A DNA stretch of 64,000 nucleotides from Trichosphaerium sp. ATCC 40318. Its lineage: Eukaryota; Protista; Tubulinea. The notes below the pieces were generated by a model. That model had not been told where the DNA came from. It saw only the letters and a program-made list of their open reading frames with translations, and did no database searches. The stretch covers positions 74,568-138,567 of the forward strand of contig JALMLS010000474.1 in assembly GCA_038496445.1 (NCBI GenBank), read 5' to 3'. Positions 1 to 64,000 of this stretch are shown here, one piece after another (the first letter of the stretch is position 1; every line of letters starts with the position of its first letter). The position numbers and the translations under genes are program-made.

Positions 1-688
1 AGATTGTTTCACCCCACTTTCGACCTTCTTTATCACATAGCCAACAGACATTGTCCTATTTCGCATGGGAATAGCGTTATGTGTACATAAAAACAAAAAA
101 CTGTAAAAACTCTACAACTATTTATTTGCACAGTGGCTTTAACATTGTGGGTTCGCTTGTTTTATAGTGCTTCATTGTGCCCAGCGCAAGGCTCGTTTAT
201 AAATTTCATCTGTTTGCTCTGTATCATCCAAGTACGTCGTATTGGTGTCACATGATTGTTTATTAGCAAGTTCCAAGTTTCGTACAAAAGTATTTAATGG
301 TGAAACGCCACTGTAATGAATCTTAGGTTCCTGAAATATCTCTTTTCTTTTAGTTCAAGCCTAGTTGTTCTAGATGGTGTATGAACATAAGTAACCCTTA
401 TGCAACTCTACAAGATACTAAAAGAGTATTTAACATGGTGGTACGAAGAGAAAGCCACGTGCATGACTCAAAACGTTTATTGTGAGTTTGGTCTGTACAC
501 TACTGGTGTAGTGACCTCAAAAGGGAGCTCCTGCCGTTCACTTTACAAGAGTAATTATAATTTGATTGATGGAATTCCGAAAAAATCAATCAAGTTAGGG
601 TCCAAAATAAATATTGTGTACCAGAAAACAACATAAACTGAATCAAGTTAGTCAATGCAATTATCATAATTTGGAATACACAACATCA

Positions 689-1679
689 ATGGCAACAAAA
701 CGCAAGGTACAACTCAAACTAGAAACAAAAAATTTGTATATAATCCGTGTTATCACACTCAACCAGGTCTGCCAAACTTTATCCCCCTTTTTTTTTTTTT
801 CTTCGAATATCAATCACTCACGATTCCGAAGAAAACTAATTTCTTACTGACAGATAACAACATCCAAAGTAAATATTGGTCATCTTTTTGACCTTCCAGT
901 GGAGCTACATCTCGATATTATCGATCTAGATCACGAATTGTCTGAAAAATGGGCGCTATAATCAAAACATACAGCAACGACCACAACGTTTGATAGTGAC
1001 TTGAATAAACACGGCAAATGGAAAGAATGGTACTACAACGGTACTTTAAGAAGACAATGATATTTTGTGAACGGTACCCAAGAGGGCGATTACAAATCGT
1101 GGGACTCCAAAGGCACACAGCTCAAGCAGTACCAGTACGTTGATGGTAAAATCGAAGGAGAATACAAGGAGTGGTATACCGATAATGGTATCTTGACAAA
1201 ACACTGTCATTACGTCAATGACAAGATTGAAGGAGAATACAAGGAATGGCGATACTCTGATGGTCTCTTGACAAAACACTGTCACTACGTCAAAGGCAAG
1301 ATTGAAGGAGAATACAAGGAGTGGCATACCGATGCTATCTTGAAGAAATACTGTCTCTATGTCAATGATAAACCAGAGGGTGAGGTTAACACATGGTATG
1401 AGTCAGGACAAAAAGAGTCCCAACGTACATACATAAATGGTGAAATTGAAGGTATCCAGCTTTTGGTATAAAAATGGTAAAATGTCAGAGACGCTTAGCT
1501 ACAAAAATGGAAAAGATGAAGGAGAATGCAAGAACTGGTACGAAAGCGGACAGATATATTGTATGCTGTATTATGTCAATGGTATAAGTGAAGGAGAGTA
1601 TAAGAGATGGCATGAAAACGGTCAATTACATCGACAAAATTACACTGAAAACAAATATACAACAAAGCACGTGTCTTAA
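689..1679 (+). pseudogene. F-box + MORN-variant (MORN_2/YwqK-like) repeat protein, disrupted
   Basis: Exon after acceptor at 853 reads HLFDLPVELHLDIIDLD (F-box-like). It is followed by about 9 repeats of type EGEYKEWYxxGxLxKHCHYVNGKI (ORFs 1067-1471 and 1437-1679). In-frame TAA near 960, TGA near 1058 and a frameshift near 1462. Confidence 0.75.
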
Positions 1680-2194
1680 TTATTACCTTGAGCTTTGAAA
1701 ACAAAACCGTATTAAGATTTTATTCTACTTCGTGGCAGCAACAACATCTAATACATCCCCAATCTAGGTACATATTGTTACAAGCTTTCTGAAACGCACT
1801 CTGGTCACTTTCGTTACACAGCACACACCACATAGAAGCATATGTAGCTATTGGAAGTAGATACACAAACAAAATGAGCCATATACCTAAACAACAGCGT
1901 CAGTCATTTTAAGATAGAATGGAAAAGAATTAACCTGGACCGGTACAATTCACAACTGTTGTATCTTCAGTTACCGACCATCTTCCAGCAACATTTGGAG
2001 TAGTGTAGGGAAAAACGACTATCCAGAAGAACCTTTGTTATATGTTGTTTAAAACGAGATTAGATGTAATAAAGCTGGTACGTACAAGCATACACTATAG
2101 CAGATCTGCGCTATTTTAGATAAGAAGACCATGATAGCTTAATAGTCATCAGTACAATTAATGGCATTATAGCAGTTTTTTTTCATGGTAATAG

Positions 2195-2765
2195 CTAGCA
2201 CGTGCTAGATTGAAGGCTAAAAGAAAACGAACCTGCGTTCGTCATAAACATAGAAACAACTCCAAATATGAACAAAAGAAGAAAACCCATAAACAAAGAT
2301 ACACTCGCCACTTTCATCCGCTCGGTAAAATTCCTATCGTCATATCCACGGATATCACGAGGCACAAAGTCGAAGTAACTCGTTCCTTTCTTGCCAACAG
2401 TCGATGCAATGTTTGATGGCACGTAAGACAAGCTCACAAACCTTGATGCAAAGAATCCAACCCAACGCACATCACTGTTATATCTACAAACGAATGAGTG
2501 AGTTGGCAAGGTGAGCTTTATTGTAGTTGTACTTGGAACCTTCCCAGCAATATACTGGATATATCATCACGAGTATGAAACAAATCAAAACGATTAATAG
2601 CCAAAGGATAATAAGCAATCGTTGGAAGTTCAGCACCTCCTTAGAGTCTTCACGTTCAAACCTTGATGCGTGCAGCGGTGATCTCGTTGGGGATATTCGC
2701 CTCCTGCTTGGAGTAATTGGCGTGGTTTCTTCATACTCAACCTCTATTCGCGTTATCTTTAACAT
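2195..2765 (-). CDS. Hypothetical two-TM membrane protein (one frameshift near 2505)
   Basis: Overlapping ORFs 2484-2765 and 2195-2509 join into one protein with two hydrophobic segments. Confidence 0.5.
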
Positions 2766-3299
2766 ATTTCAGCAGGAACTCGGTTACTTTTCTTTGAACA
2801 CGTGTTGAACGATAACGTTTTATACGCGTGCTAAAATGAAAGCAAGTAGATTGGTCACGTGTTTGGGTACCTTTTTGGTAGAAGAAAGTTATTTCTGGAA
2901 ACAGGTTGACTGGACACAGGCAAAAAAGTAACAGTACATACAGTCTTTAAAACACAAGGTGCTATTTCGTATTTTATACTGCAACTGGCCTACCACAATC
3001 AATCATTAGCTACAATTGAATTGTGATGCTGATTGATTAAATGGAGTAAGGGGGAACTAAAGGTTATACATCTGACTTACGCTCACAAGTTGTTCAGGAA
3101 TGGTTAACTAGAGCCGATTGATGTTTTTTTAGCAGAAATTGCACAGGAAAAAACAGACAGTCCATCCCAAACACGGACGCCTTGTAATCCTCATTCTTTT
3201 TAAAGCAATGGTCAGGTGTAAGTTCACGTACAATAAAAAGTTGTACCACAGAGGTCAAGAACAGTCTAAATCAAAAGCTTTCATATTCCAACAGGAAGG

Positions 3300-5638
3300 A
3301 TGACTACAATTCTAACATTGCCTCCAGAAGTCTTGCAAATGGTGCCATTGCCCAACCTCAGAGCCGTTTTGCTGTTAATGCGATTTATAGGTGTTAAAGT
3401 GCCTTTCACTTGAAGTATTACTTCCAAGCACTCAAGTACGCTCGTTGATATAACAAAGAAGGACTGTAAGCGTCAAACGGTGTTTTTAATGGAAAATATG
3501 GTTTTAGGTTTGTAAACGGTTTAGAGACGTCATTAACTCGCCATCAACGTGGAAAAAACCGTTAATTTCAAAATTAGGTATTGAATACAACAAAGGTAAG
3601 CATAGAACTGACAACACTAATTTTGTCAACTATTTTTTTATTCACTGAATTTTTTTAGTCGATGAAGCCATTCGCCTTGCTGGTGCAACGTGGCCTATTA
3701 TGGCAAATATCATTACTGAACCAACTCATTTAATGCTTTGGAGGTTTACAGTAATAGACCAAGTATGTGAAAGCACCAAAACAGAATGCTGGGCAGAAGG
3801 TGGTTGACTTTGATTTTTTAGCTTCTGTATGAACCTATACTGGCCGATAAAGATAACTTTGTTTTTGATGGCTCATCTTCTTCTCGTACTTCAAAATGTG
3901 ATATTTCAAGATTGAAATTATGTACATTGGAGGGGTTCACAAAGCTAGTTTGTCACAGGTTCAAGTTCTGTAGATTGGAAACTGTCAAAGACTTAGGACT
4001 GAAGGCTCTTCCTTATGACTTATCAAGTAAGTTGTGACTTTTCTTTTGCCATTAACAGCACATGCACACTATCAACCTTTTGATTATAATTAGGTGAGTT
4101 CCTCGGATTTGCAGCAGTAGAAATTTTAAAGCAAACAGAGTATGAGAAACAGTTTTTCGAATGCTTGAAAAATGAATACAAACAACGTTCTGGAATAAGT
4201 GGCTTTAGGTACCTTTTCAAACTAGTTCTTTGTTAATTAACATAGTCACTGTAGGCTTGTTCAGTTCTTGTGCTATATTATTTCTCACTTGCCATTGCCA
4301 AGAGTAGTACTATGTGACAAAGTAACTGTTGTAACCAAGTTCAAAGCAGGAACATTGTTAGATATTCTTCCTTATGACTTTTCATCTCTTGTTGAAGTAC
4401 TCACGCCTTATCACCATAATCTCCTTCAAACAGCTCTGATAGAACGTATTAAATACTGTAATTTAAATAATGTACGTGGTATTGTTACTGGCGTAAGAAG
4501 GTATTAATTGTACAGGTTTCGTTAAACCTGTGTTGCTATCGTGGAACTCGCATGGATTCATGTAGTTCTTATGAACGCCGAGCGAAATTCAAGGATAAGA
4601 GCCTTCCGTGGTGGGAGCTAAAACCATTAGAAGTTGCTAAAGAGTATACATTGATGACGCACAAAGTGTACGGATTCTAAGGACGTGTGAAAAGCCAAAA
4701 AGCCAACTTAGAAATTTTAGGATTCGAGAATGTTCAATTCACTTGTATTTTTCTCATAACCCACACACCTCTGAAATAGAGTCTTGCGTTCAACAATACA
4801 ACAACGTAATGCCAAAAGTTTTAGTACTGTTTCACAGAGACTAATTTTAATGTAGGGTACAATGTATCTTATGTCAACTATTCTCGCAATTGAAGATGTC
4901 CAAAAAAGGGCAAACAGAATTAAGTATTTGATTCAAGTAATGTCTTGTTTTTATGATCTTGGTAACGTATCAGGTGGTGCCATGATTTTAGGAGTACTAA
5001 AAAATGGAGCTATATACAGATTAAGACATACTTGGCACATAGTACGTCCAGTAAAAAATGTGGCTTCTAACAACTTTCTTCTTTTAGGTATTGAAAAAGA
5101 AATCAGTCAAGATGCTTTACTCTAAACTCTTGAAGTTTTATACCACACAAAATTTTTTTGAGGTACCTACGATTTGTGATACAACAGTTCAATTACAAAA
5201 CATGGCGAACAAGTTCAACAGTTTTGATTTTTTTTACACCAATAAAAATTTCCTGTTGCAGTGGCTTTTTGGGCTTTGCTTTAGGTGATTAAACCCTTGC
5301 CCCTTATCCAATTTAGCTATATGAGGTTGACTTACCATTATATCTAGACTAGAGCTATAAAAAGATTGCCACAAGTACCTTCCATAGGTCTTTTTCTTAT
5401 GGACATGTACTTTATTGGTGAATCTCATGCTGTTTTTATTAATGATAAGCTCAATTTAAAACGTTGTCATATGCTTTTAAAAGTACAGAGTGAGTTGAGT
5501 AAAATGCTTGTACCATGCTATAACTACAAGTCTATTGGTTGGATAAGGAAAAAGATTGAAGAATGGCACACAGATTTAACTGAAACTGATTTTCATCATA
5601 TCTCTCTGAAGCTAGAACGAGGCTCGTTTAAGAAATGA
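3300..5638 (+). CDS. Multi-exon F-box + RasGEF (CDC25-like) protein
   Basis: Spliced N-terminus MTTILTLPPEVLQM|VLKCLSLEVLL fits F-box. CDC25 motifs PLEVAKEYTL, STIL..EDVQKRA..IKYLI..CFYDLGN..IYRLRHTW and PQVPSIGLFLMDMYFIGE..LNLKR. Confidence 0.8.
3465..3551. repeat. ~80 bp dispersed repeat, copy 1 (copy 2 at 8185-8261)
   Basis: Shared core CGGTGTTTTTAATGGAAAATATGGTTTTAGGTTTGTAAACGGTTTAGAG. Confidence 0.9.
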
Positions 5639-6046
5639 TGTTGTTGTATCAAAACTGTAATTACTTAAGAACATTAACTGGTAGATTCTCATGTAGATGG
5701 CTTAAAAATACGATAATTGGAATTATGTACAACTCGTTGTGCATTACTGCAAACTTACTTTCGATAAATAGCAAAATTCGCATTTGAAAAAAATTTTCTT
5801 GGTTTATTCTATCGCTTTTACGGTGAGACAAAAAGGCACAAATTACATCCTTATTACTGTCCTAAACCATGTCTTTACATCCTCACAATATTTGAGACTT
5901 TTTTGAAATACAGCGACTGAGGTTAGGAGCAGCAAAAAATTTACGTCCTAAGATATGCCTACAATAGTATAGTCTCATAAATGAACGTAACTTCCTACAT
6001 ACTCTAGCTAAATCACCTTTCTTTATTGTATCTGTAAAAGTAGTAC

Positions 6047-7522
6047 TTACATACGCGCTTTGGTTTCCATCCCTTCTTTAGTACCATTGAGTGCTTTGAT
6101 ACATTCTTTAGATATTGAAGTGTGATAAAGGTAAATAGTACGAGCTCCAGCAAGTACTTTAACACCTTCGTCAGTTACTGAAGTGTTACTAAGGTCAATA
6201 TAATGGATTCCAGCAAGTGCTTTAACGCCTTTATCAGTTACTGAAGTGTTACTAAGGCGAATAGTACGGACTCCAGCAAGTGCTTTAACGCCTTCATCAG
6301 TTACTGAAGTGCCATTAAGGGTAATAGAATGGACTCCAGCAAGTGCTTTAACGCCTTCATCAGTTACTTTAGTGTCACTGAGGTCAATAGTATGGACTCC
6401 AGCAAGCGCTATAACACCCTTATCTGTCACATTCTCACATTGGGATATGTAAATTTTGTGAACACCTTTCAGTGCTCGAATACCTTCGTCAGTTACTGAA
6501 CTCTTATCGAGGTGAATAGTATGGACTCCAGCAAGTGCTTTAACGCCTGTATCAGTTACTGAAGTATTGTGACTAAGGTAAACAGTATGAGCTCCAGCAA
6601 GCGCTATAACACCCTTATCTGTCACATTCTCACATTGGGATATGTAAATTTTGTGAACACCTTTCAGTGCTCGAATACCTTCATCAGTTACTGAACTCTT
6701 ATCGAGGTGAATAGTATGGACTCCAGCAAGTGCTTTAACGCCTTCATCAGTTACTTTAGTGTTACTAAGGTCAATAGTATGGGTGCCAGCAAGTGCTTTA
6801 ACGCCTTTGTCAGTTACTGAGGTGTTACTAAGGTCAATATCATGTGCTCCAGCAAGTACTTTAACACCTTCGTCAGTTACTGAAGTATTGTAAAGGTAAA
6901 TAGTATGGGTGCCAGCAAGTGCTTTAATACCTTCATCAGTTACTTTAGTGTTACTAAGGTCAATAGTATGGGTGCCAGTAAGTGCTTTAACGCCTTTGTC
7001 AGTTACTGAGGTGTGACTAAGGTCAATATCATGTGCTCCAGCAAGTGCTTTAACACCTTCGTCAGTTACTAAGGTGCCAGCAAGGTGAATAGTATGGACT
7101 CCAGCAAGTGCTTTAACGCCTTTATCTGTTACTTCATTGTTACTTAGGTCAATAGTATGGACTCCAGCAAGTGCTACAACGCCTTCATCAGTTACGTAAG
7201 AACGATAAAGCTCAATAGTATGAACTCCTGCAAACTGCTTGACAATGCTGTTATCAACACGCCATCCAAGGCAGATTCTTGTGTATTTCAGAATACCAAC
7301 ATGTTTTACAGCTGATTTTGCTTGAGTTAACGTTTTTATCATAATAGCATGGTATCCAATAATGTCATGAACAATAGAAGCAAGTAAACGACAGGTTTGA
7401 CAAGCCGCAAAGCGTGATTTTGTTGTTTGACGCAAGATGTGTGCTAATATCTCTGGCGGTAGGTGTAGCAAACTTGTGCCGGTCGTACTGTTAATTATAG
7501 AACCCTTTGAGGTAGAAAGCAT
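6047..7522 (-). CDS. Intronless F-box + LRR protein (about 18 repeats of 21 aa/63 bp)
   Basis: LLHLPPEILAHIL...CQTCRLL F-box, followed by repeats of HTIxLxxTxVTDxGVKALAG. Confidence 0.92.
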   Translation of the reverse strand: MLSTSKGSIINSTTGTSLLHLPPEILAHILRQTTKSRFAACQTCRLLASIVHDIIGYHAIMIKTLTQAKSAVKHVGILKYTRICLGWRVDNSIVKQFAGVHTIELYRSYVTDEGVVALAGVHTIDLSNNEVTDKGVKALAGVHTIHLAGTLVTDEGVKALAGAHDIDLSHTSVTDKGVKALTGTHTIDLSNTKVTDEGIKALAGTHTIYLYNTSVTDEGVKVLAGAHDIDLSNTSVTDKGVKALAGTHTIDLSNTKVTDEGVKALAGVHTIHLDKSSVTDEGIRALKGVHKIYISQCENVTDKGVIALAGAHTVYLSHNTSVTDTGVKALAGVHTIHLDKSSVTDEGIRALKGVHKIYISQCENVTDKGVIALAGVHTIDLSDTKVTDEGVKALAGVHSITLNGTSVTDEGVKALAGVRTIRLSNTSVTDKGVKALAGIHYIDLSNTSVTDEGVKVLAGARTIYLYHTSISKECIKALNGTKEGMETKARM

Positions 7523-7796
7523 AATATCAACGTCTTTGTTTAATGTGGAAGCCTAACAATTTAACACGTGTTTTATCGATGACCTAAAGTAGAGGTCTTA
7601 CTTTTCGCTTTTGATAACTGGCTAAGTCGCATAAAACTGTTTAAGGCGATAGTCACTCAAGCTTAAAGGACCTGAAAACGTTTACTATATTAATAACACC
7701 ATTTAGCACGTGATCCAGCGCCAACAACTTATACTACTACTTCCCAAAAAATAAGACAGCAATTTCAAGGCAAGTCTTTTGTTAGCGCACGTGTGT

Positions 7797-8060
7797 CATG
7801 ACATTAGATGATAAATGCTTTTGGCTGTAATATTTCTACAACCATGTAGATAAATGTTATGAACACCACCAAGTGATTCGATAGCCTCACCTGTGATACC
7901 ATTCCAATGACTTAGATCAATAGTATGGCATTGTGAAAGCACTTTGACATTCTCATCTGTAACACCAGTAAACTTTGCAAGGTTAATAGAATAGACACTA
8001 GCAAGTGATTTGATATCGCTGTAACATTGTCACATGAATAAGATCAATTGTGTATCTCTT
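7797..8060 (-). pseudogene. Degenerate LRR gene fragment
   Basis: Minus strand reads VTDENVKVLSQCHTIDLSHWNGITGEAIESLGGVHNIYLHGCRNIT. No intact start. Confidence 0.65.
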
Positions 8061-8184
8061 GAGAATCTGCTAATCTTTGCAACTTTTTGCTGTTTGTGAC
8101 TTTTGGTTTTCGTGTTTAGTCAGATCTGACAGATCTTGCAACTTCTGTTAGTTCTTACAAGATCTTGTTAGTTCTTGGTTGGAT

Positions 8185-8261
8185 TGTAAGCGCCAATCGG
8201 TGTTTTTAATGGAAAATATGGTTTTAGGTTTGTAAACGGTTTAGAGCCGTCAATCAACGTG
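8185..8261. repeat. ~80 bp dispersed repeat, copy 2
   Basis: Near-identical to 3465-3551. Confidence 0.9.
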
Positions 8262-8427
8262 CTTACATTCCCATCAAATTTATTCTCTGTTCAAACATGA
8301 AATGGTTGTTAGTACTGTTATAAATGGTAGCAAGTACTATCTTTGTAATCGAAAAGAATGTGTTGTTTTTTGTATTTTTGGTTGTTCAGGCTGAGTTCAG
8401 CTTGGATTTTGACTCATTTTTCTACAG

Positions 8428-8586
8428 GTTGTAGTTAGTTTTCATGGCCAGCGACAACAAACAAAGCCTTAATTTAATAGCCAGCATGTTACCTTTCAAG
8501 AAAATCATTTACTTTAACTATAACAGTATGTTTGATGTACACATACTTAAATTGGTTGTAATGGACAACGATGTTGTTGGGGAAAG
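8428..8586 (+). pseudogene. Possible C2-domain exon remnant
   Basis: Reads VVVSFHGQRQQTK...LKLVVMDNDVVG followed by a GTACGT donor. Frame is disrupted. Confidence 0.35.
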
Positions 8587-9341
8587 TACGTAGCCCTTAC
8601 CCTTTTCTCATCTTTTTAACTTAACCCTTGTTGATATTTGCATCTCATAACTAATCTTTGAAGTGAAATTAACCTTCTACATTGCTTTGTAAACAGAGCA
8701 ATATTGCAGTTTTTAAAACATGATTTTTCCTTTTCCTTTTTGCTAATTTCGGGCATTCTTTTTGGATAGTAGTTGCTCTAAAAGGATTGAATACATACTA
8801 AATTAAATGATTAGGTTTTATGTTGATTTAAAAGAGTTTATTGTGGAGTAAACATCCAGACTAGGAACTCGAAAATGTTAAAAGTGGTTGTATCCATTTA
8901 ATGTTGAGTTTGATCCTCTGGAAGACTCCTTTTTTACTTTCTCACAGTACAGGCATGATAATTATGTTAATAATAAAGAAAAACAAAGAACCGCTTTACC
9001 GACTCATGTTTGTATCTAGCTCGCTAGATAGTGTTCTTGCATGATTGTAAAGCTACCTGTATCCGATGGTTTACTATTTGGTTACGAATATTCGTCACGT
9101 GACACTGTACTTTTTCTAACCTTCCTTTGTGGTAGAGTTACAGATGTCACAACGCATCTGTAAACATGGGAAGGTTGGAACAGGAAAGATATAAACTAAA
9201 ACTATTCAAACCAGTCTCGGGAACTGGCTAGATTTTTACGTGGTTGAATGGCGCTAACAATATGCGAGCCGAGTCCGTCGAGCAAACTTCGTTGACCATT
9301 TTGTAGCTTCTACTTTCAGTATTACAAACATTACACGTTTT

Positions 9342-9698
9342 ATGGCGGAGCCACAAACTTCATCGGTTAATTTACAATATGTTAACCGTTTGGCCACTGG
9401 TTACAACCATTCAATGGTAATCGCAGACGATGGCTTTGTTTACACAAGTTGGCATGAGAATGGAAACCTGGAAAGGCAGTGTTACTACATAGGCGGTTGC
9501 CTTGAAGGAGAAGATAGGAGATGGCACAGTAATGGTAATTTATGGACGCGTGATCATTACGTGAATGATGAAAAAGAAGGCAAGAGCAAGGCTTGGTATA
9601 AGAATGGGCAGTTACATTACCTTGAAAACTATGTTAATGGTAGAAGGATTACAACAGAGTTAGAAAAAGAAAGGCACATTAAGGAAACAATAAAATAG
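9342..9698 (+). CDS. Chimeric ORF: RCC1-family N-terminus (35 aa) fused in frame to MORN-variant repeats
   Basis: MAEPQTSSVNLQYVNRLATGYNHSMVIADDGFVYT matches the RCC1 genes. It continues SWHENGNLERQCYYIGGCLEGEDRRWHSNG... Confidence 0.85.
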   Translation: MAEPQTSSVNLQYVNRLATGYNHSMVIADDGFVYTSWHENGNLERQCYYIGGCLEGEDRRWHSNGNLWTRDHYVNDEKEGKSKAWYKNGQLHYLENYVNGRRITTELEKERHIKETIK

Positions 9699-10173
9699 TA
9701 TTCACGGTGTTATAAAATGGCAAGTGGCAAGTACAGTGGTATGACTGTGAGAACGCAAATAATGGCCCAAATTTTGAACGTAATAGTGAATCATGCACCT
9801 AAATAGAAATGTTGTATTCGAGCAAACTTTACCATTGTTCTACGTTAATAAAAATGTAAGAACATTACTTTTCATTCATCTGGTTTATAGTACAGTATAC
9901 TGAATCACTGGCGTATCCTTCCTTGTAACTCAGATAATCATCAAAGGATTTTTCACACGTACATAATTGGTTGTATAATTTAAACGCTCAAGGAGGGCTC
10001 ACCCGAAATCCCAGTCGTGTTCACGTTTTGACACGAGAAGGGTATCGACTGATAAGAAAGGCAAAACTGTATTTTGATTTTACGGTAAACATATTGCAGT
10101 TTTAGAAGCGAAAACAGTGCAACAGGAAGAACACGTGTTTACCAACTGAAACGTCACCAAACAAAATCTAAAG

Positions 10174-12139
10174 TTACAATGTGTTATTATTGGGATTGTA
10201 CGTTCTATATTTCGATATGCTGTTCTGGAACGGTATTTTTGGAATAGTATTTATTGTTGTCTAACAATCTCCTTTCTACGCGGTTTCATAAGTGTCTTTA
10301 CGCTTTATCCTTTTGAGTATACAAGCAAGAACTGTAATAGCAAATCCTAATGTATCATATTAGCACTAAATATTCGGGAGGAAAGGCGAACAGTGAGTAC
10401 CAATAATAGGCAAGATACCAAGAACAATATTAACAATGAGTTCTGTGTTCTTTTTTTTAGCTGGATTATTACATCCTGTATTACCATAGATGCCATATTC
10501 TACTTCTTTTGGGGCTTCACATAGTTTACAAGATATACTACCAATATTCTCAGTGTATTTCTTACCACTACAAGCGCTACATCCTTCTATTTTAGTCCTG
10601 CAACAGAATTAGTTGTGCTACTGATTTTGTTTAACTACCAGATTTGGCCTGAGTGGCAGTTACACACATCCTCGCCTTGTGGATTCTTTACTAGACCTGG
10701 ATCACACCTCCAACACGTGAAAAGATCGTGTACATGGCTGTATTTGTATTCAGGACAGGACACTTAACAAAAAATATCAGAGAAATCAATGAGAACAGGT
10801 AACTTACAAGCACAACCGAATGTGTTGCCTGAAATTTCAAGTTGTGTCACCGTATCAATAAGTAGAATATCTCTCCTCTTGATCTAAGAACAAAAAGTTA
10901 AAGAAGGCTTTGGGTTTATTGATAGATAACGTACACAATCGAAATGGTTGTTTGTGATCGATACACTTCCTTGCTTATAAGTAGAAGAATCCAAATTCAC
11001 AAATGTGTTGTTTCCATAGAATTTATTGGAATCAATGGTCAGTAACCGGCTTGATAATGTTATACAGCCTCCGGTATACTGTCGAGAGCACGCGTTTACT
11101 TTGTTGTTTATGAATTTTAAAGAAGTTCCATAAAAGTCATAACTTCCAGTGTCTTCAAACACGTTACCATCCAAAATGACATGGTATGAATCTATATATT
11201 GGATTTAGTAGACGTTAGAGAAATGTGTTTTCTCTGCCTGAAATGTATTGGTCAGATCTTGAAAATGTTGACGCTGTTACACTAAGGGTTGATGAAGGCT
11301 TTGCATAGGTTGTAAATAAACTGAGTCGTTGTTGGATTGTACAATTAAAGAGTTTGAGGTTGAAAAGATTGTTTCTTCCCGATATTATAAATATGTCACC
11401 TACACGTGATGAGTATACGTACAGAAAAATAGAATAGTATTAGACGTAGCAAACATAGCTAAATAATCGATCTATAAGCGACAGTGATATGTCAAACAAC
11501 AGAATTGACCCGGATTATCGACAACAAAAAAACAAAATAACAAAAAGTAATCACGCACTTTTGAAGAGAGTTACTAACGTGGAATGAGAAACTGTCAAAT
11601 TAAGACTCGATTCATTGTTTAAAGATTTTGCCCATAAATTAATATCTTGGAATCCTTCAACCATCAGAGACGTTTCGTTGTACAAAAACTAAAGAAAAAA
11701 CATTTAGCAATTTGCTTTCACAGAGTTGTTTATGTACATACCTGGATGGTATCGTATACCTTTTCTCCTGATCCAGTCCAATCCATGTACCGAATTACCA
11801 CTGTACCTTTAAAAGCCAACAAGACATGCTCGCTCGTGTTCGAGGGAACGTACACTCCGCCTGTTTTCGTTGTTACAAGCTCAGTTTAAACTATCGTATA
11901 CCTGCAACGCATATAGTACAGACCGTAGAAGAGCATAGAGATGTCCTATTTAATGCTTGGTGTATAGATCCGAAAGGAGACGACATAGACCCAGTCTTAA
12001 TCTCTTGTTAGGTTATAAAATACAATGTTTAATGGCAGCGTACGTTGCTAGTATTGTAGTTTGGGGCAACATAGATATCACACGAAGCTACGACACGACC
12101 GAAAATAAGTATAGATAGTATAACTACGAGCAGGTGCAT
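10174..12139 (-). CDS. Multi-exon type I membrane protein: signal peptide, probable pectin-lyase-like beta-helix, Cys-rich repeats, TM
   Basis: MHLLVVILSIL start. Asn-rich beta-helix-like exons (LTIDSNKFYGN, SITNNHF), CxxC/CPxG exons and hydrophobic LIVNIVLGILPIIG segment. Confidence 0.6.
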
Positions 12140-13039
12140 TGATAGTGATATGCGTTGGGTAATGTTCAGTGTAACAGTGAACATAAAAATTGAAAAAATA
12201 AAAAAAACCCATCAGTCACGTGACGAATTGTAATACAATAAAGGTGCGTTTAAAAAATCATCTAATTGGGTAGTTCAAATAATCATTTTAACGCACTTCA
12301 TAGTCCGGCTACACTTGTATTAGTACAACGTTTTAAGAGTATGCATAACCTACTGGACACGCAGATAAAAATTGCCAATTTTCGGTGATAATTGCAACTT
12401 GCAAGTTACACGAACAATTTATTGAACCCAAAGGTAAAAACTGAGGTAACCACATAACAAGGTTTGTTAATTAAATCGGTATTACAATATGCTGCTCATG
12501 TATGTTTGGCTAAACAGACAGTACTCTTTACACCAAATACGTGGACAAATGCTATCCGTATGTGAGCTATCACGTGCTTTTCAGCGTCCTTCAGTTTGGC
12601 TTCAATTGAGTCATTTGTCCTTTTTTAAAATGTATTCCGTAGGTGCAAATACGGCGTGTACACTCTTTATTACGCGTCTACAGTATCAGTGGGTTTTTGT
12701 ACAATCCGGGGAAATATTAAAAATACTATAATAGCAAGCGTTATAAAACGTTTCTTTACACATAAAAATGAGTATTGGGAGGATAGAAAAAATGGTTTAC
12801 ATCGAACATTTCCTTCACTCTGTTTTCATTTTACATGCTTTGCCAGTCACATGTCCTTCGTATTTTTTGCTTTTGTAGTTGTTCTTTCGTCTTGGCGGTG
12901 GACATAATGACAAAAGTAATAGTCCAATACACTCTACAAACGAGTATCGTCGTGGTTGCTTCAAAAGATATAATTTCACGAGCTTGCTTTTCGTTTAACG
13001 CCTTAAGATCCCTTACAACCAAGTGTTGATTATATTTAA

Positions 13040-14092
13040 GGGTGCACTCTGAGCAAGGTGTGTACTAAAATGTCGAAAAAAAAGTCGTTAGACCAATCCT
13101 CAATCCCAACAAAAGCTATTGCAAGACGATCTGGGAGAAAAGGAACACACTGTCCCTGACCGATAGCTCTGGCACAGAGCGAGCGTGTGTGTGGTTTATT
13201 TACCTAACACGCTTGCATGTACATGAAAAAAATGAAGAAAACGAAAAAAAAACAAAATTTTACAGGGTAGTGGGTGGGTGATTTCTGCTTGCTATTGAAT
13301 AAACTGCCTCGGTTGGTTGCTTGTCTTTGTTGGATCAGTCCAGCTTGTTCAAACGCCTGAAATGTCTCGCATGTTCAGACAAAAAAATGTCAAAGTGATA
13401 TTGAACTGTTTGCCACAAAGGGAGACAACTGGGCTATGGTGCTCAGTTGCTGCTAGGCTCTGCCCCCCCCAAACCCCCCCTGAAAGGGGGGGCTTTCTAA
13501 ATAGTTCCTATGGCATAATATAGGATAATTAGTGTGCCGGATTTTTGACGACTTTTTTTTGACAAAGTTCTACATATTTGGGTTTCCCTGAGCAAAAAAA
13601 CAAAAAATTTAACTTTGATCGTTTGCACCTCAGAGTGCCGGAATAATTTTTCTTATATTTTTGAAGCATACACATTGCACTTATTGGTTTACTTGCGGAT
13701 GGGTGTTAGTTCAAATCCGCATGTAAACCAGAAAAGTGTTGCTGAAATTTTAACAATTTTACTACGGCATCCTACGGTGCCCATACTTTTGTCACATGGC
13801 CGCCACATTATATAAATGCGTCAGCAGCAGTGATAAGGTGGAGAAAGATGGAGATTCTGAGAAATCACTAAAAAACTGCCTTTTTTGCCAATTTTTATCA
13901 TAAAATCACTTTGTTTTTGCAACTATACAAACTCTACACCACTTGAATGTGGAGAATATATACACAATAAAACGTTTTCACTTCCAAAATGTTTTTTGGC
14001 AGGCTTAGCTGGCCACTAGAGCTAAATTACAAAAAAAAAAAAAAATTACGGCGAATTTTAGTGAATTTTCTGATCGAGCACAGAGCGCACCC
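13040..14092. mobile_element. Non-autonomous TIR element with TTAA TSD and GG..CC termini (Kolobok-like)
   Basis: TTAA|GGGTGCACTCTGAGC ... GCACAGAGCGCACCC|TTAA. No transposase ORF seen. Confidence 0.8.
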
Positions 14093-14394
14093 TTAAATAC
14101 AAAAAACTAAACGGTACTTAAGGATGTGATCTGATGCTTTAACCAAATCTTGTCTTGAAAACAGCTTTTCGTAGACAACATAGTCTCTGGGTCACGTGAT
14201 TAGTTAATTTAGGTATTCTTGTTAAAAGATGAGCCGCATGGTAGTAATTCTATACGTAGTGTCCCAGCAGCGTTTGGAGTAAGTATAATGCTTTTTCCTT
14301 CTAGGAGGACGTTGTAAGGTTCGCTTTTAGCCATTTTCGAATTGGGAAAAAAAGAGAGATCTTTTTTTTTTTTTTGACAATAAAACAGCCATAG

Positions 14395-14890
14395 CTAAAG
14401 ATGATATAAAAGAAGACAAAGACAAGTACTTATCAAAAGCTGTGATTGATACCAATCGTGATTACACCAAGTTTGGAGATGCTTCTGAGCATCTTGATAT
14501 GATTCAAGATGCCTTTGAAGCCTTTAAAATACACCAAAATCAAGAAGAATACATAAATGAAATCATGTTTATTTAGTCAAATTTCCATCCACCTCAAGAG
14601 AATCAATCAATTGGTACCGCCATGTTTGATTGGAAGTCAACATTGATGAGGTTGGGTATTTCATTTGCAAGAGCACAGGAACTTGGATCATTAATGGATG
14701 AAGCAGGTATTGAACGTGATGGCACCTCAGATGTGCTAAAAGAGCTTGATTTCAGTCCAATTGAGCGTATCAAGTCATCAAAGCAAAACGCAAGAATGCT
14801 CTATAATATCTGCACCACAAAGGATAAGAACTCACCAATGTAACAGTTGGTTCACAACACTGTAGATGTCTACAATAAATACTAGCTTTA
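14395..14890 (+). pseudogene. Orphan C-terminal module (KFG linker + SAM-like) of the RCC1-SAM family
   Basis: KDKYLSKAVIDTNRDYTKFGDASEHLDMIQDA and FDWKSTLMRLGISFARAQELGSLMDE. 3' flank TACAATAAATACTAGCTT shared with the gene ending at 50741. Confidence 0.85.
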
Positions 14891-15948
14891 CTAGAAAAAC
14901 AACAAACGGAGATTGTTTATTATTTATGCTCAGTGTTTTTACAATATTAGAATGTTACATCTTTACCAGAAGAATAAAGCCTCCGTTTGCGTGATTTGCT
15001 GTATTGTTGGGAAAAAAAATAGCTACACTTGTACAAGTGATACGAAAGCTTGTTATTTTGAAGGTGATACTGCAAGCGCAACAGTAGGTGCAATGGTTGG
15101 TATTGTGCTTCGTGTGGTTGTTGTGGTGCTTAGATGGGAGAGGTGACGCCTGGAATTCGTGAGAATTTCTCCAACTACAAAGGCTCAACAAATGGTATTT
15201 CCTACTTTACTTTATAGAGCTAACTTTATTTATGGAGGCAACTACAATAGTACCTTCAAGTGCTTCATCAACTGTTGAGGTACCCTGTACAGATATATCT
15301 ACACTGATGCATGGCTTCAACCAAATAACTACACCAAAGACGCCTACTGCATCCAACAGAAGCTTCAAGGCTTTTACAAGGCACTATTATAACTACTAAA
15401 AAAGCAATTTTGACATGCTAATTAAGATGCTGAAGATGGGTACCAAATATGGAAAGTGTGTAAGACGTGTAACATTGTCTGAAAATAACCTACGGCGAAC
15501 ACAAAAAAAACACTGCTAATGCTGCTCAAATTTGTTTAAGATTGTGTACGAAAATAGGAGCTGTGGACCAGTTAACATAGTTCCCTTGGGTGTGTAGAGC
15601 AGGTTTAGACAAGTTTTTGACCAATTACTAAGACTGGTGACTATTCAGTGCAGAGATATTTATAGAAACAGACATAAAAATGCTGAAGAAAAGACCACTC
15701 ATGACAGTACTAATGTAAACATACTGCCCTATAAAAAACAACTATGGTCAAATATAGTACGACATAAAAGTTCATTCAAACAAAAAAACCTATTCACACG
15801 TGACATGACAATTTCTACAGCTTGGATTTTAGTAGCGGTAGTACTCCCTATCATCGCAGAGCCTCTACAAATGCATTTCTTTTCAGATGAATTGGTGACA
15901 CCAGGAGGAATGGCTGCTACATCGTACATAACATTGTAACCGTCACAC

Positions 15949-16755
15949 TCATTTTCTTAAGGTTTGTATAGATACGCTTGGCCCGCAAATGAAACCGGAT
16001 ATGACAACATCAATTACCTCGTTAACGTACAGCACGATCCTGGGAAAGGTTCTGGTACGCAAAGATACCAACATACCGCCTTGTACTAATAACGTTAAAC
16101 TTAGCTTATTTTTGGGCCAGCCACTAAGGTGAATAGTATGGACTCCAGCAAGTGCTTTAACGCCTTCATCAGTTACGGAAGTGTTACTAAGGTCAATAGT
16201 ATGGACTCCAGCAAGCGCTTTAACACCTTCATCAGTTACTTTAGTGTCACTAACGTCAATAGTATGGGCGCCAGCAAGTGCTTTAACACCTTCATCAGTT
16301 ACTAAAGTGTCATTGAGGGTAATAGAATGGACTCCAGCAAGTGCTTTAACGCCTTCATCAGTTACTTTAGTGTAGCTGAGGTGAATAGTATGGACTCCAG
16401 CAAGTGCTTTAACACCTTCATCAGTTACTTCAGAACGATCAAGCTCAATAGTATGAACTCCTGCAAACTGCTTGACAATGCTGTTATCAACACGCCATCC
16501 AAGGCAGATTCTTGTGTATTTCAGAATACCAACATGTTTTACAGCTGATTTTGCTTGAGTTAACGTTTTTATCATAATAGCATGGTATCCAATAATATCA
16601 TGAACAATAGAAGCAAGTAAACGACAGGTTTGACAAGCCGCAAAGCGTGATTTTGTTGTTTGACGCAAGATGTGTGCTAATATCTCTGGCGGTAGGTGTA
16701 GCAAACTTGTGCCGGTCGTACTGTTAATTATAGAACCCTTTGAGGTAGAAAGCAT
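15949..16755 (-). CDS. Second F-box + LRR copy, about 5 repeats, 3'-truncated and reading into unrelated sequence
   Basis: First ~104 aa identical to 6047-7522. LRR similarity stops near 16122. About 370 bp of upstream DNA is also duplicated (to ~17128). Confidence 0.88.
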   Translation of the reverse strand: MLSTSKGSIINSTTGTSLLHLPPEILAHILRQTTKSRFAACQTCRLLASIVHDIIGYHAIMIKTLTQAKSAVKHVGILKYTRICLGWRVDNSIVKQFAGVHTIELDRSEVTDEGVKALAGVHTIHLSYTKVTDEGVKALAGVHSITLNDTLVTDEGVKALAGAHTIDVSDTKVTDEGVKALAGVHTIDLSNTSVTDEGVKALAGVHTIHLSGWPKNKLSLTLLVQGGMLVSLRTRTFPRIVLYVNEVIDVVISGFICGPSVSIQTLRK

Positions 16756-17130
16756 AATATCAACGTCTTTGTTTAATGTGGAAGCCTAACAATTTAACAC
16801 GTGTTTTATCGATGACCTAAAGTAGAGGTCTTACTTTTCGCTTTTGATAACTGGCTAAGTCGCATAAAACTGTTTAAGGCGATAGTCACTCTAGCTTAAA
16901 GGACCTGAAAACGTTTATTATATTAATAACACCATTTAGCACGTGCTCCAAACACCAAAACTTATACTACTACTTCCCAAAAAATAAGACGGCAATTTCA
17001 AGGCAAATCTTTTGTTAACGCACGTGTGTCATGACATTAGATGATAAATGCTTTCGGCTGTAATATTTCTACAACCATGTAGATAAATGTTATGAACACC
17101 ACCAAGTGATTCGACAGCCTCACCTGCGAC

Positions 17131-17912
17131 CACAAAGCTACCGCCAAACACGGTATGAATGCCTCAAACACTGTTTGCTGTATCTTTTGCTTTAAAAAAA
17201 TCAGCGTACGTGTATAACTTACTAGCGCTGCGCTAGCGCCTACCCCACGCTAACGCTAGCGCTATCGCAGCATCCAAACAGCAATGAAGGTGTAACAACG
17301 CCAAAACCTCCCCAAAACGCCACCAGCGTTGCTACAGTAAACGCCGCCAGGTGTCAAACATGTAAATAGAATTCACGTGGCTAATGTCAACAAATGCTGG
17401 AAACTGTAACGCTCTGTACTTAACATGTTACTTTATAAATAGCTTAGTTCCATATATTGTCTGTTTCATTCAAGTTTTGAGACAGACTGACTTTTAGCAA
17501 AAAAATCCAGTTTCTGCCCGATCTGTCAGATCTGACGGATTTGACACTTCTGACAGATCTTGCAAATTGTCATTTTTTAAATGTGATCTACCCTCACGCC
17601 TGTCCAGTGAATCCAACCGTTTCAAACCCACGTGATTTAACAAACCCCAGAGCAAACTTTTTTATTTACATATTTGACGCCTAGCGGCGTTTACAAAGCC
17701 TACAGCAACGCTGGTGGTGTTTTGGGGCGGTTTTGACGTTGTTACACCTTCATTGCTGCTTGGATGCTACCATAGCGCTTCTGTTAGCGTGGGGTAGGCG
17801 CTAGCGTAGCGCTAGTAAGTTATACACGTACGTTGATTTTTTGAAGCAAAAGATACAGCAAACAGTGTTTGAGGCATTCATACCGTGTTTGGCGGTAATG
17901 CGATAGCTTTGT
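17131..17912. mobile_element. Foldback/MITE-like element with ~240 bp inverted arms
   Basis: 17131-17367 is the imperfect reverse complement of 17662-17912 (CCGCCAAACACGGTATGAATGCCTCAAACACTG / CAGTGTTTGAGGCATTCATACCGTGTTTGGCGG). Confidence 0.85.
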
Positions 17913-18035
17913 AGGACATCATACCTTTTTAATTCGCTTTTAGCTCATGAGCTTCTGTGGTTTGATCGTACCGTGTATAGTTTGCGTAGGTAAAATGCTG
18001 CGATCATCCCATGGGATGTTGAAACTTACATTGAA

Positions 18036-18920
18036 AAAGGAAATGTTAAGTTTATCCAATCTATTCTACGAGCTAGTTTTGTACTAGACGGATGTAAACA
18101 GTAGTGCTAAGGTGTGCTGTACCATTTAAATGCTGCAAAATACGGCACTCGTATAAAAAAGGATAAAAGCAATAAAAACTGCTTAAACTACATTACATGG
18201 CGATTTCTACGCGTAAATGGAGTATTTGAGCAATAAACAATCATTGTCTAAAAATAATACTTTAAAAACCCTTCCGTGTTACTAAACTACTTTATTTAGC
18301 TGTAAATAGGCCCTACACATAACCCAAGCAGATGCAGCTCACTTGGAATAAAAGTCAAATGTTCCTTCAGCAAATTAACAATTTCCTCTTCTCCGTCTGT
18401 ATACTTAAGGTTACACTTTGCATTTTACGCTTAGCTCCTCTTTTGTTAGGTGATACATAACTTATGATTCTTTGAATTTGTAAAAATGTCGTGCATAGAA
18501 TAAAGCTCTGCTGCCTTTTTTTTGCCCACACAATGCAATACTTGGTGTTTTAGGTGTTTAATTGATCCTCCTACTGCTTTACATGAAATACTTTGTCTCA
18601 TCGTTGCAATAGGTATGTTAAACGCTTGTATGTGGTTATTTGATGCCATGAGGGGCTATTAGAGTGTGTTTTTGTTTTTTTAAACCCCGCTTAACTGGGA
18701 AAGCAATACTTGGTGTAACAATACTCTTACATGGCTCTCTACTGTACAAAAACGCCAAAAACAGCATTTAAAAGTAATACAGCTACATTTTTATTGTTAC
18801 ACTGCGAGTGCCTTCTTTTTTGGCTTAAAACTGCTCCAAATCACTACTAACAGTTGTTTAAAAGGCTAATGAAGCAAAATCAGCTCGTAGAATAGATTGC
18901 GAAAACTTAACACTTCCTTT
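18036..18920. mobile_element. Degenerate TIR element (~45 bp imperfect inverted ends)
   Basis: AAAGGAAATGTTAAGTTT..CAATCTATTCTACGAGCT versus AGCTCGTAGAATAGATTG..AAACTTAACACTTCCTTT. Confidence 0.6.
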
Positions 18921-19270
18921 GCTATCACTTACCGTAAGGTACCTAAGTCATACAATGAAGGACAACATTGTAACACAAATAGTTCACATTGTGATAGATC
19001 TACACCATTTGACAGAAGTGTCAGATCTTGCTAGATCTGCTAAAAGTGCTAAAAACTCACTTTCTAGAAAATAAGAGAGAATTTTATTATGTAGTTCCCA
19101 TTTGGAAAAAAAATCGCCAAGTCCTTAGCAGTAAACAAAAAAGTGGATTTATTTTTTGTACATTATCTACTATATGTTGGGCATATTAGGTTATAATTAG
19201 AGCATTCAAAATTATCGTGCAATATCTCCATGAGTCAGTTAAGTTTTGACATGTGATTTTTACAAATTAT

Positions 19271-20325
19271 CAGGTCTAAAAATTAAAGTGGTATATACCA
19301 GTTTTTTTATGGTATATACCACTTTTTTCAACAAAATGGTATATGAACTGGTATATACCATTTTGAAATACCACTTTTTTTAGAAATTAAGTGAATAAAA
19401 AGTGGTATATGGAAGTGGTATATACCACTTTTCATTCACATAATGAGACCTTCTAAAAATGGTATATAAAGTGGTATATACCACTTTTTTATGGTATGTG
19501 GTATATACCATCTTTTTATTGGTATATACCACTTTTATGGTATGCTTCAAGAAGGTCATTAAGGAGCTTTTTGGTAATGGGTTTTCTTGTTGAACGATCA
19601 TAGCCGTCATATGTTAACCGGTGCGTAGAGACCTTAGTATATCATAGAATCTAACCAAACTAGGCTCATTCGAACCGCAGGACCTGATTCCAGTACCAAC
19701 ATTAAGGAAACTATATTGCAGGTATTATACAGATGTTCGTGGGTACCAGACAAAGTTTTATTTTATTTTCGTTTGATATACATTAACTGACCTCCGTAGG
19801 CCTTAGTAATTGATAGATTCAGGTGGGACCACTTTCATTAGGTGTGCAGCATGTTTTTACAGTAGTTACAGCAAGCTCATGGAGATGGACGAATTTTCCA
19901 GACGCCCATAGTAATGTAACTGTAGTGGACATTGTCCAAAACTTGTAACTCACAAACTGTGTATTAAATAAAGTGTATTTTCTGGAATTGCAGGTGTACC
20001 ATAAGTAGGCATAAAGTGGTATATAAGAGTGGTATATACCATGAAAAACTGGTATAAAAAGTGGTATATAACTGGTATATACCTAAAAAAAGTGGTATAA
20101 AAAAGTGGTATATTTTTTTTTTTCTGGTGAAAAAAAGAGGTATATTTTCTGCTTTTATACCTGTTTTTTTTATATTGTTGGTATATTTGGTCAATATACC
20201 ACTTTTTTTGGTATATTTCAGTCAAAATATACCACTTTTTTTGGTATATACCATAAAAAACTGGTATAAAAAAGTGGTATAAAAGTGGTATATACCAAAA
20301 AAACTGGTATATTTTTTTAGACCTG
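19271..20325. mobile_element. Non-autonomous TIR element with subterminal arrays of palindrome GTGGTATATACCAC
   Basis: AT|CAGGTCTAAAAA ... TTTTTAGACCTG|AT. Arrays at 19286-19545 and 20014-20311. Confidence 0.85.
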
Positions 20326-22318
20326 ATAGGCAAAAAGTCTCATCCCCTGATGTCACCTGTTCCATAATAGTCATCTAAAAAGCTCCAATCAATTGCCTTG
20401 TACACTGTAGTATCATTGGAAGGAGTTTGGCTAGCAATAAAGTCGCTATCCAATTGCCCAAAATTGAAAGTTTTTTGGCTGTTCACTACTTTTTTAACAT
20501 GTTACTTTAACTCTGTACCCTCTCACATACCATTTTTGAATGAAAGCGTGTATATGACGGTATTTTGACATTCTTGACAATGTTTCAGTTTTTTTGTGCT
20601 GACCTGTGGCAACTTCTTCAATTGGTTCATTGTACTCAAACCCTGAACGCCTGTCCTTGCATGGGCATGATTTTTGAGTGGTTTGATGGACTGTTTTTGG
20701 GGTTTTTTAATTTGAGTTTATAAACGGTTCACTAGGCCTGAATTTGTCCCTGCTTACCTCAGAAAGTGCATTAATAACTTTTTGTAGTACAAAAAAAAAA
20801 CTGAGATGGGATATTTAGGCGAAATCTCAAAGACAAACCATAAAACGGCAGCCATACTCTCAGAACAGGTATTCATTAATGTGTTATAATATTTGATGCA
20901 TTATGGCTGCCGTTTAATGGTTTTGAACATACCTTTAACACAACTGCATTTTCGTTTACACAATGACTGCACACAAATGCTTTTAACCGTGTGCTATGCA
21001 TGTCCACCAAGCAAAGAAAGCTTCCAATGTGCTATTGGTTATTTTTTAATTGTACTGTGACTCAAAAGCCTTTAGCAGCCCTTAGGTATTCACAACAGAC
21101 ACAACGTTCCAAGTGAGACACACACTAGTAGTATCAACATTGAAAAGGCATAACAGGAGGAGAAAATAGTATTTTAAAATCTTCTACGCAAAAATAATTT
21201 TTTTTTAGGCAAAATCAGAGTTGATTTTTTTTTGACGTTCAAAGTCAAAAAAGCACAATTCAAACACTTAAAACATGATCCCCACGCGTGTGTGCGTGTA
21301 TAAAAGAAGTGGAACTGTTTAATAAAATTCTCTCTATTAGTAAAACTTGAATGACACAGACAATATACAACCTTCACACCCTTACAGAAACAGCTTGCCA
21401 TTGCAAGGTGAGTTTTGCTTTCATAAAGTAATGGGAAATAAATCAGTGCGTTCTCTACTAACTTATCTAAACTCATAAGGTTCTACAGATAACAGGCACG
21501 TGCAAACGTAGTAGGTCAGTCATACAGTATCTTAACCTTATATCTTCCTAATGTCTTGTAGAATACATATCAGCAACGAACTAGCAATGAACACACTACT
21601 GGCGGCATTGTTTTATAGCTCTACTTTGTTTTTCTCAAACACGAAATATCTTTTTACAAAGGAACAGATTGGTACACGTGTACTGTAACAATAAAACTTC
21701 TTTTTATTTCAAGTTAGATTCACGCGTTCTTGTTGATCTACAATACCAGATTGGAGGAGAGAATACGTCTTACTCAGCTTCGATCCCCTGGATCACGTAG
21801 CCAGAGACCCTTCCCATTTATTAAATTGGAGTTATCTCTTGTACATATACAACAAATTACATAAATCAATTGATCTGCCATTGTATAGAACTGCTACTTG
21901 CTGATGTTGTTTTACGATACTACCGTACTTAAACAACTACCTCTCACTTATCAAACGCCAGTAAAATACTTATTTATACTGTCAGAAAATAGAATTTTTT
22001 CGTCAAACTTTCGTGATAGGTGGGCCGGATTTTTACGTGCTCAGTACTACATACAAGAATCATATCCATTTTTCAAGATTACGAGCACTTTGTACCCTTG
22101 TACACCAATTCAACCCTGGCACGAAAGATAGCGACTGTTATGGCGCTGAGGTGTCATGCGCCTCCTTAATATGACAAATTTACAGTTATTGTCAATGAGC
22201 CTGAGAAGATGTTGAGTGGTAACCCATAACGTGATATGCATTTATTTATATTTATTCTCTACGCTAATGTTGCAAACAAATTCACTATGGTAGCTGATAC
22301 AAGTCAGAAACTATGCCG

Positions 22319-24084
22319 CTAAAGAAGACCCTTTCTCTTTGCTTTTGTAACTTTGATACGTTCCACCAAGTTGAATCCAAGTTCTTTCAACACTTCTTGA
22401 TAGATTTCATTCGCTTGAATGTCAAGTTCATTCATCAAGGATCCAAATTCTTGTGCTCGCTCACTTGAGATACCCAACCCTGTCAATACTGACACCCAAT
22501 CAATTTCATTGTTTTGAAGCGGTATTGGTGCCATTGGAGAAACTGAAGTGATGGTTGATTTGGTATCACGCTGAGTGAATGTTGGCTACATTACAGTTAG
22601 TGTAAAGTAAATGCAAAAATGAAATAACATACTGTGTCAACAGATATGTTGGGTTTCTCAATCCATGACTGGTTGGGTAATACTACCTTTATATCGTGTG
22701 GTAATAGAATGGGGTTACTAGGTTCACCGCTAGGCTACAAACTCGTTAGGAAAGAATGTTAATATATTGTTTTTGACTGTACATTAGTGAACTTGTCTTG
22801 ACCTTGTTTTATTTCAAGGGCGTCTTTAATGATATCAATGTGCTCTTGAGCGTCTCCAAACTTGTTGTAGCCTTGATCAATCTTTGTGTATATTCCAGTA
22901 CCAACAATTGACAAGTAATTTCGTTTTTGGTCTTGTTTCAACTCTTTATGTAACTCTTCTAAAGTGTGGACTACCTAAACTAGCAGTTTGCATCGTATTG
23001 ACAACAAATGATTGATTACCTTTCTGTGGTTACTGAATGTCAATTTTTGTGGTGTTGATTTACCATGATCATTCTGTCCACCTGTGACCAACGTAAAGTC
23101 ATGAGATATTGCCAAGTAATGATATTGTTTAGTGGCAAACTCAAGATATTTTCCAGGTAATTTTAATGGTTTGTTTGATTTGAACAAATCAATCCATTTC
23201 CCTTTACCCCAACCAAACAAACAACCTTCATCATCAATCGCAAATGATGTATACATGCCAACATGGACAGATTTGATGTTATTGAGTCCTTTGATGATAC
23301 CCTGGCCATAATCGTCATCAATACCCAACCCAAGACACCCACGCCAGTTGTGTCCAAAAGAAAATACTTGTCCTGACTTGAGGAGAACAAGTACATGCCA
23401 ATCACCAATGGCAATATCAGTGGCATCATCAATACTTGGAACACGTGAAATTGTCTTTGATTTCAAGAATAATGATTTATATATCGCTTCATGGTCTGTT
23501 TGAAGCGAATTATATGTTGTTCCCCAAAGAAAGACATGACCTGTTGACGTCATTGCTCCACTTACATACGAGTTAGTTTGAATTTTTTGAACATTTTGAA
23601 GATTTGGAATAACCGCTGGTGATGAAACTTGCAAATTGTCGAATGAATGACCCAATCCTTGATTTAAGTTGTCTCCCCAAGAGTAGACATGACCTGAATG
23701 TGATAACGCCATACTCACACATAAGGCAGAGACTTTCGTGATATTGTTGAGATTTGGAACACGTGTTGGTGACGAAATAGGTGACGCAAAGTGACCCAGA
23801 CCCAATTCACCATTAAAATTATAACCCCATGCATACACAATACCGTTTGAATCAAGTGCAAGGCTATGAAGGCATCCAGCAGCAATACAGACGATATTTA
23901 TGAGTGATTTTATTGGTCTTGCGATAGAACTCTTTTTTTCGTCTGTGTTACCCAATTGGCGCTCATTGTTTCGTCCCCACGTGTAAACAAAGCCATCGTC
24001 TGCGATTACCATTGAATGGTTTAAACCAGTGGCCAAACGGTTAACATATTGTAAATTAGTATCTAAAGTCTGAGGTTCTGCCAT
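22319..24084 (-). CDS. RCC1 propeller - KFG linker - SAM-like protein, copy A
   Basis: Single ~1.06 kb exon with 7 RCC1 blades (GxxH..WGxNxxGxLG). Short exons follow with YNKFGDAQEHIDIIKDAL and DWVSVLTGLGIS..EVLKELGFNLVERIKV. Confidence 0.9.
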
Positions 24085-24546
24085 GATTCGCGTTTTAGGT
24101 CTTGACTGGACGAATACTGTTCCATTTTTGTCAATGACGAAAAAACACGGTCGTTTTTTTTTGGTCATCATAATTTTTGAATTCAGTAGAGTACTGAATG
24201 TTGCAAGTACAGTTTTACAAACTGTGAATTGTGTTGTTACGGTGGTAGAAGTGTTTACAGCTATGTGGCATGTTCAAGTGTTTTCTTGTCCACATCAAGA
24301 ATAGATATTTTGCCAAGAATTCTTGCTGTACCTTTCATTCGTGTTGTAGTAAGCTACGATATTGTCAGACAAATCCAATCGTCAATAGCCAAGCATTGAT
24401 TCACTTTTCTTACTTTCGTTGTGGGTTCTGATGCACTAATACCGCCCGTCCAAGCCAACTGAGCAACCATACGTTCCTTATATCTAACATAAATGAGGCT
24501 AGATTTTCAACAAGCACTTCATTTGTAACTTTTTTATTTGTATGAT

Positions 24547-26453
24547 TTACATGTTTTTATATTTGTACTCGAAAAAGTCTACACGTTCGCTTACAGTGAA
24601 CCCAAGTTTCTTCAAAATCTCACCTGAGATTTCGTTCATTTCAACACACAACCTATGTAATTTAGATCCAAGCTCATGCGCTCTTGGTTGATCAAACCCA
24701 GCTGATATCAATCTCTTAATCCATTTGGAGGTTTCAACATTTACTGTTTTTGTCTCAGGTAAGAATGGTGTTATCAAAGAGCGCTAGAATAAAATAGGAA
24801 TGAGCAAACTTAATCTATACTTGTATGTTTGAAAGGGTTGTACATTGGCGAGGTTGACGGACTTATTATCATTGTTCATCCAAGACAGTGTTGATACAAG
24901 TTCACTTGCGTTAATTGAAGCATTTTTTCGACAAGATTCAGTGTCGTTCGACAAAGACTCATCAACCTTTGTATGATGGTAAGTGAGTTTACCCAAAAAC
25001 AGAAATTAGTACCTGTGTGTTGTCATTACTGTTTTCTGTTGATTGTTCTTCTTTTCTGGCTCGTATGTAGTCACAAGCATTTGCTAGTATATCAAGGTCT
25101 TGTTTGGTTTCTCCAAACCTCTTAGGCACATCTCTTGTACCATCTCGTGATGTGAACATCTCTTCAGGTGGACGTACTTTAAGTGACAACTTATCAAATG
25201 GAGGCCGACGTTCTAGTGCCTAAACACGTGTTTAGTTCTAAGATGAGCATAAAATATGACTGCAGTACATTCAACTGTTGAGATGTTCCTTGGTCTTCAG
25301 ATGTGCCTTCTCTCATTACCAAAGTGTGATCGGCTTGTATTGCAATAGAACAATGTTGTTTAGTGGCGAACTCAAGATATTTTCCAGATAATTTTAAAGG
25401 TTTGTTTGATGAGAACTTCTCCATCCATTCACCTTCGCCCCAGCCATATAAATGTCCTTGAATATTAATAGCATAAGATGCGTAGGGACTAGCATTGACA
25501 GAGACAATGTTATTGAGTCCTTTGATGATACCCTTTCCAAGCTTTGTATCAACACCTAACCCAAGTCGCCCTCGATTGTTGTCTCCAAAGGAAAACACTT
25601 GTCCTGACTTGAGGAGAACAAGCACGTGATAATGTCCGATGCCAATATCAGTAGCATCCGAGATGTTTTCTACACGTGATATTGTATTTGTTTTCAAGAA
25701 TAAGGCATTGTTTATATCATTGTAGCGAGTCTTTCCCCAAAGAAAGACATGACCTGATTTTGTTATTGCTCCACAAACGAAAGAGTTCGTGCTGATTTTT
25801 ACAACGTTTTGTAGACTCTGAATACGTTTTGGTGTATGAACTCTTGTTTCTTTGTAAGAGTGAGCTAATCTCCCGTTAAAGTTGTATCCCCAAGAGTAGA
25901 CATGACCTGATGTTGATAACGCCATACTCACATATAAGGCTGCGACTTGAGTGATATGATTGAGCTTTAGTACTTGCGTCGGTGTTGAGATAGGTGACTT
26001 GAAATGGCCTAGACCTAATTCTCCATCTTCGTTGCGTCCCCACGAATAAACAATACCACTTGCAGCAGTAGCAAGGCTATGGTTTTGACCAGCTGCAATG
26101 CATACGATATTAACAAGTGAATTTATTGGATGAAGTATGGGCGTTATCCTTTGTTCGATATTTCCTAGTGATACTCAACAAGGATAATCTTTTGATAAAC
26201 TATTTCTAAAAACGCCCACAAAAACTTTTTAGGAAGGCGCACGTGATTTTTTTTTTTTGGATGAATTTTTATTCGCAAATATAAGTTATTAATAATACTC
26301 ACTGTTGTTATCTTCGTTGGTTTGGTATCGCCACACGTGAACTGAGCTGTTATTTGTGATAGCCATTAAATGCCCTCCAGCAGCTAAATGCCTACCACTA
26401 GCCAAAAGGTTACCGTAGTTTACATTAGGGTTCTTAAAATGCAGTTCAGCCAT
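24547..26453 (-). CDS. RCC1 propeller - linker - SAM-like protein, divergent copy B
   Basis: Start MAELHFKNPNVNY, intron in first blade, RCC1 blades, PKRFGETKQDLDILANA linker and KWIKRLISAGF..EILKKLGFTVSER tail. Confidence 0.82.
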
Positions 26454-26852
26454 AAATGCTGCGTTGTGAGGTAAATACTGCGGAAATTGTAAAACTTAAG
26501 AATGAACTTAACCTCAGCTAACGGTCATTGAACAAGAGTGAGACCCTTGCAAAGCAGGCTCTGTACACTACTTCCTAAGTTAGCGCTAAACAGTTTCCAA
26601 CTAAATCACTTCGCAACCTCAGTTTACTACCTTAGAAGAAATTATGTTTTTAGCCGTTAGCCCTCATCAGCAACTGCTTTGATATTGTTAAGAACCTCGC
26701 TATGTATGTTGTGATAGCTTTATTAGTTCATTGACTTGTACTCAGCGTTGGTCAATTCAAAGATACAACCAAATACTATTCTGACAAGTTATTTGAATTT
26801 TTTTTTGTGCACGTGAGCATTATCAAAAAAAATACATACAAACAACACATCA

Positions 26853-29800
26853 CATGGCCGAACAGAGGTAAGTATTATCGTTAAAAACTTTCAATTACGC
26901 GTTTGTAATTCCATACTAACACGATTGTGACCTCTAGGGTGGAGTTTAGCATTTACCCAAGTCTACGAAAGTGGGAGGATGCTCAATGCTTCCCAAATGA
27001 GGTTCGATTAAACCGTAAGACGACTAGATGGAACATTGTGCATATAACCGTGCGTTTAGTAAAAAAAAAGTACTATTGACGTAATAATGATAGATATGGG
27101 GTTGTGACGCGCAAAGTAAGCTAGTAGAGTTGAATTTGATCCCTACAGGTTCAATTGTGAATGATGCCGTTACAAGGCGTTGGCAAGTATATAAACGCGG
27201 TAGAAAGGCTGCTTCTAAAGAATTGAGGTACGTTAGAGACGATACTATCAAGTTTGGCTAGAACGCGGTTAATTTAACTCTCACGGTCGTTAGAAAATGG
27301 AAACTAGTACGTGATGGCGATAAAATATCAATTTCTTGCCTTGTCTCGTTTGGAAGCGCCAGTTATCAAGATATATGGGTAAAAAACAACAAGGGGGGCA
27401 TTGTCGCTATGGTACGCGTTTGATTTGAAGGCTGCAGGTGGAATTCTACGCACTTTATGATTTTTTGAATAAAAATTTCGATATTTCTGTCTAACTGATT
27501 GCTAGCTTCGTGCGGACTTGAAACTAGCGAATAGTGATGGACCACATGTGTTATTATCGCAGGAAATCATTGTACAACGGGTATGTTAGATGGCAATCCA
27601 TTTCTCCACGTTTTTTTTTTTTTTTTTCCTGTATTTTTGCTGCTTAGTTTAATACTTTCTTTTTATAGTTCAAGGAAGGAGTTAAAGCGCCAAGTACTGT
27701 AAGTATACTTTATAATGCTTATTGAATGATTGTATTAACTCGTTTTAGAAAAAAAGAGCACTGGAAGAGAGTAAAGCGACAGATGGATCAGGGCTTATTT
27801 TCGTAGACGAGAGACCTGCTAAGCGAGTCCATAAGGACATAGAACTCGATGTTATGATAGATGCATCAACTAGGGAGTCACTTCTGGCTAATGTGGAACC
27901 GTTAGATGGAATAGAACAAGATTTCAGTCCAGAAGTAACTTATATTGAAGAAAACGCTACTAACCTTGTGGCTTATGGTACGAACTTGCTATTACTTCTA
28001 TCGCTTGTTTGGCTTCCAAATGGGACCTGACGTTTTCTAGCAAAGCAAATGGATAAAGGTGGAGTTGAGGATCAGTGGCATATAGGAAACTCTGTACTTG
28101 AGAGACTAGCAAATGCTTGGGATGATCTAAAACTCAGAAAGCAAATTGAAAAAGAATTGACTTTACCATCCAATGGAGACTATATGGATACCTTTGAGCC
28201 TATGGAAAATCGTGTGCCATGGATGGGAGGATCTACTAATAAAGCTGGCGTGGTACGTTAATGCTTGAAATCTACACGTGGGTCAGAACGTCTCACTAAC
28301 TCCAACCTTTTTTTTTTCCTTTTTTTTATTTACATTAACTTCAGGCGTTTGGCGCGTTTGCTGTTTTGGTAATCGTCGTACTCATAGGAAGTGTTGCGTA
28401 TATGTCACTAAAGGCTGTATGTATGAATTTTCAGAAAAGAAGATGCTTAGTTGGTTGACAATTCCTCTAGGACGAAGGACCGAAACCTCCATCTGCTGAC
28501 AATCAATTCTCGAATGAAACTAAAGTTATGATACGTGTTACATTACAAAGACAGATGTTGGTCTTGGCGGGACCGTTTATAAAGGAAGTGAGTTTTAATG
28601 ATACTATAATAAGTGTAACTGCTACTGAAATTGGTACACTGATACTTACTTCTAATGGTGTCTCTCAATCGCTTATATTACAAAAACAAGGTAAAAAAAT
28701 TTTATGGCTTTTCAAATATCTTCTTCTGCTTGTACCTGACTCTGAACTTTAGATAAGACTTCTAAGACAATCCACAAGTTTAACCATACAAGATACCTTG
28801 AGATTTATTCGCGTGGTGGTTATATAGCTGTTATAAGAAACTACACTCGGTACTATCTCTTGTTTCTTTTTCTTGACCTTTTTTTTTAACTTTCTTTTTC
28901 TTTCAGCAAGTTTCTATATTGTTCAGGTGTAGAACATTGCGTTCTGCGCGAAGTAAATGATACATGGTCTGATGATGTAGATAATATACAATACAGTTCA
29001 CAACAAAACGCATTATATGCGTTAGTATCATCAAAGACTATCAAACACGAGGTACGTTAAAAACTTTGACTTCAAACAAAGCACAGAAAATGTTCTTCTT
29101 CTTACTTCCTACTGAACGCTTAAGACCCTGATGTATGCTTTAACCAACATACTATTGAACCGCAGAATTTTTATAGCGCTTATTTTTTATTGAACCTAAC
29201 ACGTGTTTAGTCAAAATTATATCTATTTTCTGGTCACAAATGGGTTGAGGAAACAAAAAACCCTTCTACCGAAATTTTTGTCCCATTTTCTCGTACGTAT
29301 ATAAAAAAGCTACATCCGTGTATGGTATCTAATTGATAAACCTACAGGCAATATAATCGCTGCACAGAATAATTCAGACAACACGACGAAGCTTGTTTTT
29401 AAAGACATTGAGTTGACACTTCCTTTCAAACCGTCTATGGTTTCTCTACATACATATGACAACTATGTATATGCTATAGCTGAAAAAGATGGAATGAATA
29501 GTATATGGAAGATTGAAATTTTGTTGAAACATTGGGTACGTTCAACCAACAATCCTTTTTTTTTTTTTTCTTGTTTTTTTCGCAATACCCAAAAAAAGTG
29601 AAGAATTTGAGGTATTGTCACTTTTGCTAAAGTATTTTCTTTAAATTATACGCATTGTTATTTCTTGAAAGTATTAAGCGCTCGTGATGTCCTACAATGA
29701 AGTTAGAGTTAAACCTTTACGTTAAACGTTTTTTTTTTTTGTTTTTTTTGTCCACTCACACTTAGGGCCTTACGCTTATTTCAACAACAAACACTTATAT

Positions 29801-30282
29801 TTTCTACAGAAGACAAAGTTAGAAACACATACCAAAGTTGAATCAATACAGGCAAAGAAGAAAACATTTGTTTGTCTTTTTCTCGTTTTATTCTCACAAA
29901 TTTTCCATTTAGGACGGCCTTCCGCTACCTACAAATAACAGCTCCTTATATACTAGCTTTCTAAAAGATAGGATATACTATGTTACTAATGGTACGTCTA
30001 TAATAAACAAATAGTGCACTTGGGAACCTAGTTACTAACTGAAAGAAAAAACTAGGAAAACTTTTTACAATATTGATGAAAACAGCAGTACAGAAAAAAC
30101 AACGTCATACCAAACCATTCGATTTATCATGGTGTGGTAACGTAAAAGATATGGCTACAATAACTGGGTATACATATAGTGAGATTGTATTGGTATGTGG
30201 AGGTCAAGAAGGAACATCAAAAAAAATATCTTCTGTATTTGATATGCACGGTACTTTAGATTCTATAGCGATGGTACAATAA
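26853..30282 (+). CDS. Multi-exon hypothetical protein
   Basis: Regular short exons bounded by GTAC/GTAA..AG introns. No domain recognised. Confidence 0.5.
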
Positions 30283-30629
30283 ATGTATAACACTCACAAT
30301 AAATGTAAATGCAATAAATAATAATAAAACAAAACTAACACTATGGTTCGGCGTAAATACTTTCAAAAATCCGAGGAGTAAATGTACAACACGTGACGAC
30401 AAATTAGAAAGTGACGAGAAAATGGAACGAGTTTGGCACCACAAAATGGATTAGAATGCGCTTTGATATGTATTCATCTGGAACATTGCATTAGCGATTG
30501 AATTGGAAGTTGTAAATGTAGGGTATTTTCAGACAAGCAACTATTTGTGCCAACGAAAAATCACGTCAGTTTTTTGACGGTATTTGACCTAAAATACAAA
30601 AAAAACCAAAGAGCAAGATTTAGTGTATC

Positions 30630-33286
30630 ATGGCCAGTTCACAGCTCCCTCTTGTTGCTATATTTGCCTGCTTTATAGTTGCTACAAGCGCTTTTTCAAC
30701 CTTTTTTTTGAGTGCATGTCCGGCAAGAGGTGATTTATGTGCCGGGATGTGTTCGAACGCGTACGTATTAGTTTTTTGAGAGAAAATTTTTTCCATCTTA
30801 CGTAATGACAGGGCAGACAATACACTACCTGTAAACGTTGAATCTGATGTATTTACAACCGGTTACGAACCAGGAGAAACGTATGACATTACAATAGATA
30901 TAGGAAGTGGTGAAAGCTGGAGAGTACGCTAAAACTATACACGTGATCATCTTTTTGGGACAAATAGTTTTGGTATTGTTTTTTTTGATTTCGTACATCA
31001 AAAAATCACGTGGATAAGATATTTGGATAGTAATGTCTTTAGGGATTTGTAATGTCCTTTTTCGACTCCGGAAACGTCGAAAGAGGTACTTTTAGTACCT
31101 CTGACACTAAATTTGATGCATCTTCTGCAAACATGTTATGTACACAAGGTATAAGGCACGCAGACGCTACCCCTGTTAGCGACACAAGGACTATTCAATG
31201 GACAGCCCCTGCTAGTGTTTCAGGCGATCTAACTGCCCAAGTACGTCTATAGTATATGATAGTACACGATATATAGCGTTAGCCTATGGTTTAATAGGTT
31301 GGCCGAAAGATACGGCCAAACCGGGCTTCTTGTGATTTTTTTTATGACGCTCTATGCTTATTCTGTTCGCTCTATTAGGCTTGGGTTGTTCTTAATCGTG
31401 CAGGAGCAGCAGGGTGCAGGTGGTTGGATCTTAGTAATACAGTATCGGTATTACAGCAAACAGAAGCGCCAACAGACGCACCAACTGATGCTCCAACTGA
31501 TGCACCAACAGACGCTCCAACTGACGCTCCAACTGATGCACCAACAGATGCTCCAACTGACGCACCAACTGATGCACCAACAGACGCTCCAACTGACGCT
31601 CCAACAGACGCTCCAACTGACGCACCAACTGACGCACCAACAGACGCACCAACTGATGCTCCAACAGACGCACCAACTGACGCTCCAACTGATGCTCCAA
31701 CAGACGCTCCAACAGACGCTCCAACAGATGCTCCAACAGATGCTCCAACAGACGCTCCAACAGACGCTCCAACAGATGCACCAACTGATGCTCCAACAGA
31801 CGCTCCAACAGACGCTCCAACAGATGCTCCAACAGATGCTCCAACTGAGGCTCCAACAGACGCACCAACTGATGCTCCAACAGACTCTCCTACTGAAGCT
31901 CCTGTAGCACCAACGACTGAAGCACCAGTACCTATTTTGGTTAGTGTTGGTGACTTTGTGTTCAATGATCGCGATATGACTGGTGTTCAAGGAAAGTACA
32001 AAAAAAAACCTTCGGAATGAATTTGTTACATTGTTTTACCATTCTGTTAACATTTTTTACTTAGGCATCAACTTCCCTTTCAATGATGACATGATTCCAG
32101 TAATTCTATTAAGTGCAGATGGATCACAAATTATTTCACAGACCACTACAAATAACCGTGGTGTCTATGAGTTTAATACACCAGACAATAACCTACAGCC
32201 AGAAACTGACTACATAATTTGTGTTGACTTTATGACAATGACAGAAACAGTTATTTTATCTCCACCTTTTGCTAGTGGTAACCCAGCAACTGATTCAAAC
32301 GGTCAATTAGCTACATATCCTGTATACAGCTCTACGGTACGAGAACCATCCTGAAAAACGTGCCCTTAAACAGAATTTTTTTCTTCAACTTCTCGCTTAA
32401 ACACGGAAGTGCTTAAACGTATCTAAGTTACTACACCGCAGATATCTACATTATAATTTGATATTTCTTCTTTAAATTCATTTATTAACTGCCTTCCTAG
32501 CCATTATCCTGCGCAAACATAACATCTCCGCAAAATGGAAGAAATGATGTGACGGTTGATTTTGGTTTAATAAGAGTAGCAGAACCTACAACAGACGCAC
32601 CAACCAATCCTCCTACTGAAGCACCACCAACAGATGCTCCAACAGCAGTACCTCCTACAGAAGAACCGGCAACAGATGCTCCTACAGAAGCACCACCAAC
32701 AGATGCTCCAACAGATACGCCAGCACCTACAGATGCTCCAACAGATGCTCCAGCTGCAGCGCCTATTGACATTCCTCCAACTATGATACCAACTGCAGTA
32801 CCTTCAGCTCCGCCTACGGATGTTCCTACAACTGCTCCTTCTATGGCTCCTGTTACAAACGCTCCTCCATCGACAGATGCTCCAATAGCACCTACATCAG
32901 AACCTACACCACCACTTGATTCTGACGAGTACGATTAGACTTTCTTTTTTTCTTCCGCCTGAAATTGAGCTGTTTCTGATCTCCTTGGTTTAGAGTTGGA
33001 CCTAAAGTACAAGGAACTGGTTCTGCATTACAATTTGGCAGTGGTTTCCAAGACGCTATTAACCAAGCGTACAATAGCGCTGTGGAAGATTGCACTGAGT
33101 AAGTGAAAAGAAACGAATGTCGCACGTGCGTAACTTATTTTTTATTTTAGATGTTGTGAAGCATTAGATTTCTCGAGTGCTGTACCTTCAAGTTGTATTT
33201 TAGAAGGAGGTTGTAAATACCGTTTTTGTGTAGGAAAATTGACACGACGTGTCACAGCAACATGCACGTGTACCTGCGCGTTATAA
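30630..33286 (+). CDS. Secreted Reeler-like domain + PT(D/E)A mucin repeats + SdrD-B-like domain protein
   Basis: Signal peptide, YEPGETYDITI..IQWTAP (Reeler), (PTDA)n, and SVGDFVFNDRD..TTTNNRGVYEF..TVDFGL (SdrD B-like). Confidence 0.8.
31460..31900 (+). repeat. 12-bp coding tandem repeat CCAAC(A/T)GA(C/T)GC(A/T), about 36 units
   Basis: Encodes PTDA repeats. Variation is almost only at synonymous third positions. Confidence 0.97.
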
Positions 33287-33557
33287 AGAACGATTTTTTG
33301 AACCAAAACGAACTTTAAGAAAAAACACGCACCACAGTCTCACAATTTACTTGGAATAAACGAAGCTTTACCACGGTAAAACTATCCATAATAACAGCCC
33401 AAAATGTGTTTATATGTTCTTATTACATCAACAGAGTACTCTTTACAAATTTATCTTCGAAATCAAAAATTCCTGAAATTTCGCTAATTTTCATGAAGTT
33501 TTTTAAAACAAGTTCTTGTCATCACACAGCACTCAAAACAAATTTAAAAAATACTCA

Positions 33558-35500
33558 ATGGCTTACCTACGCACAATATTATTCGTTTACATGTGCTTGA
33601 ACCTTTTCGCAGGTATTTGAAACTAGAAGTCCACTTTTTCACTCAATACGCGTTTTTAGCGACTCTTGGAGCGTCTCCCAATACTTTCTTCAATCTGGCA
33701 ACGTTTACCGCTGTTCCTTCCCAATTGCAGTCAATGGAGCCCAAAATCGTCAGAGGAACTATAAATGGCCAAGACCTGTATGTTCTATCCTTGGAGACAA
33801 GTACGTGCCAGTTTAAATCAAAATTGTAGCAAACCTTTCCTTTTTTCTCCCAAAATGCTCATCAGTCCTAGCCGTGCAGCCAGCAGATAGAGGAACTACT
33901 ATTCTTATTACAGAGCCAACAGGTATGTAAATGTAATAACCAGTAGTGTTGTATTGTCTTAGTTAATGTGATGTGTAGGCTTGCTTGCAGAGAATAGTAC
34001 TTACGACAACATTTTTATTAAAGATGCGGAAAACGTGGTTATTCCTGAGTTTAATGGAGAGGAATTTCCGGTATTCTACTACTCAACGGTATCCACAAAG
34101 TGGCACTACCAGTTCTTGCACTTTTCAGCGGATACAAAGGTACCTACACCTCAGAAACAAAAACTCGGTTTTCGGTTTTCACAACAATTATTTTTCGATT
34201 TTGACAACTTTTCACGTATTGCTTAACATGCTGGCCTAGAACTTTGTTTTAAACACTACAGTGACTGATATCGATTCGTTGGATGGCTCTGTAGATATAT
34301 TTAATGCGTTCCAAGGCAAGTAATAGCGCAAGGAGATACAATAACAGTTCTTTGCTCATTTTATTTTGTGAAATAGTTGGTAGCGACTACCTCGTGTATG
34401 CTCTCAGTTCTACCAATAGTTCTCTGTACTCTATCACAAAAGATCAAGGACCTGTTTTAACGTTTAATGGTACTTCCCAGCTTAAAGACGAAGCAGAACT
34501 TTATAAAGCACTGATTCTCTGTTTTAGTATCTGATGCCACTTTTGCAAACGACACTGCATCCTCACTTGTACAAGCAGAACCAGGTTGCTTTGTACAAGC
34601 AATAGTAGTAAATGATAAACTAAACATGCAATTTTACAACAACACTTCCAGGGTATGCAGCGAGGCGTTTCATAAGGGATCGTTTTTTGTTTTTTCTTAT
34701 TTTTTTCAAAAAATGAGTTTTGAGCATCACACTTTCACGTGGGTACTCGTATCCGCACTCGTCGGAAATCAACTATCTACCTCATTATTTAACTCAAAAT
34801 TGATTCTTTTTGTTGTAGGCATACAGTGAATTAGGCTTCACAAGCGGTGATCTTAAATCTACCAGGATTGCTTTCAATCCTGAAGCAGAAAGAGTATTCG
34901 CTTATACCACTGTCAATGACGATAGTTCAAACAAAGAAGAAACGCTCAGTTACACGTGTTTCAGAGACTTCACTATTGCGACTGGTGGACCTATTAGAAC
35001 TCCATTGAACAACGTAAAGCCAATTAGCGTAGGTGAATCACAGATATCCCAATTTATTCTTATCGGGACAAGCAATGCTACTGGCAATGTAACTTTCCAT
35101 ATGACTAATCAAAGAGTAAAAGAAGTATCTGTAGGCCAAAATAACATTAATGTCGTCGATGCTATATTCAGTAAAAGCCAATGTCAAGTAGTCGCTATTG
35201 TACAAGACGAATCCTTCAACTTGTATGGAGGTGTTTTTATTCCATCTTCTGATGTTTTTACATGTACTTGTACGTATAGACATGTCTACTGTGATATCTC
35301 TAATTTCTTGCTTAATAGTACCTCCTTCAGCGCCAACAGCAATGCCACCTACAGAACAACCTACTTCGATAGTGCTGTCACCAACACAACAGCCTAGCTC
35401 AGTTCCAATAACTCCTACAGCAAGATCAGGAGCAATTTCACATAGTTATGTAGTATTCATTGTAACGGTGTGTTTAATATTCAGTTTGCTACACATCTAG
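33558..35500 (+). CDS. Multi-exon secreted/surface protein with P/T stalk and hydrophobic C-terminus (GPI or TM anchor)
   Basis: MAYLRTILFVYMCLNLFA start. Ends PPSAPTAMPPTEQPT...SGAISHSYVVFIVTVCLIFSLLHI. Confidence 0.6.
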
Positions 35501-35622
35501 AACTGATGATGTGAACTTGAAAAAAACTGTTCATCAAAAACAAAAAAAATAAATTTGTTGAGAATGAAGCTACAGAGGAGTATTATGATTGTTTTATTAG
35601 ATATAGTTTTAGCCCTATTGTA

Positions 35623-37282
35623 CTACGTTATATTGTTAACAGAGGCAGTCTTGAAGCTGGAGCTATTTCTTTTAAAGGTTTTTGACTTAGGAGGCAGAAA
35701 ACTCAATGATTGCGTGATAGACAATCCGTTGAACATTGTCACAAGTTCAATGAAAAAAATGCTATGTGCTATTGGATTCGATTGCCAGATAGGCCAAAGT
35801 ATCCAAGATATGGCGAGTCTCGCCATATTAAGCATAAAGAATAGACTGAGTGCAACACGAATGAATAATCTTCTGACTGATCCTTTCGATCGGTCCATTG
35901 CAGATTCCGATCTTCTTAGTCTTTGCCATAGTTTATACACTATTATTACAAGATACGCCATCACAATTCCGTTTACACATGTGTGGAAACCAGCGGATAT
36001 AATGAACGAATAAGATGGAAACGGAAACAAAAAGATGCGTAATGCATTCATTGTTGTTTCAAAGAGTATGACTACGAGTGATATGACATAGAACGGAACA
36101 GCTAATTTCTTGATATATGGTGTTACATCAAGGCTCATAGATATCATTGACTCGTGCCAATATAAAGCAATCAAAAGCTTTGACAAGGTTCCGCCAATAG
36201 TGTGAAACGTTTGTCCCACTTCATCATACCTAAACGGATGAAAAATCAGCAACAACTCGCCACTTAAAAACGATTAGTTTTTACCATCCTGGAAGAAGGA
36301 AGAGGTATCCATTTGGCTCTGGAATACACCATGCTAATCTGAAAGCACATGATACTACTTCAATAAGTAGCGCCACCTTTGGTATTGATAAACTGAAGCC
36401 TTCCACACTTACGAACTGATAGCTCCTTGAGGGCGTAGTTAGGCGATAAGTCCCTATTAAAAACATTGTACCTATACAATGCGATAGATAGTGCAATGCC
36501 CGATAGCAGCGCAACATAAACATGTCTCACTTACAACAATTTAGATTGTAACTACAGTTATTGAGAGAATTTGCTCACCTATAGACCAAGAGCTAGCGTA
36601 AACAGTGTACCAACTGTTTTCTGAATGAATAAAGGTTACTGTAGTATTCTCTTCAATGTGAGATACATGGCGCTGTCCAATCACAACAACTCTTAGGTTA
36701 CTTAAGTCATCTAAGCATAATAGATAAGTAAAAAGAAGAATGAAAATCGGAAAATACTAAGTCTAAGTCGATAAATCACGTGGTTCTATATTTAAACAAT
36801 CCCGAAAAAGTACGCACTTATTTTGATAAAGTTACCACGACCAACACGTAAATCATCGCTGGCTTCATAATATTCTACTATACCAACTACTCCTTGCTTC
36901 TCCCATTGCAAATAATTCTTACGGTCGTCTGGGTATTTGGCAAGTACTGCTTTTCCTACACGTGGAGTTTGTAATTGTAATCGAAAGTCCGAAATTGCTT
37001 GATACGATATAGAGCGCTGTTATTACCTTCTAAATTTACTCCTTCGCCTGGTACAACGAGCGATGCATTAAAAGAGTTAAATTCTGTTTTCGCTCCTCTT
37101 CGAAATACATATGTAACGCCAGGGTACTCTATTGTGGTTCCTAATATCGCTATTAAACAAGTTGTTGTCATATGACGTTTTGAAAAAAAACCAAAAGTTA
37201 GAAACAAACCATTTTGAGTTATCACTATGTTTCCTAGTACAATACTAACTATTGTAACCAAAGTTATCAAGCCGTTACGCAT
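35623..37282 (-). CDS. Signal peptide + PA-like domain + multi-pass TM protein, paralog 1
   Basis: GKAVLAKY..WEKQGVVGIVEY (PA-like) followed by several TM helices. Same exon layout as its neighbour. Confidence 0.7.
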
Positions 37283-37427
37283 GTTGATGTGTATTAGAGT
37301 AGTAACAACAAAAATAACGTAATGTTAAGTCATTTCAATCGTAATATCTTTTTTTCTTGGAGTTCGGTTTCATCTTGATTGATAGTTACTGGTATATTAA
37401 ACTGTTTTATTAAAGGTTTTTTGTTCT

Positions 37428-39087
37428 TTAGGTTGTACTATTAACTGTACTATTAACAGATCCAGTTTTGAAACTGTAACTATTTGACTTAGTAGATGTT
37501 GGCTTCGGAGGTAGAAAACTCAATGATTGCGTGATGGACAATCCATTAAACATCACCATGAATTCAATGTAATAAATACTATGTGCTATAGGGTTCGATT
37601 GCCAGATAGGCCAAAATATCCAGAACATAGCAAGCTTTGCTATGTTCGCCATAAAGAATAGACTGAATGCAACACGAAGGAATAATCTTCTGACTGATCC
37701 TTTCGATCCTCCAATAGCTGCTCCTGATCTTCTTAACCTTTGCCACAGTTTAAGCGCTATTACTGTTAGGTACACCATCACAGTTCCGTTCACTGCTGCA
37801 TGGAAAGCAGCAGATATGTAGAATGAATAAGGAGGAATAGGGAACAATACAATGCGTAGAATGTTCAATATTGTTTCAAAGAGTACCAATACTAGCGATG
37901 TGACGTAGAACGGAATAGCTAATTTCTTGACAAAAGGAGTGACGTTGAGGCTCATGGATATCATTGACTCGTGCCAGTATAAAACAATCAAGAGATTAGA
38001 TATATTCGCTCCGATAGTGTGAAACGTTCTTCCTACCTCATCGTACCTAAATACAAAGAGAATTTCAGCACCTAAAGTCACAAAATACAAAAACGTTTAG
38101 TACCATCCTGGAAGAAGGAAGAGGTATCCGTTTGGTTCTGGAATACACCACGCCAATCTGAAAGCACATGATACTATTTCAATGAGTAGCGCCACCTTTG
38201 GTATTGATAGACTAAAGCCCTCTATACTTACGAACTGATAGTACCTTGGACAAGATTAGTTACTATCAAAACACATTGTGACTTAGAACGAACCTGTAGC
38301 ATGCTATAAATAGCGCAATACCTGTAATAAATGCTACAAAAATATGTCTTGCTAAGAACGTATTAGAGGATTAGCTAAGAAGCAACCTAGAAGTTGTATA
38401 CCTATAGACCAGAAGCTCTCGTAAACAGTATACCAACGGTTCTCTGAATGAATAAATGTGACTGTAGTATTCTCTTCAATATGGGATACATGGCGCTGTC
38501 CAATCACAACAACACGTAAATCACTCAAGTCATCTAAGGATATTTGATAAGTAAAAGAAAAGTTTTTGAAAACAATGCGAGAACTCGTGGAATTTCGAGA
38601 AAAAGAAGGGGGTGACTTACTTATTTTGATAAAATTACCACCACCAACACGTAAGTCATCGCTGGCTTCATAATATTCTACTATACCAACTACTCCTTGC
38701 TTCTCCCATTGTAAATATTTCTTACGGTCATCTGGGTATTTGGCAAGTACTGCTTTTCCTACACGTGGAGTTTGTAATTGTATTTGAAAGTCCGAAATTG
38801 ATTGATAAATTAAGCTAACCTTCTAAATTTACTCCTTCGCCTGGTACAACGAGCGATGCATTAAAAGAGTTAAATTCTGTTTTCGCTCCTCTTCGGAATA
38901 CATATGTAACGCCAGGGTACTCTACTGTGGTCCCTGATATCGCAATTAAACAATAATGACGTTTTTGACGAAAAAACCAAAACACCGGCCTTGTAAAAAG
39001 GGTTAGAAACATACCATTTTGAGTTATCAGTATATTCCCTATTACAACGCTAATTATTATAGCCAAAAATATCAAGCTGGTGCGCAT
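37428..39087 (-). CDS. Signal peptide + PA-like domain + multi-pass TM protein, paralog 2
   Basis: Tandem duplicate with highly similar exons and diverged introns. Confidence 0.7.
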
Positions 39088-39678
39088 GTTGCAGTGTATA
39101 AAATGAAGGTTAAGTCGCTTTCTCTTTGAGTGGTTTAAATACACCTCTAAGTGGTATTAATTGACATGAAAGGACATTAATATGAAAATATCCACCTTCC
39201 TCTTTGCAGTAAAATCTATCACTCCGGATCTTTCTTTCTTCAATTACTACTAGTATCTCTTGATAAATTTTATAGGCTCTACAATTGTTTGCTTGTTTTT
39301 AGCTCCAGATAAGACGGAATTCTGTGAACGCGACTGTAACAAAAAGTGAGCTCCAAACAAATTTTCCCAACATGTACAGTGACAATAAAAAAACCGCACG
39401 TGCCTTTCATAGCTACGTCCACCTTTTGTCATGAATGTAATCTTACCAGCATAGTACATTAAATCTAGACTAAATGCTGTTGGCATCAATATTGTTGACT
39501 GCCTTGACACTCTTGTTTGGCATCAAATTCTTATGCATTGCATTTTTCTACGGCCGATTTATAAGCGAACTTTATTCGCCACTTGTAAATGACAGAAAAA
39601 AAAGTCAAACGAAAAATCAGTTCTGCGTTCTCATTAGGACAACATAACTGTGCATACGTTTATCTTTAGCCAAAGAAA

Positions 39679-42600
39679 ATGAGAGCATTATTCATCGTGA
39701 TGCTAGCAATTTTACTTTGTGCGCTAGTAGCAGTTGAAGCCAATTTACTATCAAACGGAGGTCAGTATAATACTTTTTCCTGTTTACAACGCTTTCCTAA
39801 TACTGTTTTCTTATTTTGTGACGTCATTTGTATTAAATTAACTTACCATGATGTTAATCACGTGTATAACGTTTGAACTGCCGTGATGTTAATCCATTTA
39901 CATCGAAAAAAGCTTAAACTGATCTTGAAATCTTGTAGGCTTCGAAGACGGAAATATAAACGGTTGGATAGCTCAAGGCGCACCTACATCAACACTTACA
40001 GCGGTGACAAATAGAAAATACTCTGGAGCGTACGGAGGCAAAAGCACAAGACCAAGGTAACATGATTTTTTGTAATCTAGCGAGCTTGTGAACATGACAA
40101 GTTTTTCCTAACAAATCACAAGCAATACTGCTGTATGGCATGGACCTGCTTTTAACCTGATGGCGATAGCTAACAGTCAGAACACATTGACTGGAGAAGT
40201 GTTTGAGTTCTCAGTGCGTGTTTATTTGGAAGGGAGCGCTAGCCATACCGTAAAAGTAACCATTCAGTAAGTCGTAACCTCTGCTATGTTCAAAACCATT
40301 GACAAGCTCTTAGTCGCATACTTAATGATGGCACAAACCTATGGACGGTTATTGATTCTGGCACGAACCAAGGAAATCAATGGGTGCTGATGAGTGGTGC
40401 GTGTTTCTCGTGATTGTTCCTGTTTTTGATACTTTGTAAGGAACATACACAATGATAAACCGTGCTCAAATATCAGCGTTGAAGTTGTACATATCCGGTC
40501 CACCTCCTGGTATACTTGTCTTCAAAGCTTAATTTGAACTCACTTTGGTAGGCGTTAACTTTTATGTTGATGATGCTACTCTTGTTATTCAAGGAAGATC
40601 TCAGCCTACTCCTACACCTCCTCCGACTATTGCTGGTGATCAACCAGCGACTACATTAAGATTAAAGGATATGAACTTTCAATCCGCGAGCGGCACAGCA
40701 TCTGAATCTACTGGCGGTTCAAATGATTTTATTACTTTTAGCATCACTAGAAATCGCTATAAAGTGTATTTCTGCCAGAGAGTACGCTGGATTAGACAAA
40801 CGACAATTTGTTTGTGTTTGGTTTTTTTTTGTTCAGTTTTTTTCTTTTTTCTGACTGTTTTAGCCCATTGCTTTTAAAGGTTTTGACCTACCACGCTCAG
40901 CGTTTGCATTTCGCAAAAATAGACAGTATAAAATACATTTTGACTGGCAGCAAGCATCAGGCTCTTCTAGTGGATCAAATATAAATAGAATTGGATTATT
41001 TCTTCGGCATGCTAGTGCTAATTATAACATAAATAACGTTAACTACATCGACTCTCCAGATATGTGGTTTAAAAGATGTACGTATGCATTACCTCCCATC
41101 GATACTTATAAAATATATTTAAGCGCTACCTTCTATCTCTGGGTCTCACAATCACGGGAACTTTGCGACAAAGTCATTTACGTTTTCTTTGCCTGAAGAT
41201 ACAGGCTTCTTCTCACTTTGCATGTATCTTAACTCAGGGTCTGGTTCTACAACTGGATCTATCTTTAGAATGAGAAACCTACGTATTGGAGTACCTCAAG
41301 CGCCATTTGTAACGAGCTTATTGCCATCTTATTCAACGAAAGTCCAGAGAAGAATAGCGTAAGAAACGATTGCTCTCTTTTTGCCAATTTACTTTTTGCT
41401 AGGCCAACACCGCCTGCATCGCAGTACACTCAAAATCACTGTCCACATACTGGAGCTAGCTTAAAACTATGGCAGAGGGCAACCACTTGGGGAGGATCAA
41501 TACCTAGCCATAATAATCAAATAACTCTTCCAGCTAACAGCAAGGTAATTTTAAACCAAAATAAAAAAATCACGTGATTTTTTTTTTAGTTCTTACTTTT
41601 TTCTTAGGTTCTTGTTGACAGAAATACTTTTAGTGGAGGACAAGTTTATCAGTCTATAACTATTCCTGAAGGAAGTCAATTGATTTTTAAAGATGAAGAC
41701 ATCACACTCAACATCAAGAAGATAATTGTCCGAGGTCAATTGAGAATCGGATCTCCAACTTGTCGTCTCAACAGCAACATCCGTATTATCTTCCATGGTT
41801 CAAAGCCTTCTTCTTTTAATCCTAATATTATCACGTGCGTATTTTGAAGTAAATTTCTTCAGAAACAATGCCATAGCATCTAACAGCAATGTCTAGAAAG
41901 GGAATTGGTGTTTATGGAAATGGCGAAATTGATATTCACGGAAAACGTTACTTTCCGACCTGGACTCGCCTTGCTAGAACAGGTACCTTTAGATGCATCT
42001 AAACATTTGATTTACAATTTTGGCTCTTAACTATAATACTTGTAGTATATCCTGGTGATATTAAGGTGGTTCTTCAACAGAATGTAAACTGGGAAGTTGG
42101 TCAAGAAGTTGTTTTTATCACATCTACTTATGTTGATAATATTCGCTACACTGAAAACGAAATACGAACACTAACGAAAGTGAGTAACAATCGTATACAA
42201 GTTAATGAACCTTTAAAATACTACCATTACGCTGGAAAAGAATATCAGGCCGAGGTCCGTAACCAAAGATTAAAAAACAAACCTTAACTGCTTTGTTAGG
42301 TTGGTTTGTTGTCTAGGAAGATTGTCCTGGAATCACATGCTTCTTCTGATGGAGATAAATACGGTGGCCACGTGCTTATTTCAAACGAAGGAAGAATATC
42401 CGGCGTCAGAACAATAAGGTTTGGTCAACTCAATCACATAGCACGCTATCCTTTGCATATGTGCGTATCTCTATACTGTCTTGCAGAAAGATTGACAAGT
42501 GTTATTTTACAGGCACATGGCTGGGACGCCATCTAATAGCTACTTTTCTGACAATTCTATCACATTCTCGTACTTCAGATGCATAACCATTCACGGTAAG

Positions 42601-45048
42601 GAAGTCATATTTGTTGTCTTGGAAACTAAAAAGATGTAGGAACAAACAATGTTCTTGTAACCGAGAATGTTGCATATGATACTAACGGTCATTGTTTCTA
42701 TATTGAGGATGGCGTAGAAGAGGATAATACAATATCATACAACCTGGGCGCTTTCATTAGACTCATTTCTCCACCAGTTGCGTTTTTTATCCTGTTTTTT
42801 TTTTTTTGAAACAAAAAGCCACTTTATGCCTTACCAACTATGTCTATGACTGCGTTATTCATTAATTTTACAACCCATAATAAAGTCGATTGTTAGCACT
42901 AAAGTAGTTCAAACAACAAGATATTTTAAGTTTTTAGAACGAAGTGCTAACATCTTTTTTAAGACAGCTCAAAATGGAAACTGGCTTCTTGGAACAGGTC
43001 AAGCTGGTACAACAGTTGATGGTCATTCAAACCTCATACAACCTGCCGATATTGCCGCGTCTGCTTTTTACTTCTCTAATGCATGGAATACAATCATTGG
43101 TAACAGCGCTAGCGGAGGTTTCGCTGGATTCACGTTTCCAAACTTCGAAAAACCGATTGGAAATCACAGAAATGTTAACGAAAGACCTATGCGAAGACCA
43201 CTCAAAGAGTTTGATGGTAATGAATGTCATTCATCAGGTACATTCTGGGAGAATGTAGCATGTGTCTATGTCGGAGGGGACTTGAGTTATGTTGGGAATA
43301 GCAATACTTTGAGGTATTTTACAGGAAGAAAAGGAAGAGTTTCACGTGATGGAGTCACAAATAATCAAGTATCTATGATATTCAGAAATACACGCATTTG
43401 GGCTTCTAATATGGGTATTAATCATTGGGGAATGAGGCCAGAAGTGATCAACTATGAAGCGTATGACATTCGACGAGGTACAACTTTTTTTTTGATTTGC
43501 AAGTTTTTTTTTGTTGACGCTTTCTGTTAGCTGGTATGCTCTTTGGTGAAGGTCTCATTAATCACGCTATCATTCAACAATACACTGATAATATTAATGT
43601 TGCCGTGTATTATAAAAACAGCGATACAACTGAAGGGTTTCGGTACTATGATACATCAAGCCAAGCAATACTATTAGATTGTACAATGGTGAATTACAAC
43701 AAACACCCAAGGCACCTTAGTATATTTGACATTTTATCTTACCTTTGATTCCATAGAAACCCTTCTATAACTGGATACGCCATTGACTCTCTAACGCACA
43801 GCGACTTTTTCACGCCTCAGGTTCGAACTCTTTAAGATGACAGTTGGTTTTATTTAACTTTCTTTGTGTTTTAGGGGATTAGTGCGCAGTCTAATATGAA
43901 GTTTATCAACTCTCCTGTACGCTTTAGATTTCACCCACGTATTACAGTCGAGAAGAACAATAACGCTTGGCGATATTGGAATCTTGTGGATTGGGATGGA
44001 ACTATCATTGGTAACAACAAAGTACGTATAAATTGAAAATTGTTTTCTTGTTGTTATTACTTTACTTCTCTGTCCGTTTCTTATTGTGTATGGTAGAGAA
44101 CTATATGGGGTTCAGCGTCTGGATACACTAATGATTGGTGGAACTTCGGTGCAAACTGTAACTTACACTCAACTTTGAACGTGTGGTATTGTGAAGACCC
44201 AAATAATGTTAGAAGAGTTGGATGGCTTAATGTTGAATCACCTGGTATAATGGACAATGATTTACCTGCTGTAGATCAGAACGGACAAGCTGGTAATAGA
44301 AAACAATAGTTCTAATGTAATGAGAATTGGTTAACGTCTATTTACAGGTACAACATATCACATCGGAAAAGCGTCTTTGTTTGGCTCTAAAATCAATTCA
44401 AAGAGAAGTGTTATCATCACACCAAACACAGGTACAATACTTACCATACTATGGATTTTAGTCTGCTCTAACTTTGCAAGGCGTTTGTGGACCTCTTGAG
44501 AAAAATATAGGATGGCATTTTTGGTATAAAGATGGTACACCAAAAAAGTTGATAATCGATGGTCGTATTTGGTATCGTTCTAATGAAGAAGGTCTTGTTA
44601 CTGGATTTCATTATCCAAGGTCATCAAGTTTTACTGTTTATTGTAAAGAGAATGGTAACACAGCACGATTCAATGGACGTAGGGTAAACTCTGCAAGTCA
44701 GGTACCAGTTAAACAACAAAAACTAGCGTTTGTGAAAACTGAACAATTTTGTGTTTGCAGGTTTGGTCTTCTCCTGATTCTCTTGCTTGGCATTGGGATA
44801 GCAATGCTGGTCTTCTGTTATTTAAATTCAGAGATAAAACAAGTTACCCTAATGCAAGCTCTGTTTTCAGGAAGGGAACTGTAGAATTGTTGAGGTAAGG
44901 TTAATTCAAACCACAAGAAAAAAGAAAAAAAACTCATCTAAACAAATTCTTTAGGCAGTCAGGCTTGTGGAAGTGTTACATTGAAGCGACATGTCCAGGA
45001 TCTTCAAATAGATGTTCACCTGTTACTGAAAGGGTACCTGGATTTTGA
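39679..45048 (+). CDS. Secreted CBM4/9-like + G8 domain + beta-helix protein (fibrocystin-L/CEMIP-like architecture)
   Basis: NLLSNG|GFEDG..FYVDD (CBM). G8 and following motifs IIVRGQLRIGSPTC, PTWTRLA, LLSRKI, GGH, GQLNHIARYPLH and HCFYIEDGVEEDN. Confidence 0.85.
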
Positions 45049-45708
45049 GTATGTCACGGACAAACTTAGGTAGAAAGCACAATATCACACCAAAAAAAAA
45101 AAAGTCACATTTATTAGATGTAGAACCAATTAATTTAAAAGTTCTCTTGCTTGGTAGACAACTTTATTATTTCACTTTTTATTGAACCGTAGTGTACTGT
45201 TTATGTTTAGATTTACGTGCGAAAATAACTATTAAAACACGTGGCATAGCGTCTTGGACTTTGTACCTTTTCAAGCCCAAACCTGTCTAATGTTGAGTCA
45301 CCCTGTCTGACGACCGCGTCGTTTTCAGAAAAAAAAAAGGCAACAACAAAAAACGTGACATACAGATTAGGCCAATCAACAATATAACGCCAAGAATACA
45401 TCCAATAGTAATTAAAAAAAAAGTCATCATGTGCCAAAAAGGACGAAATCGCTTGAGCTGATAAAGAAGTTACATTTTGCATTCCACTTGTGAGCTCAAT
45501 TGTAGCGACTTGTGAATGTGACTCCCAGTCGAAAGATAATTAAAAGAAACCTTCAAGAATAGCCATAGTTGCCTCCAACACCCCTTCACTACTTAATAAG
45601 CACAAATACGCAGTGTACACAAGTGGAACTTGTTGAGATGTGATCGACATGAATCAGCAGAAATGAGAATAAACACGTTTTTTTTGTAAACTACTATTTA
45701 TTATTGAT

Positions 45709-47751
45709 TTAACAATGGTCTTTTTTATACTTGATAACTTTTGCACGCTCAATTGCTGTAAAATCAAACACTTTCATTATTTCTCCTTTTAACTCTTGTA
45801 TCTCAATACATGCTTCATCCAACATTGATCCAAGTGTTTGAGCTCTTGATCTCTCAATCCCTGCCAATATCAAGATATTCACCCATTCAACTTTCCCTCT
45901 CAACGGTTGTTCTGGTACAACTGGAGCTGATGCTGAAGGCTGCAATAAAAGTTAGGTGATGTATCGCTCCTGAGAGAAAGAGTCGTACTTTGCCAATGTC
46001 TACTGTTTCAGGTACAACTGGTATTGATACATCTCTCTTATCCATATTAATAGATTCAATCCTGTTCTTCCAGGACTGTTGCGAAACAAGGTCATCTACA
46101 TCAACGGAGGGTTGAGAAGGGTTCTTTATGGATGAATCGCCATTGAAGTGCGAAGAGGTAGACTTGGCTCCAATTGAATCGGAAGAAGCATCCTTAACAT
46201 TGACGTAAATAAATATGTGTTAAATGAAATATCTTGGTTGTACGTTGCCAAGGTTGATCGTTTCAAACTTATCTTGAAGCCATGATTGTCTTGATACAAG
46301 ATCATCAGCATCGATTAAAGGTGGATGTTGATTTGATTCATTGGTGGGTGGATTGTAGTTGATTGAATCAATAGAGGCTTCTTGTCCTTAAAGTATAAAA
46401 GAGTTACAAAACATAAGAATAGTGGAATGAGCACTTACTTTGCTGTTTGGATTGAATGAGATGACGAGCATTTTCGAGAATCTGAAGATCTTGTTCTGTT
46501 TGTCCAAATTTCTGAGGTACATCTCGAATGCCCTTTTTTGACGTGAACATCTCTTCGGATGGATGTACTTTGATCGATGACTTGTTGATTGGCTGTTCAT
46601 CCAATTGTTGAGTGTCGATTGTATCTTTGTTTGTTTGCTAATGACTTGTCAAATAGACAGAAAGATGAATGAGATTACAAAGTACCTTTTGGTGATTGTT
46701 GAATGTCAACTTTTGTGGTGTTGATTGACCATAATCATTATTTCCACCTGTGACCAACTGAAAGTCATGAGATATTGCCAAGTAATGAAATTGTTTATTG
46801 GCAAACTCAAGATATTTTCCAGGTAATTTTAATGGTTTGTTTGATTTGAACGAATCAATCCATTTCCCTTGACCCCAACCAAACAAACAACCTTCATCAT
46901 CAATCGCAAATGATGTATAGTAACCAGCATGTACAGATTTGATGTTATTGAGTCCTTTGATGATACCCTGGCCATACTCGTCATCAATACCCAACCCAAG
47001 ACACCCATTGTAGTTGTATCCAAAAGAAAATACTTGTCCTGACTTGAGGAGAACAAGTACATGACAATAACCAATGGCAATATCAGTGGCATCATCAATA
47101 CTTGGAACACGTGAAATTGTCTTTGGATTCAAGAATAATGATTTATCTCTTGCTTCATCTTTTGTTGTTTCCCAGAAATTTAGTTGTTCCCCAAAGAAAG
47201 ACATGACCTGTTGACGTCATTGCTCCACTTACATACGAGTTATTTTGAATTTTTTGAACATTTTGAAGATTTGGAATAACCGCTGGTGATGAAACTTTCG
47301 AATTGTCGAATGAATGACCCAATCCTTGATATGAGTTGTCTCCCCAAGAGTAGACATGACCTGATTTTGATAACGCCATACTCACTTCATAGGCAGAGAC
47401 TTTCGTGATATTGTTGAGATTTGGAACACGTGTTGGTGACGAAACAGGTGACGCAAAGTGACCCAGACCCAATTCACCATCTGAATTACAGCCCCATGCA
47501 TACACAATACCGTTTGAATCAACTGCAAGGCTATGATTCCATCCAGCAGCAATACAGACGATATTTATGACTGATTTTATTGGTCTTGCGATAGAACTCT
47601 TTCTTTCGTCTGTGTTACCCAATTGGTGGTGATTGTTTTGTCCCCACGTGTAAACAAAGCCATCGTCTGCGATTACCATTGAATGGTTTAAACCAGTGGC
47701 CAAACGGTTAACATATTGTAAATTACCCGACGAAGATTGCGGCTCTGCCAT
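45709..47751 (-). CDS. RCC1 propeller - linker - SAM-like protein, copy C (1-nt frameshift near 47162)
   Basis: ORFs 47155-47751 and 46638-47204 join. B-type linker PQKFGQTEQDLQILENA. SAM-like tail 45709-45945. Confidence 0.88.
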
Positions 47752-48247
47752 TAAAACGTTAGGTTACGTGACGTGCTCAATATTCGTTGGCTTTTGAACT
47801 ACTAAGCTTGACGCCATTTCTTATGGTAGGTTTTAAACCTGCCGCAGATGAGTTACTACATTACAATAAGGGGTAGCATTGATACTCTTAGAATTCTAAA
47901 ACCGAATCGCTTCAACCCTTTTTACGTTATGTACTTCATTGTCTAATAGCGTTAGAGGATATCAAAGCGACATAAAAACATAGGTACATAGATGTTGGTT
48001 TAAACCACCTCACTAGATACTCGTACCTTCAACAGGCTCAACAGCGATAATTTTAGCGTTCGTTGGAACTAAATAAACATCAATTATGGTACGTGGGCGT
48101 TTGTAAGGCTAATTACCAAGTAAACACGTGAAAACGCCTGTTCCTGCGCCTATTTAAACGATTGTCTTTGTCTTGGCAAGTGCCAAGTACTTTTGAGTGC
48201 TACATCCACAAAAAGAACGCGAAACTCAACTGCTTTGCATCTAACAA

Positions 48248-49190
48248 AATGAACCTACCCACGTGAAGATTGTAAAGCTAAACACGAGCAATTTTATAAT
48301 GCACAGATTGAAACTGTTTTTTTTTTTTTGTTTTTTTTTTATTCGACGAGTATTTTCTTTTCTCACAGCCCTTTAGGAGCGTGGTAACTCAATCATGGTT
48401 ATTTGCCTAGATTCTAGTGATCCAAAAGACTGTGTTGTTGCTGGTTTGAAGGCAGGTGCTAAGACTGGCGGATTTGAAACTAACTCAAAGGGGTAACAAG
48501 GTTGTAAAAAGGGTAAGCATATCTTTTTTTTTTCTCATTTTGATCTTTACTGACGATTTTGTTTTACTCTGTAGATATAACGTAATTCAAGGTGATGGTA
48601 TCAACTATGCAATTGTCACAAAAATCTTGAAGGTTGTTGTTGCTGATGGCCTTCTCTGTCCAATGTGTACGTTACAAAGTTGCTTGGAGTTTAAGTTTCT
48701 TTGTATCTTATCTTTTGTTGATAGGTCAGTTTCAGTATGGGTCGTGGACTCCTAATGAAGGTTAACCATGATACCATGCCATTCGCTACAAAATTGTGCT
48801 ACATTCACTATGCCAATGGAGATGAGAGAAAGGTCATGAAATGCCCAAAAACAGATTCTGGAAAAATCAGCTTCACAGGTATTCGTAAGGTTATCTGTAA
48901 CGATAAGGGCGCTCCAATAATCTACCCTTGCGGTGCAGATGAAAAAGTAGACCCAGAGAAGAACCTCCTCAAAGTTGTCTATGATTGTGTACGTGCTCTT
49001 GTGTGTTGTAGTGGTTTTTTTTTTCTCAGTTACTGACTTCTTTTTTAGGGTCGAAGCCATTTTCCATGCTTTTTCAACTCTTTATTGTACCTTGTGCTCA
49101 TTGCAGTACGCTTTGGAAGCAGTGGATAGCATAGGTACACTGATACTGATGCGTCTAAATCTATAATATCGAGCTGAATCTTGGGTGGGA
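48248..49190 (+). CDS. Small multi-exon hypothetical protein
   Basis: Short exons separated by T-rich GT..AG introns. No recognised domain. Confidence 0.4.
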
Positions 49191-49239
49191 AGTGTAATAG
49201 GTGACAAGTATCTCGTTTTACTGCGATAGTATGAAGCAT
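49045..49239 (-). pseudogene. Possible truncated N-terminus of an F-box-MORN paralog
   Basis: HLLHFPPKIQLDIIDLD...ELKKHGKW resembles HLFDLPVELHLDIIDLD...DLNKHGKW at 880-1021. Confidence 0.55.
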
Positions 49240-50740
49240 CCTAAATAAAGTACAATAAATTACTTCGGATAGTAGAAAATGAAAATATCAGCATAAGTCA
49301 CTTGATATCACGTGACGTATGTATGGGATATCAAGTGTAAGCGATACTGTAGTGCTGGGGTTTTTGGAGAAATAGCGTAATTAACGGAGCACTACGATGT
49401 TGAGAAAACTGTAAACTACTAAAAATGAAAAAATGAAAAAAAATTGAAGTCAATAGCAATAGTTGTTTATTGGTGATATTGTATGGCGCAATGTTTACAA
49501 ATAGAGTTGGTCGTGGTCCAGTACCAACTAAGCCAGCTATAAAAATCTGTAGCTGGTTAACTGACGGCTAAGAAACTCAGCAACAAAATCTGAAATCAGC
49601 TAAACCGTTTAAAAATGTGTGATTTTGTTGATGTTGTACCATGGCACCACATGCTTTTTTTACGTTTTATATGCTCTCAATGGCTTTGACTTCGTTAGTG
49701 TTTGATACATAAGTCCAAAGCCTAGTGTTTTACCCAATATTCTCAAAGGTAAATGTGAATGTCACTGTCCCTAGTTAACATTTCTTATCACAAGTCAATT
49801 GACTGAGTGTAGAGCTTTTTACTAGGTAGTCGATAAGTATATCTTGCATGTAAAATGCGTTTAGAACACACTGGGTAAACGTAGAGTGTACAATAATTGC
49901 ACCTGATCCGAGAACTTTCTCGGCACATTTTTTGGCTTGAAAAAACTGTAAAACATACTTTCCGTGAACCACTACCACTTGTTTACTCTTGCAGGTCACT
50001 ACAGTACTAAATAGGTTGTAATGGATTTAATAAACGTATTTGAGCGCTGTGGATACGACTGACTGGAATAAACAAGAAAAGTTCTTCTTATTGTTCTTTT
50101 CTACGCGTATAATCGCGTGTACTATACTTTGGTGAGTATTTGTGTAAAGATAAGGTAGACCAGCAAGCCCTGTTTTGAAACTTTGGTACCACCCTTTCTA
50201 GATACAGAGAAATGTATTTCCGTTGCCTTAGAAACAGGCGGTCGCGTTCTGCCATATTTTATGTTGAAATCCGTAGTTGAACCCAGGAGCTTTGTAACAT
50301 AATGTAAGATACTGTATGTATAGTAAGGCACCATTGAAAAGTGATTTTGGCTTTCAGAAACTGTTTACCATTCGAATGAAAATTATCAAAAACAAGCACA
50401 TTCGTTTTTCAGTTTTTTACGAATTTACAGCCATGTGATAGTTTTTGGTTACCAGTATGTTTGTAGTATGTTTTACATAACTATGTCTACTTGTAGCCGT
50501 AATATAAAGTTTCTAGCGTACATTTGTGAACCACACTGACGGGTTTTTTTTAGTTTTCAATCTGCTCAGCAAAAAGTTCTCTATGTGACCCTCAATGTGT
50601 TAATATAATGTCATTGTTCTGTTCAAAACAAGCTAGTATTTATTGTAAGACATCTAAACTATTACAAAACCAATTGTTAATATTCGATTGTTTTTGGTGT
50701 ATTCATCATTGAGGAGGCTTAAGATATGCGCTTCATCGAT

Positions 50741-52491
50741 TTATAGAGCATTTTTGCGCTTTGCTTTGATGACCTTGATACGTTCAATTGGATTGAATTC
50801 AAGCTCTTCTAATACATCTGAGGTGATGTCTCCAGGTTTGATACCTGATTCATTCATTAACGATCCAAGCTCTTGTGCTCTTGCACTTGAAATACCCAAC
50901 CTCGACAATGTTGACTTCCAATCATATTTGGGAGTAGCGATTGATTGATTCTCTTGAGGTGGACAGAACTCCGACTAAACGAACAAAATTAAATGTGAAG
51001 AAAATAAAATTAAAACGAGACACCTTTGTGTGAGCAACTGAAACATGAGGCTTGTCATTCCATGATTGTTCAGATACAATTGAGGTGTCTACATCAAGTG
51101 GCAAGCGAGGATTGTCAACCTAAAATACCATGTGAGATAGGTATCGCTTATTTTCTGATACTTACATTGTTGATGTATTCATCTCGATTTTGGTGTATTT
51201 TAAAGGCTTCAAGGGCATCTTGAATGATATCAAGGTGTTCAGGATCATCTCCAAACTTGGTGTAATCACGATTGGGCTCAACCACAGCTTTTGACAAGTA
51301 CTTATCTTTTCGGTCTTCTTTTAACTCTGCATTCATTGCTTTCACAGCATCATTGTTTTTATCTTTTGCGATTACTTTATTGGCTGGTTTAAAGTGCTTG
51401 TAGATTGTGAGATAAAAAGAAAGACAAATAAGATTTCAAAGTACCTTTTCATAATTGGTGAATGTTAACTTTTGTGGTGTTGATTCACCAAAATGATTAT
51501 CTCCACCTGTGACCAACTGAAAGTCATGAGATATTGCCAAGGAATGAAATCGTTTATTGGCAAACTCAAGATATTTTCCAGGTAATTTTAATGGTTTGTT
51601 TGATGAGAACGAATCAATCCATTTCCCTTGACCCCAACCAAACAAACAACCTTCATCATCAATTGCAAATGATGTCCACACACCAGCATGTACAGATTTG
51701 ATGTTATTGAGTCCTTTGATGATACCCTGGCCATACTTGTCATCAATACCCAACCCAAGACACCCATTGTAGTTGTGTCCAAAAGAAAATACTTGTCCTG
51801 ACTTGAGGAGAACAAGTACATGCCAATCACCAATGGCAATATCAGTGGCATCATCAATACTTGGAACACGTGAAATTGTCTTTGGATTCAAGAATAATGA
51901 TTTATCTCTTGCTTTAATATCTGTTGTTCCCCAAAGAAAGACATGACCTGTTGACGTCATTGCTCCACTTACACACCAATTAGTTTGAATTTTTTGAACA
52001 TTTTGAAGATTTGGAATAACCGCTGGTGATGAAACTTGAAAATTGTCGAATGAATGACCCAATCCTTGATAGAAGTTGTCTCCCCAAGAGTAGACATGAC
52101 CTGATTTTGATAATGCCATACTCACACGATAGGCAGAGACTTTCGTGATATTGTTGAGATTTGGAACACGTGTTGGTGACGAAACAGGTGACGCAAAGTC
52201 ACCCAGACCCAATTCACCATCTGAATTACATCCCCATGCATACACAATACCGTTTGAATCAACTGCAAGGCTATGATTCCGTCCAGCAGCAATACAGACG
52301 ATATTTATGACTGATTTTATTGGTCTTGCGATAGAACTCTTTCTTTCGTCTGTGTTACCCAATTGGCGCTCATTGTTTTGTCCCCACGTGTAAACAAAGC
52401 CATCGTCTGCGATTACCATTGAATGGTGGCAACCAGTGGCCAAACGGTTAACATATTGTAAATTAACCGACCAAGTGCGAGGTTCTGCCAT
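50741..52491 (-). CDS. RCC1 propeller - KFG linker - SAM-like protein, copy D
   Basis: Intact propeller exon, YTKFGDDPEHLDIIQDAL, and YDWKSTLSRLGISSARAQELGSLMNE..ERIKVIKAK. Confidence 0.92.
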
Positions 52492-52842
52492 GCTTGTATT
52501 GCGTTGAAATACATCAATTCAAAGCAAGTCCGTTTTGAAACAGAGGACTAGTGGTTCAATTATAGGCTCAGCTCTAAATGACTGTAGACCTGAAAACAAG
52601 TCGGATATAAACCGGCTCATTAGCTCTAAAATTGTTTCACAACAAAAAGAAAGTTTGGCTTGTTCAGCTGCACCACTTGCATGTCTGAAGTTCTACATAT
52701 TCTAAACAGGTTTACACATAGTTTATGCACTAATACAAGCGGTCAAAAGCCACCATTAAGATGTTTAGACGGTATAAAATGGACCAAAAAAAAGTCAGGG
52801 ACCGGCTTTTTTTTTTTCTCGCATGACTATTCCATTCTTTAT

Positions 52843-55011
52843 CTCCCTCGCCGTAACAAAAAATTTCCTCGCCGTAACACTTTTGTACCAAATGCCATAT
52901 TACATGGCTAAGATGTATGAGCGCACTGTTTAATATCTACTCCGAGTAATAAAATTTATGTTTAAGCAACTTGTGTAGTTTTTGAAATATGGTTAAGCAA
53001 TAACACTCTAAATAGCACTAGCTGATGAAGCAAACGCTGCGTGATAACGTAAAAGCCCACAACAACCAAATAGAAGCAGCTCAAAGAAAAAATCAACGGA
53101 AACGGAAGCGGAAACAAAGCGACAGTTCTAAAAATGGGTATTGGGTGGATTTGAACGATGCGTAAATGAAATTAAAAGCGAGGGATGGACTGTGCTTAAA
53201 AATGAAACAATTTCATTGCCACATGAAGAGCAAGTGTCTCAGCCTAATCTTGGAGTGTTTCAACGAGGTATGGGTACAGCTGGGCAAGTGTACTCCCAAT
53301 TGATACCAATACACATATGGGACCACATTCGGATAGCTACCAACCAAAAGCGTGAAATCCTAGCTAACAAAAAAAAGAATCAAATGTGGGGCGTTGAAAT
53401 TAAACTTAGTGAAATTTTACGTTATTTTGGCACACAATGGTTACGAGACCAAACTTCTGGTATGCAACAAGAGCAAAAAATTCTTTCATTAACAGTACTA
53501 GCTTCTATTAGTTATGAAGGGGTTTTAGCTCAAATGAGTACAAACAGCAAATACTGTAATCTGGACTTTTTGAGTCCACTGTGATGGAATATTTTGAATC
53601 AAAGTATCAGCACTGATGTACATCATTTGTGTGAATTGGTATCAGATGCATGTATGGAGGCTTGGCTTGCAGGAGAGTACATTGCCATTGATGAAACAAT
53701 GTTGGTGTGGTCTAAAAAAGATACAAATACAGTTCATATTTCGGGTAAGCCAAATCCAGATGGATTAATGGTATATGGAATGGCTGTTTATTCACACAAA
53801 GATAAACAATGTCCATACTTACTCGGATTGGTACCACATTGGAGAGATGCTAAACATGTGGCAGTGATTAAACCATTAGATGCTGCTAAGATTTTATTAG
53901 CTAGGTTTGAAAAGCACTATCCATTCAAACCACAAGCAGTACTTGATGCCAGGTTTATGGATTCTGACTTTCTAAACTGGGTTGTTGAATATGCAAAAGG
54001 AGCTAAAAAGGGTGGAGTTACAGTAGTGCTATCTAAGAATCATAAGACAATTAACATTATCTAACTTGAAAGCTATCATAGATTACAATGCTACAAGGGA
54101 AAAAAATTAACTTTTTGAAGATAAGAGAGAACTTGGCGATCAATATGATTAATTTAGCTGTATATTCAGAAAACCAATAAATTTAACTATTAATACTACA
54201 TGTGTACATGCTTATGATATATTTACAATTTGCTGTCGTTTGATGTGTACAAAGAAAACATAGCTGGCAAATGAAACAGCTCAGAAATGGACACTTTTCA
54301 CTGAATCCAAAGGATTAATCAATAATATTTGAAAATGCTCATTTTTCATGGATTCAATGCATTGTCATACATAATTCAGTCTCTGTATATTCTTTACATG
54401 CATTTAATGTTTTGTGTACATGCACATGCATATATAGACGCTGTACAGTACCAAATACTAGACGTAACTCATTTGCATTGCTCTACAAAAGCGTTTAAAG
54501 AGTAGAAAAGATAAAGTGTTCATCAAACAATTTTTGGGTTACCTTGTGCAGTACATGCCTATTAAAAGCGTTTGTATAACCAACTCTGTATTGCGTAGGT
54601 AGTATAAAAAATTCAAGAGTGTATTGTGCTAGCATGCCTTTGAAATGCTGTTTCTTTATTTTTTTTGGAACATTCTTTGAAAGACCCTTCATTTCATGCA
54701 ATGAACTATTTTTTGCTAGTTGAGCCCTTGGACCTAGTCAATACTACGTTAGATATAATAAAAGCATAACAATTTATACTGTGCCCTATCACATACATCA
54801 AAAACATATGGCAAAGAAAAAGTTGATACTTTTATTGTACATTCCGTAGAACATCACCAAAAACACCTATGTGGCTATCTAATCCAGAATTACAAGATAA
54901 ACATAATGTCTACAACCTGTAAAAAATTCAGATTATTTAAAGATATTTTAGGTCCAGAATTGAAGTTAAAATTTTGTTACGGCGAGGAAATTTTTTGTTA
55001 CGGCGAGGGAG
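52843..55011 (+). mobile_element. piggyBac-like DNA transposon with ~36 bp TIRs and decayed transposase
   Basis: TTTAT|CTCCCTCGCCGTAACAAAAAATTTCCTCGCCGTAACA ... TGTTACGGCGAGGAAATTTTTTGTTACGGCGAGGGAG|TTTAT. Confidence 0.9.
53141..54064 (+). pseudogene. piggyBac-family (DDE_Tnp_1_7-like) transposase, split and truncated
   Basis: IAIDETML..HISGKPNPDGLMVY..AVLDARFM motifs. Two ORFs, C-terminal part missing or degenerate. Confidence 0.8.
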
Positions 55012-55050
55012 TTTATGACGTTTTTTTTACTCTTACTCTAACATACAGCT

Positions 55051-58000
55051 TATTCTGGAATACTTGACAACTCTAAAACAAGAATATGAAACACCTACGC
55101 AATGCGCGCATTGTCGTTTAGGTCTGAACGAAAAGCGTTCGTTAGACATGTAATCAAGTTTTTTTTATGGTGATACGTGTTTTAACGTACTACAGGTAGA
55201 GAAGCGGCTAAGTATAACAAAACACAACGATTGGTATAGCGTTTCATGGCAAGATATCGTAAAACTAGGCGGGGGGGCTTTAAATAGGTAAATTAGATCG
55301 TTTTACGAGTGTTATTCAACGTTTATTGTAAAATATTACAAATGGCACTTACATTATGCGTAGCACGTACGAAGCTATTAACCGATGTATACCCAAATGT
55401 TAAATGGAACAAGTGGCTTTTCAGTACGTTTGATTAAATACGCCTGTATACAGCTCCGTAGACTATTTAATGATTAACCAACGCTTAAAACGATGCGTTA
55501 GTTAAAAAAGCATAGCAGCTAACAATTTACGTTAGACGCTGTGCCATTGGACTTTTGGGAATCACAGGATAATAAAATAGCGTTTATGAATCATGTACGA
55601 CACTTACACATGCTATAAAAACCCAAAACTTTTGTGTCATTCCAGAAAATTTTTCGGTTCAAAACGGACTTTTAGGTTAACTCGTCACGTGTTGTTTACT
55701 GACATGAATGTTTTATAGGTTGCTGAAACGCTAGAATACTGTTCAATGGACAGATTTTATGAACTTTCAATAGAGAAAGTTAAAAAACTAGGTGGTACAC
55801 AGCTGTTAAGGTGAGTCGTATATTACATAATAAGAAAATTTTAGGATACGCTTTTTATCTGAAACTGTGACTTATAACTCAATTAGACAGTACAGATTCT
55901 ACCTTGTATCATGTATGGAGGATATATTTCGCTCTTATAAATGGTTTCCATGGCGTTTTGGTACTACTGTTGTTAGTGAGATACTTCAAGAGTTCTAATA
56001 TATTTTTTTGTTGTAGTTCATCATAGCGTTCCTAAGAGTTATTGGTTAGACCTTGATAATGTCCTGGATTGTTTTATTGAGGTACACACATTCAAGCCTT
56101 CTTAATTGTTTAGCCAATCTTCAGTGTTATGAGAAGTTTGTGGGATGAGTAAAGCGAACATCCCTTTATGAAGAAAAAACCAACCTTGAAACTTTGTCAT
56201 TTTTACGTTTTTGCTTGACTATACTGACTTGTTGTAGGTTGAGCGTCTGCTTGATATAAGAAACGTAAGGGATTGGTATAACTGTAATAATTTTGATATA
56301 ACAAAATTGGGTTGTGCAAGTGTTATAACGTGCGCAAATAGTTCCAAGTTTTTTTTTACTGGTTACTCTTGTCGGTTTCATCTATTTTTATATGTACTTA
56401 TTAATATTTCTTAGCCAGTTTGGTTCTTCTTTACACTTGATTGTGAAGTATATGTACCCAGATCACGAATGGGTTCCTTGGAAGTTCAGTAAGGACCTAT
56501 TTTATTTTTTCTTCAAAAAAAAAAACTGTTCTTCATGACGTCTCATTAAAACTCCTTTTAGAGCAAGTGCCAAGAAATTTTTGGAATGATATTAACCACC
56601 ACCGCGCTTTCTTACATTCAGTAAGTCAATCACGTGTTACACATTTTGTTTGAAGCCAAAAGAAACGAGAAATTCATCTTTCATTAAATGACATAAAATC
56701 GCTTTATCTACCCACGTGTTTTGAGTTCTAATACTTTATCAGGCTGCTGAATATCTTAATGTGAAGTATCTAGATGATTGGTATGATATTACTGTAAATG
56801 ATATGAGACGTGCTGGGGGTTGTATTGTAGGGTACAGTTAAAATTAGTTAAATTTTTTTGGGTTTTTTTTTCCGTTTTTGCAAGTATTTTTGTGTTATGT
56901 CTCACAATGATATTCCAGGGCAGCTAACCGGAAGCTACCACATATTTTACAATCCTTGTATCCTGATTATAAATGGAACTTGTCTAGGTTTAGGATTAGA
57001 ACTCATGGTATGTCAAAAAAAAACGAAACAATCAAAAAAAACCACTTCTTGATTCCCAAAAGTTTACCTATCCCGAAACAAAGCCAATATCTCTTTGAAA
57101 ACGAATTAACACTGTTGGCTTGTGTAGGGATTTTTTACTGTCCTTTTCGGTTGCAAGTTACGTTATCAAAACTGCAGCTTGTCCTTTACAATATGTTGTT
57201 TTTTTTTCTTTTCTTTTGTTCGTTTTGAACAAATTTTCTTGACTCTATGACAAGTTCAAAAAAAGCTTGTCACGTGTGCATTCTTTGTTTCTGATATTTT
57301 AAGCATGTACTTTTCAAGACTGACTTCTTTCCTTCAAAGATACACCGAGGAATTACTGGAGGGATACAGCCAATGTCAAGAAGTTTTTAGAAAGTATTGC
57401 TGAGTCTCTTGAAGTGACGTCTCCAGCAGATTGGTATAGGGTTTCTCATACCAATTTGAAGAAATATGGAGGTTCTGGGCTAATAGCATACTGGCCGCAG
57501 ATCTTACATAAAGTATATCCATTACACACTTGGAAAGATGTTGAGTTTTCTACACGAGACAGAAGAACAACACAAGGGTATTTTTCCAAATCCGCTTGCA
57601 CTTGGCCTATTGGACTTAATTTATTATGAACTAAAGCCTGTGTGCTATATTTTTTTAGAAGTTTAGAGGAACTTGCTCTTTATTGTGAGGGAGCGAGGCT
57701 TTTGAAGGTTTTGGTCTTTTTTTTTTGTTCGAAAAAAAAAGCATATTTTTTCTTTCTTTTAATGGCTGTTACTTGCGTTGGTACTGACATTTTTTCAAAG
57801 GATAATGGCACAAACGCTTAAAAAGATATTTCCAAACATGGATATCATAGAAGAATACTACCTTGGACTTCGCGGAGACGCTGATAGAGCAGTTACGTTG
57901 GATGTATTTGTACCAGATGTCAATATCGCTTTGGAGTACATGGGCGAACAGCACTATATTGAATTTATTGGTGCGTACGGTCACGTACACCTACAAGAAG

Positions 58001-58591
58001 CTAGAGATGCTGAAAAAGTTCACAAGTGTAAAAAAATAGGTACAAACCAAGCTTCAAGTTCGTTTCTTGTTTTTTTTTTTTTTCACACTCTCATCTTCTT
58101 TAATTTCAACGCTGGTATTGACTTGAATGACTTTATTTTTCAGGAGTTTCACTTATTCCTATTCCATTTTGGTGGGATACAGGCGATGTAGATAGCTTAA
58201 TTTCAACAATTTTGTATTATAGGTAACAAACACGCTTTTCTTATTATTTTCATTTTCTTTTCAGTTTTTTTTTTCTTTTTGCTTTTCAAAAACCGGTTAT
58301 TTCTCCCTTTCTCTTCCTGCTTACAGGATTTTTCTAGACCAGATATTAAACTACCAAAACCTGATGTTAGTCCGTTATTAGAAATACCGGAAAAATCAAA
58401 GAAGGAGATTTTTGGAAGTACGTTGTAGGAAGAGCAAACCGACTTTCGTCAACTATCCAGTTTGCTTTTTTTTTTCTTTGACATGACATTTGTTGGGGAT
58501 TCACTGCTCACTTCTCTGTTTAGTTGTAGCAATATCAAAGCTCATGAGTGCTAATTCATTTGCCTCTTTTGAAGACAGTGTACATATGTGA
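55051..58591 (+). CDS. Multi-exon Trp-rich repeat protein with C-terminal PD-(D/E)XK/RAP-like domain (first exon probably ~52680-52771, upstream of the transposon)
   Basis: About 5 repeats of W.F..VP..FW....N...F...AE.L.....DWY.V....GG. C-terminus LDVFVPDVNIALEYMGEQHY..RDAEKVHKCKKIG..IPFWW. Confidence 0.75.
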
Positions 58592-59315
58592 TAAAAAGTA
58601 TCAGCTTGATTTGATTGTCAAGCTATCATTTATTTGTGGTCAATCAAGGTTAACTTGGATAATTGATAGTGCTTAGAACAGTGTTAGGAACTAGAGCTGT
58701 GCTTCATTTTTCCTGTTTACTCGCTCATTGCGCTCAATAGTTTGATATTAGGCCTAGTGATAGAGTCCTATTAGCTTCTTAATAGCTAAGCCAATAAGAC
58801 GAAAATAATAAACTCAATAAGGCTGTAATGAAAATCGTGTTTTTAGGAAGGAGTTGGTAAACAAAGAACAAAACAGGATTTTTTACTGCAAAGGATTTTT
58901 AGTGTTTTTATGAGCTGGTAGCAGCTCATACATACACCGAATATTGTCTTTTGGAAATAGCTTATTGTATTTATTTGTATCATCACTGGGTGCAATAAAG
59001 CATTGTTCATGCCTCTGCCTAGCTGTGCACCTCCGCGTGATCACTTTAGAAAGCGTGTATATGCCTTTAACTGTTACTGTGGCCATGAACCAGTGCTCAT
59101 GTAACAGCAAACAGACTGTTTGAAACATACCAAGGAACACATATGGTGGTTGGAAGCTATCCAAGGGCAATAGCTTCTATAGGTGGAACCAAATAATAGT
59201 AAAACATATTATGCTTCTAACTGAGTTTTATTTGTTCAACACTACAATTTTTGTTCATTTATTTTTCCCTTCGTTCTATTCATGTTAAACGGTTTTTATC
59301 AAATGGTGCTGAGTT

Positions 59316-61357
59316 TTAAAGAGTGTTGTTGTTCTTTGCTTTGATGATTTTAATACGTTCCCTCAAGCTGAATCCAAGATCTATCAGCACATCTTTATCA
59401 ATTTCATCAATTGTTGCGCCTGCATCGTTCATCAATGATCCAAGTTCTTGAGCTCTTTGATTTGCGATACCCAACTTCATCAATATTGACTTCCAATCAG
59501 TTTCAACATTTAGAACTGATTGATTCTCATGTGGTACACCGAAATGTGACTAAACAAACGCCATTAATAACAATTAAGTGTTACAACAAGAAGAAAGAAG
59601 CAAAGTCGTGGAAGTGTACCTTATTCTTTATGTCAACAGAAACATTTGGTTTATTGAGCCATGATTGTCGACTTAGGTTGTCAGATGAAGAGGAGCTGCT
59701 TCTAAAATCGTCATCGGGTGCAGGACTCTGATAAGACGATTTCTTTGGTGATGGAGAGTTGCTGGCTATGTCATGCTGTGGCATACTATTTTCCTCTAAT
59801 TCATAATACTAGGAACCAATTAGTAACATTCATCTCACATGTGCGGTATTTTATAAAGCAAATGGTACCTCATTGTTGGCTTCAACAGATACATTTGGTT
59901 TATTGCTCCAGGATTGTTGATGTAACACTTGGTTGTTTGATAATGTTTCATCAACTATCAGACTATACTTGCGTTGGTTACAATCCTACAAATGTCAGTA
60001 AGTTGTTCACCTTATAGTGAGACATACAGAGTTATTTTGTTGCTGTATGTTCAAGCCTTCAAGTGCATCTTGAATCATGTCAAGGTGTTCAGTAGTATCT
60101 CCAAACTTGGTGTAGTCATGACTGGGATCAATCACAGCTTTTGACAAGTACTTATCTTTTCGGTCTTCTTTTAACTCTGCATTCATTGCTTTCACAGCAT
60201 CATCGTTTTTATCTTTTATTGTTACTTTGTTGGCTGGTTTAAAGTGCTTGTAGATTGTCAGACAAAAAGAAGACAAATAAGATTTCAAAGTACCTTTTCA
60301 TAATTGGTGAATGTTAACTTTTGTCGTGTTGATTGACCACAATGATTATCTCCACCTGTGACCAACTTAAAGTCACGAGATATTGCCAAGTAATGTTCTT
60401 CTTTATTGGCAAACTCAAGATATTTTCCAGGAAATTTTAATGGTTTGTTTGATTTGAACGAATCAATCCATTCCCCAATACCCCAACCAAACAAACAACC
60501 TTCATCATCAATCGCAAATGATGTATACAAACCAGCATGTACAGATTTGATGTTATTGAGTCCTTTGATGATACCCTGGCCATACTTGTGATCAATACCC
60601 AACCCAAGACACCCATACCAGTTGTATCCAAAAGAAAATACTTGTCCTGACTTGAGGAGAACAAGTACATGACAAAGACCAATGGCAATATCAGTGGCAT
60701 CATCAATACTTGGAACACGTGAAATTGTCTTTGGATTCAAGAATAATGATTTATCTCTTGCTTCATAATCTCTTTGAAACACATGGTTTGTTGTTCCCCA
60801 AAGAAAGACATGACCTGTTGACGTCATTGCTCCACTTACATAGTGATTAGTTTGAATTTTTTGAACATTTTGAAGATTTGGAATAACCGCTGGTGATGAA
60901 ACTTCAAATTGTTGAATGAATGACCCAATCCTTGATATTCGTTGTATCCCCAAGAGTAGACATGACCTGATTTTGATAATGCCATACTCACATAATAGGC
61001 AGAGACTTTCGTGATATTGTTGAGATTTGGAACACGTGTTGGTGACGAAACAGGTGACGCAAAGTCACCCAGACCCAATGACCCATATGAATTACTCCCC
61101 CATGCATACACAATACCGTTTGAATCAACTGCAAGGCTATGAAACCGTCCAGCAGCAATACAGACGATATTTATGAGTGATTTTATTGGTCTTGCGATAG
61201 AACTCTTTTCTTCGTCTGTGTTACCCAATTGGCGGCTATTGTTTCGTCCCCACGTGTAAACAAAGCCATCGTCTGCGATTACCATTGAATGTTCGTAACC
61301 AGTGGCCAAACGATTAACATATTGTAAATTAACCGACGAAGATTGTGGCTCTGCCAT
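59316..61357 (-). CDS. RCC1 propeller - KFG linker - SAM-like protein, copy E (1-nt frameshift near 60907)
   Basis: ORFs 60836-61402 and 60285-60953 join. YTKFGDTTEHLDMIQDAL and DWKSILMKLGIANQRAQELGSLMND. Confidence 0.9.
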
Positions 61358-61558
61358 TAAAGGTGCGTAATGTTCAAATTGATATAAAATTTTGATAGCC
61401 AAATCTCAACTGTAACATATGCAAATTGACTGATGTAGTTAGTGGTTCTGCCATAACTCACGTAAAATCGTAATATTGAAGTTTAGACTGCGTGTAGCAA
61501 AACGTTTTGCCAACTGGTGTTTTGCTTGGCAAATCCAGCATCAAATATTCGCTTGTTT

Positions 61559-63942
61559 ATGAAACGTTTTGTTGCTCTTCTGTTGGCGTACATAGCGGTA
61601 ATAGTATTGTCGAAGCATCCAAACGATAGCTACCACATCAGATTTGTTACAAATACCCCACACTCCAAGAAATGCACGATAGTAGTTGAGGAGTACGTAC
61701 CAAAGTATCGTGGGTTCGTAAAAGAAAAAAAATTTAACTTGGAATCTTCACCTCAAATTATTTCTCATGATACTGGCGTAAATGGAGGTAAAGTGTATGA
61801 GCTCTATGCTACGACAAAGCATATTGCCACAAGAGTACTTCACAGGGAGTGTAAAGTTGTTAAACGCCCAGCAAAGGTAAAAAACTAAAAAAACCTACAA
61901 ACTCAACTTTTTTTTTTGTTAATCACGTGTATTCTCTAGGTTTCGCTCGAACAGAATGCAGATGAAGTTATTCCAATTGTTGAAACTGGAGAGCCGTCGA
62001 ATAGAATAGATTTAGTTTTTATGGGTGATGGGTATACACAGAGCGAACGTGAAGAAATGCTAGATGATATGAAACGTCTTGTACGCTTCAAAATTAATAA
62101 CTTTCGTCTTTTTTTTCAAATTGTTGGTCACGTGACAATTTTGTAGATCGATGATATGTTCAATGGCGTTACTTTCGCCGATTATCTTCCTCTTTTTAAT
62201 GTTTGGGTTGTATTTAGACCAAGTGTTGAGTCAGGCATTGGCGTTGGTAACTAAAACAAAGATTCTCTTTTGACACCCTAACTAAATCTTCCTCAAAAGG
62301 TGGAAAACCATTGAACACAGCGTTTGGATTATATAGATCTGGAACAGAACTCAGAGGTGTTTACACATCCAAAGCTAGTGTACGTTTTAATAAATGACAT
62401 TGTGAAGAAGTTACTAATAGTTCTATCAACCAAAGGCAGCCAGAGACGCTTGTAAGCAGACAGGGCCACAAGCTTGCGATTACCCTACTTTGATTGGAAA
62501 CTCTCCTTACTACGGTGGCCTCGGTGGTGAATTTGCGATATCTACTCTCCTACTTCTGGTACTGTTGTACTTCGCCATGAACTCGGTCACAACTTTGGTA
62601 AAGTTGGCACGGACTTTAGAGCAAAAAGCGGTTGTAACATGACACTTCATAGGCGAGGAGTATGATGGTGGATCTGCCTACAATGGCGCCAATTACGCTT
62701 CGTCTCTTACTCAAGCAGCCTCCAAATGGGGTCATTGGTTAACTGATAGACCTCCAGTAGTCGCACAAGATGCTCAGTTGAGACTTCAAGCAAGTAACCC
62801 TTTTTGTACTTTCAAAGTTTTTTCTGATTTTTGTTTTTTAGGCTTACCCTTGGTATTTGCTTAAAGGAGGTCCTATAAGTTATAAGTTTGAATCAAATGG
62901 ACAGTATAAACGATGGCTATTAGATTTTACTATTTCTGGATGTCCTGAAGAAGGTAAGGCTCACTAATTTGTTTCTGGTTTTTTGTGTCGGCTAAAGTTG
63001 GTTCAAAAACTAGATTCTCTTATTGTCCTCTTTGATGGTGAACCACTCGATTGGAAGTCACATGGTGAAGACGACAGAACGTTTTATCAGTACGAGGGAT
63101 CCGAAGGATTCTCTTCTGGTGAACATACCTTAGAATTCAAGCAGGGTAACCGAACTTAAAAAAAAAACGTCGACTTTCGTTTTTATGACTTTCATAGCGT
63201 ACCCTGGTTCTGGGCCAATTGAACGTCAACTGTGCTCTCTGACACTTCATGAATACATGGACGCACCTCAGTTCCACTGGGAAGATTATATGGAGCATAC
63301 AAGACTTACCGCCTTGGAAATACGTTGGCAGGATACAGACCTATGAACGAGTATTGTCTCATGCGCAATATGAGTTCTCCACATTTCTGTCCTGTTGATG
63401 TTGAGAATATGTAAGTAGTACCATGTCACTTTAATGATTTTGTTGACACGTGTTCATGATATTTAGGTGGCTTCGTTTCTTTGCTGTAGTGAACTTGATT
63501 GATGATATTGAAGCTGATTGTGGCACTGCAGATATTACTGTTACAGCTAAAGTAGTTCAAGTGGCTCAGTTCCGTAAAGAGAAAAACAATCACAATGAAG
63601 AACTTACTATCACGTGGACACGAAATGGTCAGCCGTACCCAGCTTTTGATGGCATGTTTACTGTACGTTTTTCCTTATGTTAAAACAACCAAGAAGTCCA
63701 ACAGAACAACAAAACATTAACGTCTGAAACGATTTTTGAATGTTGTTTTCCTTTCTTTGTCTGACTTTATGAAATAGTGGACAGCTCCTAGAAATACTGC
63801 TGTGGCCACATGGCGTGCTACAGTTGTATTCAAGACTGATCAAATAAGGAGTGATCCTAATAACCTCACAGTATTCACAAAGGAAAAAGTTGTTTCTTTC
63901 TCAGACGATTGTAATAATAGCATTGCTGCCTACAGGGTTTAA
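61559..63942 (+). CDS. Secreted M64 (IgA peptidase-like) metallopeptidase, multi-exon
   Basis: NRIDLVFMGDGYT, TAFGLYRSGTELRG, HELGHNFGKVGEEY and YRPMNEYCLMRNMSSPHFCPV. Confidence 0.92.
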
Positions 63943-64000
63943 ATAGATTGCATTTTAGTATTAAAAAGCATCTTGATTGTACGAAAACAGCTTGTATGAT

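Follow-up and report, generated by a model that had tools for sequence, protein, structure and literature searches.

We detected five copies (A to E) of a gene coding for an RCC1-type propeller with a SAM-fold tail, all on the minus strand and together occupying positions 22319-61357 of the window (i.e., the whole stretch of 64 kb analysed), from the stop codon of A (22319-22321) to the ATG of E at 61357. The protein consists of a seven-bladed RCC1-type propeller, a linker of ~120 aa with two conserved short motifs and a C-terminal SAM-fold domain. Copies A, C, D and E have a propeller exon of 1.05 kb in common, and among these close copies only A and D read through. Copy D (50741..52491) is intact and codes for 535 aa, with an open spliced frame over four exons (51445-52491, 51166-51396, 51024-51119 and 50744-50974), a stop codon at 50741-50743 and GT..AG introns of 46-49 nt. 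Copy A (22319..24084) is open throughout and was recognized by its ORF, by Pfam (RCC1/WD40_RLD) and by its tail match; it has its propeller exon at 23020-24084 and its SAM-fold exon at 22322-22585, with likely introns at 22975-23019, 22735-22782 and 22586-22632 in a splice model built by homology to D.

Copy C (45709..47751; propeller exon 46686-47751, intron 46638-46685) carries one extra base in the blade-4 loop, at about 47165-47205, which is either a +1 frameshift or an assembly error. A small intron in this loop was considered and rejected, as no GT..AG pair of adequate length occurs there. The tail of C is of a different type, with a mid exon (46434-46637), two QSW-motif exons and a SAM-fold exon (45721-45927). 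Copy E (59316..61357; propeller exon 60294-61357, SAM-fold exon 59319-59549) has a 1-nt deletion at about 60905, inside a variable codon of blade 3, and an additional tail exon duplicating the QSWxNKPxVSV motif; an exhaustive search for splice models yielded thousands for A but not one for E, whose exons were settled by eye. Copy B (24547..26168) is an older, diverged paralog, with ~74% DNA identity and 57-60% protein identity to D, stops interrupting blade 1 and a diverged blade 7, while its tail (SAM-fold exon 24550-24735) is of the same type as that of C. Besides, two fragments were found on the plus strand: the first 35 codons of the propeller exon running in frame into MORN repeats (9342..9698), a remnant or chimera, and an orphan decayed tail (14427..14783) with mid exon and SAM-fold exon, but lacking exon 3 and any upstream propeller. 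Part of the cluster is decaying, with two of the four close copies frameshifted.

The assignment of the propeller to the RCC1 type in the first-pass annotation was confirmed both by profile and by structure. Pfam searches with the propeller exon returned RCC1 families only, with RCC1/RLD profiles above their curated thresholds (PF25390, 231 bits for a cut-off of 150; PF00415, E=1.5e-35; PF13540, E=2.7e-30), and the AF2 model of the D propeller was seven-bladed, with a pLDDT of 92.7 and a pTM of 0.91. In Foldseek, UVR8 was closest to this model (TM 0.84), followed by RPGR, HERC2 and RCC1. Blades within one gene are 26-35% identical, the high identity being between paralogs, and the best non-self matches to D in a word-based protein search were bacterial, generic RCC1 proteins of at most 36% identity, for which reason a viral origin was set aside.

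In the DNA alignment of the close copies, long invariant runs are interrupted by blocks of 2-7 nt. It had been proposed that these exons are almost identical, synonymous sites included, and that whole codons are nevertheless replaced at the same two patches in each blade; every residue string quoted for these patches was recovered in a blade-by-blade alignment. The long invariant runs agree with the near-identity, although the synonymous difference is 3-7% and not zero. The replacement of codons at the two patches also stands, but variation extends beyond them, to a third slot before the first strand of the next blade, to residues 5-9 and to the length-variable blade-4 loop, and about 40-60 codons on one propeller face differ in every copy. 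For the statistical tests, the 35 codons named beforehand in the first-pass annotation were taken as slots, and the propeller exons of A, C, D and E were compared (n=4 close copies). Rates were calculated by Nei-Gojobori partitions with exact tests instead of PAML or HyPhy site models, because four recombining sequences would make site models unreliable. Variable codons made up 32 of the 35 slots and 38 of the 313 other codons (Fisher p=2e-22). The dN/dS over the whole exon was 1.0-2.3, and pN in the slots reached 0.29-0.49 versus a pS of 0.03-0.07 at amino-acid-invariant codons, in line with the expected excess of amino acid change, although homogenisation of the scaffold keeps this slot-to-synonymous ratio from being a clean rate ratio, and the slots may hold old divergence.

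The slots contain mostly Tyr, Trp, His, Arg, Cys and Glu. Tyr accounts for 18.5% of slot residues versus 2.2% in the scaffold, and Gly, Ala and Pro are absent from the slots, which supports the resemblance to paratopes noticed at first. No stop codon occurs at the 35 slots in the four copies, yet 59% of the slot codons either encode Tyr (TAY) or are one step away from it. Transitions and transversions stand at 16:32 in the slots versus 10:2 at synonymous sites. The biased residues and this contrast suggest that the slot diversity reflects selection rather than drift.

Faces were assigned by strand parity from the DSSP string and by alignment to UVR8. Loop residues vary at 43 of 105 positions on face X versus 4 of 62 on face Y (p=7e-7), and 22 sites on face X versus none on face Y have at least three different residues, so that the proposed confinement of the variable sites to one face is borne out by strand parity. 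The slots align with the Trp-Arg of the UVR8 GWRHT motifs and, following WG, with positions that include the WG+1 Trp, as the first-pass annotation had suggested, and the interaction interface of UVR8 includes GWRHT and WG+1 residues (PMC4501546). The GWRHT motifs giving the W233/W285/W337 triad were not found in the Trichosphaerium propeller, the aligned positions being a hypervariable slot (CH, RN, YR, etc.).

The copies become homologous at the ATG; the similarity of their 5' flanks does not exceed that of shuffled DNA. Between C and D, the propeller is 88% identical and the SAM domain only ~33%. All three possible 2:2 site partitions are present (10, 9 and 6 sites), interleaved along the exon. 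As the informative sites conflict along the exon, we conclude that the scaffold is homogenised by gene conversion and that diversity persists in the slots. The propeller exon thus behaves as a cassette, and its scaffold is near-identical among old, dispersed paralogs through gene conversion.

The AF2 model of the tail (pLDDT 86, and >90 over the domain) is a compact five-helix bundle of ~60-65 residues, with 3idw (Sla1 SHD2) as its best structural match (Z 9.4, rmsd 1.5 A over 61 residues). Other SAM domains reached a Z of at most 6.4; about 40 SAM domains were matched, those of SARM1 and TIR-1 among them, and nearly all of the other top-50 matches were SAM. On the other hand, Pfam gave no family for the tail and linker exons, with no SAM_1 or SAM_2 hit even at E<=10, the search of the tail profile against PDB sequences returned noise only, and the feature-based search of the ESM Atlas gave no more than a weak pointer to SAM (score 0.87). 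The C-terminal SAM domain claimed previously is therefore maintained at the level of the fold only, as the Pfam SAM models fail to recognize it. With RCC1 families alone in the propeller exon and none in linker and tail, the protein is without NACHT or NB-ARC; no effector or enzymatic domain was found in it, and signalling would therefore rest entirely on the SAM tail. Signal peptide and membrane segment are absent as read from the sequence, and the family proteins are predicted to be cytosolic.

Members of the family are transcribed and spliced. Contigs of four public runs pass over the predicted introns, among them all three of D; the C intron 46638-46685 is skipped in contigs of two runs (X1, X2), and many contigs match at 99% or more. 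Among the listed differences of public-run contigs from C and D, 17 of 19 fall on the same codons. Sequence-read support for the differences between copies, on which the first-pass annotation had made its proposal depend, is thus indirect, being given by contigs of four runs varying at the same codons. The architecture is very rare in public data, with two genuine matches in a set of 1.84 billion representative proteins, and no published paper was found on such a family in Amoebozoa or on an RCC1 scaffold, in agreement with the previous remark that no family of this architecture is described. RCC1 is nowhere mentioned in the Trichosphaerium genome paper, which reports a GC content of 37.69% and an intense traffic of genes from giant viruses (PMC10521059). 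The public protein P0096 (MMETSP0405) has the same tail with a different N-terminal part, and an exact look-up of this protein returned no contig. A word-based protein search with P0095 returned no paralogs; as the search with D had given generic RCC1 proteins only, public proteins supplied no more members for site models.

A frozen scaffold with diversified binding positions is a hallmark of recognition systems such as antibodies, VLRs, and plant and fungal NLR sensors. On balance, we lean towards the interpretation that this is a multigene family of propeller binders variable on one face, with a SAM tail, that acts as an innate recognition repertoire. Each paralog would be a binder with its own specificity, diversity being favoured by selection, and the SAM tail might couple binding to self-assembly or to partners with the same tail. 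Fast-evolving foreign molecules, i.e., of giant viruses and intracellular bacteria, would be the likeliest targets, and an immune function is plausible. By analogy, the repertoire may be comparable to the fungal hypervariable WD40 receptors. If viruses or bacteria are recognised, the family would extend cell-autonomous immunity by a new branch, in a lineage hosting giant viruses and described as a training ground for microbial pathogens (PMC11323580). The copies also form a natural library of RCC1 propeller positions tolerating any residue, useful for binder design, and a clean case of gene conversion and diversity selection coexisting at a scale of 10-100 nt.

A variable face could also select cargo or prey in endocytic, phagosomal or organelle adaptors, the tail docking on coat or Rab machinery with the same tail. 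The best structural match of the tail, the SHD2 of the endocytic adaptor Sla1, stands well apart from the other SAM domains in Z, and P0096 joins the tail to another N-terminal part; a common fold proves no function, however, hypervariability is unusual for housekeeping adaptors, and this reading, which we consider unlikely, overlaps with the recognition repertoire if the cargo is microbial. Rather unlikely too is self/non-self recognition between conspecific cells, similar to heterokaryon incompatibility, acting in the common cytoplasm of an amoeba that has many nuclei and may fuse, with polymorphic host proteins instead of pathogens as targets. In Podospora, the WD40 genes het-d/het-e, by which incompatibility is controlled, show the same pattern (PMC12222747), the lack of signal peptide and membrane segment is compatible with this reading, and Trichosphaerium, a multinucleate amoeba, expresses fusion genes (PMC10521059). 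Against this, no cell fusion of Trichosphaerium was observed in >30 h of recordings (PMC10521059), the diversity lies between paralogs of one genome and not between alleles, and a polymorphic partner locus is not known.

It is improbable that the pattern arose with no selection for diversity, from unconstrained loops in a decaying cluster in which short-tract gene conversion clears scaffold differences only. The two frameshifted close copies and the two remnants fit such decay, scaffold homogenisation inflates the apparent ratio, and synonymous changes adjoin variable codons in 7 of 14 cases versus 28% expected (p about 0.06). However, the slots lie 10-100 nt apart in perfectly conserved DNA, where they would be lost to conversion tracts if diversity were not favoured; moreover, their residues are strongly non-random and free of stops, the loops on the other face are almost invariant, and the family is transcribed and spliced. 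A programmed diversification, with a targeted mutator or micro-conversion that acts in the germ line or on somatic nuclei and writes new codons into fixed slots, would account for the cassette-like exon limits and for the contiguous blocks of change that disregard codon borders, e.g., the Gly codon before slot 88, whose third base differs in each of the four copies. A search for a deaminase-like or DGR-like signature was negative. Substitutions of every type are present and show no adenine-specific signature, and no reverse transcriptase adjoins the genes; the 64-kb window holds only whole copies and two remnants, with no donor cassette array or template repeat and no sign of somatic or templated diversification, and variants are shared between copies in a mosaic, as ordinary recombination would give. 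We consider this process highly improbable, and very improbable also that a dedicated process, either micro-conversion or hypermutation targeted to the propeller-exon cassette and perhaps differing among the nuclei of the multinucleate cell, writes the slots into an anticipatory antibody-like repertoire on an RCC1 scaffold. Near-identical paralogs are hard to assemble, and homopolymer errors, as reported for fungal NLR repeats (PMC12222747), could explain the single-base frameshifts of C and E, but false differences from collapsed or chimeric paralogs are hardly credible in view of the unique flanks and different tails of the copies and of the contigs from four independent public runs, many matching at 99% or more, that vary at the same codons.

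Among known systems, the HNWD genes of Podospora anserina (het-d, het-e, het-r) have a near-identical propeller scaffold by concerted evolution and a few fixed, hypervariable codons per repeat under diversifying selection at the interaction surface (PMC12222747), and the parallel with fungal HET WD40 receptors drawn at first holds in this combination of concerted evolution and hypervariable interface codons. The fungal HNWD/NLR systems are likewise cytosolic and multigene, with pseudogenes. In contrast, the fungal HNWD proteins have WD40 repeats that are near-identical within a gene (80% or more) and change in number, a NACHT and an N-terminal HET effector, whereas here the fold is RCC1, the blades are dissimilar, the identity is between paralogs, and only a SAM-fold tail is present, with no NOD or effector.

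Lamprey VLRs and bacterial and phage DGRs rely on programmed diversification, by cassette assembly or by reverse-transcriptase mutagenesis at adenines. They have in common with this family a fixed scaffold with variation limited to ligand-facing positions, but neither cassettes nor an adenine-specific pattern was found within the 64-kb window, and the earlier analogy with VLRs found no support, as nothing points to somatic assembly. BLIP-II binds by aromatic residues on one face. It is an RCC1-like propeller acting as a tight protein binder and is among the fold matches (3qi0, 1jtd), yet, unlike the proteins described here, it is bacterial, secreted and single-copy, its blades are shorter and it does not belong to a diversified family. 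In SARM1/TIR-1, the SAM domain serves to oligomerise immune effectors, and SHD2 comes from an endocytic adaptor; as here, these are SAM folds of five helices and ~60 residues, placed terminally in a modular protein, but the tail described here gives no sequence match to Pfam SAM families and has no TIR or other effector attached. UVR8, RCC1, HERC and RPGR share the fold and the Pfam families with the propellers described here. Nevertheless, the slot positions are conserved in UVR8 and hypervariable here, the conserved Trp triad is missing, and neither UV sensing nor Ran exchange is indicated; a hypervariable face would also speak against one conserved GTPase partner. As a separate observation, the variable face is the surface that UVR8 uses for interaction.

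We detected five RCC1-type propeller genes on the minus strand of the window, which is eukaryotic DNA with a G+C content of ~37%: copies A (22319-24084), B (24547-26168, an older diverged paralog), C (45709-47751), D (50741-52491) and E (59316-61357). Their long first exon (the propeller exon, ~1.05 kb) matches Pfam RCC1/RLD families with scores above the curated thresholds. The open frame of D encodes 535 aa, comprising the propeller, a linker and an end domain of 60 aa, and the frame of A also reads through. Single-base frameshifts in the blade-4 loop of C and in a variable codon of blade 3 of E could be real or could be assembly errors; similar errors are documented where fungal NLR repeats were assembled from long reads (PMC12222747). 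In the tails of E and C, i.e., the parts after the propeller exon, an extra exon repeats the QSWxNKPxVSV motif. The minus-strand GT..AG introns of C (46638-46685) and D (51397-51444, 51120-51165 and 50975-51023), of 46-49 nt, are skipped in contigs of four public runs at exactly the positions that the gene models require, thus members of the family are transcribed and spliced. The runs are consistent with 2023 single-cell transcriptomes and a 2015 MMETSP run. On the plus strand, a frame at 9342-9698 carries the first 35 codons of a propeller exon of this family (91% DNA identity to D over these codons) in frame with MORN repeats (PF07661, E=6e-11), and either arose by recombination or is a chimera that has decayed. 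An orphan tail at 14427-14783 (plus strand; 76% identical to the mid exon of D), consisting of a KFGD-motif exon and a SAM-fold exon, stands without an upstream propeller and has lost the QSW exon.

The DNA alignment of the A/C/D/E propeller exons consists of short replaced blocks between long invariant runs, and contains all residue strings quoted in the first-pass annotation, which had described hypervariability at two patches per blade. Defining the slots in each blade as the residue pair preceding H/V/T in 'GxxH' and positions +1, +3 and +4 from WG (35 in total), we found 32/35 slots to be variable against 38/313 other codons (p=2e-22). Both patches are thus variable, but two per blade is too few, as variation extends to a third slot immediately preceding strand 1 of the following blade, to residues 5-9 and to a blade-4 loop of variable length. 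The alignment spans 348 codons, of which 70 differ in amino acid between copies and 14 show synonymous differences only, and dN/dS over the whole propeller exon is 1.03-2.33 for the six pairs. The non-synonymous difference per site at the 35 slots is 0.29-0.49 and the synonymous difference at amino-acid-invariant codons 0.031-0.068, a contrast that is no simple rate ratio, since the slots may hold older divergence.

The AlphaFold2 model of the propeller has seven blades (pLDDT 92.7), and its best match among solved structures is UVR8 (TM 0.84). HMMER aligns the first slot with Trp-Arg in the GWRHT motifs of UVR8, in agreement with the equivalence previously proposed, and the second with UVR8 residues after WG (W250, K252, W302 and others). 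Together with W94, these Trp and Arg residues make up the dimer interface of UVR8 (PMC4501546). The location of the variable sites on one propeller face, as had been claimed, is supported by the model: with loops assigned to faces by strand parity from its DSSP string, which is a topological argument and not a surface map, 43/105 loop residues are variable on the predicted slot side against 4/62 on the opposite side (p=7e-7). Three or four different residues occur at 22 loop sites on the slot side and at none on the opposite side, and the variable-length blade-4 loop also falls on the slot side by strand parity.

Homology between copies begins at the ATG, and over the 300 nt upstream similarity was no greater than for shuffled sequence in 6/6 pairs of A/C/D/E. 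The propellers of C and D are 88% identical in protein and their SAM domains ~33%; the tail of C is of a different type from that of D, and its mid exon resembles that of B. The 25 two-by-two informative sites back all three possible groupings (10, 9 and 6 sites) and are interleaved along the propeller exon. Considering these findings, we conclude that A/C/D/E are old paralogs in which the propeller exon has been homogenised as a cassette by gene conversion. Half of the synonymous changes (7/14) are adjacent to variable codons, a weak trend (p about 0.06), and codon 87, the Gly of 'WG' before slot 88 (52231-52233 in D), is GGT, GGC, GGA or GGG, one per copy; these observations could stem from old divergence that hitch-hiked or from mutagenesis acting locally.

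The last 60 residues matched no Pfam family and no PDB sequence. Folded from an 8-sequence alignment, the tail is predicted with pLDDT >90 over the domain, and the model supports the proposed SAM identity at the level of the fold, with Sla1 SHD2 as best match (Z 9.4, rmsd 1.5 A, 61/66 residues), followed by ~40 SAM domains (Z 4.3-6.4), including those of SARM1 and TIR-1. When 1.84 billion representative proteins were searched exhaustively with a profile, only two real relatives emerged: P0095, an MMETSP transcript 39% identical to D with the same RCC1-linker-tail architecture, and P0096 from Trichosphaerium sp. ATCC 40318, in which the linker motifs and tail of the family follow a different N-terminal part.

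These genes form an expressed family, clustered and dispersed, with a scaffold evolving in concert, one face kept diverse and a SAM-fold end. The diverse face is rich in aromatic and charged residues; each member may bind with a specificity of its own, and the tail would couple binding to assembly or to partners. Recognition of foreign, fast-evolving molecules is the reading we rank first, and a binder repertoire, taken as a whole, is somewhat probable. The paper on the published genome of Trichosphaerium sp. (70.9 Mb, 37.69% GC) describes extensive gene traffic from giant viruses and makes no mention of RCC1 (PMC10521059). A role as trafficking adaptors is unlikely, and recognition of conspecific non-self ranks just after it.

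Unconstrained loops in a decaying cluster are improbable, because the slots lie 10-100 nt apart within identical DNA and conversion would erase them unless their diversity is favoured or re-created. Slot composition is also biased, with 18.5% Tyr (2.2% in the scaffold), enrichment of Trp, His, Arg, Cys and Glu, and no Gly, Ala or Pro. Tyr (TAY) codons and their one-step neighbours account for 59% of slot codons, but a stop occurs in none of the slots. Together with the excess of transversions in slots (transitions:transversions 16:32, against 10:2 at synonymous scaffold sites), this bias and the lack of stops argue for selection on slot diversity. Programmed diversification, which could re-create the diversity, is very improbable, as the slot substitution spectrum has no deaminase-like or adenine-specific signature. 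An assembly artefact is scarcely credible: in contigs of four public runs compared independently with the propeller exons of C and D, 17 of the 19 differences listed fall in codons variable among A/C/D/E and 14 in slots defined a priori (p about 1e-10), so that the same codons vary in other members or strains.

The closest known system is the HNWD family of Podospora, which shares a propeller, concerted evolution and hypervariable interface codons (PMC12222747). HNWD proteins differ in having a NACHT domain, for which no Pfam match was found here, and a WD40 instead of an RCC1 fold, and their high identity is between repeats within a gene, whereas here it is between paralogs. Identity with UVR8 was rejected, since the Trp triad positions are variable in A/C/D/E. 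On the evidence of the window, the analogy with lamprey VLRs drawn in the first-pass annotation fails on mechanism, as does one with DGRs. Its statement that no such family is known agrees with our literature searches, which turned up neither a hypervariable RCC1 family nor RCC1 with SAM in Amoebozoa.

Elsewhere in the window, two minus-strand F-box and LRR_6 genes (6047-7522 and 15949-16755, the latter ending early) are identical over the N-terminal 100 aa, and their LRR units are near-identical except for a few fixed positions (AGVHTIxLxxxxVTDxGVKAL); judged by sequence, the pair is a putative second neighbourhood family with frozen scaffold and variable slots. A long perfect APTD/TDAP-type tetrapeptide array, open in several frames and followed by a Pro/Thr-rich stretch (31299-32938), probably encodes a mucin-like surface or secreted protein. 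A tandem-duplicated two-part gene (35623-36255 and 37428-38090, also 36956-37282 and 38815-39144, all minus strand) encodes a multi-pass membrane-like protein without Pfam match, the copies being ~70% identical. Two adjacent plus-strand ORFs between D and E (53141-54064) are transposase-like by eye, with no Pfam match. The plus-strand gene at 47844-48989, neighbour of a propeller gene, is transcribed, its 288-nt GT..AG intron (48088-48375) being skipped in contigs of the public runs X1 and X2, in which two more of its stretches are replaced by other letters, reflecting a paralog or another strain.

What the first reader, a model, noticed from the sequence alone, without database searches (positions are those of the whole stretch)
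23020..61357. Mosaic sharing of variable codons implies gene conversion or recombination between dispersed copies
Sharing patterns conflict along the gene. A=C at blade-1 LN (TTA AAC). A=D at ER (GAG CGC) and DW plus FGHN. C=D at CNSDGE and YNG. D=E at AAGR, LGDF, GDNH and the following intron. C=E at FGYN and xCH. A has a much more diverged C-terminus yet an almost identical propeller framework. Inference: concerted evolution homogenises the framework while shuffling variable patches.
Basis: partly seen in the sequence, partly recalled or inferred. Interest (0 to 1): 0.75.

Follow-up and report, generated by a model that had tools for sequence, protein, structure and literature searches.

The report
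Gene conversion shuffles hypervariable RCC1 genes
An amoeba-like genome holds dozens of near-copies of a wheel-shaped (RCC1) protein gene, and these copies swap short stretches with one another, which keeps the scaffold uniform while re-dealing about 50 variable codons, much as immune-type receptor families do.

Summary
As evidence, though, they are at chance level. The three quartet patterns have 10, 7 and 9 sites with no clustering. Hypervariable (HV) codon matches per pair (14-26) fit random draws from the family pool (17.5 +/- 3).

- Non-HV sites give PHI p<=0.0005.
- Contiguous thirds of the exon fit each other's trees worse than 70 random site partitions do.
- 57% of silent-site pairs show four gametes, above the maximum (50%) of 500 no-recombination simulations.
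- Upstream flanks and 3' tails are re-assorted across the exon.
- Silent divergence is about 3% in the propeller exon but 28-45% in the tail exon of the same genes.
- Contig C546 matches the window's C-D region at about 99.9% outside the genes but differs 4-6% inside the propellers. 57 of 63 non-HV differences in three such pairs are variants already present in other copies.

This points to templated, patchy interlocus gene conversion. Not settled: no long reads were available, so an assembly artefact or allelic haplotigs are not fully excluded. The scan had already found this family on other DNA of the same genome.

The parts
23014..24084 (-). Copy A, propeller exon (intact; ORF 22975-24171). 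Its interior belongs to the close group G0. The first ~9 and last ~10 codons are L031/L027-like.
22322..23044 (-). Copy A, 3' end of the exon plus the tail (linker exons and SAM-like exon 22322-22585). This tail is of a different class (nearest L027/L033). The switch point lies about 1040 nt from the ATG, near window 23044.
25272..26453 (-). Copy B, a divergent paralog (about 59% aa to D). It plays no part in the mosaic.
46680..47751 (-). Copy C, propeller exon. It is frameshifted by a 2-nt deletion near 47179, in the length-variable loop. Its counterpart on contig C546 is L010.
45712..46679 (-). Copy C, tail (linker of the B-like type; SAM-like exon 45712-45951). This tail class is shared with L010 and L017.
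51445..52491 (-). Copy D, propeller exon (intact). It reads as a mosaic: L003-like for aa 2-75 (with the matching upstream flank), then L004-, L005-, L010- and L006-like segments.
51397..51444 (-). 48-nt GT..AG intron after D's propeller exon, seen as a joint in contigs of a public run.
50744..51396 (-). Copy D, tail (linker exons; SAM-like exon 50744-50974). This tail class is shared with L002, L012, L006, L011, L024 and L028.
60288..61357 (-). Copy E, propeller exon. It is frameshifted by a 1-nt deletion near 60904, at an HV codon. It is L008-like for aa 2-191 (with the matching upstream flank), then C-like, then L012-like.
59352..60287 (-). Copy E, tail (SAM-like exon 59352-59549). This tail class is shared with L004, L008 and L009.
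41737..52491 (.). Block colinear with contig C546:4920-15647. Outside the genes the mismatch rate is 0.1-0.2%. Inside the propellers of D and C it is 4-6%. Colinearity ends at D's start codon.
55012..61357 (.). Block colinear with contig C446:7539-13886. The flanks differ by mostly 0-2%; E's propeller differs by 7.9%. Colinearity ends at E's start codon. E's upstream (61358-64000) instead matches the upstream of L008/L009 on C104 at 98.5%.

Best explanation
The copies belong to a family of at least 60 genes, of which 41 intact full-length propeller exons were aligned. Each gene encodes a seven-blade RCC1 propeller in one ~1.05-kb exon. After a 48-nt intron come linker exons and a small helical C-terminal domain with a SAM-like predicted fold.

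Shown: in the 22 closest copies (G0, on 6 contigs) the propeller exon repeatedly exchanges sequence with other copies, in register.

Inferred mechanism: heteroduplex forms over the homologous exon. It is bounded by loss of homology about 10 nt upstream of the ATG and near the first intron. Mismatches are then repaired in patches. This would have two effects. Framework variants are spread or erased, so the scaffold stays about 97% identical while the tails and flanks of the same genes have diverged beyond alignment. And the roughly 50 variable codons (two loops per blade) are re-dealt among copies at a scale of one to a few codons, with occasional 100-700-nt tracts and crossovers that re-assort upstream flanks and tails.

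Inferred: selection for diversity at the variable codons keeps many alleles per position, on a face that corresponds to the interaction face of UVR8.

Not settled: whether some partners are alleles (haplotigs) rather than paralogs, what the ligands are, and what the tail does.
For: (1) Non-HV sites: PHI 0.357 vs 0.467 +/- 0.029 for permuted site order, p<=0.0005, 65 sites, 22 copies.
(2) Run-length test in the style of GENECONV: 13 of 231 pairs at p<=0.01 (2.3 expected). Two tracts are globally significant: L005-L016, 247 nt, and L011-L016, 272 nt.
(3) Trees from contiguous thirds of the exon, HV codons removed, conflict more than trees from 70 random partitions. All 42 copies: 201.8 vs 129.2 +/- 12.4. 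G0 only: 85.2 vs 63.7 +/- 8.0.
(4) Of 91 pairs among 14 informative strictly silent sites, 52 (57%) show four gametes. Tree-only simulation gives mean 28%, maximum 50% of 500.
(5) Upstream and tail classes form a four-gamete cycle: L006 (E-type upstream, D-type tail), E (E, E), L004 (L004-type upstream, E-type tail), L028 (L004-type upstream, D-type tail). Flanks of different classes cannot be aligned. Upstream identity is at the level of shuffled controls for 94% of G0 pairs, while propeller non-HV identity has a median of 0.971.
(6) The SAM-like exon among A, C, D and E has 34-61% aa identity, and 28-45% of conserved residues use different codons. Framework third positions in the propeller differ by about 3%.
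(7) Copying-model painting beats permuted site order for A, D and E (each p<=0.005). The donors found agree with the flank classes.
(8) Between window and C546, 3 kb of intergenic DNA has 7 mismatches and 4 kb has 3. The two propellers have 56 and 42 per kb.
(9) Non-HV differences whose two states both occur in other copies: C vs L010 16/16, D vs L002 14/17, E vs L004 27/30. This indicates templated import, not new mutation.
(10) Silent bases next to HV codons are 3 times more diverse (0.077 vs about 0.025, p=0.0035). They are linked to the neighbouring allele: GGG goes with TCA at codon 93 in 10 of 11 cases.
Against: - Strictly synonymous and strict-framework subsets give no PHI signal on their own (14 and 35 sites, p=0.62 and 0.14), so that test has low power there.
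- HV codons show almost no linkage beyond 3 codons (r about 0.01). This requires very many or very patchy events, and recurrent mutation would mimic it.
- Third bases of HV codons are largely conserved position by position. Their silent-type transitions are only 2-2.6 times the framework rate. So new point mutation under positive selection probably also feeds the allele pool.
- The assembly was made from amplified DNA with Canu, Pilon and Redundans (PMC10521059, if this is that genome). No long reads could be laid, and two of the five copies carry frameshifts.
Confidence: 0.78

Rival explanations
1. There is no exchange. The copies are recent duplicates, and each variable codon has mutated independently under strong diversifying selection from a restricted residue alphabet (Y, F, W, C, R, N, D, E, H, S). 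Shared codons are then coincidences or convergences.
For: - HV sharing among A/C/D/E is at chance level.
- HV codons are nearly independent of each other.
- The third base is conserved per HV position, as expected for single-step changes from one ancestral codon.
- Silent-type change inside HV codons is only about 2 times the framework rate.
Against: - It cannot explain the signals at non-HV and silent sites.
- It cannot explain re-assorted flanks that do not align between classes.
- It cannot explain the more than 10-fold gap in silent divergence between two exons of one gene.
- It cannot explain silent and framework differences between 99.9%-identical duplicate blocks that are nearly all variants present in other copies.
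- It would need 23 of 52 HV codons replaced, 7 of them by multi-base changes, while the upstream flank changed 0.3%.
Confidence: 0.04
2. The mosaics are an assembly or polishing artefact. Contigs may be joined wrongly through the 1-kb repeat. Short-read polishing may copy variants between paralogs. Or redundant haplotigs are being counted as separate copies.
For: - Colinearity between C168 and the small contigs C546 and C446 stops exactly at propeller start codons.
- The published Trichosphaerium draft, whose size and GC match this genome, used amplified DNA, Canu, three Pilon rounds and Redundans.
- C and E carry 2-nt and 1-nt deletions.
- L041 and L042 are identical.
- Public runs gave only 50-340-nt contigs, so no molecule-level check was possible.
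Against: - D is not L003 (5') joined to L002 (3'). It differs from L003 by 9% upstream and at 27 HV codons, and from L002 at 46 HV bases spread over the whole exon. L002 is likewise not L012 joined to D.
- 41 copies keep intact ~350-codon frames with unique HV combinations.
- The mosaic grain (adjacent codons) is finer than any k-mer or read-switch artefact.
- Identical templates would be polished identically.
- A transposon present in C168 but absent in C446 shows that these are distinct molecules.
- Contigs from four other studies match C and D pieces at 98-100%.
Confidence: 0.08
3. Programmed or somatic diversification. The near-identical blocks (C168 vs C546, C168 vs C446) would be the same locus in different nuclei or cells of a multinucleate amoeba culture, altered by ongoing templated conversion that is targeted to the propeller exon.
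For: - The differences are confined to the genes in otherwise 99.9%-identical DNA.
- They are recycled family variants.
- Many frameshifted or truncated copies exist that could serve as donors.
Against: - The blocks also differ structurally: different upstream DNA at the start codon and a transposon insertion. That fits separate loci or haplotypes better.
- No data from single cells or over time are available.
- Germline conversion explains everything seen.
Confidence: 0.07

Closest known systems
Podospora anserina nwd/hnwd (het-e, het-d, het-r) WD40-repeat genes (PMC1805685, PMC2873952; fungal NLR survey PMC4986451)
   Same: Both are beta-propeller families with an almost invariant scaffold and a few hypervariable positions per blade on the interaction face. 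In both, concerted evolution by sequence exchange between loci is combined with diversifying selection, giving an inherited recognition-type repertoire.
   Different: - Here the fold is RCC1, not WD40.
- There is no NACHT/STAND or N-terminal effector domain; instead there is a C-terminal domain with a SAM-like fold.
- The blades within one gene are not alike at the DNA level (best 29 nt at about 80%). Exchange is therefore gene-to-gene in register, not repeat-unit shuffling.
- The host is an amoeba-like protist, not a fungus.
Interlocus gene conversion with diversifying selection in clustered receptor genes (MHC, KIR, plant NLR clusters); from general knowledge, not tested here
   Same: Short conversion tracts re-assort pre-existing polymorphisms among paralogs. 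The framework is homogenised while binding-site diversity is kept. Trees differ along the gene.
   Different: The grain here is finer (linkage is lost beyond about 3 codons). The converted unit is a single exon whose borders coincide with the loss of homology. The fold and the lineage are different.
Templated somatic diversification (chicken Ig gene conversion from pseudo-V donors, trypanosome VSG mosaics, lamprey VLR assembly); from general knowledge
   Same: Variants are copied from a family of donors in short patches. Defective copies are present that could act as donors.
   Different: Nothing here shows somatic timing, a single expressed acceptor, or a dedicated enzyme. At least 41 copies are intact.
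UVR8 / HERC2 RLD / RCC1 (solved RCC1-like propellers)
   Same: These are the best solved relatives (UVR8 E=2e-43, HERC2 1e-41, RCC1 4e-29). The HV doublet G-x-x-H-S aligns with the W-R of UVR8's G-W-R-H-T motif. From general knowledge, that motif lies on UVR8's dimer and partner-binding face.
   Different: Identity to any protein in the word-search database is at most 36%. Those proteins are single-copy and conserved, not a hypervariable multigene family.

Membership tests
RCC1-like repeat propeller (Pfam PF25390 RLD, PF00415, PF13540) | Profile matches above the curated cut-offs | tested here: met
   A and D score 231 bits against PF25390 (cut-off 150) and 117-122 bits against PF00415 (cut-off 21.7). 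The best PDB relatives are UVR8, HERC2 and RCC1.
RCC1-like repeat propeller (Pfam PF25390 RLD, PF00415, PF13540) | Seven blades of about 50 residues | tested here: met
   Seven HV doublets recur at residues 21/22, 71/72, 121/122, 172/173, 222/223, 271/272 and 314/315 of D. Each is followed about 17 residues later by a W-G-x-N-x-x-G-x-L-G-type loop. No 3-D model of the propeller was made here.
RCC1-like repeat propeller (Pfam PF25390 RLD, PF00415, PF13540) | Guanine-nucleotide exchange or another known RLD activity | not testable with these tools
   This needs biochemistry.
Multigene family under concerted evolution by interlocus gene conversion | The converted segment is much more alike between loci than the flanks and other exons of the same genes | tested here: met
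   Propeller non-HV identity has a median of 0.971, while upstream DNA cannot be aligned in 94% of G0 pairs. Silent divergence is about 3% in the propeller and 28-45% in the tail exon.
Multigene family under concerted evolution by interlocus gene conversion | Phylogenetic signal changes along the sequence more than in site-shuffled controls, and does so at sites not under diversifying selection | tested here: met
   PHI on non-HV sites p<=0.0005. Contiguous vs random partitions p<=0.014. Silent four-gamete failures 57% vs a simulated maximum of 50%. Strictly synonymous PHI alone has too little power.
Multigene family under concerted evolution by interlocus gene conversion | Differences between recent duplicates are pre-existing variants of other members (templated) | tested here: met
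   16/16, 14/17 and 27/30 non-HV differences have both states in other copies. The surrounding DNA is about 99.9% identical.
Multigene family under concerted evolution by interlocus gene conversion | The mosaics exist on single DNA molecules and are not an assembly product | not testable with these tools
   Only short contigs of public runs could be laid.
Fungal NWD/HNWD-type hypervariable WD40 NLR | Highly conserved internal repeats that shuffle as units | tested here: not met
   The blades of D share no DNA similarity beyond 29 nt at about 80%.
Fungal NWD/HNWD-type hypervariable WD40 NLR | NACHT/STAND nucleotide-binding domain with an N-terminal effector domain | tested here: not met
   The protein starts directly with the propeller. 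Pfam finds only RCC1 families in the propeller exon and nothing in the tail exon. The linker exons were not scanned separately.
Diversity-generating retroelement | Variation confined to positions that are adenine in a template repeat | tested here: not met
   The majority bases at strongly variable HV positions are G 25, T 23, A 27 and C 8. The variants are recycled between copies. A reverse transcriptase was not searched for.
SAM domain (for the C-terminal exon) | Five-helix SAM fold | tested here: inconclusive
   The AlphaFold model of D's last exon (pLDDT 81, four helices) best matches Sla1 SHD2, which I know as SAM-like, with TM 0.67/0.76 and rmsd 2.0. It also matches several SAM domains at TM 0.5-0.66. 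No Foldseek hit reaches E<=0.001. There is no Pfam match.

The most novel reading that the evidence does not exclude
The propeller exon is the target of an active, possibly somatic, templated diversification process in a multinucleate amoeba. The 99.9%-identical blocks that differ only inside the propellers would be snapshots of one locus after recent patchy conversion from the donor family. That would make this an unreported, RCC1-based counterpart of gene-conversion immune repertoires outside animals.
Probability: 0.08. Interest if true: 0.9.

Novelty: new variant of a known kind. Interest (0 to 1): 0.62.

Why it matters
Concerted evolution combined with diversifying selection is how several recognition repertoires stay diverse, for example fungal NWD/HET genes, plant NLRs and the MHC. 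This case puts the same logic on an RCC1 propeller in an amoeba-like protist. My paper searches found no report of a hypervariable RCC1 family.

It also offers an unusually clean natural experiment. Duplicate blocks 6-11 kb long are nearly identical except inside the genes, and the imported variants can be traced to other copies. With long reads and clonal lines, this would allow direct measurement of conversion rate, tract length and patchiness. It would also show whether diversification is germline or ongoing in culture.

What the proteins bind remains unknown.

Tried and rejected
- PHI on strictly synonymous or strict-framework sites had too few sites (14 and 35) and gave no signal.
- Raw AU tests between segment trees looked decisive, but random site partitions also give large delta-lnL (119-152). 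I therefore used the partition control.
- An ancient balanced-allele model (HV alleles far older than the scaffold) is not favoured. Silent-type change inside HV codons is only 2-2.6 times the framework rate.
- DGR-type adenine mutagenesis is rejected.
- Blade-to-blade shuffling within a gene is rejected.
- Simple chimeric-contig models for D and L002 are rejected by their sequences.
- The read-level check failed. One search found only runs kept as short contigs (shares 0.05-0.17), and no piece bridges more than about 126 nt of a propeller.
- The word search for relatives found nothing above 36% identity in the 193-614 aa range.
- The large representative-protein search was not used.
Full report
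WHAT IS THERE. The window is G000:C168:74568-138567, the end of a 138.6-kb contig of a 70.3-Mb, 642-contig genome. Size and GC (about 37%) fit the Trichosphaerium sp. draft: 70.87 Mb, 37.69% GC, 710 scaffolds, Canu on PacBio and Nanopore reads of amplified DNA, three Pilon rounds, Redundans (PMC10521059). I did not verify the organism's identity directly. That paper does not mention RCC1.

Five minus-strand genes encode RCC1-like propellers (PF25390 at 231 bits):
- A 23014-24084
- B 25272-26453 (divergent)
- C 46680-47751
- D 51439-52491
- E 60288-61357

Each propeller is a single ~1.05-kb exon. In D, a 48-nt GT..AG intron follows it, seen as a joint at 51397-51444 in contigs of a public run. 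Then come linker exons and a final exon for a ~60-residue helical domain. The predicted fold of that domain (pLDDT 81) is closest to Sla1 SHD2 and to SAM domains (TM 0.5-0.76). No hit is statistically firm and there is no Pfam match.

As assembled, C carries a 2-nt deletion near 47179 and E a 1-nt deletion near 60904.

The genome holds 103 matches to D. These include about 50 full-length open copies on many contigs. The nearest proteins in the word-search database are at most 36% identical.

THE OBSERVATION. I aligned 41 intact copies plus C and E by codon. Fifty-two codons are hypervariable (HV; entropy >=1.6 bits). They fall as a doublet (G-x-x-H/V-S) and a W-G-x-N-x-x-G-x-L-G-type loop in each of seven blades. 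A further 255 codons are framework. The doublet aligns with the W-R of UVR8's G-W-R-H-T motif. From general knowledge, that motif lies on UVR8's interaction face.

Among A/C/D/E, framework third positions differ at 7-13 of 255 sites, while 38-60 of 156 HV bases differ.

The conflict among these four copies is nonetheless what chance gives:
- The 26 quartet-informative sites split 10/7/9, with no clustering (p=0.13 and 0.37).
- HV matches per pair (14-26) fit independent draws from the pool of the other close copies (17.5 +/- 3.0). Only C-D is high.

Family-wide, identity at one HV codon says almost nothing about identity at another more than 3 codons away (r about 0.01; 0.10-0.14 at 1-3 codons). 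The table of patches reads like a combinatorial library.

IS THERE RECOMBINATION? I used tests that do not depend on HV codons. G0 denotes the 22 closest copies (>=91.5% nt identity to D), which lie on contigs C104, C168, C446, C546, C322 and C106.

(a) PHI. Non-HV informative sites in G0 are more compatible within 100 nt than after site-order permutation (0.357 vs 0.467 +/- 0.029, p<=0.0005). All sites and HV sites give the same result. Strict-framework and strictly synonymous subsets are too small.

(b) A run-length test in the style of GENECONV. Thirteen of 231 G0 pairs reach p<=0.01 (2.3 expected). Two tracts are globally significant, at 247 and 272 nt. With all 42 copies, nine pairs pass the global threshold, including tracts between distant members.

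(c) Trees. With HV codons removed, each third of the exon rejects the trees of the other thirds (delta-lnL 190-290, AU p<=3e-4). Random partitions also conflict, so I calibrated against them. For all 42 copies, contiguous thirds give 201.8 against 129.2 +/- 12.4 (maximum 158) over 70 random partitions. For G0 the figures are 85.2 against 63.7 +/- 8.0. 'One tree fits all blades' is rejected.

(d) Silent sites. Of 14 informative sites in residue-invariant non-HV codons of G0, several have alleles at 10:12 frequencies. Fifty-two of 91 site pairs (57%) show four gametes. A tree-only simulation with rate heterogeneity gives a mean of 28% and a maximum of 50% in 500 runs.

(e) Flanks. Upstream DNA (-260..-61) and tails (+201..+700) fall into discrete classes that cannot be aligned with one another, and the classes are re-assorted:
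- D shares its upstream class with L003 and L014, but its tail class with L002, L006, L011, L012, L024 and L028.
- L006 has E's upstream class and D's tail class.
- L004 and L028 share an upstream class but have E-type and D-type tails respectively.
Homology among most G0 copies begins about 10 nt before the ATG.

(f) Two clocks in one gene. The SAM-like exons of A, C, D and E are 34-61% identical in protein, and 28-45% of the conserved residues use different codons. The propeller framework of the same genes differs at about 3% of third positions. The propeller has therefore been homogenised, or replaced, long after the genes diverged.

(g) The window's own copies. A copying-model painting beats permuted site order for A, D and E (each p<=0.005), and its donors agree with the flank classes:
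- D is L003-like for aa 2-75, then L004-, L005-, L010- and L006-like.
- E is L008-like for aa 2-191, then C-like, then L012-like.
- A is G0-like from about aa 9 to 341. At both ends of the exon it is L031-like, and its tail is nearest L027/L033; all three lie outside G0. The switch lies about 1040 nt from the ATG.

THE CLEANEST EVIDENCE. Contig C546 (15.6 kb) is colinear with window 52491-41737. Outside the genes the two are almost identical: 7 mismatches in 3 kb and 3 in 4 kb. Another spliced gene lies in the first of these stretches. Inside the propellers of D (vs L002) and C (vs L010) there are 56 and 42 mismatches per kb. Contig C446 behaves the same way towards window 55012-61357: the flanks differ by mostly 0-2%, and E vs L004 by 7.9%.

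Both colinear blocks stop exactly at a propeller start codon. E's upstream DNA instead matches the upstream of L008 and L009 on C104 at 98.5%.

The differences inside the genes are not new mutations. For C vs L010, all 16 non-HV differences (8 of them silent) have both states present in other copies. For D vs L002 the count is 14 of 17, and for E vs L004 it is 27 of 30. L002 also carries a 100-nt patch of another class across the exon end and intron, within otherwise identical DNA.

Differences and identities interleave at the scale of single patches. That is the signature of templated, discontinuous conversion. I infer patchy repair of a heteroduplex that spans the exon.

Silent bases beside HV codons are 3 times more diverse than other silent sites (p=0.0035). 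They are linked to the neighbouring allele, as expected if short haplotypes are moved around.

WHAT CONVERSION DOES NOT EXPLAIN ALONE. Third bases of HV codons are largely fixed per position, and silent-type change within them is only 2-2.6 times the framework rate. The allele pool is therefore not ancient. New point changes at codon positions 1-2, kept by selection, probably feed it, and conversion then spreads and recombines them.

RIVALS.
- Pure convergence fails on points (d)-(g) and on the duplicate blocks.
- An assembly artefact cannot be fully excluded, because only 50-340-nt contigs of public runs could be laid. Several things argue against it. D and L002 are not simple chimeras of their flank partners. 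Forty-one copies keep intact frames. The grain of the mosaic is finer than a read or k-mer switch. A 2.19-kb transposon present in C168 but absent in C446 shows separate molecules.
- Some partners may be alleles (haplotigs) rather than paralogs. That changes who exchanges with whom, not the fact of exchange. The five copies in the window lie on one contig and so are paralogs.
- Somatic, programmed conversion is not excluded but has no positive support.

COMPARISON WITH KNOWN SYSTEMS. The closest known system is the Podospora nwd/hnwd WD40 family (PMC1805685, PMC2873952). This family is not a member of it: the fold is RCC1, there is no NACHT domain, and the blades within a gene are not similar at the DNA level. 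DGR-type mutagenesis is excluded. Paper searches found no report of a hypervariable RCC1 family.

PRIOR NOTES OF THIS SCAN. Earlier notes had already described this family on other DNA of the same genome, and one had suggested copying of short stretches. I treated these as leads and tested the claim independently here.

Noticed in passing
window 52825-55011: A 2.19-kb element with ~37-nt terminal inverted repeats. At least 4 copies at 99% identity occur in the genome (C10, C103, C313, C168). It is absent from the otherwise colinear contig C446, so it looks like a recently active DNA transposon inserted upstream of copy D. Its ORFs (53141-53584, 53594-54064) have no Pfam match.
   Followed up: partly
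G000:C313:26763-26798: A lone 36-nt copy of that element's terminal repeat lies directly beside a truncated propeller copy (C313:26799-27734).
   Followed up: no
window ~47179 and ~60904: Copy C has a 2-nt deletion in the length-variable loop after blade 4. Copy E has a 1-nt deletion at an HV codon. Both shift the frame. They are either pseudogenes or uncorrected assembly indels.
   Followed up: partly
window 47844-48474 (+): A plus-strand gene between C and D has a 288-nt GT..AG intron (joint 48087 to 48376), seen in contigs of two public runs. It lies in the stretch where window and C546 are almost identical.
   Followed up: no
L041 (G000:C171:133390-134439) and L042 (G000:C226:75267-76316): Two propeller copies on different contigs are 100% identical. 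This is either assembly redundancy or a very recent duplication.
   Followed up: no
L036 (G000:C40:353250-354299) and L038 (G000:C168:8018-9067): These copies share an identical run of 784 nt (3' part). Their differences, 8 HV codons and 9 non-HV codons, all lie within the first ~130 codons. The flanks differ by 0.3-1.8%. This is another likely conversion patch. In the same region (alignment columns 320-440) both match the close group.
   Followed up: partly
codons 87 and 92 of the propeller (Gly before HV codons 88 and 93), all copies: The silent third base of these glycine codons is itself highly variable (heterozygosity 0.47-0.64). It is tied to the neighbouring HV allele: GGG goes with TCA in 10 of 11 cases.
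   Followed up: yes
window 9342-9464 (+): A 40-residue fragment of the propeller N-terminus (83% to D) lies on the other strand. An identical-scoring fragment occurs at C313:3115-3237. Another reader noted an RCC1-to-MORN chimera at this place.
   Followed up: no
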